Assembly: GCA_965205865.1 (NCBI GenBank)
Contig: CBDBHR010000026.1
Span: 1 to 64,000 of the forward strand
Direction of reading: 5' to 3'
DNA length: 64,000 nucleotides
From: a bacterium
GTDB lineage: Bacteria > SAR324 > NAC60-12
Of this stretch, positions 1-64,000 are shown one piece after another. The notes under the pieces are model-generated. The model was not told the origin of the DNA, searched no databases, and saw only the letters and a program-made list of their open reading frames with translations. Numbering within the stretch: position 1 is the stretch's first letter; every line of letters starts with the position of its first letter. The position numbers were made by a program, and so were the translations under genes.

Positions 1-233
1 GTGACAACCCTTCTTTCACTGATTACATACTTTCGATTTGACTTTGGATCACGCCCCGGACGGGGGCTTTTATCTCTTAAACCGAACTTGCCAAATCCGC
101 TGATTAGGATCTCATCACCCGATTCCAGGGTTTCTTTCATGATATAGATCAGGTCATTAATGATTTGTTCCGCTTCTCCAAATAAAATCTTCTCTTTCCG
201 TTGAAGCGAGCGAACAATATCTACTTTTACCAC
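1..233 (-). CDS. Integration host factor / HU family DNA-binding protein (3' end runs off window)
   Basis: Not in ORF track; my translation from GTG 233: MVKVDIVRSLQRKEKILFGEAEQIINDLIYIMKETLESGDEILISGFGKFGLRDKSPRPGRDPKSNRKYVISERRVVT; GFGKF...RxGRxPK signature; GAGG SD upstream. Confidence 0.9.
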   Translation of the reverse strand, partial: MVKVDIVRSLQRKEKILFGEAEQIINDLIYIMKETLESGDEILISGFGKFGLRDKSPRPGRDPKSNRKYVISERRVV

Positions 234-257
234 AAATCCTCTTTTTAATTCAGTCCA

Positions 258-695
258 TTAACAGTTTATATCTCTTTCAGTCTCATACAATTCAAATTCT
301 TCGGAGGACATATGGGTCCTTGGGTTTTGCATTCCGCCTCCGTATTTTTTCAATCCTTCTTCCCGCATCTTTTGCATTGAAGTCCAATAAGTTTCGGAAA
401 AAAGTTCGCTTTGCTGATCCCGATATGGTGCGTGCAGTCGCGCTTCTTTCTCGATTCGTAAATGACAGGTTGCGCAAAGGGGAATCAGGTTCTCAAAGTC
501 ATTATTTTCTGGATTTTCATCAATGTGATGAACTTGGAGAAGGTCTTTTTGTCTTGAGGGCGCTTTGCAATAAAGCCCGCAACACACACAGTGATAATTG
601 AACAATTCGCGAATATATCGAGATATGTTTTGCCATTCCTCATGATATCGCTTCTCAAACGCCATCTTTGCATTTGAAATTAAAGAATTAAACAC
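258..695 (-). CDS. HNH endonuclease domain protein (likely start ATG 665)
   Basis: CxxCG ... LQVHHIDENPENNDFENLIPLCATCH = Zn-binding HNH motif. Confidence 0.8.
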   Translation of the reverse strand: MFNSLISNAKMAFEKRYHEEWQNISRYIRELFNYHCVCCGLYCKAPSRQKDLLQVHHIDENPENNDFENLIPLCATCHLRIEKEARLHAPYRDQQSELFSETYWTSMQKMREEGLKKYGGGMQNPRTHMSSEEFELYETERDINC

Positions 696-930
696 AATCT
701 TTTTGAAAATTGAAGAACACGAAGCAATTCCAACTTCTTCAATTCTTCATACATTCTCAACAAGCCAAAGATGGTTGTAAAGCAATTTGCCCGTTCTGAA
801 AAGACAAAACTGGAAAAAAGCTGTTTTATAAAAACTATTGGTATACGACACAGGGGTATTTCTATCTGAATTGATTAAAAAGTCTACTTTATGAGCAATA
901 AAACCTGTCAATGGAGTTTCCTGTTTTATT

Positions 931-2013
931 TTAGAAATTGCGATCGAGGATCAGATAAGAAACGAGTGTTTCCATTAATCCACGAACAGGGTGATCGGGC
1001 AACTCATCCAAGTTTTTCCAAGCACACTTTGCATATTCTTCGCAAAATGCAATCACGGCATCCAGTGCTCCGGAAGTTTTTGCTTGTTCAATGACCCATT
1101 CCACTTCCGCTTCCGTCGTTTCTTGCCGGGGTCTGAGAAGGATTTGATGCAATTGTTCCTTTTTTTTTGGAAGCAGTCTTTCGAACAATTCGATCATAAT
1201 CAAGGTCCGTTTGCCTTCTGCAATGTCCCCCCCTCGTTCTTTTCCATATCCACCTGAATTGGCAGAGGGAGCCTCGTTTTCATTTTTTGAGATCAAATTC
1301 AAGACGTCGTCTCTTGCTTGAAAACCGATGCCAATGGCTTCTCCGAATCGTCCTATAATCTGCATTTGATCTTTGGTGGAATCTGCAATCATTGCCCCAC
1401 ATTGGCAAGGACCTCTACCGGAATACCATCCTGTTTTACGAATGATCATTTCCTGGTATTCTTTCCTGCTGGGAAAAACATCCTGAAAAACCCAACCTAT
1501 ATCCATCGCCTGCCCTTCAAAAGTCTGTCGTGTCACCTCATTGAACAGTTGCAGAATATGGAATGTCATATCGTCACCGAGGAGGGAACGATTGGAAAGC
1601 AATGTTTCATAGACCAGACCATGCATGTGGTCGCCAGCATTCAGTGCCAGAGGAATTCCATGGAGACGATGCAAAGTCGCCTTACCTCTACGCATCAAAG
1701 AATTATCTTCAATGTCATCGTGAATCAATGCAAAATTCTGAAACAATTCAAATGCTAATGCGGAAGGCAAGGCTTGGGCGCTCGATCCTCCGAACCATTC
1801 GCAAGATAAAAAAACCAACGCTGAACGAAATTTTTTTCCACCACGTGAAGGGTAGTCTCGCATCAGATCATAAAGAAATCGGTTTGTCGCATGCCCTTCA
1901 GATTTATGGCAGGGAATCAAAGCCAGGATATTTTCCTGGATCAAAATACTGGTTTGATGGAGAAAATCGGCAAGATTCGCACAGGCAGCTGCAGAAAAAT
2001 CGACTTGCTTCAT
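931..2013 (-). CDS. Polyprenyl diphosphate synthase (GGPP synthase/IdsA-like)
   Basis: GGKKFR, LIHDDIEDNSLMRRG (FARM), GQAMD, FQARDD (SARM), DIAEGK. Confidence 0.9.
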   Translation of the reverse strand: MKQVDFSAAACANLADFLHQTSILIQENILALIPCHKSEGHATNRFLYDLMRDYPSRGGKKFRSALVFLSCEWFGGSSAQALPSALAFELFQNFALIHDDIEDNSLMRRGKATLHRLHGIPLALNAGDHMHGLVYETLLSNRSLLGDDMTFHILQLFNEVTRQTFEGQAMDIGWVFQDVFPSRKEYQEMIIRKTGWYSGRGPCQCGAMIADSTKDQMQIIGRFGEAIGIGFQARDDVLNLISKNENEAPSANSGGYGKERGGDIAEGKRTLIMIELFERLLPKKKEQLHQILLRPRQETTEAEVEWVIEQAKTSGALDAVIAFCEEYAKCAWKNLDELPDHPVRGLMETLVSYLILDRNF

Positions 2014-2091
2014 GAAACAACCTTCGTTACTTGTGCGAAAAATTTAAGAAATTTATTGGCAAGTATACACTAATTGGATATGCGGATGTTC

Positions 2092-3558
2092 TTACAATCT
2101 TTCCAGTTGAGGTATTTGAAAATGCTGAAGAATTCGCTGATCAGTCTCCCGCATTTCATCAACAGGTAAAATCAGAAATGCCCTGTTGGCGCCAGGTAAA
2201 AATTTGACCTGATGGAATAGACCCTTGGGCTGCTGAAAGGCATGGATCACATCCGTCAGCTTGTGGATGGGCTGGTCATTGATTTCAGCCACGATGAGAT
2301 TGTTCAAGTCTTGATAGCCTATATTGATGGGTGCTGGCAAAACCCGGCTGAGCAAGACCAGTCGCCGGTTTTTATTTTCTGCGAGGTGCGATTCAAGCTG
2401 CTGGTAAATACTCAAGCGCACAGGTGCTTTGCTTCTCCACTCTTTTCCCCAGAGTTGCAGGTAATTCATATTCAATTCTTGAAAGAGCAACCCCCCACGA
2501 AGAACATATCGTGGTGACTGTAACACGTTCGTAAGTGGCACTGAATGACGATTTGCCGGGAAATCGGCAAATTTGCTCCGCAACGTGATCCGCTTACCCT
2601 CACGCACCACCTCCAGGTTTAATGAGTCCTCTGCGTGCAATTCAGCGAATAAAATATCAAAAAGCACATTTCCCCATTGCGGATGTTCAATTTTCCCTTC
2701 ATTGGATATCTCCCATCCAGCCATGGCAACCAAAAAATCATAAGCCTGTAATACATCCGAACCGGTGCCATAGTGCCAAATCCGGTCAATTAAAATACCT
2801 GATAGGTTTTTTTCAATTTGCAAATAATCGCGTACCGTTTCTTGAGGAATCTCTTGCCAGCCAAATCCTCGTTGGGGAAAACTTTGATAAGGCTGACGAG
2901 TCGTTCGCTCCACAAATGCCTGTAAAAAAGATGCAGGGAAGACATCCAGATTGGCATCCCGTTTTTGCATGACCATCCCAACAATACGGTCGTTTTGGAC
3001 AAGCGGATTCCCCTGCGCGTCTGATTTCAAAGAGGCAATTACTTCAATGATGGGAAAGCGCGACTGGCTGCTTCCCCGGTATCCGATAAAAAGCTGCTTT
3101 ATATTTGCCGCAACGGATTTCCATTCATTTTTGTTCTTCCAATAAACGACGTCACCGGTTCCCTTTTCCAGTGCTCCCCATTGTACGGGGCTCAAACCAT
3201 GCCAAAACATCGGATCAGGGACATAAAGCAGGGCCAGATTAATACCATAATCGAGCAGGATGACCTCGGCTTCATAAGGATTCGAGTCCCCCGGTTTTCT
3301 CACTTCTATCAAAGTGTGGTTGCTGACCAGTTCTGCAGTTGTGAGCAATTGTTGTTGAGACAATACCAAAGCCGCGCCATCGATTTGCCGCAGTGTCTTT
3401 TTGTTCCATGGAATCAACCAGTCGTGGGATTGTTGGTAACTTCGAACAACCACTACATTTTTCTGCAAATTGGCTGTGAGAGGAGTTTCTGATTCGGCAC
3501 CACCAACCAGGGGACATACGAGACTATGAATCAATAGAATCCAAAAAAAACTTCTCAT
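2092..3558 (-). CDS. Secreted trypsin-like/PDZ Deg-type protein with degenerate catalytic triad (pseudoprotease)
   Basis: Co-linear paralog of upstream protease; TAELV for NAHVV, GINLA for DSDLA, DAQGNP for GNSGGP; signal peptide; PDZ-type C-terminus. Confidence 0.75.
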   Translation of the reverse strand: MRSFFWILLIHSLVCPLVGGAESETPLTANLQKNVVVVRSYQQSHDWLIPWNKKTLRQIDGAALVLSQQQLLTTAELVSNHTLIEVRKPGDSNPYEAEVILLDYGINLALLYVPDPMFWHGLSPVQWGALEKGTGDVVYWKNKNEWKSVAANIKQLFIGYRGSSQSRFPIIEVIASLKSDAQGNPLVQNDRIVGMVMQKRDANLDVFPASFLQAFVERTTRQPYQSFPQRGFGWQEIPQETVRDYLQIEKNLSGILIDRIWHYGTGSDVLQAYDFLVAMAGWEISNEGKIEHPQWGNVLFDILFAELHAEDSLNLEVVREGKRITLRSKFADFPANRHSVPLTNVLQSPRYVLRGGLLFQELNMNYLQLWGKEWRSKAPVRLSIYQQLESHLAENKNRRLVLLSRVLPAPINIGYQDLNNLIVAEINDQPIHKLTDVIHAFQQPKGLFHQVKFLPGANRAFLILPVDEMRETDQRILQHFQIPQLERL

Positions 3559-5015
3559 AGACGTTCTCCTAAAGAGATGTCGTATCGTTGTAGAATCCGC
3601 TCGTGTTCGTTCTCAACGAGCACTCTGTCCAGAATAACCAGAGTGGGATCCCAAAGACTTTCGAAGGCATAATAATCCACCTTTTCATCTTTCAATTGTT
3701 CCAATACAGCCTTCAAATGCGATAGGGAGTGAACGGCAACACCATTGACCTGATTGACCACAAAATTTTTCAGACTCGCATATCCCGCGTTGACAGGTGA
3801 AGGCAGAGAACCGATGATGACGACCACTTGCTCTCGTTGCGTATCTGGTTTTTCAGCATGGCGAAATATGTGTTCATAAATCAGTGAGGGTGAGACTGGC
3901 GCTGCTTGAATGTAATTTCGATTCAAAGGAACAAAAACCAAACCGCCAAAAATTAGATATCGGGGATGAACATCATAGTTGAAACGGAACTCGTCACTAA
4001 AAAGAGGAAGTTTCAGGAGCAGTTCAACTTCATGAAATTTACGGTCACGCCAGAGACGCGCTATTAAGGAATCTCCCACCACCTGGTGTTCGGCCATTAT
4101 ATGAAAGGGGACGCGGTGTCCCTCATAATTCACCTTCCCTGCCGCATCGATGGCGTTGTCGCCAATCTCTACCAGGACATCACCTTCTCGTATATTTCCA
4201 TCGGCAGAAGAATGAGGAATGACCCGGTCTACTAATACACCCTGCTGACCGGCAGGCAACTTCAGGTAACGCCGGAGGTGTTCATTGAGCAAATTGCTGA
4301 CCTGAATCCCGATTTCGGGCACTCCATCATAGGTCCCATCTTCCATATCTCTGAGAAAACGATGGACCAGCGGAACCGGAATCAAATAACCGACATCATC
4401 CAAATTGGGATTGGATTGGAATGCCACGCCGACCACCTTGCTGTCTTGAACGACCGGTCCTCCGCTGTTGCCAGGATTGATGGCTGAATCGGTTTGGATA
4501 ATCAGATGCGCGTCCACTCCTGAATGGAGATAAGTGCCAAACTCCACCCGGGAAACCACTCCTTCTGTTCGGGAAATCGTAGTGCCGCCGATTGGATATC
4601 CATATGTCCTCACCCGGCTTTGCAACTCGGGCAATTTCCCCAGTGTCAGCGGCCTCATGTCTTTATAAAACACAGGATCGTCTGCTTTGATAATGGCCAA
4701 ATCCGAATCATGGGCAATGGCGATCACCCTGGCAATAAAAGGGAGGGGACTTGAAATCTTTTTGATCAGCAATAAGCGTGAATTGCTCACGACATGCGCA
4801 TTGGTCAGGATCCATTGGTTTTGAATCAGAAAACCAGTGCCAGTTCCGGAGGTGGTGAAGCCCCTTTTCCAGGGGGCAAGCCAATTGGGCACTTGTAGAT
4901 GGTTGGTGAGCAAAACCACAGAAGGCTCAATTGACACTTCTTCTGCCAATGCCTTTGCCGACTCGAAAAAAACGAAAAAGCCTATCAGGAGGAATTGCCA
5001 AAAATGAGACTTCAT
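3555..5015 (-). CDS. Secreted Deg/HtrA-type serine protease with PDZ domains
   Basis: TNAHVV, DSDLA, INPGNSGGP intact; signal peptide from ATG 5015 (MKSHFWQF). Confidence 0.9.
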   Translation of the reverse strand: MKSHFWQFLLIGFFVFFESAKALAEEVSIEPSVVLLTNHLQVPNWLAPWKRGFTTSGTGTGFLIQNQWILTNAHVVSNSRLLLIKKISSPLPFIARVIAIAHDSDLAIIKADDPVFYKDMRPLTLGKLPELQSRVRTYGYPIGGTTISRTEGVVSRVEFGTYLHSGVDAHLIIQTDSAINPGNSGGPVVQDSKVVGVAFQSNPNLDDVGYLIPVPLVHRFLRDMEDGTYDGVPEIGIQVSNLLNEHLRRYLKLPAGQQGVLVDRVIPHSSADGNIREGDVLVEIGDNAIDAAGKVNYEGHRVPFHIMAEHQVVGDSLIARLWRDRKFHEVELLLKLPLFSDEFRFNYDVHPRYLIFGGLVFVPLNRNYIQAAPVSPSLIYEHIFRHAEKPDTQREQVVVIIGSLPSPVNAGYASLKNFVVNQVNGVAVHSLSHLKAVLEQLKDEKVDYYAFESLWDPTLVILDRVLVENEHERILQRYDISLGERL

Positions 5016-5043
5016 TAGCAAGCAACGATCAATGGGGAGTGAT

Positions 5044-5850
5044 TTATGACCAAATGAGTAAAATGAGTGAACCCAACGCCACTCGGTAGAGGACAAAAAC
5101 GATGGTTCCATATTTTTTAATAATTCGCAACAGAAGTCCAATGGAAAGATAACCACTGACGAATGCGGCCAGAACGCCGGCGCTGAGATTGATCACACCC
5201 ACGGCTCCCAGACCGGATTCAATCAAAGTATGTAGTTGCAGAAACCCGCTTCCCGCAATCGCCGGCAATCCCAATAAAAATGAAAAACGGGCCGCATTTT
5301 CACGATCCAAGCCCAAGAATAGTCCTCCCATGATAGTGGATCCGGAACGGGAGCATCCAGGGATCAATGCAAAAGTCTGGCATATTCCAATGAAAATGAC
5401 ATGTTTGACACTCAGATCCGAAATTTCACGATTTTGCCGGGAGACTCTTTCAGAGAGATACAATAAAAGTGCAAATACAATCAAACTGCTGCCAATTATC
5501 TGCAATGATCTCACCTCTTGCTCGATCAAATCTCTGAAAAGGATTCCCATCACGACGATCGGAATCGTTCCTCCGGCAATGGCCCATGCCAGATACGATT
5601 CCCGGGAAAGTCTCAAATTCTGCTTCATTATGCTGCGCGCGGCTTCTCGGATCAAGAACTTGATATCTTTTTTGAAGTAAATGAGGACCGCGAGTAGCGT
5701 TCCCAGTTGAATCACTGCCGAAAAGGCGGCACCCGGGTCTGGCCAGCCCACCAGATGAGGGACGATTCGCAAATGGGCTGTGCTGCTGATGGGCAGGAAT
5801 TCCGTCAGCCCTTGTACGATTCCCAATACTAACGCCTGAATTCCATTCAA
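5044..5850 (-). CDS. uppP: Undecaprenyl-diphosphatase
   Basis: QGLTEFLPISSTAH and PGCSRSGST motifs. Confidence 0.95.
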   Translation of the reverse strand: MNGIQALVLGIVQGLTEFLPISSTAHLRIVPHLVGWPDPGAAFSAVIQLGTLLAVLIYFKKDIKFLIREAARSIMKQNLRLSRESYLAWAIAGGTIPIVVMGILFRDLIEQEVRSLQIIGSSLIVFALLLYLSERVSRQNREISDLSVKHVIFIGICQTFALIPGCSRSGSTIMGGLFLGLDRENAARFSFLLGLPAIAGSGFLQLHTLIESGLGAVGVINLSAGVLAAFVSGYLSIGLLLRIIKKYGTIVFVLYRVALGSLILLIWS

Positions 5851-6366
5851 TTTGCCCGCTTTCTACAAATGAGCTTATTTGTGCCCCATCCTTGCATATC
5901 TTTATTTGGCAGAAGAATGAGAAGGCGTTTAATATTTCAATGATCTTTAATAGATTGATAATAAAAGGGTTATTGGAATATTAATTTTGAATAACTCTTA
6001 ATTTTCCAAGAATCCTTTTTTCTTAACCATTCATTTTTTCCGGATTTTATCGGCCTGGGGACATTCTGAATTAAAAATTCATCGGACCCCTCAGATTACT
6101 AAGTGGTTTGACAGTCATGATCAAGTTATTCTCAGGAACCGGAAAAGTGGCGGTGTGTTGTCTGTTGGGCGATAGCCACAGGCGATGATCGAGACTAAAG
6201 TCTCGAGAGGAGATTTATTTCCACATTTACGAAGAATAGAATGGATTATTCATTGAAATTATTTTATATTTTTGTTCTTGTACAGAAAAAAATAGTTGTT
6301 TTCTCAATGGAGAGAATGAGTATCAGTGATGCGGATGCAAGTTCTGTAGAGTCATGAGGATGAGAA

Positions 6367-8532
6367 ATGTTGGCTGTTGCGAAAGAGGAAAATACTAATC
6401 CCGAAACCAAATCAATCGAACAACTGCAAAAAGAAATTCGGGAATACTTGCGTACTCAAAACAATGGCGAAGAGCTCATGAAGCTGGAATACGCATTTGA
6501 AGACCTCACCACCCACCAAGGTCATCAAACTCGACAATCCGGAGAGCCGACGCCGATTCATCCCCTGCGGGTAGCTTGGTCCATTTGTGAAGCAGGATTG
6601 GACCCGCCCACGGTCATAGTGGCTTTGTTGCACGATTTGATTGAAGACACCGAAATCACGAAAGAACAGATCCGCACTCGCTATGGAGAATGGTATGCCG
6701 ATATGGTAGATGCCTTAACGAAGATCATCCATCCCAAAGATAAGAGCGCTAACTCCCAGACTAATTTGGCAACTTACCATAAAATGCTGACCACCATGGT
6801 CAAAGACGTGCGGATTCTTTTCATCAAACTCTTTGACAGGTTGGACAATCTGCGCGATCTTGCCCCCATGCCGCGTCACAAACAACGTCGCATCAGTCAA
6901 GAAACCTTCAACGTCTATGTTCCCCTGGCCAAACGATTGGGATTGGAAAAGATCAGCCAGGAATTCACCGAATTGTGTTTTAAATACCTCTATCCCAACC
7001 GCTATCGAGAGACGATTGAAAAACTGCGGATTCTTAAACAAGAACGGCAAACGGCAGTGCAGGATATGTGCGAATTGCTCCGCTCGACTCTTTTCAAGGA
7101 AAAATTATCCCACATTGAGGTCGATCCCATTTTTACCTTGCCTGATGTTTACATCCTCAGGGTGGAAGTGGACCGAATATTGGAAGGATTCCGCATTTTG
7201 GTAGAATATCCCATGGATACCTATCGAGTCTTAGGGATCCTGCACACTCACTTCAGAGCAATTCCTCTCAAAATCAAGGATTTCATCAGCAACCCGCGAT
7301 GGGATGGCTACAGGGGATTGCAAACCGAAATCATGGTGGAAGGAGAGGTGACTTTCATTGAAATTGCAACCCGGAAAATGCATGCGCTCAATTGGCATGG
7401 AATCATGGCTTCCTGGAAAGGCACTTCCAGCGAATTGGCCGAATATTATCGAATTTATCTTGAGCAAATCGACCACATCGTGGGAGAAAAAGAACCTCAC
7501 ATGGAGGAAGTGCTTCGATATTCGCATGCCGTTCAGATTCAGGTGTTCACCCCCAACGGGGAAGTTTGTTTTTTCCCAAAAGGCGCCACCGTTTTGGATT
7601 TTGCATACCACATTCATTCTGACTTGGGCAATACTTGTATCGGTGCGGTGGTGAATGTTTCTCAAGGGGAAAACACCCTTGCTGCTGAAAGCAAACGGGT
7701 GCCACGAGAAAGGGAATTGTTTGATGGAGAGCGCGTGCAGATTTTGACTGATTCGAGTATCAAGCCACACCGAGATTGGTTGAACCACATTGTCACCACC
7801 AAAAGCAAAATCGCTATCCAGCGTGCTTTGCGCATCCAAAACACACTCCGTACCCGTCAAGTTTGGGAAGAATCGTTGCGACGGGAATTGCGCCGATTGG
7901 GTGAAAACGCGGATCAATTCATTCATTCTGCCAACTTTCAGGAAGCCCTGGAAGAGGATGAACTAACGTTTCATAAATTCTTGGAACGCATTGGAACTAA
8001 AAAAATCCATATTCGACGTTTTTTCAAAAAACACCAACTGGTGAACCAGAGCAAACTCGACCGCCGCAACTGGCAGGTGCGTTTTATAGAACCCTTTTTT
8101 AAACCAGGCACTCCTGAATTTCTCATTGAAGACATAAATGATCCTTTTGTGCACTTTGCTCCTTGCTGTTCTCCTCTACCAAAAGATCGGGTTTCCGGCT
8201 ATTTGACAGAAGAACGGGAATTGCAAGTCCATCGTAGCAATTGTAACGAAATCAAAGGAAAAAAAGATTTGGTTTCCGTGGGTTGGGCGTTGCCTCAAAA
8301 GGATAACGTCCACACCCGCTATATCCATCTGATCACCATTGACAAACCTGGTGTTTTATATCAAATCACCAAAACAATTAAGAATCTGGGTGTGGGCATT
8401 TTTGATATTCAAAGCGAACGTTTTGGTGAAGAGGCCTCCATGCATATTACACTGGAGCCTATTCCCTCGAGAACCTATCATAAAATTCTAGTGCAATTGC
8501 GGTCTTTAAAAATCGTACGGAAAATCGAATAG
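6367..8532 (+). CDS. Long RelA/SpoT homologue (HD-SYNTH-TGS-ZFD-ACT); hydrolase motifs intact, synthetase degenerate
   Basis: HPLRVA, LLHDLIEDT, IKLFDRLDN; TGS (VFTPNG..GATVLDFAYHIHSDLG); PCCSPLP; C-terminal ACT (DKPGVL). Confidence 0.9.
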   Translation: MLAVAKEENTNPETKSIEQLQKEIREYLRTQNNGEELMKLEYAFEDLTTHQGHQTRQSGEPTPIHPLRVAWSICEAGLDPPTVIVALLHDLIEDTEITKEQIRTRYGEWYADMVDALTKIIHPKDKSANSQTNLATYHKMLTTMVKDVRILFIKLFDRLDNLRDLAPMPRHKQRRISQETFNVYVPLAKRLGLEKISQEFTELCFKYLYPNRYRETIEKLRILKQERQTAVQDMCELLRSTLFKEKLSHIEVDPIFTLPDVYILRVEVDRILEGFRILVEYPMDTYRVLGILHTHFRAIPLKIKDFISNPRWDGYRGLQTEIMVEGEVTFIEIATRKMHALNWHGIMASWKGTSSELAEYYRIYLEQIDHIVGEKEPHMEEVLRYSHAVQIQVFTPNGEVCFFPKGATVLDFAYHIHSDLGNTCIGAVVNVSQGENTLAAESKRVPRERELFDGERVQILTDSSIKPHRDWLNHIVTTKSKIAIQRALRIQNTLRTRQVWEESLRRELRRLGENADQFIHSANFQEALEEDELTFHKFLERIGTKKIHIRRFFKKHQLVNQSKLDRRNWQVRFIEPFFKPGTPEFLIEDINDPFVHFAPCCSPLPKDRVSGYLTEERELQVHRSNCNEIKGKKDLVSVGWALPQKDNVHTRYIHLITIDKPGVLYQITKTIKNLGVGIFDIQSERFGEEASMHITLEPIPSRTYHKILVQLRSLKIVRKIE

Positions 8533-8695
8533 TAATACAGGTCGCACGTTTTTGCTTTTCCCGCCTGGTCCTGCATTCTCAAGAGCAATATGAAACTTGA
8601 GTTTTCAAGTCATCCCTCATAATGTGACAAAAAGACGAATATCAAAAACTGTATGAAATTGATGGTCTATTTCATCTCTACTCATCAAAATTCGT

Positions 8696-10435
8696 ATGAG
8701 TCTCTCATTTTCTCAGCTTCTTTGGCAAACAATAGAATTGCCGGGTAACCAATCCCAGATCAACCATTTGTGCAGGACCTTTCAGATTTCTCCTGCATTT
8801 GCCAAAATTCTAATGAACCGTAATCTCTGTGAAGTTGAAGAAATCGAGCAATTCTTGAATCCTTCCATTTCCCGATGTCATAATCCATTTTTAATGCATG
8901 ACATGCAAAAAGCGATCGATCGTCTTTATCAAGCCTTGCTGCGTCGGGAAAAAGTTCTAATTTATGGTGATTATGACGTCGACGGCACAGTAGGCACTGT
9001 GATTCTTTATCGCTATTTGAAACGCATTGGTTTCCGCACTTTTTATTTCATTCCGAGACGCCTGCAAGATGGCTATGGGATGAGCAAGGCTACGCTTCTG
9101 GAGTTGAAACGTAAAAAAGCAGAAGTGATCATCACGGTTGACAATGGAATCACTGCTGTGGAAGAAGCAAAATTTTTACGCGGGCTGGGCATTGACTTGA
9201 TCGTCACGGATCATCACCTACTGGTCTCAGGAATCCCGACCGCCTGTGCTATTTTGAATCCGCAACAGCCGCAATGCTTGTATCCCTTCAAAGGTCTGTG
9301 CGGTACCGGTGTGGCATTTAAAATGCTGACGGCATTTGATCAATTTTTAACAGATCGAGGATATTGGGAGTTTGCCGGATACATCCGCCCTGATTTGCAA
9401 AGAGATTTGGATTTGGTCGCCTTTGCTACCATTGCGGACCGAGTTCCTTTGGTCGATGAAAATCGCTGTTTTGTCAAGCTTGGTTTGGAAATCATCAATA
9501 CGACGCCTCGTCCCGGCATACAGACCTTGATCAAAGGTAGCAATGTTCGGGGACCAATAACCCCCAATGTGATCAGCTTCAAACTGGCGCCGATTATCAA
9601 TGCCGTTGGCCGTTTGGGAGATCCCAATACGGGAGTCAGTTTATTGATTGCTCGCTCTCAATATGAAGCAAAGCCATTTGCCAGCATGTTGATCCAGGTC
9701 AATTATCAGAGGCGGCAAATAGAACGTAAAGTTTTTAACGCCGCTCTAGCCTTGGCCCATCGTCAGAAAAACAAGGATCTCATCATTCTTGTTGGTGACA
9801 ATTGGCACTCAGGTGTGATTGGCAGTGTGGCAGCAAGAATTGCGGGGCGGTTTCAAAAACCCACCGTTATTCTAACCTTGTATCACGATAAACAGGCCAT
9901 GGGGTCCATTCGCGGCGTTGGCGACTTTGATGTTTGCGCCGCCTTGCAAAATTGTGAGCATCTGCTGGATAAATTCGGGGGACATAAAAAAGCCGCCGGA
10001 TTGAGTCTGGATGTGGTCAATGTCAATGCGTTCTGTAATAAATTAAAGAAAATATTCGCTTCCCATGACGTGGTGGTATCGCATACTTGTACAGCGAATT
10101 ATTTGACCATCGAGGCTTGGGTCAACTCTGCAGATCTCAAGCAGGGATTTGTTGAAGAATTGCTCCTCATGTCCCCCTTTGGGATGCAGAATCCGGAACC
10201 CGTTCTGGGCATGCGGGGCACCGAACCTAAAAATATCGTTGTCATCGGCAATCAACATCTCAAGTTTGACGTCGATATCTGCGAACTGGATGTGGAAGTG
10301 TTCGCCTGGGATCACTTTGACTGGTATACGAAGCTAGGAGGAGCCTGTGATATTGCGATGACGTTCCAGATGCGCAATACGTCGAGGGAGACCCTCTTGC
10401 AATTCAAAGCCATCGACATCAAAGCCTCCACCTGA
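8696..10435 (+). CDS. recJ: ssDNA exonuclease RecJ
   Basis: YGDYDVDG, TVDNG, TDHH, FGGHKKAAG motifs. Confidence 0.95.
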   Translation: MSLSFSQLLWQTIELPGNQSQINHLCRTFQISPAFAKILMNRNLCEVEEIEQFLNPSISRCHNPFLMHDMQKAIDRLYQALLRREKVLIYGDYDVDGTVGTVILYRYLKRIGFRTFYFIPRRLQDGYGMSKATLLELKRKKAEVIITVDNGITAVEEAKFLRGLGIDLIVTDHHLLVSGIPTACAILNPQQPQCLYPFKGLCGTGVAFKMLTAFDQFLTDRGYWEFAGYIRPDLQRDLDLVAFATIADRVPLVDENRCFVKLGLEIINTTPRPGIQTLIKGSNVRGPITPNVISFKLAPIINAVGRLGDPNTGVSLLIARSQYEAKPFASMLIQVNYQRRQIERKVFNAALALAHRQKNKDLIILVGDNWHSGVIGSVAARIAGRFQKPTVILTLYHDKQAMGSIRGVGDFDVCAALQNCEHLLDKFGGHKKAAGLSLDVVNVNAFCNKLKKIFASHDVVVSHTCTANYLTIEAWVNSADLKQGFVEELLLMSPFGMQNPEPVLGMRGTEPKNIVVIGNQHLKFDVDICELDVEVFAWDHFDWYTKLGGACDIAMTFQMRNTSRETLLQFKAIDIKAST

Positions 10436-10459
10436 TCCTTCCCTGAGTCCCGACAGCCT

Positions 10460-11287
10460 TTGCAAAGGATCTTGACGATGATTTTTGAAACAGGAATTTG
10501 GTTGTGTATCGGTCTATATTTGATGGGCTGGAGCAGTCAATTTTCATTGTTTCAAAAGCCATTGAATCTTTCTCCCGTTCTCGAAATTCGTATTCTGCAA
10601 AGCGCCTGTCTGTTGCATGCGGGTATCTTGATTTTTATCGTATTCACCAACTCCTGGCCTGAGCGGCTTATTTCCGACCTGCTCAGCGCCATCGCCTGGC
10701 TTCCAGTTTTTTTTTATTTGCTACTGAGAAAATGGATAAACAGTGAGATCAGCGCCACCAGCATTCCACTTTTTACTGCTATTTTGTTGCTGATTTCCTG
10801 GGGTTTTCTGAAGCAGGATCTAGCGACACTCGCTTCGGTCCAGCAAGCTCCTCTTTTTCATCAAACTTTTTTGATCAGCCATATCACAACTTTGATTGCA
10901 GGATATATCCTTCTTGGACTATCCTGTATTTCCAGTATTTTATTTCTCTACCAGGAACGTCAAATCAAAACCAAACTCGTCAAAGTACTCGTACATCGCT
11001 TTCCTTCACTGACCACACTCGATCAAATCAGCTACCGTTCGGTCACTTTGGGATTTTTATTCCTCACCCTGGGTTTAATCTTAGGAATACTGCTCAGTGA
11101 TGGTTTACAAAGTACGCGAAATATGTGGCGTTTGGGGATTGTGTTGCTGGTTTGGTTGTTTTATGCGTCATTTCTGCTCGAACGATTCTTTCCGGGTCAC
11201 AAGCAACGATTTAGCGCAATTTGGTCCATCATCGGTTTTTTTCTGCTGCTGGCATCTTTGATTATAGAAATGGCCCATTTAATCTGA
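10460..11287 (+). CDS. Cytochrome c assembly protein family (CcsA/YpjD-like) membrane protein
   Basis: Multi-TM; SH..., LFLYQERQIK...RFPSLTTLD, GFLFLTLGLILG pattern; ATG 10478 is an alternative start. Confidence 0.75.
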   Translation: MQRILTMIFETGIWLCIGLYLMGWSSQFSLFQKPLNLSPVLEIRILQSACLLHAGILIFIVFTNSWPERLISDLLSAIAWLPVFFYLLLRKWINSEISATSIPLFTAILLLISWGFLKQDLATLASVQQAPLFHQTFLISHITTLIAGYILLGLSCISSILFLYQERQIKTKLVKVLVHRFPSLTTLDQISYRSVTLGFLFLTLGLILGILLSDGLQSTRNMWRLGIVLLVWLFYASFLLERFFPGHKQRFSAIWSIIGFFLLLASLIIEMAHLI

Positions 11288-11381
11288 CATTCCCACAGTT
11301 CTCTCAATCTGAACAGTTATCGCCTGGGTGTCCGCTGCTTCAAAAAGGTCACTTGGTGGGACAATAACAAACACTTGGTCC

Positions 11382-12491
11382 ATGCAAAAAGCAAGTTCCT
11401 CACTATACAAGCCCGGTATCCTTTACCTTGCCTCGACATTGTTGGTTTTGATTGCAGTGAGTGGAATTATCGTGCAACAAGATTTAGACCGTCGTTTGAC
11501 AGCTATTTTTTTTTCTCCTACGGAGGGGTGGTTGCTTGTCGATAGGCAACCCTGGCAATGGTTTTATGCTTATGGAACCATTCCAGGCTTGCTATTCACC
11601 ATTGGGACATTAGTGATTTTGTACCTGACCTACCTCAAACCGGCGCTCTATTCATGGCGCAGTTATCTCTTGATCCTGGTTTTGACCTCCGTCCTGGGTT
11701 CTGGCATCTTGGTCAATGCGATTCTGAAAGATCACTGGGGACGCACCCGACCCCGGCAAGTCGAGGAATTTGGTGGGAAATGGGAATACAGAGACGTGCA
11801 TCAGCCCGGCATTCCAGGAAAAGGGAAATCCTTCCCTTGTGGGCACTGCGCCATTTCCTATGTTTTTGTCAGCACAATCGTGCTTTTTCGAAAATCTCGT
11901 TGGATGGCATTGACGGGCACGGCCTCCGGTTTATTTTATGGCACTTTGATGAGCATTGCCCGGGTGGGTCAGGGGGGGCATTTTCCCACTGACGCATTGT
12001 GGGCGCTGGGAATCAACGTATTGCTAACCATCCTTTTATCCTGCTTCATTTTTCCTCATGCCAATGCATGGCTTCCTCATAAGATATTGACAGACAAGAA
12101 AAAGCGGACCAGGATGAGTCTTGTGTTGTTTTTGCTAATTGGAGTGATGGTTTTTTTCTTTTTGAGTCGCCGTCCAATCTTTGAAGACCACAAACACGGC
12201 CTGTCTCTGGATGCAACGGTGCAACGAGTGCAACTGCATACAAATGTGGATTGGGAAAATATCAGCATACGCTATCTGGATGAAGAAAAAGGATTCATTC
12301 AAACCATCATTCAAGGTTTTGGTTGGCCGACCTCGTTTCATGAAGTCAAAATCCAAGGCCTGTCCCAGACAAAAGAGATCTTAATTATCGATTACCAATT
12401 GCTGTCACATGGATATTTTTCTGAGCGGAATTTGAAGCTCTCTCTGCATTTGCCCAAACGGTTCAAAGACAAGGTTCTTGCCACGCCTTGA
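11382..12491 (+). CDS. PAP2-family membrane phosphatase with C-terminal soluble domain
   Basis: KDHWGRTRP, SFPCGH, ARVGQGGHFPTD motifs. Confidence 0.85.
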   Translation: MQKASSSLYKPGILYLASTLLVLIAVSGIIVQQDLDRRLTAIFFSPTEGWLLVDRQPWQWFYAYGTIPGLLFTIGTLVILYLTYLKPALYSWRSYLLILVLTSVLGSGILVNAILKDHWGRTRPRQVEEFGGKWEYRDVHQPGIPGKGKSFPCGHCAISYVFVSTIVLFRKSRWMALTGTASGLFYGTLMSIARVGQGGHFPTDALWALGINVLLTILLSCFIFPHANAWLPHKILTDKKKRTRMSLVLFLLIGVMVFFFLSRRPIFEDHKHGLSLDATVQRVQLHTNVDWENISIRYLDEEKGFIQTIIQGFGWPTSFHEVKIQGLSQTKEILIIDYQLLSHGYFSERNLKLSLHLPKRFKDKVLATP

Positions 12492-12526
12492 ACCCAAAAT
12501 AAATATGAATTCAGCCCCGTCTGACG

Positions 12527-13267
12527 ATGAATACGGAAGCAGCAAAAGGAACTTTGTTTATCATTGCTACTGCAATTGGCAATCTGGAAGACATGACTTG
12601 GCGGGCGATTCGTATGTTGGGTGAAGTGGATGTCTTGGCCTGCGAAGACACACGACGGACTCGAAAGATTTTTGAACGTTATGACGTTCCACGTCCAAAG
12701 ACGATCCTTTCATACCACGAACACAATGCCGAAAAGTCGGGAACGCAAATCCTCCGATTTCTGAAACAGGGATTTTCGGTGGGATTGTGCTCCGATGCGG
12801 GATTTCCCGGCATCAGTGATCCAGGGTATAAAATTGTTTCCGCATCTCTTGAAGCAGGCTATGAAATAGATGTGATCCCGGGACCCAGTGTGGTCCCAAC
12901 AGCCCTGGTTGCTTCAGGATTGCCTACAGCCAGCTACCTCTTCAAAGGCTTCCCTCCCCATAAATCAGGACCGCGGAAAAAGTTTATTGAAATGGAAGCG
13001 ACTATACCCCACACATTGGTTTTTTTCGAATCTCCCCACCGGATACGCCTGTTCTTACGAGATGCGTTTGCCATTCTGGGCAATCGCAGAGCAGCCGTCT
13101 GTATGGAGTTGACCAAAAAATTTCAACTGGTACATCGAGACTATCTCGCAGATCTCAGTGAAATGTTTGCTGAAAGAAAGCCCAAAGGGGAAATAACGGT
13201 GGTCATTGCAGGGAATCATCCCAAATTCATCAGGGAAAAAGAAGCTTTTAGGAAAACACCATTTTAA
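12527..13267 (+). CDS. rsmI: 16S rRNA (C1402-2'-O)-methyltransferase
   Basis: IGNLED, ACEDTR, SDAGFPGISDPG, FESPHR, ELTK. Confidence 0.95.
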   Translation: MNTEAAKGTLFIIATAIGNLEDMTWRAIRMLGEVDVLACEDTRRTRKIFERYDVPRPKTILSYHEHNAEKSGTQILRFLKQGFSVGLCSDAGFPGISDPGYKIVSASLEAGYEIDVIPGPSVVPTALVASGLPTASYLFKGFPPHKSGPRKKFIEMEATIPHTLVFFESPHRIRLFLRDAFAILGNRRAAVCMELTKKFQLVHRDYLADLSEMFAERKPKGEITVVIAGNHPKFIREKEAFRKTPF

Positions 13268-13557
13268 TTGCAGAGGGGGGAGGCAGATAAACAGGGTTAG
13301 CTTCATCAAGAGTTTCATTTCGTCAGTCGTTGAACGAGTGGAATGCAAGAACTCTAAATCGTGGATCATCCTCCTCTGCAAGCAGAAACAGGAAAATTGC
13401 GCAGAATTCATTAAAGCTAATCTCTGACGATGGCATCGCGCAAACTTTTGAATTTGGGGCTCTCCGCTCATGAAAATTGGCATATTTCTGGCAAGAATCA
13501 TTGCAACATCGTGATACTGATTAAGATTATAACCTATAAAATTGAAGGAGCGTTATT

Positions 13558-13887
13558 ATGAGCTGGTTTCCCCGACTCAAAGCGACACAAGAACCGGAAG
13601 AAAATCCTATTATGTACCTTTCCCCCGAAGCTATGCGTCACGTCTATATCATGTCGGTTGAAGACTTCGAGGAGTTTCAGAATTCCCCGGAGTTCATACC
13701 AGGAGGCCGCTTGATGGAAGTGTACCGTCAATATAGCTATACTTTGCGTAAAGTTGCGGACCTGCGGGAGGAAGCCTTGAGTGTAACGGACGATTGGAGA
13801 ATTGGGGAACAAAAAAAGGACAAGGGCCCTTCCCTGGAAGAAGAGGATGAGTTTTCCGCCAACCAGTTTGAAAGCATGGACCGCTAG
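13558..13887 (+). CDS. Hypothetical acidic protein
   Basis: 109-aa ORF with AAGGAG SD, fills the gap converging on clpB. Confidence 0.6.
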   Translation: MSWFPRLKATQEPEENPIMYLSPEAMRHVYIMSVEDFEEFQNSPEFIPGGRLMEVYRQYSYTLRKVADLREEALSVTDDWRIGEQKKDKGPSLEEEDEFSANQFESMDR

Positions 13888-13925
13888 AAAAAGGCGATAA
13901 GCTCAATCATCCTCATGCTGTTGAT

Positions 13926-16517
13926 TCAATTTTGTTGACGGAAGACAATCGCCCCTTCTTCAGCATCTGCCAGAATCTGTTGCCCGTCCATGATCGTACC
14001 TGCCAGAATCTCCTTTGCCAGGGGAGTTTCGATCTCCTTTTGGATCGCTCGTTTCAAGGGTCTTGCTCCGTAGACCGGATCAAATCCCAATTTTGCCAAC
14101 AATTCGGCTGCTTGCTCACTGAGAACCAATTGGATTTGACGATCTGACAATCGTTTTTGCAGTGACTGTAATTGTATGCCGACAATGGCTTTTATCTGTT
14201 CGCGCTCCAAGGGATGAAAGAGAATTATGTCATCCACGCGATTGAGAAACTCCGGACGGAAATGTCTGCGCAACTCTTGTTCCACTGCGCTTCTGACGGC
14301 CGAAAAATCGGTCGATGTCTCCCCTGTGAGTAAATGATTTCCCAGATTGGACGTCATGATCACCATGGTATTTTTGAAATCAACGGTTCTTCCCTGGGAA
14401 TCCGTCAAACGCCCATCATCCAGCAACTGCAACAGAACATGAAACGCATCATGATGGGCTTTTTCAATTTCATCAAACAAAACAATGCTATATGGACGGC
14501 GTCGCACTGCTTCCGTCAATTGCCCGCCTTCCTCATATCCCACATATCCCGGAGGCGCGCCAATCAATCGGGCGACTGCATGCTTTTCCATATATTCCGA
14601 CATATCAATGCGAATCATGTTCTGCTCGTCATCGAATAAAAACTCAGCAAGTGCCCGCGCCAATTCCGTTTTGCCAACCCCGCTTGATCCCAGAAAAAAA
14701 AAGCTTCCAATGGGACGTTTGGGATCTTTGATGCCGGAACGCGCCCGGAGGACGGCATCTGAAACTCCTTGGATGGCTTCTTCCTGACCAACAACTCGCT
14801 GATGCAGATGCTCAGGAAGTTTCAACAACTTTTCCGACTCTCCTTCCAGCATTTTTTGTAAAGGAATTCCTGTCCAGCGTGAAACAATCTCTGCCACGTC
14901 TTCGGCATCGACTTCTTCCTTCAATAAACGCGAATTTGTCAGATTTCCCGCATGTTGATTTTCTTCGAGTTTTTTCTCCAACTGGGGAAGCTTTCCGTAC
15001 TCGAGTTGGGCAGCCTCTTCCAGATTGTAGCTTCTTTTTGCGTGTTCGACTTTGAGACGAACATGTTCGATTTCCTGTTTGAGATTTCTTGCTTGATGAA
15101 GTTCTTCTTTTTCTTGTTGCCATCGGATGGTGAGGGCGTCCAGTTGATTTTTCAACTCTGCCAGTTCTTTGGAATGCTGTTCCAGTCGCGCCTTGGAGGC
15201 AGGATCCTTTTCTTGCTTCAGGGCTTCCCGCTCGATTTCCAATTGAAGCGCTCGGCGGGAAATCTCATCCATTTCTGCTGGCATCGAATCAATTTCAACC
15301 CGAAGTTTTGCGGCAGCTTCATCAATTAAATCAATAGCTTTGTCTGGAAGAAAACGGTCATTAATATATCGATGGGACAATGATGCTCCAGCAATCAATG
15401 CGCTGTCTTTTATGCGGACGCCATGGTGGATTTCATAACGCTCTTTCAATCCTCTCAAAATTGAAATGGTGTCTGACACATCCGGTTGTGAGACCAAGAC
15501 TTGTTGAAAACGACGTTCCAGTGCCGGATCTTTTTCAATGTATTTTTTGTACTCATCCAAGGTGGTTGCTCCAATGCAGTGCAATTCACCACGCGCCAAC
15601 ATCGGCTTGAGGAGATTTCCGGCGTCTATCGCCCCTTCTGCTTTGCCAGTCCCCACCACAGTGTGCAATTCATCTATGAACAAAATAATTTTTCCTGCCG
15701 AATTTTGTACTTCGTGTAGGACTGCTTTCAAGCGCTCTTCAAATTCTCCCCGAAATTTTGCTCCGGCAATCAAAGCTCCCATATCCAGCGCGATGATTTT
15801 CTTTTCCCGCAAACTTTCCGGAATGTCCCCCCGGGATACACGCTGGGCCAATCCTTCTACAATAGCCGTTTTCCCTACGCCCGGCTCCCCAATAAGAACC
15901 GGGTTGTTTTTCGTGCGGCGGGAAAGGACTTGGATCACCCGGCGAATTTCATCATCCCGGCCAATCACCGGATCCAACTTTCCCAGATGCGCCATTTGCG
16001 TCAAATCCTTGCCATACTGCTCTAACGCCTGATAGGTCGTCTCCGGATTCACGGACGTGACCCGTTGATTTCCACGAACCTCTTTCATGACCTGCAATAC
16101 ATCCTGACGCAGAATACCTTTTTGTATGAAATATTTACCGACATCACCTCTTGATCCCTCCGCAATCAACGCCAGCAATACATGCTCGACACTGATATAA
16201 TCATCATGGAATCCCTGAGCCTCATCCTCGGCCCGAACCAACGTCTGACTCATTGCTCCCCCGACATAGACCTGCCCTGCCGCTTCACCACCCATTAGTG
16301 AAGGAAGTTCCTTGACCTTCTTCCCTATCTCCCCTGCCATAATTGCCGCATCCTTGCCCATCTTCTCGAGAATCCTGGGAACCAGTCCCTCCCCTTGCTC
16401 CATCAGCCCCTGCAGTAAATGCCAGTTCGATATCTCACCGTTCCTCCCTCGAATCGCCGCTGCCCGCGCTGCTTCAATCGCTTCTAATACACGCTCTGTC
16501 ATCTTTTGCGCATTCAT
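13926..16517 (-). CDS. clpB: ATP-dependent disaggregase ClpB
   Basis: Two AAA+ domains ([16 protein letters not shown]), middle coiled coil, [18 protein letters not shown]. Confidence 0.97.
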
Positions 16518-16589
16518 CGCTCTCCTCCTTCCTGCTCCTTAGATTTCTATCGTCTCGCCTTCGTCCCGAAAAACTTGTTTTTTAAATTG

Positions 16590-16616
16590 TTAGCACTCAC
16601 TTTAAAAGAGTGCTAA
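16590..16616. promoter_or_regulatory. CIRCE element (HrcA operator) overlapping the clpB promoter
   Basis: Perfect TTAGCACTC-N9-GAGTGCTAA; minus-strand TTGACA (16627-16622) - 17 bp - TAAAGT (16604-16599). Confidence 0.95.
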
Positions 16617-16708
16617 CAATTTGTCAACAAAAAAACGGATTGAAAAAAAAGAGACTTGTTTTAATTTATTCAGAAAATTGGATTGATAGAGTGCTGCTCC
16701 CGCCCACT

Positions 16709-17932
16709 CTACTTTCGAGAGTGACTATCTGAAGTAGCATTTAAAAATTCTTCACGCAACAGCGATAGGATCCGATCGCGATAATTGCGTTTTTGATTGA
16801 GCATAATAACAAAGTAACGTCTGTGGGGTGGAGCGGAAAGATAGCCGGCCATGGTGTAAACGCCTTTCAGGGTGCCTGTTTTCAGGCGAAGGTTTTGCTG
16901 TTTGGTAAGGAGGGCGCGATGAGGGTGAAAGGCTTTTAACAGTTCAAGCATGGCCAGGGCATTGATACGATTTTTGCGGGAGATTCCCGATCCTTCTGTC
17001 ACTTGAAACCGGGCTGGGGGGATTTTGACCACGGTTTCCAGAAAAGTGCGCAGAGCTTCCACTCCGGTTTCCAGGCGTGCGGGGCTGCCAAAGTGTTGCA
17101 ATCCCGTGGTGAGAAGCAATTGATTGGCAATGAAATTATTGGAATAGCGCATCATGCTTTCGATGGTATCGCGCAGAGTGCGCGGATTTTGGTAGACAAA
17201 AATCAGTTGATCCTCAGGGGTGGTGGTCCGAATTTCAATTTGGCCGGAAACCGTTATGCCTTGCTGACCTAAAAATTCCTTCATCAACCCCCCCAAATAG
17301 GGTAAAATATATTGGCTTTGCCGGGAAATATTGATGCGATGCTTGCCGGGAGGCAGCCCTTTTGCCAACTCGAGGGTCAAGGGGATCAGCGGTGTTTGCT
17401 GTTCTGCAGAACTAATTTTTTGATCCTTATCGACCATCACATGTACAGTATTGAAATTGGCTGCCAGAGCACCGTTCAATGCGTCATATGGATTGAGAGA
17501 ATTCTCAACTCCCGGAATGAAGATATCCGGAACAAATGAAGAAGCATCCAAATTGATATTACGCAAGGTTTCAGGAACGCTGCGATGCTGTGACAATTTG
17601 ATAGCAATTGCCTTTAATTCTTCAGAAACCAATTGAGGATCGCCATATCCCCGGACTGTCAGATCGTTTTCTTTGCTGAGATAGAATTCGGTTTTGTAAT
17701 GGTAATTCATTCCCAGGTAATGCAGTGCTGCCAAGGCCGTTGCCAGTTTTAGAATCGAGGCGGGCACCAGCATCTTTTCGGCGTTCAAACTATAAAGGAT
17801 GGCTTGGTCATCGGCAACCAAGACGCTTCCGTTTTCGACGTAATGCGATAATTTGTCCTGCAACCCCGTGGCAATAAGAGGAAGGGGGAGCAAACAAATG
17901 ATGATCAACATGATTCCTGATTTTTGATGCAT
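16709..17932 (-). CDS. dacB: D-Ala-D-Ala carboxypeptidase/endopeptidase (PBP4, peptidase S13)
   Basis: PASILK (SxxK), SNN, KTG; GSGISR; signal peptide. Confidence 0.9.
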   Translation of the reverse strand: MHQKSGIMLIIICLLPLPLIATGLQDKLSHYVENGSVLVADDQAILYSLNAEKMLVPASILKLATALAALHYLGMNYHYKTEFYLSKENDLTVRGYGDPQLVSEELKAIAIKLSQHRSVPETLRNINLDASSFVPDIFIPGVENSLNPYDALNGALAANFNTVHVMVDKDQKISSAEQQTPLIPLTLELAKGLPPGKHRINISRQSQYILPYLGGLMKEFLGQQGITVSGQIEIRTTTPEDQLIFVYQNPRTLRDTIESMMRYSNNFIANQLLLTTGLQHFGSPARLETGVEALRTFLETVVKIPPARFQVTEGSGISRKNRINALAMLELLKAFHPHRALLTKQQNLRLKTGTLKGVYTMAGYLSAPPHRRYFVIMLNQKRNYRDRILSLLREEFLNATSDSHSRK

Positions 17933-18157
17933 GGCCTGATAAGAAAAGCGAAGGGGACTTTGCCTGGACTGTGAAAGTCAAACAATCACTGGTTTTGCAA
18001 GCATCATTTTATATTATTGATTGCAATAAGTCGCAATCATTCTCTCTTCTCCGAGATTCTACATAACTTTAACTTTTCACTGACATTCGTGTATAGTGGC
18101 TCTCGAAATCAATTGACTCTCAATTCATGCGACCCAATTTTTTCAAATGGAGACTCT

Positions 18158-20104
18158 ATGGAATCGGCAAAACTATTTGATATTCCGGAATCATTCAAGA
18201 AAACTGCTCTCATCGACAACGAAACGTACCTCGAGATGTACCAAGAATCCCTTGATAATCCTGAAGGGTTTTGGGCAAAACAAGCGGAGAGGCTGCATTG
18301 GTATAAAAAGTGGGATAAAGTTTGTCAGTACGATTATCATAAGGCGGAAATCGCTTGGTTCCTGGGTGGCAAATTGAATGTGGCATATAATTGTATTGAT
18401 CGTCATTTGGCTGCAAAAAAAAATCAGGCCGCCCTGATTTGGGAAGGAGACAATCCTCACGAATGCAAAACCTTCACCTACCTTCAATTATATCGGGAGG
18501 TGTGCCGTGCAGCCAATGTTTTGAAAAAGCACGGATTGCGCAAAGGAGACCGGGTTTTGATTTATCTGCCGATGATTCCGGAACTGGCTATTTCTGTGCT
18601 GGCCTGCGCCCGCATTGGAGTCATCCATTCGGTTGTCTTTGGTGGATTCAGCGCCGAAGCATTGAAGAGCCGGATTTTGGATTGTGACCCCAAGCTCCTC
18701 ATCACTGCCGATGGTGGCTTTCGTGGAGAAAAACCAGTGCCTTTGAAAGCCAATGCGGATGCAGGTCTGCAAGGAACCCGGGTTCGAACTTGCCTGGTTG
18801 TCAAACGGACCGGCGAAGCGGTATCCATGGAAAGCCCTCGGGATTTTTGGTGGCATGAGGAAACCACGGCATCGGATATTGCTGCCGATTGCGTTGCAGA
18901 AGAAATGGATGCGGAAGATCCTTTATTCATCCTGTACACATCCGGTTCCACTGGCAAACCCAAGGGAGTGCTGCACACTTCCGGTGGTTATCTCACCTAC
19001 ACTTCCATGACCCATGAATACGTCTTCAATTACCGGGATGGTGACACCTATTGGTGCACGGCCGATATAGGTTGGGTCACTGGACACAGTTACATCGTTT
19101 ACGGCCCTTTGGCCAACGGAGCGACGACGCTCATGTATGAAGGAGTGCCTAATTATCCGGATTGGGGACGGTTTTGGGATATCGTCGACAAACACCAAAT
19201 CAATATTTTATACACTGCTCCTACCGCCATTCGCGCCATTGCCAAGGAAGGCGACGAACATGTGAAAAAAAGAGAACTCAGCTCTCTACGCTTATTGGGA
19301 ACGGTGGGAGAGCCAATCAATCCGGAAGCCTGGATGTGGTATCACAATGTCGTGGGCAAAGGAAAATGTCCGATAGTGGATACCTGGTGGCAGACCGAAA
19401 CAGGGGGGATCTTGATCACTCCCCTGCCTGGGGCAACTCGTACCAAGCCCGGCTCCGCCACTCGTCCCTTTTTTAGCATACAACCGGCAATGCTGGATAA
19501 CGATGGCAAAGAAATAGAGGGACCGGGTTCGGGGTATTTATGCATCAAAGCGCCTTGGCCCAGTCAAATGAGAGGGGTCTATGGTGATCAGAAACGCTTT
19601 TATGAGACCTATTTCAGCCAGTATCCCGGATATTATTTCACGGGAGATGGCTGTCGTCGTGATGAAGACGGCTATTACTGGATCACCGGACGGGTCGATG
19701 ATGTGATTAATATATCCGGTCATCGTCTGGGAACTGCTGAAGTGGAATCTGCCCTGGTGCTCCATGAAAATGTTGCCGAAGCCGCGGTTGTGGGATTTTC
19801 CCATGAAATCAAAGGACAGGGATTGTATGCCTATGTGACTCTCAATACAGGCGTCGACGAGAGTGAGGAACTCAAAAAAGAACTCGTTGCGCTGGTGCGT
19901 CATGAAATTGGCCCGATCGCTACGATCGATTTCCTGCACTGGGCGCCTGGACTTCCTAAAACCCGAAGCGGCAAAATCATGCGTCGGATATTAAGAAAAA
20001 TTGCAGAAGGTGAAGCTGAAAATGTCGGAGATATCTCGACCCTGGCCGACCCTGCCGTGGTTTCACAATTGCTGGACAACCAACCTCCTCGAAAGAAAGG
20101 CTAA
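18158..20104 (+). CDS. acs: Acetyl-CoA synthetase
   Basis: [37 protein letters not shown] before ATG 18158. Confidence 0.97.
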
Positions 20105-20396
20105 CCGAACGCAATGCGCTCCGCTCGAGCACCGGGTCAGGCCGCTGAATCTCCCGCTCAATGCCAGGGAGACCTCCGCCTTTGGTGAGAGGCGGAAGAC
20201 AGGGGAGCGCTGAAGCAGTTCCCCATCATAGAGGTCATTATGTTACAAAAAATGGCGGGTGTTTTGAAGGTACCGCCCGCTGGCCTTGAGGAAAAGAGAG
20301 CTTGCATGACCCCCATATTGGATCGTACGATTGCAGGAAGAGAAAAACAGTGATAAACTGGTGGCCGTTATTTCAGATTGAGGAAAAAAGGAGGTT

Positions 20397-20921
20397 ATGA
20401 GAAGATTTTGGATCATTTGGTTGATGGGAGGAGTGAGCTTTTTGCTGAGCCATGGGGCAGTTTATGGGCAACAAATGCTCGGATTTACCCAGGAAGATCG
20501 AGAGCGCATCATTCGGCTGGAAACCACCTTAAATCTCTTTATGGAAGCTACCGATCAACGCTTTGAACAGGTGGACCAGCGCCTTCTCGAATTACGGGAA
20601 GATATGAACAACCGCTTTGCGCAGATGATGACCATGTTGCAACTGATTGCCGGCATTTTTACCGCCCTGACTCTGGGAGTGATCGGCTTTGCTTATTGGG
20701 ATCGACGCACCATTATTCGCAAAGCAAAACAAGACACCCTGGAAACGCTGGCGGGGGAGGCCGCCCCTAAAGAATAAGCGATCATCGACCGGGCTGTGGC
20801 TCGAGCGGTGCAAGAAATCAAAAAAGACAATCGTCTGCAAGACTTGCTCTCGGCTTTACGCAAACTGGCCGTCACCGACCCGCCTCTGGCCAACGTGCTC
20901 AAAGAATTTCATTTATTGTAG
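20397..20921 (+). pseudogene. Coiled-coil membrane protein copy 1 with premature stop
   Basis: GAA->TAA at 20775-20777 relative to copy 2; homologous frame continues to TAG 20919-20921. Confidence 0.8.
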
Positions 20922-21354
20922 TTTTCATCACGCTCCTCAAAACAGTATTCCACCAATGAAGTCCTCAAATGTTGTTTTGAAATGGGGTCATTCATTACCA
21001 CCTCCTCTTTTTGAAGGCCAAAAGAACACGTTAAGAGAGCTTTCAGAAAGTGAGCGCAAGATCTATGAGGAGCAACTATTTTTATGGCGCTCGCCTCCAT
21101 TGAGGATCACACAAAAGAAAAGATGGCAAGTGGTTTCGCGACACGGAAGACAGAAAACGGGGAACCCTCGAAGCTGTCCCCCATCCCGGAGGCAAGTATG
21201 CTAAAAAAAATGGCGGAAGTCTGGCAGGCACCACCCGCTGGCCTTAAGGAAAAGAGAGCTTGCATGACCCCCATATTGGATCGCACGATTGCAGGAAAGG
21301 AAAAACAGTGGTAAACTGGTGGCCGTTATTTCAGATTGAGGAAAAAAAGAGGTT

Positions 21355-22062
21355 ATGAGAAGATTTTGGATCATTTGGTTGATTGGAGGAGTGAGCTTGT
21401 TGCTGAGCCATGGTGCAGTTTATGGGCAACAAATGCTCGGATTTACCCAGGAAGATCGAGAGCGCATCATCCGGCTGGAAACCACCTTAAATCTCTTTAT
21501 GGAAGCCACCGATCAACGCTTTGAACAGGTGGACCAGCGCCTTCTCGAATTACGGGAAGATATGAACAACCGTTCAGAGCAGGTGGACCAGCGCCTTCTC
21601 GAATTACGGGAAGATATGAACAACCGTTCAGAGCAGGTGGATCAGCGCCTTCTCGAATTACGGGAAGACATAAACAAACGCTTTGAACAAGTAGATAAGC
21701 GCTTTGTCGAATTACGGGAAGACATGAACAAACGCTTTGAACAAGTAGATAAGCGCTTTGAACAGATGATGAATACCTTGCAACTGATTGCCGGCATTTT
21801 TACCGTCCTGACTCTGGGTGTCATCGGATTTGCCTATTGGGATCGACGCACCATTATTCGCAAAGCAAAAGAAGAGACCCTGGAAACGCTGGCAGGGGAG
21901 GCCGCCCCTAAAGAAGAAGCGATCATCGACCGGGCAGTGGCTCGAGCGGCGCAAGAAATCAAAAAAGACCATCGTCTGCAAAACTTGATCACTGCTTTAC
22001 GCAAACTGGCTGCCACCGACCCGCCGCTGGCCAACGTGCTCAAAGAATTTCATTTATTGTAG
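21355..22062 (+). CDS. Signal peptide + coiled-coil stalk + TM anchor protein (architecture reminiscent of DUF1640/CCDC90-like proteins)
   Basis: N-terminal hydrophobic segment, 18-aa repeats, TM LIAGIFTVLTLGVIGFAYW followed by DRR. Confidence 0.75.
   Translation: MRRFWIIWLIGGVSLLLSHGAVYGQQMLGFTQEDRERIIRLETTLNLFMEATDQRFEQVDQRLLELREDMNNRSEQVDQRLLELREDMNNRSEQVDQRLLELREDINKRFEQVDKRFVELREDMNKRFEQVDKRFEQMMNTLQLIAGIFTVLTLGVIGFAYWDRRTIIRKAKEETLETLAGEAAPKEEAIIDRAVARAAQEIKKDHRLQNLITALRKLAATDPPLANVLKEFHLL
21520..21756 (+). repeat. Intragenic tandem repeat, 4 x 54 bp + 21 bp
   Basis: Units encode (F/S)EQVD(Q/K)R(LL/FV)ELRED(M/I)N(N/K)R. Confidence 0.95.
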
Positions 22063-22219
22063 CTTCCATCACGCTCCTCAAAACAGTATTCCACCGATGA
22101 AGTCCTCAAATGTTGTTTTGAGGTTCTGCCTCGTTCCATGTTTGGAGAGAGGAATGCTTGTAGCGCTCCGCACTCCTGATTCTTTCCAAACTTTCAAGCT
22201 TGACCCCGAAATAAAGTAA

Positions 22220-22387
22220 ATGGATATACAAACTGAAAAACATAGGGGCGTAGACAAGGGACTGGTAACAGTATTTCTCAAAATGTCACCGGAAGCGCGT
22301 CTTGAGTCGAATGACAATGCTTCGAGCACTATTTTGGAGTTAAGGAATGCCTACCAACATCAAAAAATCAACAAGAATAGATCTTAG
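22220..22387 (+). CDS. Small protein (55 aa), putative partner of a nucleotidyltransferase
   Basis: My translation MDIQTEKHRGVDKGLVTVFLKMSPEARLESNDNASSTILELRNAY...; GVD..L...L.MSPE.RL pattern as I recall it upstream of minimal nucleotidyltransferases; overlaps next start. Confidence 0.55.
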   Translation: MDIQTEKHRGVDKGLVTVFLKMSPEARLESNDNASSTILELRNAYQHQKINKNRS

Positions 22388-22480
22388 CGCATTACTTGAA
22401 AAACTTCTTGAATCCAATGTTGAGTATATTCTGGTTGGTGGACTGGCGCTGTTATTCAAGGAGCGCCGATTACAACTTGG
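22347..22480 (+). pseudogene. 5' remnant of a nucleotidyltransferase gene
   Basis: AAGGA SD + ATG; LLEKLLESNVEYILVGGLA then, after a frameshift, (A)VIQGAPITT.DI. Confidence 0.65.
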
Positions 22481-22677
22481 ACATCGAGGATATTGAACAG
22501 GCAATTCTCAATGGACACATTGCCGGCATAGAAAAAAAGGATCCAAGAGGAACAAAATATGTGCTGGAAGGCATTGGCTCTGATGGGGTTACTCCAGTTG
22601 GGAGTGTGGGTCGTTTCACCAGCACAGAACGTTATTTGATTATCACAGTTTATGAAATCTCCGCATCTCGAGGATGA
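22477..22677 (+). pseudogene. DUF4258-like toxin, 5'-truncated
   Basis: LDIEDIEQAILNG...DPRGTKYVLEG...LIITVYE; usual N-terminal HA..M helix is absent. Confidence 0.65.
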
Positions 22678-22681
22678 GATT

Positions 22682-22939
22682 ATGTATGGTTATCAATGTG
22701 AATACTGCGAAGGTAAAGTGCAACCACGGCAGGTGGGACGTGAGGCATTTAAACATAAAAATGGCTTTGTTATTTTAGAAAATATCATCGTAGGTGTCTG
22801 TGATTTTTGTGGCAATCGGTATTACAATGCCAATCTCCTGCGCACTGTTCATGAGATTGCCTCAGGCAAGAAGAAGCCTGAACGAACAGAGCAGATCCCT
22901 GTTGCGGATTTGATATCCGCCAGCCCGGAGATGGGCTGA
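22682..22939 (+). CDS. YgiT/MqsA-type zinc finger protein
   Basis: CEYC...GVCDFCGNRYY; typical DUF4258 partner. Confidence 0.8.
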   Translation: MYGYQCEYCEGKVQPRQVGREAFKHKNGFVILENIIVGVCDFCGNRYYNANLLRTVHEIASGKKKPERTEQIPVADLISASPEMG

Positions 22940-22989
22940 CAATTAACGAGTCGGCATTGACAGAAGAGGAACGGGCCAGGCTCCGCTTA

Positions 22990-23931
22990 TCAATTGAAAG
23001 GGTTGATCAGTCTGGCCAGGAAGCCTCGTTTGCGTTTCACCACCGCAGTGCCGTAACTGCCCTCACCGCCCCGCAGCCTGGGGTCGAGCAGGTCCCTGAG
23101 GGCGTCACCGAACATGTTGAGGGAATAGACGGTAATCGTCAGGAATAGCCCCGGCCAGAGCGCCAGCCAAGGGGCCGCCTCCATGTAGTTACGCCCTTCG
23201 CGGCTGAGCAGACCTCCCCAGCTGGGAACCTCGATGGGCAGCCCGAATCCGAGAAAGCTCAGCGACGCCTCGGCAATGATGACGCCACCGATGTTGATGC
23301 TGAAGATAATGATGATCGGCGCCATGATATTGGGCAGGACATGGCGGATCAGGATTAGGCTCGTGGGGGTGCCCAGGGCTTTGGCTGCCAGAAAATAATC
23401 ATTCTCTTTGACACCGATCACGGCGCTTCTGACGGTTCTGGAACCCCCGATGCCTCCGGATACGCCCAGGACCACAATGATCTGGAGGAGACCCTGGCCC
23501 ACGATGGACATGATGGTTAACAAGAGCAGCAGTCCTGGAAAAGCCATCCAGGCATCGACAAAGCGTTGCGCAACCAGATCCGGTTTGCCTCCCAAGAATC
23601 CGAAAATGCCGCCAATCAGGACCGCGACGATCACATTGAGCGCCGTCGCGGCCAGACCGACGGTTAAGGAAATGCGCGCCCCGACGATCAAGCGGCTCAG
23701 GAGGTCTCGCCCCAAATGGTCGGTCCCCAGGAGATACTGGGTGGAGGAGCTTGTCAGCCGGTCTGGAAGGTGTCGTTTTCTATAGTCATGGGGTGCCAAC
23801 ACATCGGCAAAGATCGCCACCACAATAAAGAGCAAGACGATCATCCCGCAGGCCGTCCCCAGGGGCTTCTCCCGCCAAAGCCTGATGAAGAAATCCGCAA
23901 ACCGGCCTCGTCGCTTGGGCTCACTACTCAT
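22990..23931 (-). CDS. Peptide/nickel ABC transporter permease (DppC/OppC-like)
   Basis: LGTDHLGRDLLSR, AAKALG..RHVLPN, EASLSFLGFG, GDALRDLLDPR. Confidence 0.93.
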   Translation of the reverse strand: MSSEPKRRGRFADFFIRLWREKPLGTACGMIVLLFIVVAIFADVLAPHDYRKRHLPDRLTSSSTQYLLGTDHLGRDLLSRLIVGARISLTVGLAATALNVIVAVLIGGIFGFLGGKPDLVAQRFVDAWMAFPGLLLLLTIMSIVGQGLLQIIVVLGVSGGIGGSRTVRSAVIGVKENDYFLAAKALGTPTSLILIRHVLPNIMAPIIIIFSINIGGVIIAEASLSFLGFGLPIEVPSWGGLLSREGRNYMEAAPWLALWPGLFLTITVYSLNMFGDALRDLLDPRLRGGEGSYGTAVVKRKRGFLARLINPFN

Positions 23932-24883
23932 ACCGCACCCTCGGATCCAAGAAGGCATAAATCAGGTCTATCATCAGGTTGATCCCCATCACCGCGGTGC
24001 CGAACACCAGATTGATGCCGGCGACCACCGGGTAGTCTCTGTCATTGAGGGCATCCAGCAGGAGACGACCGAGTCCCGGCAGGTTGAAGATGCTCTCGAT
24101 AATAACGGCCCCACCCACCAGGATAGGCAACTGCAGACCGATGGTGGTCACGATCGGGATGAAGGCATTCTTGACCGCGTGTCTCACGACCACCACCCGC
24201 TCCTTGAGCCCCTTGGACCAGGCGGTGCGGATGTAGTCCTGCCGCAGCACCTCCAGCATCATGGTGCGCGTCATGCGCATGGTAGCCGCCGCCGAGGCCG
24301 TCCCCAGAATCAGACTCGGAATGAGGAACATGCCAAGATTCCCCAGCGGGTCTTCGCTGAAGGTAATCAGCCGCATCGCCGGCGCCCAGCCCCACCAGAT
24401 AGCCGGGTAGATCATTACCATGAGGGCGAGCCAGAAGTTGGGCGTGGCCAGGCCCAGAACGGCGATGGAGCGCCCGGCGTAGTCGACCGCCGTATCCTGG
24501 CGAATTGCCGAGTAGATGCCGACCGGCAGGGCTATCAACAACCCAATGACGATTGCCATCACACCCAGCTCGATGGTGACTGGCAATCTCCCCAATATCT
24601 TTTCCTCTACCGACCAATCGCCCATCAGGGAGTTGCCAAGGGTGCCGTGCAGGAGAATACCTCCCAACCAGCGGCCGTACTGCACGTAGACCGGCTGGTC
24701 TAGTCCCAGCATCTGCTCGAGCGCTTCACGGTCGACCCCACCCACCCCCAAGTATGCCAACCTGTTCACCATTACGTCTATTACATCGCCTGGGATGAAG
24801 CGCACCGAGAGAAAGACCAGGATGCTCAGGATAAACAGGGTGGGGATGATGAGCAATAACCGCCTGATGATGTAAGCTCTCAT
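23924..24883 (-). CDS. Peptide/nickel ABC transporter permease (DppB/OppB-like)
   Basis: YIIRRLL, PGD, DYIRTAWSKGL, IESIFNLPGLG, DYPVV, LDPRVRY. Confidence 0.93.
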   Translation of the reverse strand: MRAYIIRRLLLIIPTLFILSILVFLSVRFIPGDVIDVMVNRLAYLGVGGVDREALEQMLGLDQPVYVQYGRWLGGILLHGTLGNSLMGDWSVEEKILGRLPVTIELGVMAIVIGLLIALPVGIYSAIRQDTAVDYAGRSIAVLGLATPNFWLALMVMIYPAIWWGWAPAMRLITFSEDPLGNLGMFLIPSLILGTASAAATMRMTRTMMLEVLRQDYIRTAWSKGLKERVVVVRHAVKNAFIPIVTTIGLQLPILVGGAVIIESIFNLPGLGRLLLDALNDRDYPVVAGINLVFGTAVMGINLMIDLIYAFLDPRVRYE

Positions 24884-24941
24884 ATCAGTCCAAGGGAACG
24901 AAGAGCCAGGAAGCTTGGGCCTCACGGCTCTCTCATAAACC

Positions 24942-27791
24942 CTAATGCCCCATTTCTTTCTTCAGCTCGCTATCAATCCAGAGGCGGGAGAAGATAAGCA
25001 AACGGTCCTGTAGTCCGAGCCAGGTTTCACCGTTAAAACCTATGACCCACGGCTGGTGCGCCATGAACTTTCCAGCTTTAGGACCCCATATCCACCAGTG
25101 GTTCTCCATGGTGTACATATCCACCTCTTTGACCAGCCCCTGCTGCTGCTCAATGGAGGTAGCGGCTTGGGCGGCTTCAATAAGGGAGTCCAACTCTGGG
25201 TACCCGATTCCGTGGTAGTTATTAACGCCGGTCGAGGAAGCAAAGTTGAGTATGTTCGTCAGAGGGCCAGTATTTGAGCCCAGTACGGTCCCGAACATAC
25301 CCTCCCAAGCACGTTCCGTTCGAGTAGCGCCCTCAGTAGCTCCGTCCATTACGTTAATCTCTACATCAACGCCAATATCAGCCCAGTATGAGGCAGCTAA
25401 TTCACTATAACCTAAAGAAAATTTCTCGGGGTGGTTCAACACGGTCTTGAATCTCGTGCCGTCCGCACCGCGCGCATATCCGGCCTCATCCAGCAACGCT
25501 TCCGCCGCTTTCGGGTCATACATATAGCCACTCTTGACCTCTTCGGGCCACTCTTCGAAGGGGGTGAAATACCCGCTGAGGCCTTCCCCTAAGATACCCT
25601 GAGGCTGCCAGGCTGAAGTGCCCTTGTAGACGCTGCGGTCGATGCCCTCGAGGTCTAGTGCCATCTGCATGGCCTGGCGCACCCTGATGTCGTCAAACGG
25701 CGGCTTGGTTGCGTCAAGGCCATAAGAGTTTTCCGAACGGTCCAACCACGGCTCCAGCACGATTTCAGGGTTGGTCCGCCGGAGGCTATCAAGCACGTCC
25801 ACCGATGTGATATCAGAGGTCCCACCGGTGAAACCCAGGAAATCAATCTTACCGGTGCGCAGTCCCGCCAGACGTGTCGCTTCGTCTATAATAATCAGGT
25901 GCTGTAACTCGTCAAAGTAGGGCAACCGGTTCTCCGGGTATTTTTCGTCGTAGCCCCAGTAGTTAGGATTCTTGGTATGGGTTATAGAGCTGCCCTCGAC
26001 CCAGTCAGTCATTTCGTAGGGCCCGGTGCCGACCAGGTTCCTCCAGTCCTTGACGTCGCCATGTTGCTTGATTACCTCGGGGGGGTATATGAAGGTATTA
26101 GCCCAGACGCCAAGGAGACTTGCCAGCGCACCGAGTGGTGGTGGCTCCTTCAGCTTCATCACAACCGTATATTTGTCGGTGGCGGTTATCGATTCCCATG
26201 CGAGAGCGCTGAGACTCCACAGCGTCGGGGCAGGTTCGGCTTCACTAAACTCGGTCCCTGTCAATTTACTTCCCAAAAAGCGGTGAAAGGTGTATTCGAC
26301 ATCATCGGCAGTTAGCTCCCGACCGTTCATCGGTGGCTTATTATGCCAGTGAACACCCTGGCGGATGTGGAAGACATAGGTTTTATCGTCGGGCATTTCC
26401 CAGCTTTCTGCCAGATGCCCTCTTAAGGCAAATTCAGGTGTGTACGTGCTCCTGAAGGCAAATTCGTTCCTATCTATTCCCCAGTTCATGATTCCTAGCC
26501 TCTCTACAACGCCACTGACGGCCATTCCCACACCCCCATGGAGCGCGGCGTCAGCATGCGGAGGCTCGGCCGGATTGGCAAAGGTGAAAGTCCCGCCATA
26601 CTCCGGCGCGGTCACCATCTTGCCGGTGCTGGGATCTTTGACCATGTCCGAAGCGGCAAAGGTCAAGGCCGTGAAACCGAGTACAATCATGCTGATAAGG
26701 GCCAGCATGGAACGCCCTTTTGAGTTTCGATGATGATTTATCATAACGATCCTTTCTTTCATTTGAGAAAAAGTAAACCAAAAGCACCCTGCCTGGAAAC
26801 GTTCAAGCATCATTTCCGGCTGGGATAACGTTTTGAGTATGGTCAATCCATACGATTTCCGTTCCTGTGGGGCAACGGAAGTTAAAACCAATTGATCACA
26901 GGCCAGTTCCTGATCCAGGCGGAAGAGGGGATAGGCCAGATAGATCAACGGGTTGAACCAATAAATACACTTGAGCGCTAAGGCCCAAGCGGTGAAGAGA
27001 AAATCTTTGCGTTGCAGATGGGCCAGTTCATGAGCGAGAATATGTTCCATTTCGCGTTTGGAATAGAATTTGGCAAAATGGAGGGGCAGCACCAATTTGG
27101 GATGCAGCCATCCGATCACTGCAGGCCCTTGAATCCAGGCAGAGACGAACAGGTCCCCCTGGAACTTCAAGCCCATTTTGAGACACAGTTGCGCGAGCAA
27201 ACTTTTCATTTCCGGGGAAGGTTCCCGTTTCTCTTTCAGCAGTTGTTCATACAAACGAACATGTCGGAGTATCGTGACAAGCCCCATCATCACGAATCCC
27301 CCGAGCCAAACGAAAAAGATTATCTTCACGCCGTTTATTTGTACTTGAGAAAAAACGGGCCACCCGCCAACTGGGGCGGATGATGGGAAATCTTTAGGGG
27401 AGATACTTTGCTCACTGATGCGCTCTGCAGGGAAGGTTGATCCCCCTTCCTGCACCGCAGTTTTCATGGCTTCTATGCGAGCCGTATTCTCTGCATTGAT
27501 CTGTTTGAATAATGCTTCGGAAGCCGTGAGGGGCTTTTTGTTTTGCAGCAGGGCATACACCCCTTGCTGCATGTTGAAGTTATAAAGGATGGTTTGCCAG
27601 GAAGGGAGGAGACTGAGTTGGGTTTGGGGAGTCACCAGGATCATCATTTTAAGCGCCGGCAGCAGCCAAAGCGCGTAACTCCATTTTGCTCCGAAATAAC
27701 GAACCACCGGTTTGCGAATCACGAACACGAAAACGATTAAGAGACTGGACCACAGGGCGGCCTCAGCTAAACCATACAATAGAGTTGCCAT
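24942..27791 (-). CDS. Fusion: BlaR1/MecR1-type M56 metallopeptidase (aa ~1-350) + family 5 ABC solute-binding domain (aa ~385-949)
   Basis: YALWLL, GPAVIGWLHPKLVLP, HELAH (27018-27032), WFNP, ELACD, KERI; then TM; then PEYGGT, LAESWE, GVHWH..GRELTADDV, GTGPY, PFDDIRVRQAM; single uninterrupted ORF. Confidence 0.88.
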   Translation of the reverse strand: MATLLYGLAEAALWSSLLIVFVFVIRKPVVRYFGAKWSYALWLLPALKMMILVTPQTQLSLLPSWQTILYNFNMQQGVYALLQNKKPLTASEALFKQINAENTARIEAMKTAVQEGGSTFPAERISEQSISPKDFPSSAPVGGWPVFSQVQINGVKIIFFVWLGGFVMMGLVTILRHVRLYEQLLKEKREPSPEMKSLLAQLCLKMGLKFQGDLFVSAWIQGPAVIGWLHPKLVLPLHFAKFYSKREMEHILAHELAHLQRKDFLFTAWALALKCIYWFNPLIYLAYPLFRLDQELACDQLVLTSVAPQERKSYGLTILKTLSQPEMMLERFQAGCFWFTFSQMKERIVMINHHRNSKGRSMLALISMIVLGFTALTFAASDMVKDPSTGKMVTAPEYGGTFTFANPAEPPHADAALHGGVGMAVSGVVERLGIMNWGIDRNEFAFRSTYTPEFALRGHLAESWEMPDDKTYVFHIRQGVHWHNKPPMNGRELTADDVEYTFHRFLGSKLTGTEFSEAEPAPTLWSLSALAWESITATDKYTVVMKLKEPPPLGALASLLGVWANTFIYPPEVIKQHGDVKDWRNLVGTGPYEMTDWVEGSSITHTKNPNYWGYDEKYPENRLPYFDELQHLIIIDEATRLAGLRTGKIDFLGFTGGTSDITSVDVLDSLRRTNPEIVLEPWLDRSENSYGLDATKPPFDDIRVRQAMQMALDLEGIDRSVYKGTSAWQPQGILGEGLSGYFTPFEEWPEEVKSGYMYDPKAAEALLDEAGYARGADGTRFKTVLNHPEKFSLGYSELAASYWADIGVDVEINVMDGATEGATRTERAWEGMFGTVLGSNTGPLTNILNFASSTGVNNYHGIGYPELDSLIEAAQAATSIEQQQGLVKEVDMYTMENHWWIWGPKAGKFMAHQPWVIGFNGETWLGLQDRLLIFSRLWIDSELKKEMGH

Positions 27792-27811
27792 TTCAACACC
27801 TCCTCAATGGA

Positions 27812-28180
27812 TCATTCCATTTTGTCCAATAGTTTTTTCAACTCCTCGATCTCTTGCTTGGTCAATATTTCTTGCGCTGCAAAACTGAATAACAATTGAT
27901 GAGAGACTTTGCCACCAAACCAATTCTCCAAAAATTTTCTACTTTCCAATTGCAAATACGCTTTTCGGCTGAGCAGGGGATAATACAGATATTTTCTCTG
28001 CTCCTTTTTGAAAGCTAAAATCTCCTTCTTCAACAAGCGGTTCAACAGAGTCTTCACCGTCTTGGCCTGCCAGTCTTTTTGCGGTGAAATGACTTCAATC
28101 ACCTCTTGAGCAGATAATGGAGATCTTTCCCATATCACATCCATCACGACCCGCTCCGCATTGCTGATCTTTTTGGTCAT
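27812..28180 (-). CDS. BlaI/MecI/CopY family repressor
   Basis: ISNAERVVMDVIW...W...TVKTLLNRLLKK...YLYYPL...FGG; directly upstream of the M56 gene. Confidence 0.92.
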   Translation of the reverse strand: MTKKISNAERVVMDVIWERSPLSAQEVIEVISPQKDWQAKTVKTLLNRLLKKEILAFKKEQRKYLYYPLLSRKAYLQLESRKFLENWFGGKVSHQLLFSFAAQEILTKQEIEELKKLLDKME

Positions 28181-28375
28181 CCATTTCCCTTCATTTGTCT
28201 GGTTTGCATACGCAATCAAATAGATAGTCATTTCTGAAGAATTACATAGTTACTACGCACTCTTTACACCCGTTTAAATTTATTGGCATGAAATTGTATC
28301 TTATAATTCATTGAAATATTTGACTTATATGAGAAATTTGCAACGAATTCAAGCACGCAGAATCTGTTTTTACAT

Positions 28376-28386
28376 TACAGTCTGTA
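28376..28386. promoter_or_regulatory. Candidate BlaI-type operator TACAG-T-CTGTA (second copy 28801-28811)
   Basis: Palindrome with TACA/TGTA half-sites upstream of blaI; spacer is 1 nt longer than the classical TACA-N2-TGTA. Confidence 0.4.
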
Positions 28387-28437
28387 GTCTTCATCAGACA
28401 ACATTACAGGAAGAAATTTTAAAAAGCAAACTTTTTT

Positions 28438-28605
28438 TTATGCTGGATCGAAATTTAACAGTCGGTTCAACAGATTCTTCACCGTCTTGGCCTGCCAGTC
28501 CTTTTGCGGTGAAATGACTTCAATCACCTCTTGGGCCGATAGCGGCGATCTTTCCCAAAACGCCTTCATCACGACCCGCTCCGCATTGCTGATCTTTTTG
28601 GTCAT
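28438..28605 (-). pseudogene. Truncated blaI duplicate (55 aa)
   Basis: MTKKISNAERVVMKAFWE...NLLNRLL then diverges to a stop. Confidence 0.85.
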
Positions 28606-29154
28606 CCATTTCCTTTCATTCGTCTGGTTTGCATACGCAATCAAATAGATAGTCATTTCTGAAGAATTACAAAGATACTACACACTCTTTACATCCGTTT
28701 AAATTTATTGGCATGAAATTGTATCTTATAATTCATTGAAATATTTGATTTATATGAGAAATTTGCAAAGAATTCAAACACGCAGAATCTGTTTTTACAT
28801 TACAGTCTGTAGTCTTCATCAGACAACATTACAGGAAGAAATTTTAAAAAGCAAACTTTTTTTATGGTGGATCGAATTAATTTACGAGATGGGGAACGTT
28901 ATCTCTTCAGCAATCGAAATAATTGTTCTTCTTCAGGCGGTTAAATGAGCAATGCGCTCAAGGATGTCCGGAAGAAGTTGAGTTATTGACTGAAGGAATG
29001 TGATTGAAGCAGGCGGGAGTAGAAGAGAGGATCTTCGTCCGTGACGCGAGAGTATCCAGCCTCATCCAGGACAGTACCAGGCTCAAATGCATAGAATGTG
29101 TTAACATGAGATCGATTGAAAGCTGTTGACAAATGCATTTCAATCAAACCCTGA

Positions 29155-29200
29155 GTTGAGCGCTTCCGGAAAATCCGCTTCATTTCCGGAAGCGTTCAAC
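29155..29200. repeat. 18-bp inverted repeat (one G-U pair), 10-nt loop
   Basis: GTTGAGCGCTTCCGGAAA-N10-TTTCCGGAAGCGTTCAAC. Confidence 0.8.
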
Positions 29201-29282
29201 ATAGGGTGAAGAAAATCATTGATTTTAAAAATGAAAACCAACAGAGGTTGTTCCAAGACCGCAATTCAGAGAGAGCAGACTT

Positions 29283-29933
29283 ATGTCGTCCGGACAGATG
29301 ATTGGGAATGATGCCGACGCGGCGTTTTATTGGGTTGAAGCTCGCTGCGCGCTTGAAAGCGCCGATCCTGTACTTGGTGAATTGATCCGTGCAGCCAAAG
29401 GATCTGTTTTAAGGTCTCGGAACGATCCCTTCTTTTCACTGTCACGCTCAATAGTCGCCCAACAAATTTCCGTATTTGCCGCGGAATCGGTGTGGCAGAA
29501 ATTAATCACACATATCGGCGAAATGACACCGGACACGGTGGCGGATCAAACTGAGGACAGTTTGCGCAACTGCGGACTTTCCCGCTCCAAAGCAGGCTAT
29601 CTCAAAAATTTGGCGGAACACTTCATCAATGGCTCTCTCAATCAAGAGTCGTGGCATCACATGGACGATGAGGCGGTGATTGAATGCCTCACGCAGGTGA
29701 AAGGGATCGGGCGATGGACTGCCGAGATGTTCCTGATATTTCATTTGTTGAGACCTGACGTGTTTCCGGTAGCGGATATCGGCGTGCAAAAAGCTATTGC
29801 CATTCACTTCAACGATGGCATTCGTTCAGCTCCTGACGAAATGGTCTCGATTGCCGAACCTTGGCGACCATGGCGCTCGGTTGCCGTATGGTATCTTTGG
29901 CGCAGCCTCGACGCAGTACCCGTTGAATACTAG
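29283..29933 (+). CDS. alkA: DNA-3-methyladenine glycosylase II (AlkA/HhH-GPD)
   Basis: IVAQQIS, GLSRSK, KGIGRWTAEM..D, WRPWRS. Confidence 0.88.
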   Translation: MSSGQMIGNDADAAFYWVEARCALESADPVLGELIRAAKGSVLRSRNDPFFSLSRSIVAQQISVFAAESVWQKLITHIGEMTPDTVADQTEDSLRNCGLSRSKAGYLKNLAEHFINGSLNQESWHHMDDEAVIECLTQVKGIGRWTAEMFLIFHLLRPDVFPVADIGVQKAIAIHFNDGIRSAPDEMVSIAEPWRPWRSVAVWYLWRSLDAVPVEY

Positions 29934-30423
29934 GAATCGTTTCGAAAGTGGGAAGTGGGGTCAAGCTTGAAAGATTGGAAATATGAAGATATTTTACTTG
30001 GTTAAATAACGTTGAAAAAAGATTCCCGGGGAGGATCCATTGTTTTCGAGTCCTCCCATGATATTGTTCAAACGATCGAGCGGGAACCCTCTCCTTCCTT
30101 GAAACAACAAGGCATGATTTTAGCACTACTACGCAGCCTCAAGCCCCAAATGAAATAAATTGCTAGAAAAATTACCAGGTGAGCCGTAAAGTGTGACGTC
30201 CCAGGGCTTCATTCAGGCGATGGCGATAAAGAAAGTAACCCGAGTCTGGCAAGTAACCAAAGTAAACCGGCATTTCCTACAAGAAACACAAATCCATAGC
30301 GAATAATTTCAGTTCTCAAATGGGAGTGCCTCTGTATAAGCCCTATTGCGCATCATTCCGAAAATTAATAAATCAAGGGCAAAAAACTGAAACGTCGAGG
30401 GGTAGGGAATTCTATGAGAAAGA

Positions 30424-30449
30424 ATCCCTGAGACGGAGGTCCCAGGGAT
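30424..30449 (-). terminator. Probable intrinsic terminator of the 30482-30790 gene
   Basis: Minus strand ATCCCTGGGAC-CTCC-GTCTCAGGGAT followed by TCTTTCT. Confidence 0.55.
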
Positions 30450-30481
30450 ACGAAAAATATGAACTGCAGAAGGAGAGGAAA

Positions 30482-30790
30482 TTATCCTTGCAAGGCTTCG
30501 AATAATTCCGGGAACTGAACGGAAAGATCTTCTTCCGTCAGATTAGAGCCCAAAAGTTCCCCTGCCATATCGGTGACATTGTAACGCTTGTCTTTGGCAG
30601 AAAAATCCGCCAACTCCACGCGCATGTCATCCAATTCCAACAAAATAATGGTACGGGAAGGTTGGATGCTCGTCATTTCCTTTTCCGTATGGCTGCCATA
30701 ACCGCAACCGCTACCACCAAATCCACCAGCCACTACTGTTCCTGAACCCAGGACGAATAATGCTAATGTTGCTAATGCTAATTTCTTCAT
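30482..30790 (-). CDS. Small secreted hypothetical protein
   Basis: MKK + hydrophobic signal peptide; GAGGAG SD. Confidence 0.75.
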   Translation of the reverse strand: MKKLALATLALFVLGSGTVVAGGFGGSGCGYGSHTEKEMTSIQPSRTIILLELDDMRVELADFSAKDKRYNVTDMAGELLGSNLTEEDLSVQFPELFEALQG

Positions 30791-30895
30791 GAGATTCTCC
30801 TCTGAAAAAGTGAAATGAATGGAACAGACCCAATATTTGTACAGGGTTTTTTCAAAGAAACCAACTTTTTTTTGAGAAATCGCATTTTTTATTAA

Positions 30896-31231
30896 TCACG
30901 AAAAAAACTGTGCTTGATGATATTGCAGGGTGATGTCCGAAGCATATTTAGAAATCAAGACCTCTGTGGCATCGCGCTGACTTGCTAGAGTTGGAACTTC
31001 CACGAGGACGGCCTGATCGAGTGTCCTGGGTCGGTGCAAGGGGTGATTCATGTTCATAAAGGCAATAGCCGATTGTAGGGGTGAGATGCTGGGGTTGTAT
31101 GCGGCATTTTCGGCATATCGCCCTGTGTAGACTGCTCCGTCCGATGTTTTCAGAGCGCATCCGGCATAATTTTTCGTATAGGGGGCATAAGAACGACGGG
31201 CCGCCTGTAATGCCTGCAAAATCAGAGAATC
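30896..31231 (-). pseudogene. cdd: C-terminal domain fragment of homodimeric (E. coli-type) cytidine deaminase
   Basis: DSLILQALQAARRSYAPY...GRYAENAAYNPS..PLQ; catalytic HAE/PCxxC domain absent; no convincing start. Confidence 0.7.
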
Positions 31232-31343
31232 TTTCGATTCTTTTCTACCGTAGTTGCTTGCAGTATTCTTCCTTTGTGAACAATTTTGTCAAGCTCCTCA
31301 CGGATGGCTTGCGGAAATGTCTCGAGAAGCGCTCGCATTTTGT

Positions 31344-31865
31344 TTATGTCTCTTTCAGTCGGGGAATCAATTCAGCAAAATTGCAGGGCATATGCCGATA
31401 ATCCAACTGGTCCTCGAGGATTTCGTCCCAACCGGTACGACAAGCTCCCGAGGAACCAGGCAGGCAAAAAAGATAGGTGCCATTGCTCACCCCGGCAACC
31501 GCCCTCGATTGCACCGTGGATGTTTTGATATCTTCATAGGAAATGGAACGAAAAAGTTCTCCGAACCCTTCGATTTCTTTATCAAACAAAGGCTGAATCG
31601 CTTCCGGGGTTCCGTCTCTTCCCGTGACCCCTGTGCCTCCTGTGGAAATCACCACGTCGATCGTCTCATCAGCGATCCATTGAGAAACCACGGCTCGGAT
31701 TTGGTAGATATTATCCGCAACGATGCATTTGGAGGATAGACGATGTCCTGCGTCCCGCAGACGATCCGCCAAGGTTTTTCCGGATGTGTCATTTGCTTCA
31801 GTGCGAGTATCGGAGACGGTGAGAATTGCAATGTCCAAAGGTATGAATTGTCTTTCTGATTCCAT
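31344..31865 (-). CDS. moaB: Molybdenum cofactor biosynthesis protein B
   Basis: LTVSDTR, GGTG..RDGTPEA, PGSSGAC, PCNF. Confidence 0.95.
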   Translation of the reverse strand: MESERQFIPLDIAILTVSDTRTEANDTSGKTLADRLRDAGHRLSSKCIVADNIYQIRAVVSQWIADETIDVVISTGGTGVTGRDGTPEAIQPLFDKEIEGFGELFRSISYEDIKTSTVQSRAVAGVSNGTYLFCLPGSSGACRTGWDEILEDQLDYRHMPCNFAELIPRLKET

Positions 31866-32015
31866 TGGTTTATCCTTTCTCTTGGTTGACAGCCACCGGC
31901 GGCACCAGCAGCGACATTGTATTCAATGATTCATGCAAATCAAAGGCGCAATTCATTTTATCTGATGAAACCACGTCCTTTGGGCGTGGTCAGAGATAAT
32001 CGGCTCTGCCAGAAA

Positions 32016-32178
32016 CGTGCACGTGTTCGTAATCGTGCTCGTGCACGTGCTCGATAGAAACGTTCCCGATTCCCTTGAGATGGGGATTCCGAATAGAAGA
32101 GACGGCAGGGAATCCAGGATTCTCTGGGATGCCGTTTCGTTCACGAGCACGAGCACGGCTCACGAGTACGATCACGAG
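32016..32178. repeat. Structured intergenic element with CTCGTG/CACGAG hexamer-rich inverted arms
   Basis: Left arm CGTGCTCGTGCACGTGCTCG, right arm CACGAGCACGAGCACG; inner complementary GAAACG/CGTTTC and GATTCCC/GGGAATC. Confidence 0.6.
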
Positions 32179-32286
32179 CCGCCCCTTCCAGGGGCCCATC
32201 AAAACCACCTTCTGAGAAGGTGGATTCTTTACTTGATTATAATTGAGCATGAGTTGAAAATAGTCTTCTAATTTTTTTTCAGAAGT

Positions 32287-32303
32287 GCGGGCGTCTCGCC
32301 CGC
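32287..32303. repeat. REP-like palindrome GCGGGCG-TCT-CGCCCGC
   Basis: Perfect 7-bp GC stem with 3-nt loop. Confidence 0.5.
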
Positions 32304-32351
32304 GGAACAGGGGCCATTCCGGTCCTTAGCATTTTATTTCCGGAGTACTGA

Positions 32352-32693
32352 ATGATGGCGATCGATTGGGCTTATCTTCGTAAAAATTGACTCTCTTGTA
32401 AGCGAGCGCAAGAGGTTCTTGATGCCAAGCATATTCAAATCAAAAAAATCACAGATGCCAGGAAAGAACGCTTTGACGAAAAAACCACATGGGAACTCCT
32501 TGATGCTGCAGATCAAATCACGGTTGCAAAAGGGAAAAAAATCTTCTCTTTTGATCCTCGAGCCGATGATAAAAGCACCATCCTGAAGCATGTGATGGGG
32601 CCGAACGGCAACTTGAGGGCTCCGGCGTTTCGCATACAAAACGAATTCATTGTTGGCTTCCATCCCGAATTGTATGCTGAAAAGATCCCATGA
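32352..32693 (+). CDS. ArsC/thioredoxin-fold selenoprotein (UxxC), in-frame UGA at 32388-32390
   Basis: My translation MMAIDWAYLRKN-U-LSCKRAQEVLD...VAKGKK...MGPNGNLRAPAFRI..IVGF; GGAG SD; open 113 codons except the single TGA; hairpin CTCTTG..CAAGAG just 3' of the UGA. Confidence 0.85.
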
Positions 32694-33288
32694 GTCAATC
32701 CCCTCTTTCCCCGAAGCAATTTTTGTGGACCGGGATGGCGTACTCAATGATGAACCTGGACCGGTTGTCTTCCCGGAACAATTCCATCCCATTCCCCGCA
32801 GTTTGGATGCAATCCACCAAATCAATCGCTGGGGACGACTTTGTATCGTGGTGACTAATCAAGCGGCTTTTGCCAAAGGACTGTTGACGGAAGCAATTTT
32901 CGCGCAGATTGGATTGAAATTGAAAAATGTTTTGGCCGCCAAGCAAGCTCATATCGACGATCTCTTCTTTTGCCCCCATTTTCCACAGTGGCAGGAAGGC
33001 TACGTTCGTGAACTTTGTCATCCCTGCCAGTGCCGCAAACCCGGAACCCTTTTATTTGAACAAGCCAGTCATAAGTACCGTTTGGACCTTGAAAACACTG
33101 TGTTTATTGGAGACAAGACCTCTGATTTTGAAGTAGCAAGGCGCTTGAGTATGTTTTCTATCGGGGTCCGCACCGGCCATGGCGGGCAGGATGGTCAATA
33201 CGATTGCGCACCCCTTTGTTGGGCCGATGATCTTTTGGACGCTGTCCATCTATTGAAACGCATCGAATCTCCTCAAAATTTACTTTGA
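32674..33288 (+). CDS. gmhB: HAD phosphatase, GmhB/HisB-N family
   Basis: FVDRDGVLN, VTNQ, CPH...CQCRKP, IGDKTSD; start codon uncertain. Confidence 0.8.
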   Translation: MLKRSHESIPSFPEAIFVDRDGVLNDEPGPVVFPEQFHPIPRSLDAIHQINRWGRLCIVVTNQAAFAKGLLTEAIFAQIGLKLKNVLAAKQAHIDDLFFCPHFPQWQEGYVRELCHPCQCRKPGTLLFEQASHKYRLDLENTVFIGDKTSDFEVARRLSMFSIGVRTGHGGQDGQYDCAPLCWADDLLDAVHLLKRIESPQNLL

Positions 33289-33335
33289 TTGACGGCAGTG
33301 TCTCATCTTTCACCACCTTAGACCTTGATCAACTG

Positions 33336-36300
33336 ATGGCAGAAATTCATTTCTATGCGAGCAATAACCAGCAAACATTGATAGAAGCATTGGCCGACGT
33401 TGTCAGGCAGCCCATGCAAAATCCTTTGCAGCCTGAACATATCCTGGTGCAACATCAAGGAATGATGCGTTGGATCTCATTACAGCTCGCAAATAGAAAT
33501 AATATTGAAGCCAATACTCGTTATCTATTTCCTCATGAATTGCTCAATCTGGTATTTTCCCAGCTGGATGTCAAAAACAAATCTTCCAAAATGATCGAGG
33601 ATGATCATTTGGTTTGGATACTATTAGAGAAATTGTTGGAGCACAAAGACGACCCGTCCTTTGAGCCAATTGGCGAATACCTGAAAGACAATAACCCCCT
33701 TCGTATTTGGCAGTTGGCCAAACAAACTGCTTATTTATTCAATCAATACATGTGTTTTCGCCCCGAAATGATCCTCCGCTGGGAAAAGCCCCCCTCCCCC
33801 GGCCCCTTCCTCGAGGGAAGGGGAGAAATGTTCCGCTGGCAGCAGGCGTTATGGAATAGCATTCCTCGCCCAATCCGCAGTCGACACAAGCCTTATCGGT
33901 GGCAAACCGTCTTCAAGCAAGTAGAGCAGTTGTGCCCGGAAAACCATACTTTGCCGCAACGGCTTTCGGTTTTCGGCATTTCTTCGCTGACTCCACTTCA
34001 TGTAGAGGTTCTGAAAACACTGAAGCCTTTTGTAGAAATCCACTTTTTCTTTCTCATGCCCAGTCCTCATTTTACCTCTTACCAAGTGTCGGGTGAAAGA
34101 AATGGAATTATGGAAGAGCAGCAATTTTTCGCGGAGCTCTGCCAATACGGCCGGGATTTTATCCAACTCCTGCAAGAGCGGAAACTTCTCACCCGGCAGC
34201 ACGGGTCTGCTCTTTCAGACAAAAAGTTGTTTGTCGAACCTACTGAAAATTCGCTACTGGCTGAGCTGAAAAAAGATATGCTTTACCGGGGGATGCAGGT
34301 GGAAAGTAACGGGAGGGTTTCCTCCCGATCGATTAAACAACACCCTGGCATGAAGAGGACTATTCCCCATGAAGACCGCTCGTTACAAATTCATGCCTGT
34401 CACAGTCGAATGCGGGAAGTGGAAGTGTTACACGACCAGTTGCTACTCCTTCTGGACCAGAATCCGGATCTGACACCAGATGATATTTTGGTGATGACTC
34501 CTGAAATTGATGAATATGCTCCTTTAGTTCATGCGGTTCTTTCTGCAACTGTGAAAGGAAAACGATCCGGCGAAGCAGTGTTCCCTTATTCCATTACAGA
34601 CCAGCGTTTCGGGCAGTCTAGTCAAGTCATTTCATATCTTCTTCGTCTGTTACGCATGCCCGCTAGCCGTTTTACCGTGAATGAAGTTTTGGACCTTCTG
34701 GAATGCGAAGCGATGCGGGCACGTTTTGAACTTGTCCCTACCGATATTGCTCAATTGCGCCAATGGATGAAAAAAGCCAATGTACGCTGGGGAATTGATG
34801 CGTCTTTCCGCAACCAGCTTGAAACGCCAGCTACCCACGAAAACACCTGGCAATTCGGCATCGATCGCATCTTGCTCGGCTATGCAATGCCCGGAGAGTT
34901 CACGCCCAATCGATCGAAAAGAGGCGTGGGAGACGGCGAAACTCTTTTTGCGGGAATTCTGCCTTTTGATGACATTGAAGGCGAGTCTGCCTTGATGTTT
35001 GGCCGGTTCCTGGATTTTTTTGAAAAATTAAAAACGCTTGTGGGTCGTACCGAACTGGCTCTATGTCGTGAGCGGACATTGCTACAATGGGCTGTTTTTA
35101 TTGAAAAACTCCTTGAAGATTTTTTTGACGATAGAGAAGCATGGGACGCTGAGTGGCACTTCTTGCAAAAATTTATTGAGAATTTAAGAGAGACTGCTGA
35201 AATATGTGGAGTGACTTTGCAAGTTGAAGTGGAAATTCTGACAAAACATCTGGAAGCGGAGTTGGAACGGAAATTGAGGGGTAAAGGATTTCTTGGTTAC
35301 GGCACGACGTTTTGTTCGCTACAGCCAATGCGCAGCATCCCTTTCAAAGTCATTGCCTTGCTGGGAATGAATGATAAAGCCTTTCCACGGGTGAAACCAC
35401 CCTTGAGCTATGATTTGATGGCGGAAAACAGGCGTCTTGGTGACCATCGCATGAAGGAAGAAGACGGATTTTTGTTTCTGGAAACCCTCCTCTGTTGCCA
35501 GAAGTTTCTTTATGTCAGCTATCTCGGCTTTGCCAACCGGGACAATGCCATGCTGCCACCTTCCTCCTTTGTCCGTGAATTGACGCATTATCTGAAACAA
35601 ATTTATGGTTTGCCGGAGGATCGTTTTCTCACCTGCCATTCCCTGCAAGCCTTTGCTCCTCGATATTTTCAAGCAGAAAACGATTTGTTCAGTTATTCTC
35701 AGCTCAACTGGAATGCGGCCCGGCAACTGATCCTGAGCAATGCCAGTACGGACTGGCGAGAAAAGAGAGTTGTCTTCGACATTCAACTGCCGGAAATCGA
35801 AACTTCCTGCCTGGAGATCGACCTGGAAGAACTGCTGAGCTTTTTCAATGCGCCTGCGCAATATCTCCTCCAACGAAGAATGGGCAGCGACTTGGGAGGG
35901 AAAGAAGAATTTTTTGAAGATTGCGAACCTTTTGCAATGGATCCCCTCAATAAATATGCGGTTCAAAGCCGGCAACTGGAAACTATTTTAAATAACCGGA
36001 ACAGCAATGATTTATGGAGAATTATTCGTGCCCAGGGCGACCTTCCCCTTAGCAATGCGGGCGATCGAAGTTGGCAGATTATGGAAGAAGAATCCCTGAA
36101 ATTGGCTCAGCCTGTACGTGAATTTTTACAAGCGGAACCCCTGGAACCTTTTGAATATGATTTTCAACTTCACGGATTTCATTTGAAGGGGACCATTGAG
36201 AATATTTTTTCACGAGGACTGATCCGTTTTCGCCCTGCCAGCATCAAAATAAAAGATCGTCTGAGGGTTTGGCTGGAACAATTGATATTACGCCATTGTT

Positions 36301-36728
36301 CTGCGCAGCGTCCATCTCACGCGCTGCTAGTGGGAAAAAATGCTGACAGGAACAAATTGCCGGAATTAATCACCAGTCTGAAAATCGATACTCCCAAACG
36401 ATTTCTGGAAGACTTGCTGGCATGCTACGAAGCGGGATTAAAACGTCCCTTCGCTTTTTTCCCGGAAACCGCCCATGAGTATATGAAAGCATGGATTGAG
36501 GGAAAAACAGAAATGGCACGGGAAAAAGCTCGTTTAAAATGGTATGGCCGGGATGCCTTCCCGGGAGAAATGGCACGCAATCCATATTTCAAACGCTGTT
36601 TTTCACAGCTGGAATTGATTGATGAGACTGAATTCGAAAGAAATACCGTAAAGATTCTGAATCCGGTTTTTTCTCACCAGAAAGAGGGTACCCACCAAGT
36701 AGATTCAACAATACCGGGAGAAGAATGA
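33336..36728 (+). CDS. recC: Exodeoxyribonuclease V gamma subunit
   Basis: HACHSRMREVEVLHDQL, VMTPEIDEYAP, PMRSIPFKVIALLGMN. Confidence 0.95.
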   Translation: MAEIHFYASNNQQTLIEALADVVRQPMQNPLQPEHILVQHQGMMRWISLQLANRNNIEANTRYLFPHELLNLVFSQLDVKNKSSKMIEDDHLVWILLEKLLEHKDDPSFEPIGEYLKDNNPLRIWQLAKQTAYLFNQYMCFRPEMILRWEKPPSPGPFLEGRGEMFRWQQALWNSIPRPIRSRHKPYRWQTVFKQVEQLCPENHTLPQRLSVFGISSLTPLHVEVLKTLKPFVEIHFFFLMPSPHFTSYQVSGERNGIMEEQQFFAELCQYGRDFIQLLQERKLLTRQHGSALSDKKLFVEPTENSLLAELKKDMLYRGMQVESNGRVSSRSIKQHPGMKRTIPHEDRSLQIHACHSRMREVEVLHDQLLLLLDQNPDLTPDDILVMTPEIDEYAPLVHAVLSATVKGKRSGEAVFPYSITDQRFGQSSQVISYLLRLLRMPASRFTVNEVLDLLECEAMRARFELVPTDIAQLRQWMKKANVRWGIDASFRNQLETPATHENTWQFGIDRILLGYAMPGEFTPNRSKRGVGDGETLFAGILPFDDIEGESALMFGRFLDFFEKLKTLVGRTELALCRERTLLQWAVFIEKLLEDFFDDREAWDAEWHFLQKFIENLRETAEICGVTLQVEVEILTKHLEAELERKLRGKGFLGYGTTFCSLQPMRSIPFKVIALLGMNDKAFPRVKPPLSYDLMAENRRLGDHRMKEEDGFLFLETLLCCQKFLYVSYLGFANRDNAMLPPSSFVRELTHYLKQIYGLPEDRFLTCHSLQAFAPRYFQAENDLFSYSQLNWNAARQLILSNASTDWREKRVVFDIQLPEIETSCLEIDLEELLSFFNAPAQYLLQRRMGSDLGGKEEFFEDCEPFAMDPLNKYAVQSRQLETILNNRNSNDLWRIIRAQGDLPLSNAGDRSWQIMEEESLKLAQPVREFLQAEPLEPFEYDFQLHGFHLKGTIENIFSRGLIRFRPASIKIKDRLRVWLEQLILRHCSAQRPSHALLVGKNADRNKLPELITSLKIDTPKRFLEDLLACYEAGLKRPFAFFPETAHEYMKAWIEGKTEMAREKARLKWYGRDAFPGEMARNPYFKRCFSQLELIDETEFERNTVKILNPVFSHQKEGTHQVDSTIPGEE

Positions 36729-39700
36729 TACGCGACGAGTTTGATTTGACTGCCTGTCCCTTGGATGGCTCGAGTCTGATCGAGGCCAGCGCCGGTACCG
36801 GAAAGACCTATGCAATCGTCGGTATCTATCTTCGCCTCTTGATGGAAAAATCAATCCCGGTCGAAAAAATCCTGGTGGTGACTTTCACTGAAGCCGCCAC
36901 TGCAGAATTAAAGGTGCGCATCACCGGCTCCATCCAGCAATTGCTTTCCGTACTGCAAACCGGGAAAACAGAGGAACCTCTGTTTAAATATTTTCTGGAG
37001 CAGCAACAAGACGGCTCGGGAGAACGGCAAAATTCGGCGATGCGCAGACTACGGCGAGCCCTGTTCTCGTTTGATGAAGCGCCCATCCTGACGATTCACG
37101 GTTTCTGTCATAAAATGCTGTCCGACTTCACTTTTGAAACCAACTCTACTTTTGATGCGAAACTGCTCGGCAATCAGGAAGCATTGATTGCTGAATCAAC
37201 CCAGGATTATTGGCGTGGGCAGGTTTATTCCACCTGCCAGGACTACAGCCGGGTATTCCTCGAATTTTTTGAAAATCCCGTTGATTTGAGCAAGGAATTC
37301 AAAAAAATCATTTCCCGCCCCCGACTTCGGCTACATCCACAAATCGAGAAACGCCCGCATTCCATATTAGAACGCGTCTATCGTCTTTTTCAACGTCTGC
37401 AGGGTTACTGGAACAGCCAGGAAGAATCCCTGTCCCGTTGGATCTCAGAAAACAAAATCTGGCGTAGCGATCTTCAACAAAAATATTTCAAACAAACCCG
37501 GCAATATTTAGAGAACGACGATCCCTTCACCAGCAGTGCCGGGTTAGCAAAGTTGACATCCACCGAGATTCGGAAAAAGTACGCGGGAGACACTCCCCTT
37601 CCTGAATTTTTTGAACAATGTGACACTTTCTATCGTTTGAAAAATTCCATGAGATCCGCAATTTTAGTGGATTATTTCCAATGTGTAAAAACCCGCTTGA
37701 GAGAGAAAAAGCGTCTCTTGAACGTATACTCCTTCGATGATTTATTGCAGGATTTCCACGCAGCCTTGCAAGGAGAGCAGGGTCAGGCGCTTGCGCATCG
37801 AGTGCGTCGGCGAATCACAGTCGCTTTAATTGATGAATTTCAGGACACCGACCCCATCCAATACGAAATTTTCTCCATCCTGTTCAAGCAGGGAAATCTC
37901 TTTATGATTGGCGACCCGAAGCAGGCTATCTACAGCTTTCGTGGAGCGGACGTCTTTGCGTACCTGCAAGCAAAACAAGAAGCGCAACGGCAATTCACCT
38001 TGTTGACCAATTGGCGCTCGCACCCCAGATTGGTGGAAGCCATTGGTCATCTTTTTTCTGCGGTGGAGCATCCCTTCGTACAGGAAACAATTCCTTGGTT
38101 CGCCTCTCGAGGCGCGTCTCAAAATGAGGATTGCTCGTTGTATTTTGAGGGGAAACCCGTCGTCCCTATGCGGGTATGGTACCTTCAAGCGGAAAAGGCG
38201 GTGAAAGTCTCGGATGCCCGGCAGAGGATCACTGATGCCACGGTTGCGGAGATCATTCGCTTACTGGACTCAGGCGCAATAAAACGCGCCCCCTCTCTCC
38301 AGGGGAAGGAAATTCCTGAAGCAATGATGCGGACAAAACAACAGTGTCAATCGCTTAATTTGGCGGACATTGCCGTCCTGGTACGCACCCATCGCGAGGC
38401 GGAACAAGTGCGGGATGCCCTCTCGCAGAAAAATATTCCCAGTATCCTGAAAACCCAGGTCAGCATTTTTCAAACCGACGAATATCAGGAAATCCTGACC
38501 ATCGCCCACGCCATTGCCGAATTCCATAATACCTCACTCGTCAAGGGAGCGCTGCTCACCGATATCATGGGATATTCAGGCGGCAGAGTCGCTCGCAATG
38601 TTGCCGGGAGTTCCCACGCGATCGATTCAACCATACCATGGGATGAAAAATTTTGGGACCGAATCGCAAACCGGATGGCGGATTATCATGAACAATGGAA
38701 ACGCGAGGGATTTTACCCGATGATGAGGTTGTTTCTCAGCAAAGAAGAAGTTCATAAAAACCTGTTGGTTCTGCACAATGGAGAACGGAGGTTGACTAAC
38801 GTCTTGCATGTCATCGAATTGTTGCATCAGGCAGAAAGCGAGGGACAATGGAGCATGAGAAGTCTGTTGCTCCGGGCGCATGAGATGGAGCAAGGTACTG
38901 CCGAGTCAGGTGAAGAAAACCTCATCCGCCTGGAAACGGACGCGGATGCCTTAAAAATTCTGACGGTCCATTCCTGCAAAGGGTTGGAGTTTCCAATTGT
39001 CTTTTGCCCGTTTTCCTGGGGAAGTCGGAGGATGGATGATATTTTTTTTCATGATGATACAGGCCGATTGGTTTGGGATTTGGAAAAAGAGGAACTCCAC
39101 CGAAAAAAATGCCAGGAAGAATCTCTGGCCGAGGATATCCGTCTGCTCTATGTCGCATTGACGCGGGCCAAGTACTGTTGCTACCTTGCCTGGGGTCATA
39201 TCAATCATTCCAAACTCTCCCCTTTGACCCATCTTTTTGGAGAGGGAAATGCCTGGGATTCACTGAAAAAACTGGAAAGCAAATCGCGGGGTACCGTGGC
39301 CGTGTTGCAGCTTCCGGAAGGCGATAGTAGCACAGTCCGTGCGGAAAACTATCATGCAACGGAACTCGACGGCCAATCATTGCAATTTGAAATATTCAAG
39401 CAGTCCTTGAAGCAGCATTGGCAAGTCACCAGTTTCAGCGCGCTTTCCACCCGCCTGCGAAATTCGCCTTTCCGGATGATGGAGACAGGACAAGACCATG
39501 ATCAGCAAGAGACCTTAACCAGCGGCGCAGACGAATCGTTGCTTGAAGACGAACTTTTGAAGGATGAATCCATGGCTTTGAGCCTATTGCGCTTTCCAGC
39601 AGGCGCCAAGACGGGGAAATGCCTCCATGAACTGTTGGAAGAGCTTGATTTTCAAGAACAGGATGAAAAAATAATCAAACAGAAAGTGGAAGAAAAATTG

Positions 39701-40372
39701 GTGAAGTACCAGTTTGATTTGAAATGGAAGGACGTTGTTTTTCAAATGACCCGTGATGTCCTTCAAAAAAAAATTCCGCTTTCCCCCGAGGCATTCAACC
39801 GCCCACGGAGCAACTCGACTTTCCAAGCCTATTTCAGGCTGGCGGATCTTAAAAAACAGGACATTGTCAAGGAAATGCCCTTTTATTTTCCCATTGAATC
39901 GATCAGTGAGGAACATCTCATGACCGTCCTTTCCAACTGCCATCGATCGGAAAGCCAGCAGGCGTTGATACGTACGCTCCAACTATTGCAATTCAAAACG
40001 TTGCCAGGTTATATGAGAGGATTTCTGGATTTGGTGTTTTGTTACGAAGGACGCTACTTCATTCTCGATTGGAAATCGAATCTCCTGGGTTATCAGCGGA
40101 AGGATTATGCCTCGCACCTGCTGAAAGGCGAAGTGGAAAAGCATTTCTATGTCCTGCAGTATTACATTTATGCCGTTGCTCTGCATCGCTACTTGAAGCG
40201 TCGTCTGCCCGGTTATCGGTTCACTCGCCATTTTGGTGGCGTCTATTATTTCTTTCTGCGAGGAATTCAAGCCAACTCCGAAGATCTATTCGGCATTTAC
40301 CATGACCCTTTGTCGGATTCGGTGGAGGTGATCGAAGAATTGGATGCGGCATTTCAAGGTGAGCAACAATGA
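36725..40372 (+). CDS. recB: Exodeoxyribonuclease V beta subunit
   Basis: EASAGTGKT, DEFQDTD, GDPKQAIYSFRGAD, KGLEF, nuclease GFLDLVF..ILDWKSN. Confidence 0.96.
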   Translation: MIRDEFDLTACPLDGSSLIEASAGTGKTYAIVGIYLRLLMEKSIPVEKILVVTFTEAATAELKVRITGSIQQLLSVLQTGKTEEPLFKYFLEQQQDGSGERQNSAMRRLRRALFSFDEAPILTIHGFCHKMLSDFTFETNSTFDAKLLGNQEALIAESTQDYWRGQVYSTCQDYSRVFLEFFENPVDLSKEFKKIISRPRLRLHPQIEKRPHSILERVYRLFQRLQGYWNSQEESLSRWISENKIWRSDLQQKYFKQTRQYLENDDPFTSSAGLAKLTSTEIRKKYAGDTPLPEFFEQCDTFYRLKNSMRSAILVDYFQCVKTRLREKKRLLNVYSFDDLLQDFHAALQGEQGQALAHRVRRRITVALIDEFQDTDPIQYEIFSILFKQGNLFMIGDPKQAIYSFRGADVFAYLQAKQEAQRQFTLLTNWRSHPRLVEAIGHLFSAVEHPFVQETIPWFASRGASQNEDCSLYFEGKPVVPMRVWYLQAEKAVKVSDARQRITDATVAEIIRLLDSGAIKRAPSLQGKEIPEAMMRTKQQCQSLNLADIAVLVRTHREAEQVRDALSQKNIPSILKTQVSIFQTDEYQEILTIAHAIAEFHNTSLVKGALLTDIMGYSGGRVARNVAGSSHAIDSTIPWDEKFWDRIANRMADYHEQWKREGFYPMMRLFLSKEEVHKNLLVLHNGERRLTNVLHVIELLHQAESEGQWSMRSLLLRAHEMEQGTAESGEENLIRLETDADALKILTVHSCKGLEFPIVFCPFSWGSRRMDDIFFHDDTGRLVWDLEKEELHRKKCQEESLAEDIRLLYVALTRAKYCCYLAWGHINHSKLSPLTHLFGEGNAWDSLKKLESKSRGTVAVLQLPEGDSSTVRAENYHATELDGQSLQFEIFKQSLKQHWQVTSFSALSTRLRNSPFRMMETGQDHDQQETLTSGADESLLEDELLKDESMALSLLRFPAGAKTGKCLHELLEELDFQEQDEKIIKQKVEEKLVKYQFDLKWKDVVFQMTRDVLQKKIPLSPEAFNRPRSNSTFQAYFRLADLKKQDIVKEMPFYFPIESISEEHLMTVLSNCHRSESQQALIRTLQLLQFKTLPGYMRGFLDLVFCYEGRYFILDWKSNLLGYQRKDYASHLLKGEVEKHFYVLQYYIYAVALHRYLKRRLPGYRFTRHFGGVYYFFLRGIQANSEDLFGIYHDPLSDSVEVIEELDAAFQGEQQ

Positions 40373-42175
40373 GTCTTTCAGGGGGTAACGAGATGACGAA
40401 AGAGGCAGTTCGAGAAATGAAGATCAAGCATTTCAGTTCCCTGGAGCAGCATTTTGCCCGGAAAATGCTCCAACTTGCCGAGCAAGAATCTCCGGAACTC
40501 GAATTGGCCAGCGCCCTTCTCTGCCGTCAAGCTTCCCGGGGACACGTTTGTCTGGACTTGGAACAATTTATTGAGAACAAAGACGAAGCACTGCAAGATT
40601 TTCAAATCCCCTCCCGAGAAGAGTGGACTCGGATTCTGCAAAAAATGGCGGTGGTTGGCTCCCCAGGCGCAGCAACACCTTTGATCCTCGAGGAGCACGA
40701 AGGGCAGAAGTCTCCTTTATTTGAATCGTTACTGGCAATACGAAAATCGGCTCGTTACTCAACTGCTGGGACGTTTCCGGGAACCGCTTTTTTGGGACGA
40801 ATCCCTGTTGCAGGCAGGATTGGCGCAACTCTTCCCTCAATCTGCGGGGGAAGAAGATTTGCAGCGTAAAGCAACGGAAATGGCGTTGAGGAAGCGGTTC
40901 TGTATCATTTCCGGAGGACCGGGGACTGGCAAAACCACCATCGTGATTAAAATTCTGGCCTTGCTGGTCCAACAGGATGCCGGTATGAGGATTGCCATTG
41001 TTGCTCCAACGGGTAAGGCGGCAGCACGCCTTCAGGATTCCGTTTTGCGAGGAAAAGACGAGTTGACCGGTATCGGATTGCTCAGCAAGGAAGAAAGCGC
41101 TTTGCTCCCTGCGGAAGCCTCCACGATCCATCGCTTGCTGGGTTCTCGTAAAAATTCAGTCTATTTTCACCACGACCACTTGCGTCCGCTTCCTCTGGAT
41201 TGTTTGGTGGTCGATGAAGCGTCCATGGTGGATTTGGCATTGATGAGCAAGTTGGTAGATGCTCTGCCGCTTCAGGCGCGCCTGATCCTGGTGGGAGATC
41301 AGAACCAGTTGACTGCTGTGGAAGCAGGATCGGTTCTGACGGACCTTTGTGAGGAGTTTCCCGGAAAGCCTCAGAGGCTTCGTGAGAGCATCCTGCATTT
41401 GCAAAAAAGCCATCGCTTTGATGAACAAAAAGGGATTGGGCGCCTCAGCCGCGAGATCAATCGGGTAAACGTGAATGCAGCCTGGAATCTTCTCCGGCAA
41501 GATCAACAAGAACTAAAATGTCGTCGCCTGCCATCGCCTTCCTTACTCCATCAGCGTCTCAGGGAGGAAGTGCTCCCCGCTTTCCGAGCTTATTTGTCGT
41601 TTCAAAAAGAGTCCCTGGAAAACTTGTTTGACGTTTTTCGCTCCTTCATGGTTCTATCTCCCCTGCAACGGGGCCCATACGGGTCTCAGTCCCTCAATCG
41701 CATATTGGAAGCGTTTCTGAGAGAAGAAAAATGTATTAGCGAAGACAGTGATTGGTATCCCGGACGTCCATTGATGATCCTACGCAACGACTACGACCTG
41801 CAACTGTATAACGGAGACATCGGGATTGTCTGGCAAGATCCCGGCCAAAGTCAGCGCATGGTTTACTTTGAAAAGGAAAAGGGTGGATCGAGTCGTGGAT
41901 TTCGTGCCGTTGCCCCGGCTCGATTACCGGAACATGAAACGGTGTTTGCCATGACAGTGCACAAAAGTCAGGGTTCTGAATTCGACAAGATCCTGCTTAT
42001 TTTGCCGGATTCTGAAAATGAAATCCTCACTCGAGAGTTGCTCTATACGGGAATCACCCGCGCGCGGAATTCTTTAACTTTGTGGACGGAAGAAGCGGTG
42101 TTCAAAAAAACTGCTCAGAAACGATCTAAACGCAGCTCCGGACTGCAAGAAAAACTGCGCCAAGCAATATCGTAG
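40369..42175 (+). pseudogene. recD: Exodeoxyribonuclease V alpha subunit with +1 frameshift near 40700-40710 (real or sequencing error)
   Basis: N-part GHVCLDL..PLIL in one frame; LYLNRYWQYE, GGPGTGKT, DEASM, TVHKSQGSE in the next. Confidence 0.85.
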
Positions 42176-42272
42176 CATCACAATTGAGTACGGTGGGGGC
42201 GGATATACTGTGTTATTGGAAAAAATTTGGACAAATCAAAAAAGATGCTCTTTAGCAAATCCGTCTAAAAGA

Positions 42273-45200
42273 TTATCCGGAAAAGAGATCGGGTGGCAGA
42301 TCCCGGGTGGAGATCGTCTCCCCGGCTCCCTGGTGGTAGGTCCTGGTGAAGATCGTTTCCGAGAGCCATTTACGGAATGAAGAATTGTCGCTGAACTGCT
42401 TGAAGAGTTCGGTATGGTCGGAAAGCAGGTCGATCACGGCTCGTTCGAGCGCATTGTCGTGTTCGATGCGCGCATTCTGTTTATCGGAGTTTCTCATGGC
42501 ATTCCGATAGGACTGGTCGGCAGCGACCTTCACCGGCAGTTCTTCAACGATTATCTTGCCAATCTTGTCGGTATCCTTCCACTCGATGTTGCCGAACATT
42601 TCATTGAAAGTCTCGAGAATCTTGCTCAGGTGGTCGAGCTCCGAATCCGGCTTCCGGCCACCCTCACTGGTCGGCACCGGATCAATCTCCGCATCCGTAT
42701 CGGGTAGCGCGATTGCCATTGTGGCCTGCACCTCGGCCCGGTAGCTGTCCATGTCGATTGCCTCGAGAATGCCTTTGGAAAGGTCCTGCTCTTCCGGTGC
42801 GGGCAACTTGGGCGTCAGGAAGGTCAAGAAGATGGAACGTTTTTCCCATCCCGCATTTGTATATGGCAGGATCGAGGCGAGGAATCCATAAGTCCGCGTA
42901 AACGCCTTTGCTTTGCCCTTGAAATCGACTTGACCGTCCTCGTCGAGATCGGATTTGTAAATCGCGACACAGACGTCCAGGATCGGGTCGAGTTGATCAC
43001 GGTCAGCCCCTTGCGCGTAAAGCGCGACCAAGGTTTCCACCTGCTCCTGGTTGTAGACCTGATAGCCATCGAGGTCGGTCTGCAGATCGTGCAGCTTGTT
43101 CGGGTCCGTCTCTTCGCTGAGGATTGTGGTCCGATAATAGGGCTCGAACGATTCACTTATGCCCTCCACGTCGTTCATGAAATCCAGCACGAAGCTGTCA
43201 TACTTTTGTGGATGCGCACGATTCAATCGGGAAAGCGTTTGCACCGCTTTGACCCCCGACAGCATTTTGTCCACGTACATCGTGTGCAGGAGGGGTTCGT
43301 CGTAACCGGTCTGGAATTTTTCGGCGACGATCAGGAATCGGTACGGCTCCTCCCTGATCAACTCTGCGATGCGGCTGCCGGGAAACCCGTTCAGGGAGGC
43401 TTCGGTCACCTTCCGGCCGGCATAGTCGTAATCCCCCGAGAATGCCACGATGGCCCGGTAAGCGCTCTTACGCTCCTTTAGATAGTCCTGGAAGGTATGA
43501 AAGTACCGGATCGCCCGCTCAATACCACCAGTCACTACCATGGCCCGCGCCCGACCGCGAATCTTACGGTGCGCAATGACCTGATCATGGAAATGATCGA
43601 TCATGATTTCCGTTTTCTGGCGGATGGCGTGCTCGTGGGACTCGACGTATCGCCGGAGCTTCTTCCTGGCTCGCTTGCTGTCGAACTGCGGATCTTCAGC
43701 CACCGTTTTCATCAGTTGGTAGTAGCTCTCGACGGGCGTATAATGCTGGAGCACGTCCAGGATGAAGCCTTCCTCGATCGCTTGCTTCATCGTGTAACCG
43801 TGAAAGGGGACGTGCCTGACCCGGTCGCCTGCTGACAGGGGACGGCCGAAAATCTCCAGTGTTTTGTTTTTCGGTGTTGCCGTGAAGGCAAAATAGCTGG
43901 CATTCGCCAGCATTTTTCGAGCTTGCATGAGATTGTTGATCCGGTCCTCGAGCGTTTCCTCCTCTTCCTTGCCTGCTCCATCCGATGAGAGCGCCATGTT
44001 CATCTTTGTCGAAGTTTGACCTCCCTGGCTCGAATGGGCTTCATCGATGATGATAGCGAATCTCCGCTGCCGATGCTCGTCGTCGATCTCATCGAGGATG
44101 AAGGGAAACTTCTGCACGGTAGTGATGATGATCTTCTTCCCGTTCTTCAGAAACTGTTTCAGGTCGCCTGAGCGATTGGCATGGCCGACCACCGATGAGA
44201 CCTGGGCGAATTGCTTGATGGTGTCCCGGATCTGTTTATCCAGAACCCGGCGGTCCGTCACCACGATGACCGAATCGAATACCGGCAGACTGGTTTGCTT
44301 CAGTCCGATGAGTTGGTGTGACAACCAGGCAATCGAGTTGCTTTTCCCGGAGCCTGCCGAGTGTTGGATCAGGTAGCGCTCGCCGACGCCTGCAACTTGC
44401 GCGTGGGCCAGCAATTGACGCACGACGTCGAGTTGGTGATAGCGTGGCCAGATTTGCACCCTCTTTTTGTATCCGGTTTTCTCGTCCTTCGTCTCGATAA
44501 TCTGGGCGTAGTTTTGCAGGATGTCACTCAAGCCATCCCGTGTCAGGATGCGTTTCCACAGGTAGTCGCTCTTGAGACCGTTCGGGTTGGGAGGATTGCC
44601 CGTGCCGTTGTTCCAACCCTGATTGAAAGGCAGAAACCACGATGCTTTTCCCTGGAGGTGGGTGCAGAAACGCGCCTCGTGGTCATCCACCGCGAAATGC
44701 GCCACGCAACGACCGAACCCGAAGAGCTTTTCACGCGGGTGGCGATCGCGTTTGTACTGTTGGACGGCATCTTCTACGGTTTGCTTGGTGAGGCTGTTCT
44801 TCAACTCCAAGGTCGCAACCGGCAGACCATTGAGGAAGAGGGCGAGATCAAGCGCCAACTGGGTTTCGTCCAGGCTGTAGCGAAGCTGTCGCGTGACCGA
44901 GAAGCGGTTCAGTTGGTAGAGCGTCCTGGCCTTCTCGTTGCCCTCCGTCGGCGTACCGTAGAAGAGATCGATATGATAAGCGCCGTGCTTGAGACCCTTG
45001 CGCAAGACGTCGATGGTGCCGCGTCTGTTGATTTCTCCTTGCAGTCGCGCCAGGAATTTACGCTGCGCCGGGCCGTCCCGGGCGGGATCAAGCGTTTCGA
45101 AAATCTCGGGTTGCGTCTCCCGTAAAAAGGTAGAGAGCTGAGCCAGATCCACGCAGTACTCGCGGTTGTAGTCGTTCGGGTTGCCCCCGATCCAGCCAGC

Positions 45201-45317
45201 GCCATACATGGCCGCTCGCTCGCTTACCGTACCCTGCTGTGACGGATCACAGGAATGGCCGGTCAGCGCGATGCAGATGAGGTCTTCAAGACCGCGTTCA
45301 GTGGTGTCGGTGGTCAT
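42273..45317 (-). CDS. hsdR: Type I restriction endonuclease subunit R
   Basis: D..LFLNGLP...LELK nuclease, HSAGSGKS, DEAH, FTATP, TGYDEP, QTLSRLNR. Confidence 0.93.
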   Translation of the reverse strand: MTTDTTERGLEDLICIALTGHSCDPSQQGTVSERAAMYGAGWIGGNPNDYNREYCVDLAQLSTFLRETQPEIFETLDPARDGPAQRKFLARLQGEINRRGTIDVLRKGLKHGAYHIDLFYGTPTEGNEKARTLYQLNRFSVTRQLRYSLDETQLALDLALFLNGLPVATLELKNSLTKQTVEDAVQQYKRDRHPREKLFGFGRCVAHFAVDDHEARFCTHLQGKASWFLPFNQGWNNGTGNPPNPNGLKSDYLWKRILTRDGLSDILQNYAQIIETKDEKTGYKKRVQIWPRYHQLDVVRQLLAHAQVAGVGERYLIQHSAGSGKSNSIAWLSHQLIGLKQTSLPVFDSVIVVTDRRVLDKQIRDTIKQFAQVSSVVGHANRSGDLKQFLKNGKKIIITTVQKFPFILDEIDDEHRQRRFAIIIDEAHSSQGGQTSTKMNMALSSDGAGKEEEETLEDRINNLMQARKMLANASYFAFTATPKNKTLEIFGRPLSAGDRVRHVPFHGYTMKQAIEEGFILDVLQHYTPVESYYQLMKTVAEDPQFDSKRARKKLRRYVESHEHAIRQKTEIMIDHFHDQVIAHRKIRGRARAMVVTGGIERAIRYFHTFQDYLKERKSAYRAIVAFSGDYDYAGRKVTEASLNGFPGSRIAELIREEPYRFLIVAEKFQTGYDEPLLHTMYVDKMLSGVKAVQTLSRLNRAHPQKYDSFVLDFMNDVEGISESFEPYYRTTILSEETDPNKLHDLQTDLDGYQVYNQEQVETLVALYAQGADRDQLDPILDVCVAIYKSDLDEDGQVDFKGKAKAFTRTYGFLASILPYTNAGWEKRSIFLTFLTPKLPAPEEQDLSKGILEAIDMDSYRAEVQATMAIALPDTDAEIDPVPTSEGGRKPDSELDHLSKILETFNEMFGNIEWKDTDKIGKIIVEELPVKVAADQSYRNAMRNSDKQNARIEHDNALERAVIDLLSDHTELFKQFSDNSSFRKWLSETIFTRTYHQGAGETISTRDLPPDLFSG

Positions 45318-45836
45318 CAGGGAGGACTCCATTCAAAGCGAACTCCAAAATCGTGAAGCATTTTGAAGGTATTGTCCTATTCAACATTGAACTGCCAGCA
45401 CAAGTTGGGTATTGGCACTCTTCTTTACTTCTGGTTGGAATATTTCCTGAGTCACTACAATTGCGTCGTGAACCATGGCGTAGGCGGCGACCCACCCATC
45501 GGCCACAATGGCAAATTCGTCTTTTGCAGCCTGCAGGAATTGGTCATTGTGCTGGACCCATAACTGCATTTTAGAGAAAGCATCGACGACTTGTTGCTCA
45601 GCAGATGTTAAAAATAATTCTGTTGGCGCCTGACGCACCCAACTGGCTAACTCATCCCCATTCAGTATTTCGTTTCGGACTCGATCAATACTAAGCACTC
45701 GGCCTTGTTGAGAATAGTGTGTCAGGACATCCCAGAAACCCGGACACAGACTCAGAGGATAATAACTGCGATACGCTGCGATGAAAACATTTGTATCTAA
45801 TAAGTATGGTTTAATCAGAGAAATTTGAGACGTCAT
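45317..45836 (-). pseudogene. DUF4411-like PIN-domain protein with 3' frameshift and nonsense codon
   Basis: YLLDTNVFI, CPGFW, ADGWVAAYA; true tail RVPIPNLCWQFNVE*DNTFKML.. lies in another frame ending in TGA that overlaps the hsdR ATG. Confidence 0.75.
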
Positions 45837-47004
45837 AGCTCGATTTCCATCTTCTCCGGCATTGCTTCGAAGGTATCGCCGCGTAAGCCGGTGAGTCCGT
45901 ACGCCTCACGGTATTGTAGACGGCCCTCCCTGACCGCACGAACCACTGCAGCGCCAAAGCGAGGACCAATGCGCCATTTCTGAGTGTTCCAGAAATTTCC
46001 GTTACCCGCATTGCAAAGCTTTTGCTTGCTATGCCCTTCATGTCTTCTGATAGAAATCGAAGAAGGCTTGCTTGTCGATCAACTCGAGATCAAGAGCGCG
46101 ACGCGCGGCCACAAGAGAACTCACTTTGAATTGGAGTGCAATAGACTGATAAGGATTACGGGATTTCCTGGCAGTGGACCAGAAAGAGCGTAATTCATTC
46201 TCAGGAACAAGAAATTCTGCCGTAGCTTGATCACAGAACTGCTCCATGTGATGGGCTGGAGGCTGAAGATTCTCGAGACGCGAAACACCGTCCTTTCCAA
46301 CAAAAATGTGTGCCAACTCCTGCGCCAGTGTGAACATCTGGGCCGCTTTGAAATCGGCGGCATTGACAAAGATGAGTGGAGCATATTCATCTACCAGGGC
46401 GAAGCCTTGAAGTTCTTTAGGATTGAGCTTGCGATGCGTATTGTTTCCTACGATGCCATTGAAGACCACTAGTCCGCCAGCGTCTTCGGCATGTTCTCGC
46501 AGTTTCCAGAGCGCGCTGGTCCAACTGGGTTGATTGGAAAGCCCAATCTCTGGTAAGCTGGAGCGTCTCACCCATGGCCACCGCTACTTGCTTTGCGAAA
46601 AGAGTCCGGTCCATAGACCCCGACGAAACCCATTGGTTCAGTTCCATATTCGATGAGTTCATCTCGCATCCACAACTGACGACGCTGCATGAGATACACA
46701 GTCTCCAGCAGGTCGGGACTCGGATGCGGAGGCAGGTCATCGCTCCAGGTTCGAAAGTCGGTTATCGGCAGGCGGTCCTCGGGCGGCTCTGCAAAATACA
46801 AAAAGCCCAGAGGAGTATGGGTGCGCTGGGCCAGTTTGTCTGACTTGGGCAATGGTGATGCGGCCCGAACATTCCCACTCCGATGCGACTTCCGGCTTTA
46901 TCCGCAACTTGTGAGCCAACTCTTCCTGGTCGATTCCGGCGCGCTCAAGCGCCCATCGCAGAACTTCGGCGTTCCGATCGGATTTTCAGGCGTCGGCCGG
47001 TCAT
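45833..47004 (-). pseudogene. XRE-HTH + ImmA/IrrE metallopeptidase, multiply frameshifted
   Basis: PEVLRWALERAG, PLGFLYF..PP..LPITDFRT, GIVGNNTHRKL, FTLAQELAH (HExxH mutated), FKVS. Confidence 0.85.
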
Positions 47005-47040
47005 AATACATGTCTTCAAAGGTTAGGAAGGATGACGCTT

Positions 47041-47115
47041 TTATTCCTCGTCTGGTAATTCTACTCTTACATCATGGACGTCGAGCTTGCACGTGACCAG
47101 GTCGGCAATGCGTGT
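47041..47115 (-). pseudogene. Relic hsdS 3' end (scar)
   Basis: TRIADLVTCKLDV..ELPDEE* vs functional HsdS TRLIADVVTGQLEV. Confidence 0.75.
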
Positions 47116-47660
47116 GGTATCCGACGTGTTGTGGAATTGATAAACAATGATTTTCCGCAGGATGTTTCGAGTGACACGGGCAGTCGTATCTTCGTCGGCC
47201 AGAGTGAGGAGTTGTGGAGCACGGTGTCCGGCTCCCGTTTCTTGCCAGTCATGAGGAGTAGCGTAATTTTTGTGAGAGAACCGGTAACGTTCATCGGCAA
47301 AAATTAAAGTGAAAGCTGTCTCCCGCAGCATAAACCAACCGGAACGAGTACTGAGTTTCGCCGGTATCGGTATGAATCGTCAGTTCGGCTTCTATCTCAC
47401 GACCTCTTGGCCGGACCATCGTGCAAAAGCATGCTGGCTCCCCCCTGTTGACTCACGTAAAGTTGAAGATTGTCGGTGGGTCCGCCAACATCCAACTCAT
47501 CATACGAAAGAAGGAAACAAAGTTGGACTTACCGGCGCCATTGGGACCGATGAGCACCGGTTAAGGATTTCGATACAGGCTTGAAATCTCCAGTCGGCCC
47601 CGCGCCTTCAATGTTTTAAATCTTGATTGAGGGTTATGCTATCGAGCCCGGGTTTTTCAT
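47116..47660 (-). pseudogene. Decayed N-terminal half of an ABC/SMC-like (COG4637-type) ATPase
   Basis: VLIGPNGAGKSNFVSFF Walker A, QQGGA..LLHDG, YQFHNTS across several frameshifts. Confidence 0.75.
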
Positions 47661-47759
47661 AATTGTCCTTCTCGATGACCCGGTTTCAGATAATCTTGCC
47701 TTTGATGAAACAAAGACTGCTGACTTCGGGCGCGTCCTGATCTTCGAAGACGCCGAGTG

Positions 47760-47822
47760 CAGCTCGTCGGGCAGGTTGGCCGCTGTCTCGCGTACGTCGA
47801 GCTTGCCTGTGACTACATCGGC
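47760..47822 (-). pseudogene. Relic hsdS 3' end (scar)
   Basis: ADVVTGKLDVRETAANLPDEL. Confidence 0.8.
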
Positions 47823-48422
47823 GTTGGCCCGCCCGTCAGGGAGCGGCACGTCCAGCAAATCAAAATATTTAGGGTAATCAAGCATGAGCAGAACATCCTC
47901 GTCGTTCACCTGTTCGACGATGACACCGTCTTGTCTGGTGGGCATACTCTCTTTTTTCCTCATTACTTTCAATCTCTTATGTCTCCAGCTACGGTTTCCA
48001 TTTCGAATCCGCCAGGACTTTGACTTCGTGACCGAAAACACCTTCTACCTTCCAGGTATCAACGCCTTGGAACCGTTCCGGAAACTGCTCGCATCATCCT
48101 CGAAATTCTCGAAAAGAAAGGATATCCGACGGCGCGCGGCTCCCTGTAGTTGACCTTGAATTCGTCCATTCGGTTTCATGCGACAACTTGCGCAGTTCAA
48201 ACCGACGAGATATTCGGTGGAACTGGAGTCCATGTCGTCACCTCTTCAAGCATACTTTGTTGGAATCACCACTTCATTACTCCATGGTTTATACTTTTTT
48301 CAAAGATAAATCGGTAAAGGCGCATAAAAATAAAAGATATAAAACTATAAAAAACAGTTACTTATAAAGTCGATTATACCTGAATTATGCCAAAATTATG
48401 CTTTTTGCTCCTATTAATATTT

Positions 48423-48846
48423 TCAGGCATAATTCGAAATGGGCGATTTCCCCGGATACCAGCGAGCAGCTTTGGTGTTCCCGATTTTTTGGATCTGTCC
48501 ATTCATTCTCAAATCTTGAAGCAATTTCTGAACCTGGACATATGAAAGGGCTGGCTGGACCTGAACGAGTTCCTTCAACTGACTGCCTTCATTCCGATTG
48601 TCTTTAATGTGTTTCAGTAGCAACTCCTTATTCGTCTCGCGGTCCAACCCACGCTTGCGCGTATAGACCCCCGCCTTGCCAAGGTACCGGTAAAACCGCC
48701 GGGAGAGCAGCAGTCGTACGCCCCGCCCCCGTCCTACGCGCTCGATGATTCCCTGTTCCAGCAGATGATTAGCACTCAATCGGAGGTAGTCCGGAACATC
48801 TTGCTCGCGGTGGACGAGATCGACCACCAGTTAGTCGTGATGACCA
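48423..48846 (-). pseudogene. C-terminal wHTH remnant of an ATP-binding (RecG-C/AlbA-HATPase-type) protein
   Basis: LLEQGIIERVGRGRG..LSRRFY...YTRKRGLDRETNKELLLKHI; N-terminal domains missing. Confidence 0.5.
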
Positions 48847-48892
48847 TTTTTAACCGTCGAGACATTGAATCTGTCTGTATCGCTATATTGTA

Positions 48893-49615
48893 TCATGATT
48901 GCGGTTCCCGTCTTACACTAAGTTGTCGATTTATATCAGACGTATTCATGAGTACCGAAATATCGCCAATTCTCCCAATATCAAGAGTAATGGGGTTGCA
49001 ACCCATGGTGCCAGTATCTATAGCGAGACGAAACTCTTTTTGGTATTCATACTCCTTGCGCTTAGTGAATATCGATTCAATTTCTGACTTTGCGGGTGGT
49101 GTGCCGACTTCAGCATCATAATATCTCACCAGCCCGCCACAGATTCCATACCCTCTTTTTTCAGCAGCGACTTTAACTCGCTTCAAAAACTCTCGAGTAT
49201 TTGTAATTACAACTGCATGCCTTCCGAGCTTTATGCAATCATCCGGTATTTCAAGTTGCTTTTTGAATGCGTGGACATTATCATCTGATATGCTTTGGAA
49301 GTCACCACTATGACCCGCATACATACAAAACACATTAATGTGATCAAACCATCTTGGGCGCATGATGATCGGAGCGGCAAACTCGTGCCCCGCCATTGTG
49401 ATTCTGCTAGATTCTCCAGTTTCTATATTTGTGGCTGTCAATTCAACTATTAAGCCATCTTTCTGGAGCATGATCGCACCTTCATCTTCATCTCTACGAC
49501 CGTCACGATCCTCGATTCTCTTAAAGTAGGAAAGCTTGTGTGCGTACAGCTTCCCCCTAACAAAATTGTCAGCGTATCTTGCTTCCTGAAAAACTTTCAC
49601 AAGGAAAATTATCAT
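48893..49615 (-). CDS. Hypothetical cargo protein, DUF2971-like motif pattern
   Basis: GKLY..LSYF, D..EG, NVFCMY, FTKRKEYEYQKEFR; AT-richer than hsdR. Confidence 0.6.
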   Translation of the reverse strand: MIIFLVKVFQEARYADNFVRGKLYAHKLSYFKRIEDRDGRRDEDEGAIMLQKDGLIVELTATNIETGESSRITMAGHEFAAPIIMRPRWFDHINVFCMYAGHSGDFQSISDDNVHAFKKQLEIPDDCIKLGRHAVVITNTREFLKRVKVAAEKRGYGICGGLVRYYDAEVGTPPAKSEIESIFTKRKEYEYQKEFRLAIDTGTMGCNPITLDIGRIGDISVLMNTSDINRQLSVRREPQS

Positions 49616-49749
49616 ACTTCTACTTCTTTTCTATTCGCTCGCAGATTCCTATGCATCGTTTTTCAGTAACCTTTTTTCAATTTGTTTGATCGAAAGTGTG
49701 GCGAGCACCACTCGCTCATCACACCGGTGACTGGCCAACGCATTCCATA

Positions 49750-51006
49750 TCATACGATCGATACGCCGTGCTCAAGCAGGTCATCTGGATTGTCTTCCAC
49801 AACGAGCGAATCGACTTCGGACATCGTTGCTACTTGGCGCACTTCCAGTTGGCCCGTGACCACGTCGGCAATCAAACGGGTGCGATATTCGCCCAGCAAC
49901 TCGATCTGGCGGCGGGCACAGTCGATGGCAGTATCAATGTCGGTAGTTATTTTGTCAAGATACTCTGCAATGGCCGCCTGCTCAGGGAAGGGAGGGACGG
50001 GGGCTAATCTTTGATGAGTATCTTCACGCCCTAGCCCGGGTATAGTTGAATCTTTTGTTACATCATCAAGCCTGAGCCAACCCAAGAGATAGAATAGCCA
50101 TCGCAAGTTATTTCTCGAATATCGCTCATCGACAAAGTATGTGGTGTCGATTGCGAATAAAGGTTCTTCAACAAAATTTACCTTGCCAAATGAACCCTTG
50201 CGGCCAATTACGATACACGGCGACATCGTGTTCGCAGAAGAATGGTTGCCAACAAGTCCATTTGAACCATAAACAGGCACATCGCCATCTGCTCGCATAT
50301 CAGCCGTGAGCGAGTCACCATAAGCAAAGTAGCAAATTGACTTCAGCCGTCGCACTTCCCAATGCGCCGGCACATCACCGAGCCACTCGACGCCGGAGGG
50401 ATTGAGGCGGACGTTGGGGTTGAGACCCCGGGTGACGGAACGGTGAATGAGGACCTGCTTCTGCTCCTCCAGCAGCTTGACCAGCTTCTGCCGGGCACTG
50501 ATGTACCGGCGAATACGCCCGTCAACAAAATCCAAGTAACGAACGATAGCCGCCTGCTCGGGGAGGGGAGGGACAGGGGCTAATCTTTGATGAGTTTCTT
50601 CACGCCCAAGCCCAGGTATAGCTGAATCTTTTGTTACATCATCAAGCCTGAGCCAATCCAAGAGATAGAATAGCCATCGCAAATTATTTCTAGAATATCG
50701 CTCATCGACAAAGTATGTGGTGTCGATTGCGAATAAAGGTTCTTCAACATAATTTACTTTGCCAAATGAACCCTTGCGACCAATTACGATGCACGGCGAC
50801 ATCGTGTTCGCAGAGGAATGGTTGCCAACAAGTCCATTTGAACCATAAACAGGCACATCGCCATCTGCTCGCATGTCAGCCGTGAGCGAGTCTCCATAAG
50901 CAAAGTAGCAAATTGACTTCAGCCGTCGCATCTCCCAATGCACAGGTACATCGCCTAGGATCGATACACCGGAGGGTTTGTAGGAGGGGTAAGTCTTCAA
51001 TTCCAT
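49750..51006 (-). CDS. hsdS: Type I RM specificity subunit with two near-identical TRDs
   Basis: YPSYKPSGV..LGDVP.HWE, PP..EQAAI (x2), LIADVVTG. Confidence 0.93.
   Translation of the reverse strand: MELKTYPSYKPSGVSILGDVPVHWEMRRLKSICYFAYGDSLTADMRADGDVPVYGSNGLVGNHSSANTMSPCIVIGRKGSFGKVNYVEEPLFAIDTTYFVDERYSRNNLRWLFYLLDWLRLDDVTKDSAIPGLGREETHQRLAPVPPLPEQAAIVRYLDFVDGRIRRYISARQKLVKLLEEQKQVLIHRSVTRGLNPNVRLNPSGVEWLGDVPAHWEVRRLKSICYFAYGDSLTADMRADGDVPVYGSNGLVGNHSSANTMSPCIVIGRKGSFGKVNFVEEPLFAIDTTYFVDERYSRNNLRWLFYLLGWLRLDDVTKDSTIPGLGREDTHQRLAPVPPFPEQAAIAEYLDKITTDIDTAIDCARRQIELLGEYRTRLIADVVTGQLEVRQVATMSEVDSLVVEDNPDDLLEHGVSIV
49973..50941. repeat. 393-bp direct repeat within hsdS (49973-50365 and 50549-50941)
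   Basis: Near-identical DNA, offset 576 bp. Confidence 0.95.
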
Positions 51007-51078
51007 AGGCTACTTTTTAGCCCTTTTCAAGTAAGGATGGATGCTGAAGCCAACCTCCGATATATATGGTACTTAACA

Positions 51079-52488
51079 TCAAGATGTGCTTTCAACTTGA
51101 TCAATTTTATCAGGTCCAACCATTACTATGGGTCTTCCGTTAAGCAATGTGACGAATCCACTTTTAAAAATCTCATTGCCGAGATGAATTCCTTCAAGCT
51201 TCCCTTTTTCTTCATTTGTTAGAAAGAGGCATTCCACTTCAGAAAAAAAAGTCATATCTTTCAGAATCAAGGAATTCTGCGACAAACCAAACGCTGTTAC
51301 GGATGTCTTGATATTATAAACAGACCCTTTTAGGTTCCGATTTTCAAACGTGTATGACGGAACTCTGGATGGTTTACTCTGTTCTCCGATGTGCTGAGGA
51401 TTAATCAGGACGTACGGCTCACATTCGTTAATTGTCCCCCCTAAAACGACTCTTTCTCCCTCAAGTCCATAATAGCTTTCCACGTAATGCATATAAAATT
51501 CTGTGGTTATATCGTGCTCGTGTTGGTCAGAGTTAATAACAACCTTTACTCTACTGTGAGGATCATAGCTTTTAGGTATACATACTCGGCGAACTTCCCC
51601 TTCAATAATAGCCGTCGGGTTTCTAGCAGGATTAGTAGTACTGCTCTTTGCACCCTCTGAGTCCGTAATAATTTGGGTTGTAATTTTAAGCTTATACGGA
51701 GAATTCTGGCGAAACGAAGTGAAGGAAAAATCCAAAAGTAAGCGGGAAGCATCTAACAGAGCACCTATATTAATGGAGAGGGCGTCTTTCATCTCAGGGA
51801 TGTATCGCCACTTCTCGTAAGAATCTTTATAGGAATTCAGTAATTCTGTTAACGTTCCGTTAAAACGGCGTTCCGACTTCGACAGAGACGCCCACCGCTG
51901 TTCCAATTTTTGCCTATGTTTTTTCTCCAAGAGTTCGAATAAGACAATTGGATCATGAGTTTGCCAATGCGGACGTTTCACATTCGGGTTTTTTATGAGT
52001 TTGCCAAAAACTTCTAGTACAGCCTTCAAAGACAATTCCAGTGTGAATAGAGCGTGTTGTGTATAAGTCAGGGCCAATCCTATCCCAGCATCAGTAAACC
52101 AAAAATGGGGCTCTTTGTTCTTGAAATCAAACAACTTTCCAAGGTTGAAACCTGATATAGGTGCCAATCTTAGAGCTTCATAATACTTCTGCGCCGTGTC
52201 GTAAAAAGTAGTAATACCTGGTGTCTCAAAAATGACCGATTTTGGGTCCAAACCCAGACTCTTCACAAGTTTCATTTCCTGTTTCTTAAAATCTCTCTGA
52301 TTCCCTTCGTCATCCACAGCAACGATTGCATGAATGTACTTCCCGGAGATTGGGTTAATTGGGATATTTCCGTTATTACACTTCTTAATTTCATCAAAGC
52401 ATGTGGCTGCTTCCTTTAACTTACAATGTACGCCATGGTTAGGGATAGCAGCACATCTATAGAATGGACTAAATACCTCGTATGGCAT
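51079..52488 (-). CDS. HEPN-like domain protein with beta-rich (possibly OB-fold) C-terminal region
   Basis: LELSLKA...THDPIVLF...WRY pattern; AT-rich. Confidence 0.55.
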   Translation of the reverse strand: MPYEVFSPFYRCAAIPNHGVHCKLKEAATCFDEIKKCNNGNIPINPISGKYIHAIVAVDDEGNQRDFKKQEMKLVKSLGLDPKSVIFETPGITTFYDTAQKYYEALRLAPISGFNLGKLFDFKNKEPHFWFTDAGIGLALTYTQHALFTLELSLKAVLEVFGKLIKNPNVKRPHWQTHDPIVLFELLEKKHRQKLEQRWASLSKSERRFNGTLTELLNSYKDSYEKWRYIPEMKDALSINIGALLDASRLLLDFSFTSFRQNSPYKLKITTQIITDSEGAKSSTTNPARNPTAIIEGEVRRVCIPKSYDPHSRVKVVINSDQHEHDITTEFYMHYVESYYGLEGERVVLGGTINECEPYVLINPQHIGEQSKPSRVPSYTFENRNLKGSVYNIKTSVTAFGLSQNSLILKDMTFFSEVECLFLTNEEKGKLEGIHLGNEIFKSGFVTLLNGRPIVMVGPDKIDQVESTS

Positions 52489-52912
52489 TTTCTCATACCT
52501 ATTTTGTATTTTGGTTTACCAGTAATAATCTCAATCAGTAACTATAATGGTTCGTTAGATTTTACTTTTTGATGTCATCTTGACCGCAAGGAAAGATCTA
52601 TAAGATTCCTCACATTCACCCAGAATGACACATTTGTGAATGGGATACAATCTATCGAGCTATCTCAGGTATGGCTGAATGTATATCAAAACCAACGACA
52701 ACTACTGTGTTTTTCATCAGAGATGAGAGATTGTCCGTTGTCGCGGTACCTTGAGAAACAGCCGGTGCCAGCCCCGTATTCTGCGAGATATCTTTTATAT
52801 TTCTTTGGTTTCTATTCGTTATTTGCATCGCTGTGTCTCTATGCTTAGAATTGACGCTGATCATGAACGGCATCACCGACGACTCCCGGTTGAATTTCGA
52901 CTTTCTGACGAC

Positions 52913-53011
52913 TCAATGGTTCGATATTATCTCCCAATGCGCCGACACGTCGTGGAGGCGCTCGACGATGGAGGACTGGTAGGCGGGACAGGGAGCAACA
53001 AATTGAATCAT
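52913..53011 (-). pseudogene. Relic hsdS 5' end (scar)
   Basis: MIQFVAPCPAYQSSIVERLHDVSAHWE vs HsdS YPSYKPSGV(EW)LGDVPAHWE; ATG overlaps the endonuclease stop (ATGA). Confidence 0.75.
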
Positions 53012-53540
53012 GACGTTTTTCTGGGTTTATATTCTCGGATCTTGTTAATCAATTCCTGAAGTTTCCCCGTTTTTTCAGATGCCGCAACAAACTTCGAGTA
53101 CGCCGAAAAAGCGTTCTGGATCAGTTCATCGTAGGTGACAATCCTGATCGAATGGGGTCTCAAAGATTCCTCGTCCCTTTTTCTCTCATCTAGATCTTGC
53201 CACCCCCTTGGTAGTTTACCAACGATACAAATTGTCTCAAGAGGAGTTGTCCCCTCCCCCAACTGGTTGAGTTTATTCCGAACGGCATTTATGTACCGGC
53301 GAACCTGACTCTCTATGTCCGTTTTTGCTAACTGACGGTTTGCTCGTTTTAATTCGACTATTACGTGTGACGCCATCACTCTTTTGTACCGGATATCAAC
53401 TCTGTACTTTATGTCCTTCTGAATACCGTCCACAACCGCTTGTACGGTCTCTTCCATATTGGCGTATTGAGTTGCGCGTTCCCATGCTGGATCAAGCAGC
53501 CACAAATGATCGAAAATATACTGCTGTAACACTTTCTCTA

Positions 53541-54719
53541 GTGTATTGCCTGTTTAATACATTGTATTATTGGTCATTTGGTAGACAGGTTTGAGTTTGT
53601 TGATAATTTCTTCGGCAGTTTTAGTCCAGACATAGGGTTTTGGGTTGCGATTGTGTGTCTCGATGTAACTATGGATGGCTTCGGTCAACTCGAGCACGCT
53701 TTTGAAGGCGCCTCGTCGAATCCGTTCTGCAGTGATCTTGCCAAAAAAGCGTTCCACCATGTTCAGCCATGAGGAGGAAGTAGGAATGAAATGCGGGTGA
53801 AATCGCGGGTGTTTTTTGAGCCATTCTTTCACCTTAAGATGTTTGTGGGTGGCGTAATTGTCCAGGATCAAGTGTACCTGCAGTTGCTTCGAGGTAGTCT
53901 TGTCAATAAGACGCAGGAAGCGCAGATACTCTTGGTGTCGGTGCCGTTTTTCACAGCGAGCGAGCACTTCCCCTGTCTGCGTATTCAAAGCAGTAAACAG
54001 ACAGCAGGTGCCATGACGGATATAATCATGAGTTCTGGTGCCATTGCGCCCTGGTTTCAGTGGCAGACCTGGCTGGGTGCGATCGAGTGCCTGGATTTGT
54101 GATTTCTCATCGACGCTCAAGACCAGCGCTTTCTCAGGAGGATTCATGTACAAACCGATGACATCTTTCAGTTTCGCAGTGAAATGCTTATCATGCGACA
54201 ACTTAAATGTTTTTTCCAGATGAGGCTTGAGGCGATGGGCCTTCCATACTTTACCGACGGTTGTCTTGCCTACGCCAACTGCCTTGGCCATCGATCGCGT
54301 GCTCCAATGGGTACGGTCCTCAGGCTTCTCTTCAATGGTTTTCTTCACAATCTCCTCGATTTTATCCGCTCCATAAATGCGTGTCCTGCCAGGCCGCGGA
54401 TCATCATTGAGACCTGTTATTCCTTTTTCAACAAAGCGCCGTCGCCACTTTCCAACGGCATTACCGCTGGTTCCAAGCGTTTTGGCAATTTCTTGATTCT
54501 TAAGGCCATCAGCAGCCAACAGGATGATGCGCGCACGACGAGTGTCTCGCATCGCTCCGGTATGACGGCGTGCGGTTTTGCCCAATTCATCCCGTTCTTC
54601 CCGGGTCAGTTTTATACTTGGTGCTTTTCTCATGCTGTCTCCATATATGCAAAAAAAAGGACAGCTCGTAGTATAGCAAACCAAGGATTTTTTTACACAT
54701 TAATAAAAGAGCGACACAC
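53541..54719 (-). mobile_element. IS630-family insertion sequence
   Basis: TA duplication (53539-40, 54720-21) at a CTAG target; imperfect TIRs GTGTATTGCC../GTGTGTCGCT.. Confidence 0.93.
53554..54633 (-). CDS. IS630 transposase
   Basis: HTH; VDEKSQIQALDR, DYIRHG, LDNYATH, SWLNMVE (DDE). Confidence 0.95.
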   Translation of the reverse strand: MRKAPSIKLTREERDELGKTARRHTGAMRDTRRARIILLAADGLKNQEIAKTLGTSGNAVGKWRRRFVEKGITGLNDDPRPGRTRIYGADKIEEIVKKTIEEKPEDRTHWSTRSMAKAVGVGKTTVGKVWKAHRLKPHLEKTFKLSHDKHFTAKLKDVIGLYMNPPEKALVLSVDEKSQIQALDRTQPGLPLKPGRNGTRTHDYIRHGTCCLFTALNTQTGEVLARCEKRHRHQEYLRFLRLIDKTTSKQLQVHLILDNYATHKHLKVKEWLKKHPRFHPHFIPTSSSWLNMVERFFGKITAERIRRGAFKSVLELTEAIHSYIETHNRNPKPYVWTKTAEEIINKLKPVYQMTNNTMY

Positions 54720-56217
54720 TAGCGCTTCGTCTTCAACTTGATCTTGGAGCCGTTTGATGACATTCAGTCGCTCTTGAACTATTTCGTGGTAACGCATCGC
54801 TTCAATGGCATCAATATCAGACAGATACTCAAGAAACACATCCAAATTGGATGCGTCAATGGTATCCAAAATTTTCAGAGCATCGTTCATCTTGAGCGTT
54901 TCAAAAGCAAGTATCCCGTTGGCATACAAACCTGGCTTGTGTGCCTCGTCTACTCCCGATTGGTCGATTTCGGCAAAGATCTTCTTTGCAGTTTTCTTCA
55001 GTGATTGTGGTCTCAGTCCTTCGTACCATTCTTTGATATGAGGGTTGGAAGACAGGGCCATATCCAGTCCTTTCTTCTCCTTGAGCTTATTGGTTTCCGT
55101 CCAAATGTACCGGAGTTCCCTTCCTAAGAAATTTTTGACCGCGAGATAACGCGGGTCATCCTCGGAAATCCTTTGGCGGCTGGAAGTGGCAATGTCTTGC
55201 TCATCATCGTCGTCGAGGAAGTCGGCGTGAATTTCGCCATAGATGTATTTGGTGATCATTCCACCGAGGCGATATTCCTGTAGAATATCCTCTTGAGCCA
55301 CTTTACCCCGCACGACAACCGTGATTTTGTTCAGATTGTCGTCTTGTTCGTTGTCGCCCTGCTTCCTGTCGTCCAGATCGTTGGAACGACGGGCGATGGC
55401 GATCCAGCCGCTGATCTCGTATTCGCCTTCCTGGATGGCGTTGCCGCGCAAATCAAAGCGATTATCTCGGGTATAGGACAACCTTTCGCGGTTGTCTTCG
55501 TCTTTGTCCAAATTTTTACAGTGTTGGGCGTAATCGTATTTCCCGTATTGGAAAAGGAATCGAGCTTTGTGAAAATAATCTCTGTCAGCAAAAGTTATCT
55601 TTTCGTCATTAACAAAGACGTGAAAACCCGCTGAATCTTCGATAATACTGAATCTCCGGGCGATTCTTTTTTTGAGGCCATTTATTGAAGCTTGCGTCAG
55701 CCGTAGTTTCTTCAAATCCGTAATTTTAATAATGGTCCCATGTGATGGAATATCCACATCGAAGGTGACGGATTCCGGCTCGTATTGTTTCGGAGATGAT
55801 GGATCTTCGCTATGTATCGCGTCCTTGATTTTTTCGGCATCCATTAAAAAGGATACTTTCTCACTACCTTCTTTACGGCTATAGACAGAGATTTTATTTG
55901 CGATGGAGAACAGAGATAGTTTCCCAATGCCTTTCCTACCCATCGGTTTTCTGCCGCCGGGCGTGCGGAAATCAGGCATGTTCCTTTTCTGGTATCCGAC
56001 AAGCAGGTACTTGTCATTGATGTCGGTCCGATCCATTCCATGACCATTATCGGAAACTGCGATCGATTTCTGCTCAACGTTGAAATCAATCTTAACCTCG
56101 GTCGCGTCGGCGTCCCAAGCGTTGGCAATCACTTCCGCGATCACCGCCGGGGTATTGCTATACAGGTTGAGTCCCAGATGGTTGAGGACATTCAAACTGA
56201 TGCTCATTATGTACCTG

Positions 56218-57261
56218 CTATCGGACATTCGCTCCCTCCATGATGGATTTTCCAATCGCTTCAGCAAGTTTGACCGGCACCGCGTTGCCAATATGCCGGG
56301 CCATCTGGCGAATGACGAGTGGTTTGCCTTTCTCGATGAGTTTATACTTGCGAGGAAAAGTTTGTAGCAGAGCCGCTTCCCGGACGGAAATCGACCGATG
56401 TTGTCGAGGGTGTCCAAACCGCCCGGTACTGTAATAGCAAAATTGCGTGGTGATAGTGGGTGCCAAAGCATTCCAGCGCATTCGTCCGTAGGATGCCGGA
56501 TAATATGCCTTCCGGTGGCATTCGTTGATGATGTCCTTCTCCCAATCCTTCCAGGACCCGCCCGGTTTTGACTGGAGAATTCGCTGGCGGTTTTTTGGGG
56601 ACAACGGCAACGTGGCGTGAGCGGGGTCATCGGGCGAGGTCTGTCCGTCTTCAAGTGTGGGCAAACTTTGGATAAAGTCGGCAACGGTTGTTTTCTCCCC
56701 CCTTGGACAGGGAAGAGAAATCACGCCCAATCCGGATGCCAGCAGCACCAGGCGCTTCCTGTTTTGCGGAACGCCGTAATTCGCGCACGGCAAAATATCA
56801 TAGTCGTACTGGTAACCCAAGAGGTTCAACGTTGAGAGCAATTCGTCAAATGCCTTCTGTTTGACGAGTCCGGGGACATTTTCCATCGAAATCAAGTCGG
56901 GAGTTCCCTCTTTGACAAGGCTGGTGAATTTTCTGACTAAGGAGTAGTTATCCACTTTGGAATTTTGCGTCCTTCGGGTATGCGCGGAGAAGGGCTGGCA
57001 AGGAGCGCAACCCACCATCACCGTAACATCCGCGTCCTTGTAATATGGCGCAATGTCGAGGAAGTGAATGCCGCAAACATCGGTAGCGATAAATTCGGAT
57101 CCATGGTTGTTCGTCTCGTACGCATACCGACATGATGGATCAATGTCAAAACCCGCCTTGACGTCTATGCCAGACATACCGAGTCCATGAGTCAATCCAC
57201 CGATTCCACAAAAGAGATCTACAGCGTGAACTCTCCACAAGCCGTTGTTTTTTTTACGCAT
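56218..57261 (-). CDS. DNA (cytosine-5)-methyltransferase
   Basis: DLFCGIGG, GCAPCQ, ENV, PQNRKR, REAALLQTFP, IGNAVP. Confidence 0.95.
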   Translation of the reverse strand: MRKKNNGLWRVHAVDLFCGIGGLTHGLGMSGIDVKAGFDIDPSCRYAYETNNHGSEFIATDVCGIHFLDIAPYYKDADVTVMVGCAPCQPFSAHTRRTQNSKVDNYSLVRKFTSLVKEGTPDLISMENVPGLVKQKAFDELLSTLNLLGYQYDYDILPCANYGVPQNRKRLVLLASGLGVISLPCPRGEKTTVADFIQSLPTLEDGQTSPDDPAHATLPLSPKNRQRILQSKPGGSWKDWEKDIINECHRKAYYPASYGRMRWNALAPTITTQFCYYSTGRFGHPRQHRSISVREAALLQTFPRKYKLIEKGKPLVIRQMARHIGNAVPVKLAEAIGKSIMEGANVR

Positions 57262-57312
57262 TGAGTTCTCTCCGTTACCAACCGATTACCTAATCCACGT
57301 CTTTCACAATTT

Positions 57313-57366
57313 TCAGCCGCCGACAATGTCGCCCAACAAACCATTGGTCTCCCGTTCCAGTGTCAT
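57313..57366 (-). pseudogene. Relic hsdM 3' end (scar)
   Basis: TLERETNGLLGDIVGG* vs functional HsdM TLEQETEGLLNEIIGKV*. Confidence 0.8.
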
Positions 57367-57851
57367 TTAACTTTCAAGGCTAAATCAGGAAATTTTTTAC
57401 TTGATTGGGCTTCGAACATTTTTGTAAATTTTTCACTAGGATAGAAGCAGAAAAAAATCCAGACAAATCTCTGTACAATGGAATTACAAGGCCAACCAAA
57501 ATAGAGGAGTTCATCATGTTTTCTCTTCCTCTTGAATTTCCTATCGTTTTTGATTCAATTAAACAACAGTTTTCTGTTTCGGGTTGGACCACCGCGCATA
57601 CCATGGTCCTGGGAGAGCAAAACTATGCCAGGGGAATCATGAAGTTTCCTCGGCTCCAAAAACTGATGCCCAAGGCTGGTATCGTGATTCAGTCCGTTCC
57701 AAAGGCAAACGCTTTGTCAAATGCCCGGGATCAGAATGTGCTATTCTTAGTTTATGCATAAGGGAAATGGTTCAATTTTTGCCCATTGTCCTGAGACCTT
57801 CGATTTTTTCGACGCTTTATCGACAAGGATTCCACCAGGAAAAGCATTTTA

Positions 57852-58262
57852 TTGATAAGGAGAGTTGAAATGGTGACGCGCCCACACATGCGGAAGGTTA
57901 GATCAAAGGAAACGAAGCCAGAACGCGCACTAAGAAAGCTTATCTGGTCGATGGGATATCGAGGATACAGGAAGAATTGCGGGAATCTGCCTGGAAGGCC
58001 TGATGTGGCGTTTACCCGCCGCAAGCGCGCAATCTTTCTTCATGGGTGTTTTTGGCATGGACATTCATGCAAAGCAGGTAGGAACGTTCCGCAAACTAAC
58101 ACCACGTATTGGATACCGAAATTACGAAGGAATAAAGAAAGAGATCGTGATGACCTTAAAAAATTGAAATCGGAGCATTGGCGGGTCATGGTGGTTTGGG
58201 AGTGTGAATTGGGCGAGCTTGAGCAAGTTAAGTCCGGACTGTCCAAATTTTTACGTGAATAG
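57852..58262 (+). CDS. vsr: Very short patch repair endonuclease
   Basis: M..VRSKETKPE, LPGRPD, FLHGCFWHGH, VWECE; start may be 57870 or 57888. Confidence 0.92.
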   Translation: MIRRVEMVTRPHMRKVRSKETKPERALRKLIWSMGYRGYRKNCGNLPGRPDVAFTRRKRAIFLHGCFWHGHSCKAGRNVPQTNTTYWIPKLRRNKERDRDDLKKLKSEHWRVMVVWECELGELEQVKSGLSKFLRE

Positions 58263-58340
58263 TATATAGTTTCCCCCAAATCCCAATAAATGGAGCATCA
58301 ATGCAAGCATGATGACGAAATGGATTCTCTGAGCAACGTT

Positions 58341-58907
58341 TCAGGATCGGACTTTTCCCTGCCAACCGCCTTTACATTTACCACTCCAAATTTTTTCAAA
58401 CGGATGCCGTCGGTTGTCTGGGTATGGTGTCATTTTCCTTCTCTGAAACGCTTGGTGAATCCACTCGCGAATGTCCTCCCTTTGGTCTGTCCAGTCATAG
58501 ACGCAGGCATAGGGCGCCCTTTCCTTGCAGTTATCCGCGAGTCTTGGTGGTATCAGGTGTGGATCATACATTGTTCTTCCAAAATCCGGATGTTTGGGCA
58601 ACATGATACCCAACAATCCACATCTGGGATTTTTTTTCGTGGCTCTCAAACTGGCGCCTATCTCCCAATCCACGTGCATCCGTTTCCAGGTACAGGGGCC
58701 AATCAGCACAACCGTCACGGTTACTTCGGCGATGTAGTGCTCACGAATTCTTTGAAAAATCGCCTCCACGTCAAGGTTATTGATTTCCCCGATTTTGACG
58801 GACCTGTCCAGCATTTCGTCCTTCATCATTTTGACGAATTGGTTTTTGTATTTTTGATCCCCATGGTGAAAACTGATGAATACTTTGTGTTTTGGGATTT
58901 GGTCCAT
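58341..58907 (-). CDS. TIR-domain protein (DUF1863/ThsB-like)
   Basis: HKVFISFHH, VTVVLIG..TWKR.HVDWEI (catalytic Glu retained); AAGGAG SD. Confidence 0.88.
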   Translation of the reverse strand: MDQIPKHKVFISFHHGDQKYKNQFVKMMKDEMLDRSVKIGEINNLDVEAIFQRIREHYIAEVTVTVVLIGPCTWKRMHVDWEIGASLRATKKNPRCGLLGIMLPKHPDFGRTMYDPHLIPPRLADNCKERAPYACVYDWTDQREDIREWIHQAFQRRKMTPYPDNRRHPFEKIWSGKCKGGWQGKVRS

Positions 58908-59037
58908 CTTCGCTCTCCTTCAACCCGTTCCAAGTCGGTCAAGTCTTCCGGGCCGGCAATCTCTGCCAGCATGCGATTGTAGTTTCGTAAATCTTGCTGC
59001 AGCGTTCAGAGAGGGCGACTCATCCATGGCCCTCGGG

Positions 59038-61020
59038 TTACACTTTTCCGATGATCTCGTTCAGCAACCCCTCGGTTTCCTGTTCCAGCGTCAGAATGTC
59101 TCCCCGGATCTCCTCCAGCGTACGTAAAGGCTGCGGCTTGTAGAAGTGGCGGGTGAAGCTGATCTCGTAGCCGGTCTTGATGCTGTCTGCGACATACCAG
59201 GCATCCGGCGCGTGGGCCAACACCTCGCGTTGCAGGAAACTCTCTACGCTTTTTTCCAGGAGTGGCACCTGCTCGCTGTCTCGCAGATCGGGGTCGGGTT
59301 CGTACTCGACCACGGCGGAACGGCCGGCGATTAAGGTCTCGAACAACCCACGCATGGGGTCGGGTGCCGCGCCTTTCTCGTGAATCTTTTTGATGACCGG
59401 CAGGGCGGTCTCCGAGCAGCGTGATCCCTCTTTGAGTATTTTGATCTCCCTGGCGCCGTAGGCGCGTTCGGAGTCGATGCCTTCAAGGCGTAACGGACGC
59501 TCGATCGTGACTTTCCAATATCCGAACGCTTCGTTTGGATAGATTTTCGACTGTTCGGTTTCCTCGAACTTCAGAAAAGTATCGCAGATACGCTGGATAT
59601 CTGCCGCTGACAACTCGCAGTTCTTTTTACCAAGATTCTTGCGTAGTGGTTTGAACCAACGGGTCGCGTCGATGAGTTGGATTTTGCCCCGGCGTTGCGC
59701 GGGCTTACGGTTACCAAGCATCCAGATATAGGTGGCAATGCCCGTGTTGTGGAACATGTTCAGAGGCAAGGCGACGATGGCCTCCAACCAGTCGTTTTCG
59801 ATGATCCAACGTCGAATATTGCTTTCCCCCTGACCCGCATCACCAGTGAACAATGACGAACCATTATGGACTTCCGCAATCCTGCTGCCGAGGTGCGAAT
59901 CCCGCTTCATCTTGCTCAGCATGTTGGCCAGAAACATCATCTGGCCGTCGCTGGAACGCGTAACGAGGCTGTATTCCGGATCGCCGGCATGCTTGATCAG
60001 AAAGCGGTGGTCGGACATCTCTTTTTTTCCTCCCATCCGCTCGAGTTCCGTTTTCCAGGACTTTCCGTAGGGTGGATTGGAAAGCATAAAGTCGAACTCG
60101 CGTGCCGGGAACGCGTCTCTGGACAGGGTCGAGCCGAATTTCATGTTCTCGGCCTCGCTCCCCTCCCCTTTGAGGATGAGATCCGCCTTGCTGATGGCGA
60201 AGGTTTCGGGATTGATCTCCTGCCCATAGAGGTGAACGGATGCTTCCTTTCCGTATTTCGTGGCAAGCCCGGCCAGTGTTTCTCCGGCAACGGTCAGCAT
60301 CCCGCCGGTGCCACAAGCGCCGTCATAGACGAGGTAGGTCCCGGAGCGGATCTTTTCCTTAATGGGCATGAAAATCAGATGGGCCATCAGTTTTACGACA
60401 TCACGGGGCGTGAAGTGCTCACCGGCTTCCTCGTTGTTCTCTTCGTTGAAACGCCTGATCAACTCCTCGAAGATGGTCCCCATCGAATGGTTGTCGAGGC
60501 CGGGAAGACGCGGGGAACCGTCCCGGGACAAGATGGGTTTGGGGCTCAGATTGATCGAATTGTCGAGGAATTTTTCGATGAGGAATCCGAACACGTCGGC
60601 TTCGATCAGGGTGGGGATTTGATTACGGAACTTGAACTTGTCGAGGACCTCCTGAAGGTTCGCTGAGAAACCATCCAGATAGGTTTCGAAATCGGTTTTG
60701 AGTTGCTGTTGCCTGGATCGGTTGGAGAGATCGCGCAAGCAAAAAGCCGAGGTGTTGTAGAATGCTTCGCCGGATGCCCGACATAACGCTGCGTGCTGAT
60801 GGACGACGCCTGCCGCGTCGAGTTGCTGCTTCATTCTGAGCACAGCCTCTTTCGTCGGTTCGAGAACCGCATCCAGACGCCGAATAACCGTCATGGGCAG
60901 AATGACGTCCCGATACTTGCCCCGCACGTAGACGTCGCGCAACACATCGTCGGCTATATTCCAGATAAAGTTGCTGATATTCAAGTTGCTTTCCACTGTT
61001 CCTACCGCGATTCTCTCCAC
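59038..61020 (-). CDS. hsdM: Type I RM methyltransferase subunit
   Basis: FIWNIADDVLR, GEHFTPRDV, DGACGTGGML, NPPY; exact start uncertain. Confidence 0.95.
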   Translation of the reverse strand: MERIAVGTVESNLNISNFIWNIADDVLRDVYVRGKYRDVILPMTVIRRLDAVLEPTKEAVLRMKQQLDAAGVVHQHAALCRASGEAFYNTSAFCLRDLSNRSRQQQLKTDFETYLDGFSANLQEVLDKFKFRNQIPTLIEADVFGFLIEKFLDNSINLSPKPILSRDGSPRLPGLDNHSMGTIFEELIRRFNEENNEEAGEHFTPRDVVKLMAHLIFMPIKEKIRSGTYLVYDGACGTGGMLTVAGETLAGLATKYGKEASVHLYGQEINPETFAISKADLILKGEGSEAENMKFGSTLSRDAFPAREFDFMLSNPPYGKSWKTELERMGGKKEMSDHRFLIKHAGDPEYSLVTRSSDGQMMFLANMLSKMKRDSHLGSRIAEVHNGSSLFTGDAGQGESNIRRWIIENDWLEAIVALPLNMFHNTGIATYIWMLGNRKPAQRRGKIQLIDATRWFKPLRKNLGKKNCELSAADIQRICDTFLKFEETEQSKIYPNEAFGYWKVTIERPLRLEGIDSERAYGAREIKILKEGSRCSETALPVIKKIHEKGAAPDPMRGLFETLIAGRSAVVEYEPDPDLRDSEQVPLLEKSVESFLQREVLAHAPDAWYVADSIKTGYEISFTRHFYKPQPLRTLEEIRGDILTLEQETEGLLNEIIGKV

Positions 61021-61823
61021 GACCTGTCCGACATGAGTTTACGGAATGGCGATGCTGCGGAATCGACTTGCCTGACGTCTCCGTCCATGACGACAAAGAA
61101 ATTGAATTCCTCGTGAATACATCCTGAAGGGCAATCTCCCCACGCGTTACGAAACACAAAAAACCAATTCTCATTCACCTTCAACGTTTCTATGTCAGAG
61201 CCGTCCGACAAGAATGCTTCGGGTTCGACGTATCGAATCCCCGAAACTGTCGAATACGCCTCAATTGCTGCCGGAATGTTCAACCCTTCGCGAAAACAAA
61301 AGATGACGATCCCGATCGAATCGAAAATTTTTATGCCCCGCAATTGAAGCTTCGCGTTCAAGGTATCGAATTCCGTATCACCCGTAAGCAACGTCCCAGT
61401 TCTGCCATGATTGGGCAACACATCTTTGATAGCCCGCATCAGGGGAGGTTCCAGGCCGAGGATGAGCATGGCCGGAACATATGCCGCTCGCGCATGAATG
61501 AGCGAGACCTGCGGATGGGCGTCACGGATCAAGAGTAGAATTCGTCGGATTTCCTCTTCAAGCTCATCCCGCTGCCGGATATCGAACAATAACTCGCTGC
61601 CATTACGTTGGATCATCCTGTCCGCAAGTATGGCGGCGTCAGAACGGTCGACGGTAGGGAGCGGGCAGGGTTTTGTCCCGACAACGTCCGTTTCACGAGC
61701 GCTGCGCAAAGACGCCGGATCAGTCCCGACTTTTTCGTTGGCAGCGATCAGCGGGCATGCAATTACGAAGAGTAAGAACATGCCGGAGATAGTGATGTTG
61801 ATCATTCGTAAACCGTCTTTCAT
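61002..61823 (-). CDS. Hypothetical exported protein
   Basis: Hydrophobic N-terminus; WGDCPSGC motif; stop overlaps the 5' end of the hsdM ORF. Confidence 0.7.
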   Translation of the reverse strand: MKDGLRMINITISGMFLLFVIACPLIAANEKVGTDPASLRSARETDVVGTKPCPLPTVDRSDAAILADRMIQRNGSELLFDIRQRDELEEEIRRILLLIRDAHPQVSLIHARAAYVPAMLILGLEPPLMRAIKDVLPNHGRTGTLLTGDTEFDTLNAKLQLRGIKIFDSIGIVIFCFREGLNIPAAIEAYSTVSGIRYVEPEAFLSDGSDIETLKVNENWFFVFRNAWGDCPSGCIHEEFNFFVVMDGDVRQVDSAASPFRKLMSDRSWRESR

Positions 61824-62096
61824 CGTTGCAATAAGACCTGCTCTGCTCGAAAGCGCGAAACGGGTCGGTATTGATCTAATTTATTCCCGATCCGGCAATT
61901 TCGTTGCTGATTCGAGAATTATGAATACTGAATTCAATATGATACACGTCCGGAGTACGATAAGAAACGAGAATATTTAAAAGTTTGAAAGTTGTTCCCA
62001 AACCTTTAATGATGGGTTTCCTATTTTTGCATCAGCAACCCCCTTGTTTGAAAAAACTTCATATTGAATTGTATCGGAAGTATTGCAAGGTACAAA

Positions 62097-62801
62097 ATGC
62101 TTGAATCCGGGCAATTTCAAAGCTATCTGCGGGAGTCCCATAATCCTTATTATTCCATTGTCGCCACCCTCCCTCTCCTGATTGCCTATGAGCTTCTTCT
62201 GGCAATCACAAGCCATCCCCACTGGCAGGTGCGCAACGCGGCCGACGTGTGGCTCCGGAAAATATTGGCAACTTTCGATCTTTCTTCCCAGCAAGCTACC
62301 ATTGCCATGATCCTCATATTGCTCGTACTTATTCCAGTGGTACGTCGCAAATACGCTCCCTTGAAACGAAGCTATTTCGCATATATGTTTTTAGAAACCA
62401 TCGTTTACAGCTTATGTTTGGGTCTGGTCATTAACTTGATTTTGCGCGCTCTTTTTCTGGCAACCCCCATGAGCGGAGGATTCTTACAAAACATTGCTCT
62501 CTCGCTGGGGGCGGGTTTGTATGAGGAGTTTGTTTTTCGAGTGATCCTACTCAACGCTTTGTTTTTTGGATTGAAACCGATTTTGAAAAATGTTCTTTTG
62601 AGTGCGTCGATAGCTATTTTTATGGCATCGTTTTTGTTTTCCCTCAGTCATTATGTGGGTAACTTGTCAGACCCTTTCGACTTTTACAGCTTTATATTCC
62701 GTTGGATGGCGGGATTATTGTTTACCGTTATATATTTTTTGAGAGGCTTTGCAGTTGCCGCGTACACCCATGCTTTTTATGATATTTGGGTTGTCTTATA
62801 A
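62097..62801 (+). CDS. CPBP (CAAX/Abi) intramembrane glutamic protease
   Basis: YEEFVFR, FSLSH, HAFYD motifs. Confidence 0.88.
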   Translation: MLESGQFQSYLRESHNPYYSIVATLPLLIAYELLLAITSHPHWQVRNAADVWLRKILATFDLSSQQATIAMILILLVLIPVVRRKYAPLKRSYFAYMFLETIVYSLCLGLVINLILRALFLATPMSGGFLQNIALSLGAGLYEEFVFRVILLNALFFGLKPILKNVLLSASIAIFMASFLFSLSHYVGNLSDPFDFYSFIFRWMAGLLFTVIYFLRGFAVAAYTHAFYDIWVVL

Positions 62802-63040
62802 CAGTGGATTGAATCACGAATTAAAGAAAATCGGAGCATAATCACAATTCACGATTCGGTTAATTGCCTTATTTGATGTGTTCGAGCCTTTATATGAACT
62901 GTCAATTAAACGTATTAACTTTGAATCTAAAATCGGAATAAATACAAAAAGAATTTTTGACACTGTTCACTCATCATTCCCAAAAAGGGTTCAATCGAGT
63001 ACATATCCATTTGATTTTATTGAACTTATAAAGATTTCAA

Positions 63041-63115
63041 TGTCATCCTAGCGCACGCGGAGATTCAGTTGGTATACTCCGAATCTCTGGATCCCGGATC
63101 AAGTCCGGGATGACA
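63041..63115. repeat. REP/RPE-like palindromic element
   Basis: TGTCATCC...CAG-spacer-CTGGATCCCGGATCAAGTCCGGGATGACA; terminal inverted TGTCATCC/GGATGACA plus internal hairpin. Confidence 0.7.
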
Positions 63116-63197
63116 AGGCGAGTATCCCGCTTTAAGAAAAAGCATTTTGCAATGGTAAATGAACAGTCTCGAATTTTTTTCTGAATTGAATAAAAGT

Positions 63198-64000
63198 ATG
63201 AAAAATCAAAACATCCATGCAGTCCCTATTCTGGATCTCAAAGAGCAATTGAACGCATTGAGGAATGAAATCCTCAATGCCGTCACTGAAGTGATAGACT
63301 CCACCCAATACATCATGGGATCCAAAATCGAAGTTCTGGAACAAGCCATTGCGGATTACACCGGTACGTCTTATGGCGTGGGGGTTTCGTCCGGAACAGA
63401 CGCGCTTTTGTTGTCCCTGATGGCCTTGAACGTGGGCCCCGGGGACAGAGTGATCACCAGCGATTTTTCTTTTATTGCGACGGCTGCCGTCATAAGCCGA
63501 CAGTATGCCATACCTCTTTTTGTCGACATCGATCCGTTTACCTTCAATATCTGTCCTGACAAATTGCAACAACTATTGTGGCAGATGACGAACAGAGAAC
63601 GTAATAAGGTCAAGGCGATCATCCCCGTGCATTTGTATGGTCAATGTGCGGAAATGGAGTCGCTTTTTGCAGTGGCAAACGAGTATCAAATTCCACTGAT
63701 CGAAGATGCGGGTCAAGCTATTGGGGCTGAATACGTACTCTCGGGAGAAGTCAAACGCGCTGGTGCCATGGGGCGTATGGGATGTTTTTCGTTTTTCCCC
63801 AGCAAAAATTTAGGTGGGATTGGTGATGCGGGAATGGTCGTGACCAATGATGAGCAGTTGGCTCTGCTGCTCAAACAGAAGCGAGTCCATGGCGAGAGTT
63901 CACAATATCACCATAATGCCGTTGGTGGTAATTTCCGAATGGACCCAATTCAAGCTGCCGTTCTCTCCGTCAAGTTACCCTTTTTAGATCAATGGCACCA
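63198..64000 (+). CDS. DegT/DnrJ/EryC1/StrS aminotransferase (runs off window)
   Basis: Not in ORF track; VSSGTDAL, PVHLYGQ, IEDAGQA, SFFPSKNLG (PLP Lys). Confidence 0.93.
   Translation, partial: MKNQNIHAVPILDLKEQLNALRNEILNAVTEVIDSTQYIMGSKIEVLEQAIADYTGTSYGVGVSSGTDALLLSLMALNVGPGDRVITSDFSFIATAAVISRQYAIPLFVDIDPFTFNICPDKLQQLLWQMTNRERNKVKAIIPVHLYGQCAEMESLFAVANEYQIPLIEDAGQAIGAEYVLSGEVKRAGAMGRMGCFSFFPSKNLGGIGDAGMVVTNDEQLALLLKQKRVHGESSQYHHNAVGGNFRMDPIQAAVLSVKLPFLDQWH

Follow-up and report, generated by a model that had tools for sequence, protein, structure and literature searches.

Can a BlaR1-type zinc protease receive its signal from the solute-binding protein (SBP) of an ABC importer, and is a gene that fuses the two a genuine architecture or an accident of one sequence? 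These questions are raised by a locus in the window, the whole 64-kb stretch of DNA analyzed here, which a preliminary description had proposed to be a candidate sensor-transporter system. All the features described below are on the minus strand, and their coordinates are those of the window.

Gene content and organization of the locus

Translated ORFs show four genes, each located where the preliminary description had placed it: a blaI-type repressor gene (27812..28180), a 949-aa fusion (24942..27791), and two genes which encode a DppB/NikB-like and a DppC/NikC-like ABC permease. The fusion contains an M56 (BlaR-type) membrane zinc-protease module (residues 1-382, 26646..27791) followed by a family-5 solute-binding domain (residues 383-949 and the stop codon, 24942..26645). 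Residues 8-351 match Peptidase_M56 (PF05569) across profile positions 3-296 of 296, with 191.2 bits against a cut-off of 31 (E 3e-56), and residues 457-857 match SBP_bac_5 (PF00496) with 226.3 bits against a cut-off of 32 (E 8.4e-67), which confirms the composition that had been claimed for this ORF. The first permease gene, permB (23924..24883), encodes 319 aa from the probable start MRAYII, its ORF reaching 24925; the second (22990..23931) has its probable start 8 nt inside the end of permB, with an ORF that reaches 23958. In agreement with their earlier DppB/DppC-like assignment, both products show a BPD_transp_1 domain, accompanied by an N-terminal domain in permB (E 1.6e-33) and by OppC_N in the second permease (E 4.1e-26). 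Scores of this size for the domains of the four products lie well outside what chance would give. The top NCBIfam models are Opp2B and NikB for permB, each scoring under its own cut-off, and Opp4C and Opp1C for the second permease.

The spacing of 20 nt between blaI and the fusion and of 58 nt between the fusion and the first permease, together with the 8-nt overlap between the permeases, fits a single operon. Opp/Dpp/Nik (PepT-type) importers share this order, in which the gene of a family-5 SBP precedes those of two BPD_transp_1 permeases that usually overlap by 8 nt; however, in these importers two ATPases (DppD/DppF-type) are encoded alongside, and the SBP is free or a lipoprotein, whereas it is TM-anchored in the fusion. 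The scan of 54 ORFs in the 64 kb, those of the operon included, showed no ABC ATPase, and none was found beside the three sister loci described below (L001-L003, 10-kb flanks), bar an unrelated Liv-type system upstream of L001; therefore, the transporter is incomplete as encoded here. A separate SBP-permease operon of L001 also shows the 8-nt permease overlap. Neither the ORFs nor the domain scan showed a second SBP gene in the window operon, and Rfam and tRNA scans gave no matches. Scans of positions 21900-29300 found seven promoter-like sites (6.9 expected by chance) and 12 terminator-like sites (8.1 expected), with no excess over chance; one of the promoter-like sites lies inside the fusion (26740-26769).

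The M56 protease module

The zinc-binding and catalytic motif HELAH (residues 254-258, 27018..27032) aligns with HEYAH of BlaR1, and the second gluzincin motif, ELACD (E295-x3-D299, residues 295-299, 26895..26909), aligns with EVEAD of BlaR1, in which an E242xxxD motif is described (PMC9834060). A KERI motif is found at residues 345-348, so that the three motifs named in the preliminary description are all present. Residues H254, E255, H258, E295 and D299 are invariant in eight fusions and 40 M56 sequences, and C298 is also invariant in the 40 M56 sequences. Since the top 50 matches of a fold search with the full-length fusion were all SBPs, a search with a separate model of the M56 half was added, in which all six matches with E<=0.001 were BlaR1 structures. 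At the sequence level, S. aureus BlaR1 (8exp) was the sole significant match among solved structures (E 2.6e-8). The fusion reaches 138.5 with the model NF000326 (blaR1_generic), whose cut-off is 400, and the match is limited to residues 156-376; the domain scan found no transpeptidase domain in residues 383-949.

Hydropathy and charge show hydrophobic segments at about residues 8-25, 37-54 (weaker), 154-175 and 362-380, with K/R-rich loops at 26-36 and 176-361, and the helices are present in AF2 models of the fusion. The predicted topology has four TM helices in the inner membrane, a cytoplasmic zinc protease and a periplasmic SBP. The full-length model has a pLDDT of 85.8, and both domains are confident. 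The extracellular loop between TM2 and TM3, placed by hydropathy and charge at residues 55-152 (27336..27629), shows low pLDDT; it comprises about 98 residues, compared with 56-96 in BlaR1.

Across nine fusions, mean pairwise identity is 0.79 in the protease core, 0.92 in the nearly invariant first half of the extracellular loop (EL1a, residues 55-99, 27495..27629) and 0.67 in residues 100-152, and EL1a has a pN/pS of 0.12-0.19 at a pS of 0.35-0.38 in comparisons with L003. A cytoplasmic, autocleavage-like loop (residues 331-345, 26757..26801), where GCFWFTFSQMK was aligned to LSHSFNGKKS of BlaR1, reaches an identity of 0.95, with 13 of 15 columns invariant and low pLDDT at residues 336-338. 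The same identity is found in TM4 (residues 362-380 by hydropathy, 26652..26708), which joins the M56 and SBP halves, ends in TFAA|S and has 17 of 19 columns invariant. EL1a, the autocleavage-like loop and TM4, the likely signalling elements, are the most constrained parts. In BlaR1, autocleavage takes place at Ser283|Phe284, the extracellular loop occupies the ligand site of the sensor and is displaced by the ligand, and signal peptidase sheds the sensor domain just after TM4 (PMC9834060).

The same segments could belong to a processing or anchoring device, in which the main task of the M56 half would be to insert the SBP and then release it, as a TM4-anchored or a free protein, by autocleavage in the GCFWF loop, by a signal-peptidase cut at TFAA|S, or by both. 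BlaI turnover would then report how far synthesis or processing has gone, or docking of the transporter, instead of the binding of solute itself. The high conservation of the loop and TM4 agrees with this explanation, as do the two cleavages reported for BlaR1 and the natural stand-alone forms P0080 and P0384, which start just past the autocleavage-like loop and show the same SQMKERI...TM4 tail. In the alignment, TM4 occupies the position of the signal peptide of stand-alone SBPs, which in P0007 ends in AVAA|EKK. However, a plain signal peptide suffices in most paralogues, a 380-residue protease with a dedicated repressor would be an expensive anchor, and the strong constraint on EL1a points to signalling across the membrane; we consider improbable that processing or anchoring is the function of the module.

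The solute-binding domain

In the full-length model the SBP half shows pLDDT values mostly >90, and its fold matches DppA, GbpA, OppA and NikA with target TM-scores of 0.69-0.86, the best match being DppA in the DppABCDF complex (8z1z, 0.86). A search of the PDB with the family profile found HbpA/DppA at E 3e-43. The modelled fold indicates that the SBP domain of the fusion is intact; its dN/dS is high (0.5-0.66), yet these comparisons are near saturation. In DppA, R355 and D408 presumably hold the peptide termini. In a tentative family-profile alignment to 1dpp, the corresponding positions of the window protein are His (TVLNH) and Ser (LGSN), and a peptide was not adopted as the ligand because these anchoring residues are not kept.

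Residues 383-949 differ at a single residue from the stand-alone SBP P0007, whose cluster comprises 14 sequences of the unfused form. When the P0007 leader and upstream ORF extension were compared with the window by tblastn, only a weak match to the TM4/linker region was found, so the window locus is not shown to be orthologous to the P0007 locus. Stand-alone SBP paralogues are very numerous among the matches listed, and most of them have a plain signal peptide; furthermore, TM4 and its linker also anchor stand-alone SBPs encoded together with a permease pair of their own (P0384 in L001). Complex prediction between the M56 and SBP halves gave a score of 0.12 against a mark of 0.32 and, being run without controls, is evidence neither way.

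SBP-like domains serve as sensors in some sensor kinases, and the fused SBP could be a dedicated sensor without any role in delivery. Free or TM4-anchored paralogues of similar specificity, for example of the P0007 type, would then feed the permeases, and BlaI cleavage would report the solute. A secreted P0007 with an almost identical binding domain, the abundance of stand-alone paralogues, and the sister-genome fusions, which are not reliably followed by permeases, are in line with such a sensor, and signalling from SBPs to membrane receptors is well documented (PMC8050422). However, the window operon has no other SBP, and its permeases would be left without an operon-encoded partner; in addition, TM4 with its linker is the anchor of stand-alone SBPs directly preceding a permease pair. 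We regard a role in sensing only as unlikely.

Recurrence of the fusion and exchange of its halves

The preliminary description had proposed a search for this domain architecture, which found the fusion to be recurrent. The PF05569+PF00496 fusion is present in at least 10 protein clusters (10 among the 120 matches listed), and the same 10 clusters recur among 128 relatives of the M56 half. Three more fusion loci (L001, L002 and L003) were found in OZ242383.1, an independent 4.26-Mb MAG chromosome, and blaI ends 20 nt before the fusion ATG in the four loci. An M56 protease gene adjoining an upstream BlaI-like repressor gene corresponds to the BlaIR family as defined in PMC13492132, where the genes of an M56 protease and a BlaI-like repressor are no more than a few genes apart and the repressor is upstream as a rule. 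Protein and genome-contig searches found no M56+SBP5 proteins beyond the 10 clusters and the sister loci; the architecture is rare and confined to a single uncultured SAR324-like lineage. For blaI, dN/dS ranges between 0.08 and 0.17 in comparisons with the three sister copies, for the M56 half it ranges between 0.26 and 0.47, and both are under purifying selection; dN/dS of permB is 0.16-0.25. The fusion is a genuine, recurrent architecture under selection.

None of the three fusions of the sister genome is followed by both permeases: in L001 the gene next to the fusion is not a permease gene, whereas in L002 and L003 the first permease alone is present, and transposases come after it. The three fusions are surrounded by transposases and gene fragments. 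Hence, either the association with transport is not a conserved one, or these loci are decaying. Thus, in the sensor-transporter system that had been proposed, the sensor architecture gains from its recurrence under selection, whereas the transporter part is weakened by the missing ATPase genes and by the partial loss of permeases in the sister loci.

The blaI-M56 module is 74-95% identical among copies, whereas the attached SBPs are about 54% identical. Between the window and L001, the M56 halves share 95% identity and the SBP halves only 55%, with the break near codon 400. Furthermore, the fused SBPs are scattered over the SBP tree, where the fused state needs seven changes, at least five of them forced by well-supported branches. 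This pattern suggests that a unit of promoter, blaI and M56 module acts as a cassette, which recombination within the conserved TM4/linker sequence has joined to one SBP paralogue or another; it illustrates how a regulatory cassette is shuffled among the paralogues of a transporter component. Whether the unit is a portable regulator, able to join any SBP paralogue and make it sense the ligand for an uptake operon that induces itself, is more speculative: EL1a would be a pseudo-ligand lying in the cleft, from which the solute expels it, and the cut SBP would then serve the transporter. We hold this extended form to be unlikely.

The window junction, which joins this M56 half to this SBP half, was seen nowhere else. 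It arose either by recombination in very recent times or through chimeric assembly at the conserved linker of about 60 nt, two origins that only reads can distinguish. The fusion as a whole could likewise be a by-product of recombination in a repeat- and transposase-rich genome, or in the window a chimera at the linker, with no regulatory role. The window SBP half shares almost every residue with an unfused SBP, the M56 half is closest to the copy of another genome, a duplicated and truncated blaI' lies upstream, and the lineage holds transposases, permease fragments, an M56-only form (P0234) and a frameshifted SBP (P0014). Against this explanation, 10 clusters and four loci have intact reading frames, catalytic residues are invariant, blaI, the M56 half and especially EL1a are under purifying selection, and the spacing between blaI and the fusion is identical in every locus. 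A non-functional fusion is very unlikely in our judgement; these counterpoints speak for a function of the family, and a chimeric junction in this one window remains compatible with them.

The BlaI repressor and its candidate operators

The blaI gene encodes 122 aa from the start ATGACC, and a longer ORF of 139 aa reaches 28231. Its product matches Penicillinase_R (PF03965) over 114 of 115 profile positions, with 111.3 bits against a cut-off of 22.6 (E 4.4e-32), and gives full-length alignments with MecI (1okr, E 1.9e-19) and BlaI (1sd4, E 2.3e-16); against specific NCBIfam models it scores under the cut-offs (BlaI_of_BCL, 105.4 against 180). BlaR1 cuts BlaI directly at Asn101|Phe102 (PMC9834060). 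Residues S99/F100 of the window repressor (27881-27886) align with the BlaI/MecI cleavage site (LLFS|FAAQE against LVLN|FVEKE), where the P1' Phe is kept and the P1 Asn of BlaI/MecI is replaced by Ser.

The BlaI/MecI consensus is an operator of the TACAnnTGTA type (PMC7253601), and the canonical TACA-N2-TGTA is absent from the window and from L001-L003. The promoter/operator region of the operon (28181..28452) contains the palindrome TACAGACTGTA (28376-28386) and the dyad TGTAAT-N14-ACTACA (28383-28408), which are candidate operators. Upstream of it, a direct repeat of 425 bp, whose distal copy is 93% identical to 28029-28452, carries a tandem copy of the blaI promoter region and the first 55 blaI codons followed by a stop (blaI', 28454..28876). 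TACA-N3-TGTA has only two occurrences in the 64 kb, one per promoter copy. The wide dyad TGTAAT-N12-14-AyTACA is located upstream of blaI in three of the four loci (the window, L001 and L003); it is found twice in L003 and has no other occurrences in 132 kb, the pattern having been derived from these sites. Locus L002 shows neither the palindrome nor the dyad upstream of blaI and has a lone TACA-N3-TGTA about 9 kb downstream of the fusion. The promoter region of the window is nearly identical to that of L001 from AAAAAAGTTTGC on.

Proposed mechanism and comparison with known systems

On balance, we think it probable, with some reserve, that the locus encodes a BlaI/BlaR-family proteolytic pair in which a family-5 SBP replaces the penicillin-binding sensor, and that this pair heads an Opp/Dpp/Nik-type permease operon. 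BlaI would bind the TGTA/TACA dyads upstream of blaI and keep the operon at a basal level. The fusion is predicted to lie in the inner membrane through its four TM helices, the protease facing the cytoplasm and the SBP located in the periplasm. By analogy with BlaR1, closure of the SBP on the solute would alter its contact with EL1a (residues 55-99), move TM3/TM4 and turn the protease on; the activated protease would then cut BlaI near S99|F100, and blaI, the fusion and the permeases would be derepressed. The SBP may have a dual role: besides sensing, it probably supplies the permeases with solute. It could do this while still attached through TM4, presumably in the manner of the stand-alone TM4-anchored paralogues, or once a cut at TFAA|S or in the autocleavage-like loop has set it free; the genes of the ATPases would lie elsewhere.

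BlaR1/BlaI of S. aureus and B. licheniformis and MecR1/MecI share with the locus an adjacent BlaI-type repressor gene and a four-TM M56 gluzincin with HExxH and ExxxD. BlaR1 and MecR1 also share the TM2-TM3 extracellular loop, the autocleavage-type cytoplasmic loop and a C-terminal sensor domain after TM4. However, their sensor is an acylated penicillin-binding domain, whereas that of the window is a family-5 SBP, a reversible Venus-flytrap binder, and their downstream genes encode a beta-lactamase or PBP2a in place of ABC permeases. CenIR of C. difficile, PvmSR of P. aeruginosa (PvmS is described in the preprint 10.64898/2026.08.03.742534) and mycobacterial BlaIR have in common with the locus an M56 protease without a penicillin-binding domain and a BlaI-like repressor; their sensors are short, disordered or absent, whereas that of the window is large, well folded and belongs to a family of known chemistry.

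About 15,000 M56 proteins with 254 architectures are reported in PMC13492132, and only about 6% of them contain a penicillin-binding domain; non-penicillin-binding BlaR-like systems are the majority, and signals are known for almost none of them. SBP_bac_5 is absent from the nine common architectures named there, and the full 254 are perhaps given in its supplements. The literature search found no paper describing an M56-SBP fusion, in line with the earlier statement that no characterized system with this architecture is known; nevertheless, the novelty had been rated too high, because BlaR-like proteins with non-penicillin sensors are the already known majority (PMC13492132). The chitin-oligosaccharide-binding protein CBP with ChiS in Vibrio and DppA with the Tap chemoreceptor in E. 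coli also use the family-5 SBP of an ABC importer as signal input, but in both a free periplasmic SBP docks non-covalently on a histidine kinase or chemoreceptor (PMC8050422), whereas the window SBP is covalently fused to a protease and its output would be the irreversible cleavage of a repressor. In this review on SBP signalling, the words 'protease' and 'BlaR' are absent.

The sensor of the window belongs to an SBP family whose ligands yield to standard binding screens, and the same protease module is naturally found on several different SBPs. This would make testable a non-canonical BlaR signal, the switching of a protease by reversible, non-covalent ligand binding instead of acylation, and the generality of the extracellular-loop displacement model of BlaR1. 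If the proposed mechanism is true, repressor proteolysis would join the outputs of SBP signalling, among which kinases, chemoreceptors and cyclases are already known. For this uncultured, marine-type bacterium, the appearance of a nutrient probably switches on its uptake operon through the fusion.

Organization of the operon and its surroundings

Four open reading frames (ORFs) follow one another on the minus strand between positions 22990 and 28231 of the window; together with their Pfam matches, they bear out the four-gene operon with an M56::SBP fusion of the preliminary description. The first gene, blaI, starts with ATGACC at 28180 (minus strand) and encodes a BlaI/MecI/CopY-type repressor (PF03965, E 4.4e-32) of 122 aa counted from this ATGACC, as it does in the sister loci. 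The fusion ORF (24942-27791, minus strand) begins 20 nt after blaI, with a GGAGG ribosome-binding site ahead, and encodes 949 aa: a Peptidase_M56 match spans residues 8-351 end to end (E 3e-56), an SBP_bac_5 match covers residues 457-857 (E 8.4e-67), and the motifs HELAH (254-258), ELACD (295-299) and KERI (345-348) reported earlier were all found. A DppB/NikB-like permease gene (permB, 23924-24883, minus strand) lies 58 nt after the fusion, and a DppC/NikC-like permease gene on the same strand overlaps it by 8 nt. A scan of 54 ORFs across the 64-kb window found no ABC ATPase.

Third-position GC climbs along the operon, from 0.53 in blaI and 0.56 in the M56 half to 0.64 in the SBP half and 0.72-0.80 in the permeases, and is ~0.48 in the ClpB, acetyl-CoA synthetase and RecC genes of the window; the three sister loci (L001-L003) show the same step between M56 and SBP halves. 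The transport genes of the operon are of a composition foreign to the rest of the window, or are differently constrained.

Directly after the operon, two small overlapping ORFs on the plus strand (22396-22677, with DUF4258, and 22652-22939) may form a toxin-antitoxin-like pair. Convergent to the operon are two copies (20397-21204 and 21355-22062, plus strand) of a repeated gene for a coiled-coil protein of ~190-235 aa, whose only Pfam matches are weak and apolipoprotein-like. Copies with 75-94% DNA identity are found 3' of all three sister fusions (L001 13384-13933 and 17161-17891; L002 21427-22106; L003 19149-19801). SBP/permease gene fragments, a pyruvate phosphate dikinase fragment and YhgA-like, IS21 and Mutator transposases also lie 3' of the sister fusions (L001 12842-17900; L002 13787-19937; L003 14338-18597), and these loci appear rearranged or decaying.

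Elsewhere in the window, two adjacent minus-strand ORFs (2092-5156) each show a C-terminal PDZ_3 domain, and only the second (3555-5156) has a trypsin-like protease match at the threshold used. The recD gene, which comes immediately after intact recC and recB, is broken into two plus-strand ORFs that overlap in different frames (40369-40869, RecD_N; 40721-42175, helicase domains); it is a frameshift pseudogene, or the sequence contains an error here. A defence-type island (42273-61020) contains the type I restriction-modification genes for HsdR (42273-45332), HsdS (49750-51006) and HsdM (59038-61020), a DUF4411 and M78-peptidase pair (45381-46571), a DDE transposase (53554-54684), a HATPase_c_3 protein (54693-56684) and a Dcm methylase with a Vsr endonuclease (56218-58262). 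No tRNA genes, or Rfam families at gathering score, were found in the window (1-64000).

Distribution of the M56-SBP architecture

When 5.8 billion proteins were searched by word index with the whole fusion, 120 matches were listed, among which at least 10 clusters carry both Pfam domains: seven of the 10 are full length with 58-83% identity, and three are partial. The remaining 110 listed matches are stand-alone SBPs of ~600 aa, 52-94% identical to the SBP half. The same 10 clusters were recovered with the M56 half among proteins of 521-1661 aa (best 120 of 128 matches listed), with identities of 74-93%; beyond them, identity is at most 44% and the C-termini are TonB_C, TPR, ankyrin and others. 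Exhaustive phmmer analysis of the M56 half against 1.84 billion cluster representatives (best 150 listed) found a single close representative, the M56-only protein P0234 (394 aa, 81% identity), the second match having an E of 1.2e-40 and 33% identity. SBP_bac_5 is present in none of the 25 matches of 820-1130 aa among these 150, which bear Laminin_G_3, PD40, BNR, LRR, HlyD, Secretin, CarboxypepD_reg, HEAT or SecDF-P1.

Scanning of 185,579 species genomes located the fusion in one record, the 4.26-Mb MAG chromosome OZ242383.1, which holds the three paralogous loci L001-L003, all three with 20 nt from the end of blaI to the fusion ATG. A fourth match is an unrelated Lachnospiraceae M56 protein. 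The ClpB proteins of the window and of this MAG are 87% identical, and named ClpB relatives among the matches listed carry SAR324-cluster names (67-77%), with 'Deltaproteobacteria bacterium TL4' (69%) as the sole exception; therefore, the host is SAR324-like and presumably a two-membrane bacterium. The M56-SBP architecture is genuine, but limited to one narrow lineage.

Topology and structural models of the fusion

Hydropathy analysis shows transmembrane (TM) segments at residues ~8-25, 37-54 (weaker), 154-175 and 362-380, and K/R-rich stretches are located at 26-36 and 176-361. The predicted topology is that of BlaR1, with a cytoplasmic protease, an extracytoplasmic C-terminal domain and a 98-residue extracellular loop (55-152). 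The AlphaFold2 model of the whole fusion (99-row alignment) has a mean pLDDT of 85.8, mostly >90 in the TM/protease core and the SBP, with low confidence in the loop (56-92 and 116-144), residues 336-338 and the linker (378-381).

The M56 half modelled separately (pLDDT 80.5) gave six PDB fold matches with E≤0.001, all of them S. aureus BlaR1 structures, and by sequence BlaR1 is its sole solved relative (E 2.6e-8). In the alignment, HELAH corresponds to HEYAH and DQELACD to DNEVEAD of BlaR1, while GCFWFTFSQMKERI of the fusion aligns with the BlaR1 autocleavage region LSHSFNGKKSLLKRRL. Residues H254, E255, H258, E295, C298 and D299 are invariant across 40 M56 sequences. The window BlaI aligns with MecI and BlaI along its full length, and its Ser99/Phe100 occupy the positions of the Asn|Phe scissile bond.

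The SBP-half model superposes on DppA, GbpA, OppA and NikA (target TM-scores 0.69-0.86), its top fold match being DppA within the DppABCDF complex. Its nearest solved relatives, DppA, HbpA/GbpA and OppA, share 17-24% identity in the fold search, with an E of 3.5e-27 for the single sequence and 3e-43 for the family profile. Profile alignment places His and Ser of the window SBP at the positions of DppA R355 and D408, which we take to be the residues holding the dipeptide termini; therefore, an ordinary dipeptide with free ends does not suggest itself as the ligand. No NCBIfam transporter model reached its cut-off.

Conservation and selection

Alignment of nine full-length fusions revealed uneven conservation within the M56 half. 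Mean pairwise identity is 0.92 in TM1-2 (44 of 54 columns invariant) and also in EL1a, the first half of the extracellular loop (residues 55-99; 36/45), 0.67 in the second half (100-152; 15/53), 0.79 in the protease core (153-330; 104/178), and 0.95 both in the autocleavage-like loop (331-345; 13/15) and in TM4 (362-380; 17/19); in the SBP (401-949) it is 0.54, with 137 of 549 columns invariant. Nei-Gojobori dN/dS of the window against each of the MAG copies (L001-L003) was 0.08-0.17 for blaI, 0.26-0.47 for the M56 half, 0.16-0.25 for permB and, in comparisons near saturation, 0.5-0.66 for the SBP half. Relative to L003, EL1a shows pS of 0.35-0.38 and pN of 0.05-0.07, a substitution pattern which indicates that selection, not recency, keeps it conserved. 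With pN/pS of ~0.7-1.0 in diverged pairs, residues 100-152 are evolving almost neutrally.

Promoter region and candidate operators

A 425-bp segment with the promoter/operator region of blaI and the first 55 of its codons is tandemly duplicated (28454-28876 vs 28029-28452, 93% identity). The extra copy at 28454-28876 then runs into a stop, so that the window also has a truncated ORF of the helix-turn-helix type and the candidate operator a second time. The published core operator of the BlaI family, TACAnnTGTA (PMC7253601), does not occur in the window. The 64 kb contain just two occurrences of the palindrome TACAGACTGTA, one per promoter copy. A wider dyad, TGTAAT-N12-14-AyTACA, is located 5' of blaI in both copies of the window, once in L001 and twice in L003, whose promoter is otherwise diverged, and was found neither in L002 nor elsewhere in the 132 kb examined; the pattern was derived from these same sites and is therefore a lead, not a test. 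Hits of generic scans for promoters and terminators were at chance level. The window and L001 promoter regions are common from AAAAAAGTTTGC onward.

Recombination of the module among SBP paralogues

The M56 halves of the window and L001, which belong to different genomes, show 95% protein and 96% DNA identity, their SBP halves only 55%, and nucleotide identity drops sharply near gene nt 1200, just past a conserved APEYGGT. The stand-alone SBP P0007, which has a signal peptide of its own, matches window residues 383-949 except for one residue; that signal peptide ends AVAA|EKK, where the fusion reads TFAA|SD. The window junction has no second witness, therefore a chimeric assembly is still conceivable, and the junction may have arisen in this way at the ~60-nt conserved stretch.

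A maximum-likelihood tree (quick IQ-TREE) was built from 66 SBP domains: 12 from fusions, two carrying a TM4 tail and 52 stand-alone. The unfused 54 were our selection from ~110 listed matches plus P0384. The fused state requires seven changes on this tree, at least five of them forced by branches with SH-aLRT≥95; the pairs include the window with P0007 (support 100), cluster P0010 with the unfused P0384 (100) and cluster P0006 with P0086 (94). In P0080 and P0384, a short leader precedes the SQMKERI...TM4...linker tail of the M56 module; both are TM4-anchored SBPs that start just after the autocleavage-like loop of that module, and P0384 (L001 18209-20071) directly precedes its own permease pair. 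In the M56-only P0234, divergence starts inside TM4. P0014 is a window-type SBP in a frameshifted copy. Taken together, the mosaic identity, the unfused twin, the tree, the unfused derivatives and the shared upstream region show that the promoter-blaI-M56 unit was repeatedly joined to, and separated from, different SBP paralogues by recombination at the TM4/linker.

Proposed mechanism and relation to known systems

BlaR1 cuts BlaI directly at Asn101|Phe102 and itself at Ser283|Phe284; its EL1 occupies the ligand site of the sensor until the beta-lactam displaces it, and this displacement shifts helix alpha3 and the protease; the sensor is shed by signal peptidase just past TM4 (PMC9834060). 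The fusion has a counterpart for each of these elements, and conservation across the protein peaks in these counterparts. By homology, the fusion should be a ligand-gated protease acting on the neighbouring BlaI, and given these conserved counterparts we propose a five-step mechanism: the SBP would close on solute binding, the closed SBP would alter its contact with EL1a, the M56 protease would be switched on, BlaI would be cleaved, and blaI, the fusion and the permeases would be derepressed. Less firmly, the fused SBP domain probably also serves the permeases, tethered or after release; the window operon has no other SBP, and elsewhere TM4 plus linker anchors functional-looking stand-alone SBPs. 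Against the proposed mechanism, ATPase genes are missing, the P1 residue of the window BlaI differs, the operators are non-canonical and the sister-locus permeases are partly lost, L001 having none directly after the fusion and L002 and L003 keeping only the first, followed by transposases. The mechanism of the preliminary description, in which the transporter's binding protein would be the sensor, is plausible and partly supported, with the lost permeases and missing ATPases weighing against it.

The penicillin-binding domain that defines BlaR1/MecR1 was looked for in the fusion and is absent, which rules out its assignment as a BlaR1/MecR1. A 2026 survey of ~15,000 M56 proteins in 254 architectures reported that only ~6% have a penicillin-binding domain and 96% lie near a BlaI gene (PMC13492132); thus, a BlaR with another sensor is already established, and the fusion belongs to the wider BlaIR family. 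SBP_bac_5 is not among the nine common architectures named in the main text of that survey, supplements aside, and a literature search for 'Peptidase_M56' plus 'SBP_bac_5' found no paper. The signalling partners of SBPs reviewed in PMC8050422 are chemoreceptors, kinases, cyclases and Ser/Thr kinases, with DppA-Tap and CBP-ChiS as family-5 cases, and proteases and BlaR are nowhere mentioned in the review. CBP-ChiS is the nearest functional analogue, as a transporter SBP doubles there as regulator input, but that SBP contacts a kinase, and does so non-covalently. SBP_bac_5 as a sensor is undocumented in these sources, and the novelty claimed earlier is less than categorical, since non-penicillin BlaR proteins are already established. 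The system is a real, selected and lineage-restricted variant of the BlaI/BlaR signalling family that has an SBP in the sensor position and apparently targets an ABC permease operon, and it is carried on a regulatory cassette shuffled among SBP paralogues.

What the first reader, a model, noticed from the sequence alone, without database searches (positions are those of the whole stretch)
42273..61020. Type I RM locus as a cargo-accreting array marked by relic hsd termini
Seen: hsdM, hsdS and hsdR are spread over ~19 kb. Four short diverged hsd fragments sit at cargo boundaries: hsdM 3' (57313-57366) before the C5-MTase, hsdS 5' (52913-53011) coupled to the REase stop, and hsdS 3' ends at 47760-47822 and 47041-47115, each preceding another cargo unit. 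M-S interval relics are M-end/S-start and S-R interval relics are S-ends, so gene order is respected. Inference: cargo modules were captured serially from homologous RM loci by recombination at conserved hsd ends, giving an integron-like stack without an integrase. Cargo towards hsdR is the most decayed.
Basis: partly seen in the sequence, partly recalled or inferred. Interest (0 to 1): 0.8.

Follow-up and report, generated by a model that had tools for sequence, protein, structure and literature searches.

The report
Recombination scars in a defence-gene stack
A type I restriction-modification operon has been stretched to 19 kb by other defence genes, and short leftover ends of older hsd genes between them record how the genes were added one after another.

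Summary
hsdM, hsdS and hsdR are intact and span 18.7 kb. All four relics are found again with profiles of this hsd family: 6.1, 13.1, 27.6 and 12.6 bits, against a decoy maximum of 5.8. The hsdM 3' relic is marginal on its own.

Of 65 loci of the family with a measurable hsdM-hsdS interval (window included; 64), 4 carry such relics. There are 15 relics. All lie between hsdM and hsdR on the coding strand, all are gene ends facing an interval, and all are in gene order (P=6e-14).

Three of the four window relics abut a truncated cargo gene. Five cargo units have relatives in or beside the hsd loci of other phyla; four sit in the same interval there.

A junction of the hsdS start joined to the hsdM end recurs in two loci and in 21 of 180 short database proteins.

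My reading: cargo was stacked serially from homologous loci, by recombination anchored in one hsd gene and joined illegitimately at the other end. The mechanism is inferred. There is no integrase or attC-like site, so the integron likeness is loose. Embedding is known; these scars turned up in none of five literature searches.

The parts
59038..61020 (-). hsdM, intact (660 aa)
   Evidence: Pfam N6_Mtase and HsdM_N. PADLOC MTase_I at 793 bits. Family profile positions 4-654 of 657.
58913..59005 (-). Remnant: last ~30 codons of a 160-aa gene that precedes the TIR gene in other loci
   Evidence: blastx against L035 16850-17332 aa 131-160, 77% identity, E 4e-7; also L046. It begins 33 bp after the hsdM stop codon.
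58341..58907 (-). ThsB-like TIR protein (188 aa), cargo
   Evidence: Pfam ThsB_TIR, E 1e-16. Relatives at 40-59% identity in the hsdM-hsdS interval of L001, L005, L012, L035, L046 and L059, and after hsdR in L072.
57852..58262 (+). vsr (very-short-patch repair endonuclease); the only cargo gene on the other strand
   Evidence: NCBIfam TIGR00632, 140.7 bits, above its cut-off.
57380..57604 (-). 74-aa ORF, unknown, possibly not a gene
   Evidence: No hit in Pfam, PADLOC or NCBIfam. No relative in the 80 loci.
57313..57366 (-). hsdM 3' relic (17 codons plus stop)
   Evidence: Best non-self tblastn hit of HsdM in the window, E 0.18. Family profile positions 639-653, 6.1 bits against a decoy maximum of 5.8. 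Marginal on its own.
56218..57261 (-). C5 cytosine DNA methyltransferase (347 aa)
   Evidence: Pfam DNA_methylase, E 1e-55. NCBIfam dcm, 127.7 bits.
54693..56213 (-). Type II restriction enzyme of the BbrUII/HgiDII family, N-terminal three quarters (start approximate)
   Evidence: NCBIfam NF050001 profile positions 1-482 of 659, 535.6 bits, from residue 158 of ORF 54693-56684. PADLOC REase_II.
53554..54684 (-). IS630-family transposase, inserted in the restriction enzyme gene
   Evidence: NCBIfam transpos_IS630, 281.5 bits. Pfam DDE_3. The ends of the element were not resolved.
53008..53532 (-). Same restriction enzyme, C-terminal quarter
   Evidence: NF050001 profile positions 485-659, 142.6 bits.
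52913..53011 (-). hsdS 5' relic (32 codons); its start codon overlaps the restriction enzyme stop by 4 bases
   Evidence: Family profile positions 1-29, 13.1 bits. tblastn E 0.31. DNA repeat family D2. Overlap read.
52696..52916 (-). Remnant: last 33 codons of a ClpP/SDH-type protease gene, plus the DNA that follows it
   Evidence: blastx against L026 11966-12982 aa 305-337 of 338, E 8e-5. blastn against L026, 70.6% over 221 nt, E 5e-20. The L026 gene has Pfam SDH_protease.
51079..52488 (-). 469-aa cargo protein of unknown function (helical N-terminal half, two OB folds in the C-terminal half)
   Evidence: No family hit. 107 relatives, about 466 aa, unnamed. AlphaFold2 pLDDT 82. Foldseek hits to SSB, RPA, Teb1 and HIN domains.
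49750..51006 (-). hsdS, intact (418 aa), with two nearly identical target-recognition domains
   Evidence: Pfam Methylase_S. PADLOC Specificity_I, 309 bits. Internal 300-nt repeat at 95% identity.
48893..49615 (-). 240-aa cargo protein, unknown
   Evidence: 42% identical to L002 18211-18906, which also lies between hsdS and an hsdS 3' relic. The Atlas gave only hypothetical-protein clusters.
48423..48827 (-). 134-aa ORF, unknown
   Evidence: No hits.
47829..47933 (-). Internal fragment of a Schlafen/AlbA_2-type gene, fused to the next relic inside ORF 47634-48041
   Evidence: blastx against L005 19359-20825 aa 164-198 of 488, E 1e-6; also L004. Those genes have Pfam SLFN_AlbA_2 and HATPase_c_4 and sit between hsdS and hsdR.
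   Evidence: Family profile positions 423-447, 27.6 bits. 78-83% protein identity to the HsdS C-termini of many family loci. DNA 83-84% to L076 and L045.
47107..47310 (-). N-terminal fragment of a HEC-01A-type gene, fused to the next relic inside ORF 47041-47331
   Evidence: PADLOC PDLC04174 profile positions 7-66 of 264, E 3e-9.
47041..47115 (-). hsdS 3' relic no. 2 (24 codons plus stop)
   Evidence: Family profile positions 422-442, 12.6 bits. DNA repeat family D3.
45381..46852 (-). Four-ORF module next to hsdR: 94-aa ORF, M78 peptidase, 76-aa ORF, DUF4411
   Evidence: Pfam Peptidase_M78 and DUF4411. The same module occurs in L045 (hsdS-hsdR interval), L069 (hsdM-hsdS interval) and L076 (after hsdR). 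Together with hsdR it is collinear with L045 at 66.6% DNA identity over 4516 nt.
42273..45332 (-). hsdR, intact (1019 aa)
   Evidence: Pfam HSDR_N, SWI2_SNF2, ResIII and T1R_D3. Family profile positions 1-1000 of 1005.

Best explanation
The locus is one working-looking type I restriction-modification operon (hsdM, hsdS, hsdR). It belongs to a family that has spread across many phyla. Its two inner intervals are landing sites for other defence genes.

The window holds the largest stack seen in this family.
- hsdM-hsdS interval: a ThsB-like TIR module, a type II m5C restriction-modification module with vsr, and an OB-fold protein.
- hsdS-hsdR interval: a 240-aa protein, two gene fragments, and an M78/DUF4411 module.

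Shown:
- Short ends of earlier hsd genes of the same family lie between these units, in gene order.
- Three of the four relics are fused to truncated cargo genes.
- Relatives of the cargo sit in or beside loci of the same family elsewhere.

Inferred mechanism:
- DNA from a homologous locus with different cargo enters the cell.
- It pairs by homologous recombination inside one conserved hsd gene.
- Its other, non-homologous end is joined illegitimately, probably at a few shared bases, inside the recipient's gene end or cargo. This is homology-facilitated illegitimate recombination.
- The incoming gene copy becomes the intact gene and the new cargo lies next to it.
- The last or first 15-65 codons of the recipient's old gene stay behind as a scar between new and old cargo.
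- Repetition stacks the units, with the youngest next to the intact gene.

On this reading, the type II module flanked by an hsdM 3' relic and an hsdS 5' relic is the oldest content of its interval. The module next to hsdR, preceded by hsdS 3' relic no. 2, is the oldest of the other interval.
For: (1) The relics are real. See the scores, and the independent DNA-level detection.

(2) They recur. 4 of 65 loci with a measurable hsdM-hsdS interval carry relics: the window, L002, L059 and L065.
- Of the 19 extra hits of 6 bits or more that lie outside the intact genes (3 more overlap them), 15 lie between hsdM and hsdR on the coding strand, which is 8.5% of the search space.
- 4 lie outside it, and one of those is a true hsdR start at a contig end.
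- The decoys gave 1 such hit.
- Binomial P = 6e-14.

(3) All 15 are gene ends that face an interval, and they sit in the matching interval. hsdM 3' and hsdS 5' relics are in the hsdM-hsdS interval. hsdS 3' and hsdR 5' relics are in the hsdS-hsdR interval. No hsdM 5', hsdR 3' or internal piece was seen.

(4) The polarity of the fused cargo fragments fits.
- After the hsdS 5' relic comes the 3' remnant of a protease gene.
- Before hsdS 3' relic no. 2 comes the 5' fragment of a HEC-01A gene.
- Before relic no. 1 comes a fragment of an AlbA_2 gene, which in L004 and L005 follows hsdS.

(5) In L002 (twice) and L059, an hsdS 5' relic is joined directly to an hsdM 3' relic. A donor piece ending in its hsdS start and joined to the recipient's hsdM end would give exactly this. 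In L059 the donor-side cargo is the TIR gene, which in L001 and L012 lies directly before hsdS.

(6) The same kind of fusion is found in 21 of 180 short database proteins examined, with several different junction positions. Some lie on contigs of 1.4-5.5 Mb.

(7) Relic-bearing intervals are longer: 6 such intervals against 113 others, Mann-Whitney P = 9e-5.

(8) None of the 65 loci has a second full-length or long partial hsdM or hsdS in tandem.
Against: - No donor-recipient pair was seen, so neither the anchor crossover nor microhomology at any joint is shown. The shared residues at the junctions were judged by eye.
- The hsdM 3' relic of the window scores only 6.1 bits, and nothing recognisable is fused to it.
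- The polarity argument also fits a deletion model.
- vsr, the usual partner of the C5-methylase, lies on the far side of the hsdM relic and on the other strand. That does not fit a clean unit boundary.
- Most loci with cargo have no relic: 41 of 44 with an hsdM-hsdS interval of 500 bp or more. So clean replacement or complete decay is the rule and scars are the exception.
- Meiothermus plasmid L084 stacks two modules with no scar.
- Relics in L059 and L065 are closest to their own resident genes, rank 1. That also fits a local duplication.
- The three hsdS 3' relics start within 4 profile positions of each other (422-425). That is tighter than random joints would give.
Confidence: 0.5

Rival explanations
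1. Two-step origin. Whole or large parts of other type I loci of the family were inserted beside or inside the resident one, by any route. Large deletions later removed the redundant hsd genes. Only ends that abut retained cargo survived.
For: - Deletions running from inside a cargo gene to near the end of the next hsd gene give the same fusions and the same polarity as seen.
- The 33-bp gap between the hsdM stop and the remnant of the 160-aa gene is most simply explained as a deletion.
- The window shows other decay, namely the IS630 element in the restriction enzyme.
Against: - The window alone would need about five tandem loci, and four deletions that each left exactly one intact hsdM, hsdS and hsdR in order.
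- None of the 65 loci shows an intermediate with a second complete or long partial hsdM or hsdS.
- No relic of an hsdM 5' end or an hsdR 3' end was found among the 15 relics, although tandem operons would have them.
- The relics in the loci are at most 65 codons long. Random deletion end points would give a wide range of lengths.
Confidence: 0.25
2. Cassette array with a recombination module. The join of the hsdS start to the hsdM end, about 290 bp and often an in-frame mini-gene of 91-114 codons, is a maintained linker between cassettes. Cassettes move by ordinary homologous recombination within these linkers. Alternatively they move as circles that integrate by one crossover. The linker also keeps translation coupled from one cargo gene to the next.
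For: - 21 of 180 short proteins examined are such fusions: 20 with an N-terminal HsdS hit and 1 with a central-type hit. Most begin within a few residues of the HsdS start, and nearly all end at the normal end of HsdM.
- Two of them lie on contigs of the same length (5,462,556 bp), possibly one contig.
- At 27 columns conserved in full-length HsdM, the fusions deviate in 3.4% of cells, against 2.2% for real genes.
- In this family the last cargo gene usually overlaps the hsdS start by 4 bases, so gene ends must travel with the cargo.
Against: - The sample is biased. Only intact ORFs that score well against a profile were seen.
- The L059 copy and one of the two L002 copies are out of frame, and the window's hsdM relic is a 17-codon stub.
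- The junction positions differ.
- Conservation may only mean that the copies are recent.
- No genomic context was available beyond L002 and L059.
Confidence: 0.15
3. The relics are chance similarities, or they are silent hsdS copies of a phase-variable shufflon.
For: The plain tblastn E-values are weak, 0.18 to 14. Truncated hsdS genes are well known from phase-variable systems (search listings).
Against: - Profile scores of three relics are far above the decoys.
- The position and strand enrichment has P = 6e-14.
- The relics lack any target-recognition domain and lie in direct, not inverted, orientation.
- No recombinase is present.
Confidence: 0.02

Closest known systems
Defence genes embedded in type I R-M operons. 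I read sections 10-11 of Payne et al. 2024 (bioRxiv 10.1101/2024.01.29.577857), passages of the TgvAB paper in Vibrio cholerae VPI-2 (PMC11411939), and passages of the paper on DarTG2 in the EPEC RptR island (PMC12255303). PrrC/EcoprrI and the rlo genes of Campylobacter I know only as cited in those papers.
   Same: Cargo nested between hsdM, hsdS and hsdR, nearly all in the same orientation. The cargo types match too: TIR, GmrSD, DarTG, SIR2-HerA, ABC/AAA ATPases and toxin-antitoxin pairs.
   Different: Those papers leave open how embedding happens. They speak of a 'genomic sink' and a 'potential recombination hotspot'. Here, leftover hsd gene ends and truncated cargo genes mark the joints, and up to three or four units are stacked in one interval.
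Integrons
   Same: A one-directional array of promoterless-looking cassettes that accumulate at one site.
   Different: There is no IntI integrase and no attI or attC sites. The joints are not site-specific. The flanking genes are themselves the homology. Cassettes can be added on either side of hsdS.
Homology-facilitated illegitimate recombination in naturally transformable bacteria (concept recalled; no paper on it was read, and one search listed only papers that mention the term)
   Same: One homologous anchor plus one illegitimate joint adds foreign DNA beside the anchor. This would explain the relic next to truncated donor genes.
   Different: It is known from experiments with marker DNA. 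It has not been shown for these loci, and no joint microhomology was verified here.
Phase-variable type I systems with extra partial hsdS genes (search listings only)
   Same: Partial hsdS sequences lie next to an intact hsdS.
   Different: Those copies carry target-recognition domains, lie inverted, and work with a site-specific recombinase. The relics here are 20-30 codon ends without such domains, lie in direct orientation, and include hsdM and hsdR ends.

Membership tests
Type I restriction-modification system | HsdM with an N6-adenine methylase domain and the HsdM N-terminal domain | tested here: met
   Pfam N6_Mtase E 5e-53 and HsdM_N E 9e-23. PADLOC MTase_I, 793 bits.
Type I restriction-modification system | HsdS with two target-recognition domains and conserved spacer regions | tested here: met
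   Pfam Methylase_S, two stretches. PADLOC Specificity_I. Family profile positions 3-451 of 469.
Type I restriction-modification system | HsdR with nuclease and SF2 motor domains | tested here: met
   Pfam HSDR_N, SWI2_SNF2, ResIII and T1R_D3-like. Family profile positions 1-1000 of 1005. Enzyme activity was not tested.
Embedded defence cargo (guilt-by-embedding sense) | Other defence genes nested between the genes of one system, in the same orientation | tested here: met
   All cargo ORFs except vsr are on the hsd strand. TIR, type II R-M, HEC-01A fragment and M78/DUF4411 were identified.
Integron | IntI tyrosine recombinase next to the array | tested here: not met
   No integrase or recombinase family was found in the window locus, nor in 161 of 161 cargo ORFs of the family loci.
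Integron | attC-type imperfect inverted repeats at each cassette boundary | tested here: not met
   The repeat scan of 42000-61300 found no recurring inverted repeat at unit boundaries. No Rfam family was found in 40000-64000.
Phase-variable hsdS shufflon | Inverted partial hsdS copies with target-recognition domains, plus a recombinase | tested here: not met
   The relics are in direct orientation and cover only profile positions 1-29 or 422-447. No recombinase is present.
Homology-facilitated illegitimate recombination product | A duplicated end of the recipient gene beside a truncated donor sequence | tested here: met
   Three of the four window relics abut truncated cargo genes. hsdS 5' joined to hsdM 3' is seen in L002 and L059.
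Homology-facilitated illegitimate recombination product | Microhomology at the illegitimate joint, and a mosaic anchor gene | not testable with these tools
   This needs donor and recipient sequences from close relatives. No locus is closer than 81% HsdM identity.

The most novel reading that the evidence does not exclude
In this widely transferred type I family, the join of the hsdS start to the hsdM end is not debris. It is a maintained linker module, often a 91-114-codon mini-gene. It serves as the homologous-recombination site between cassettes and keeps translation coupled across them. The operon would then be an integrase-free cassette array that runs on host RecA alone. hsdS 3' and hsdR 5' ends would play the same role in the second interval.
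Probability: 0.2. Interest if true: 0.8.

Novelty: new variant of a known kind. Interest (0 to 1): 0.58.

Why it matters
Defence genes nested inside restriction-modification operons are now used to find new immune systems. How they get there is still open: the papers I read speak only of a 'genomic sink' or a 'potential recombination hotspot'.

The scars give a readable record of single acquisition events. They show which end was homologous, where the other end was joined, and in what order the units arrived.

That makes the question testable in two ways. One is comparing close strains. The other is a simple transformation experiment.

The scars also give a cheap search key, namely short hsd gene ends out of place. 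It finds stacked cargo and the truncated genes beside it, and it flags unknown cargo such as the 469-aa OB-fold protein and the 240-aa protein as defence candidates.

Tried and rejected
- Plain DNA search of the whole locus against plasmids gave one 160-nt hit.
- E. coli genomes and plasmids hold the family: 67 of 5426 genomes and 188 plasmid records. The four loci I fetched (L081-L084) have no relics. A tblastn with a fusion protein against plasmids gave 673 places in 656 records, and I could not single out extra copies.
- The ends and target duplication of the IS630 element were not resolved.
- A 50-nt similarity between the central region of hsdS and the restriction enzyme's C-terminal piece (family D5) lies in frame within the enzyme's own profile match. 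I set it aside as chance.
- The Atlas gave nothing for the 469-aa protein and only hypothetical-protein clusters for the 240-aa protein.
- The test for selection on the fusion mini-genes was inconclusive: 3.4% against 2.2% mismatches, P = 0.03, on a biased sample.
- The upstream ORFs of the window have no relatives in the 80 loci.
- I repeated it with lighter filters, so very weak relics may have been missed.
- The interval table mis-measured L002, giving 2701 instead of 4803 bp, because a strong relic was taken for the gene end. This was corrected.
- No complex prediction was run.

Full report
WHAT IS THERE

On the minus strand the window holds an intact hsdM (59038-61020), hsdS (49750-51006) and hsdR (42273-45332). 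Each has full-length matches to Pfam, PADLOC and NCBIfam models. Each covers a profile of its own family almost end to end. The locus ends 98 bp from a convergent recD. No tRNA gene or Rfam family is nearby.

Between hsdM and hsdS (8.0 kb), in order of transcription:
- the last ~30 codons of a 160-aa gene (58913-59005)
- a ThsB-like TIR gene
- vsr, on the opposite strand
- a 74-aa ORF
- the hsdM 3' relic
- a C5-methylase
- a BbrUII/HgiDII-family type II restriction enzyme, cut in two by an IS630 element (profile positions 1-482 and 485-659)
- the hsdS 5' relic, whose start codon overlaps the enzyme's stop by 4 bases
- the last 33 codons of a ClpP/SDH-type protease gene
- a 469-aa protein of unknown family

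Between hsdS and hsdR (4.5 kb):
- a 240-aa and a 134-aa ORF
- an ORF made of a Schlafen/AlbA_2 gene fragment fused to hsdS 3' relic no. 1
- an ORF made of the first ~70 codons of a HEC-01A-type gene fused to hsdS 3' relic no. 2
- a four-ORF M78-peptidase/DUF4411 module

ARE THE RELICS REAL?

The window's own proteins were searched against all six frames of the 64-kb window.
- The fourth relic is weak (E 14).

I then fetched 80 loci encoding relatives of HsdM, at 53-81% identity, from many phyla and mostly from metagenome-assembled genomes.
- From them I built profiles of 55 HsdM, 38 HsdS and 44 HsdR.
- I scanned all stop-to-stop fragments of the window and the loci, with reversed sequences as decoys.
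- Decoy maxima were 5.8 bits for M, 5.8 for S and 10.5 for R (next best 4.9).
- The window relics score 6.1, 13.1, 27.6 and 12.6 bits. Nothing else in the window reaches 6 bits.

The hsdM relic is therefore marginal by score. It does end with a stop codon where the family's HsdM ends. The hsdS relics also appear as DNA repeat families. Relic no. 1 matches family hsdS 3' ends at 83-84% DNA identity.

IS IT A GENERAL FEATURE?

- In this family, 44 of 65 loci have an hsdM-hsdS interval of 500 bp or more, and 33 of 54 have such an hsdS-hsdR interval. The window has the longest hsdM-hsdS interval.
- The 161 cargo ORFs of the loci are mostly recognisable defence or toxin-antitoxin families or have no Pfam hit. 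They include TIR, GmrSD, SIR2-HerA, DarT-macro, AlbA_2, AAA_21, KAP and toxin-antitoxin pairs. None is an integrase or recombinase. One is a weak IS200-type hit.
- Extra hsd matches of 6 bits or more: 15 lie between hsdM and hsdR on the coding strand, 3 overlap the intact genes, and 4 lie elsewhere. One of those 4 is a true hsdR start at a contig end. The decoys gave 1. Binomial P = 6e-14.
- The 15 relics belong to four loci: the window, L002, L059 and L065.
- All are ends that face an interval: hsdM positions 584-655, hsdS 1-29 or its internal repeat of that motif, hsdS 422-453, and hsdR 1-45.
- All sit in the matching interval.
- Intervals with relics are longer than the rest (P = 9e-5).

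WHERE DID THE PIECES COME FROM?

- The two hsdS 3' relics of the window fit the family consensus. They do not fit the resident gene, which ranks 31st and 36th of 38. They are not duplicates of the resident hsdS.
- Relics in L059 and L065 are closest to their resident genes (rank 1), so the donor and recipient there were close, or the duplication was local.
- Five cargo units of the window have relatives in or beside family loci of other phyla:
  - The 160-aa/TIR pair: the TIR gene lies in the hsdM-hsdS interval of L001, L005, L012, L035, L046 and L059, and after hsdR in L072. The 160-aa partner was matched only in L035 and L046.
  - The protease: same interval in L026.
  - The 240-aa protein: hsdS-hsdR interval in L002, there too followed by an hsdS 3' relic.
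  - The AlbA_2 gene: hsdS-hsdR interval in L004 and L005.
  - The M78/DUF4411 module: hsdS-hsdR interval in L045, collinear with hsdR at DNA level, but hsdM-hsdS interval in L069 and after hsdR in L076.

THE TELLING JUNCTION

- In L002 (twice) and L059, an hsdS 5' relic is joined directly to an hsdM 3' relic. That is the end of the interval joined to its beginning.
- A search of 62-200-aa proteins with the L002 fusion ORF gave 1443 hits. A profile of 14 fusions gave 6349 hits among 8000 scored candidates.
- Of the 180 proteins listed by the two searches:
  - 21 are an HsdS start followed by an HsdM end.
  - 3 have the normal order.
  - 120 are HsdM ends that start at residue 5 or earlier, most likely gene fragments.
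  - 36 carry other N-terminal extensions. One of these carries Pfam PF03235 (GmrSD_N) in the listing.

- The fusions have several different junction positions. Some lie on contigs of 1.4-5.5 Mb, so they are not contig-end artefacts.

HOW IT MOST LIKELY WORKS

The structures fit a donor fragment from a homologous locus. The fragment recombines homologously inside one hsd gene and is joined illegitimately at its other end, within the recipient's gene end or cargo.

This explains five things in one step:
- the intact gene next to the new cargo
- the truncated donor gene at the joint
- the short recipient relic beyond it
- the order of relics
- the hsdS-start/hsdM-end joints

It remains an inference. 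I saw no donor-recipient pair and verified no microhomology.

A two-step route, with insertion of whole loci and then deletions, gives the same polarity and is not excluded. But none of the 65 loci shows an intermediate, and no hsdM 5' or hsdR 3' relic was found.

A third reading treats the hsdS-start/hsdM-end join as a maintained linker. The fusions keep HsdM's conserved columns almost as well as real genes do: 3.4% against 2.2% mismatches. The sample is biased, and the out-of-frame copies speak against strict maintenance.

WHAT DOES NOT FIT NEATLY

- vsr lies across the hsdM relic from its expected partner, the C5-methylase.
- The three hsdS 3' relics start within four profile positions of each other.
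- Most cargo-bearing loci, and the two-module stack on the Meiothermus plasmid, carry no scars.

COMPARISON WITH WHAT IS KNOWN

- Embedding of defence genes in type I operons is established: Payne et al. preprint, sections 10-11 read; TgvAB, passages; DarTG2/RptR, passages.
- Those texts leave the mechanism open.
- Five full-text searches listed no paper describing relic hsd termini at cargo boundaries. Papers on truncated hsdS concern phase-variable inverting systems. I read only the listings and abstract starts that the tool returned for these searches. Supplements of the preprint were closed.
- The integron analogy fails on both defining features: no integrase and no attC.

VERDICT

It needs correcting in detail, because the joints are illegitimate, the events are not site-specific and the integron likeness is loose.
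- The locus is a new variant of a known kind. Its added value is the scars, which make the mechanism of embedding testable.

Noticed in passing
window 49970-50269 and 50546-50845: The two target-recognition domains of hsdS are 95% identical over 300 nt. The enzyme should therefore read a symmetric bipartite site. The duplication looks recent.
   Followed up: partly
window 53008-56684: The BbrUII/HgiDII-type restriction enzyme is split by an IS630-family element, while its C5-methylase and vsr keep complete ORFs. The type II module is probably methylase-only now.
   Followed up: partly
window 40369-42175: recD is read as two overlapping ORFs, 40369-40869 and 40721-42175, matching profile positions 8-104 and 111-597 of TIGR01447. 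This is a frameshift, a sequencing error or a pseudogene. recB (36725-40372) is whole.
   Followed up: no
window 51079-52488: The 469-aa cargo protein belongs to an unnamed family of about 466 aa. The few named members are from Chloroflexi and Dehalococcoidia. It has invariant Cys and His residues near the N-terminus and two C-terminal OB folds like those of single-strand DNA binders. It is a candidate defence gene by embedding.
   Followed up: partly
window 45381-46852; L045 16529-17955; L069 6066-7720; L076 18394-19820: The same M78-peptidase/DUF4411 module sits in three different positions relative to the hsd genes: hsdS-hsdR interval, hsdM-hsdS interval, and after hsdR. In L069 its first two ORFs are one 390-aa gene.
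   Followed up: partly
L035 11569-16376: The hsdM of this locus is interrupted by about 4.8 kb between profile positions 525 and 499. The insert was not examined.
   Followed up: no
L083 (Synechocystis PCC 6803 plasmid pSYSG) 11992-13950: The family's hsdM is broken near codon 59. The locus carries DUF433/DUF5615, nucleotidyltransferase/zeta-toxin and DarT-macro cargo. It would be a handy model strain for experiments.
   Followed up: no
protein P0254: A 152-aa database protein carries Pfam PF03235 (GmrSD_N) in its listing and has 68 residues ahead of its HsdM C-terminal match, which starts at profile position 576. This is another cargo-fragment/relic fusion, but it lies on a 591-bp contig.
   Followed up: no
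window 61002-61823: A 273-aa ORF with no family hit overlaps the hsdM start by 19 bases on the same strand. It has no relative upstream of hsdM in the 80 loci.
   Followed up: partly
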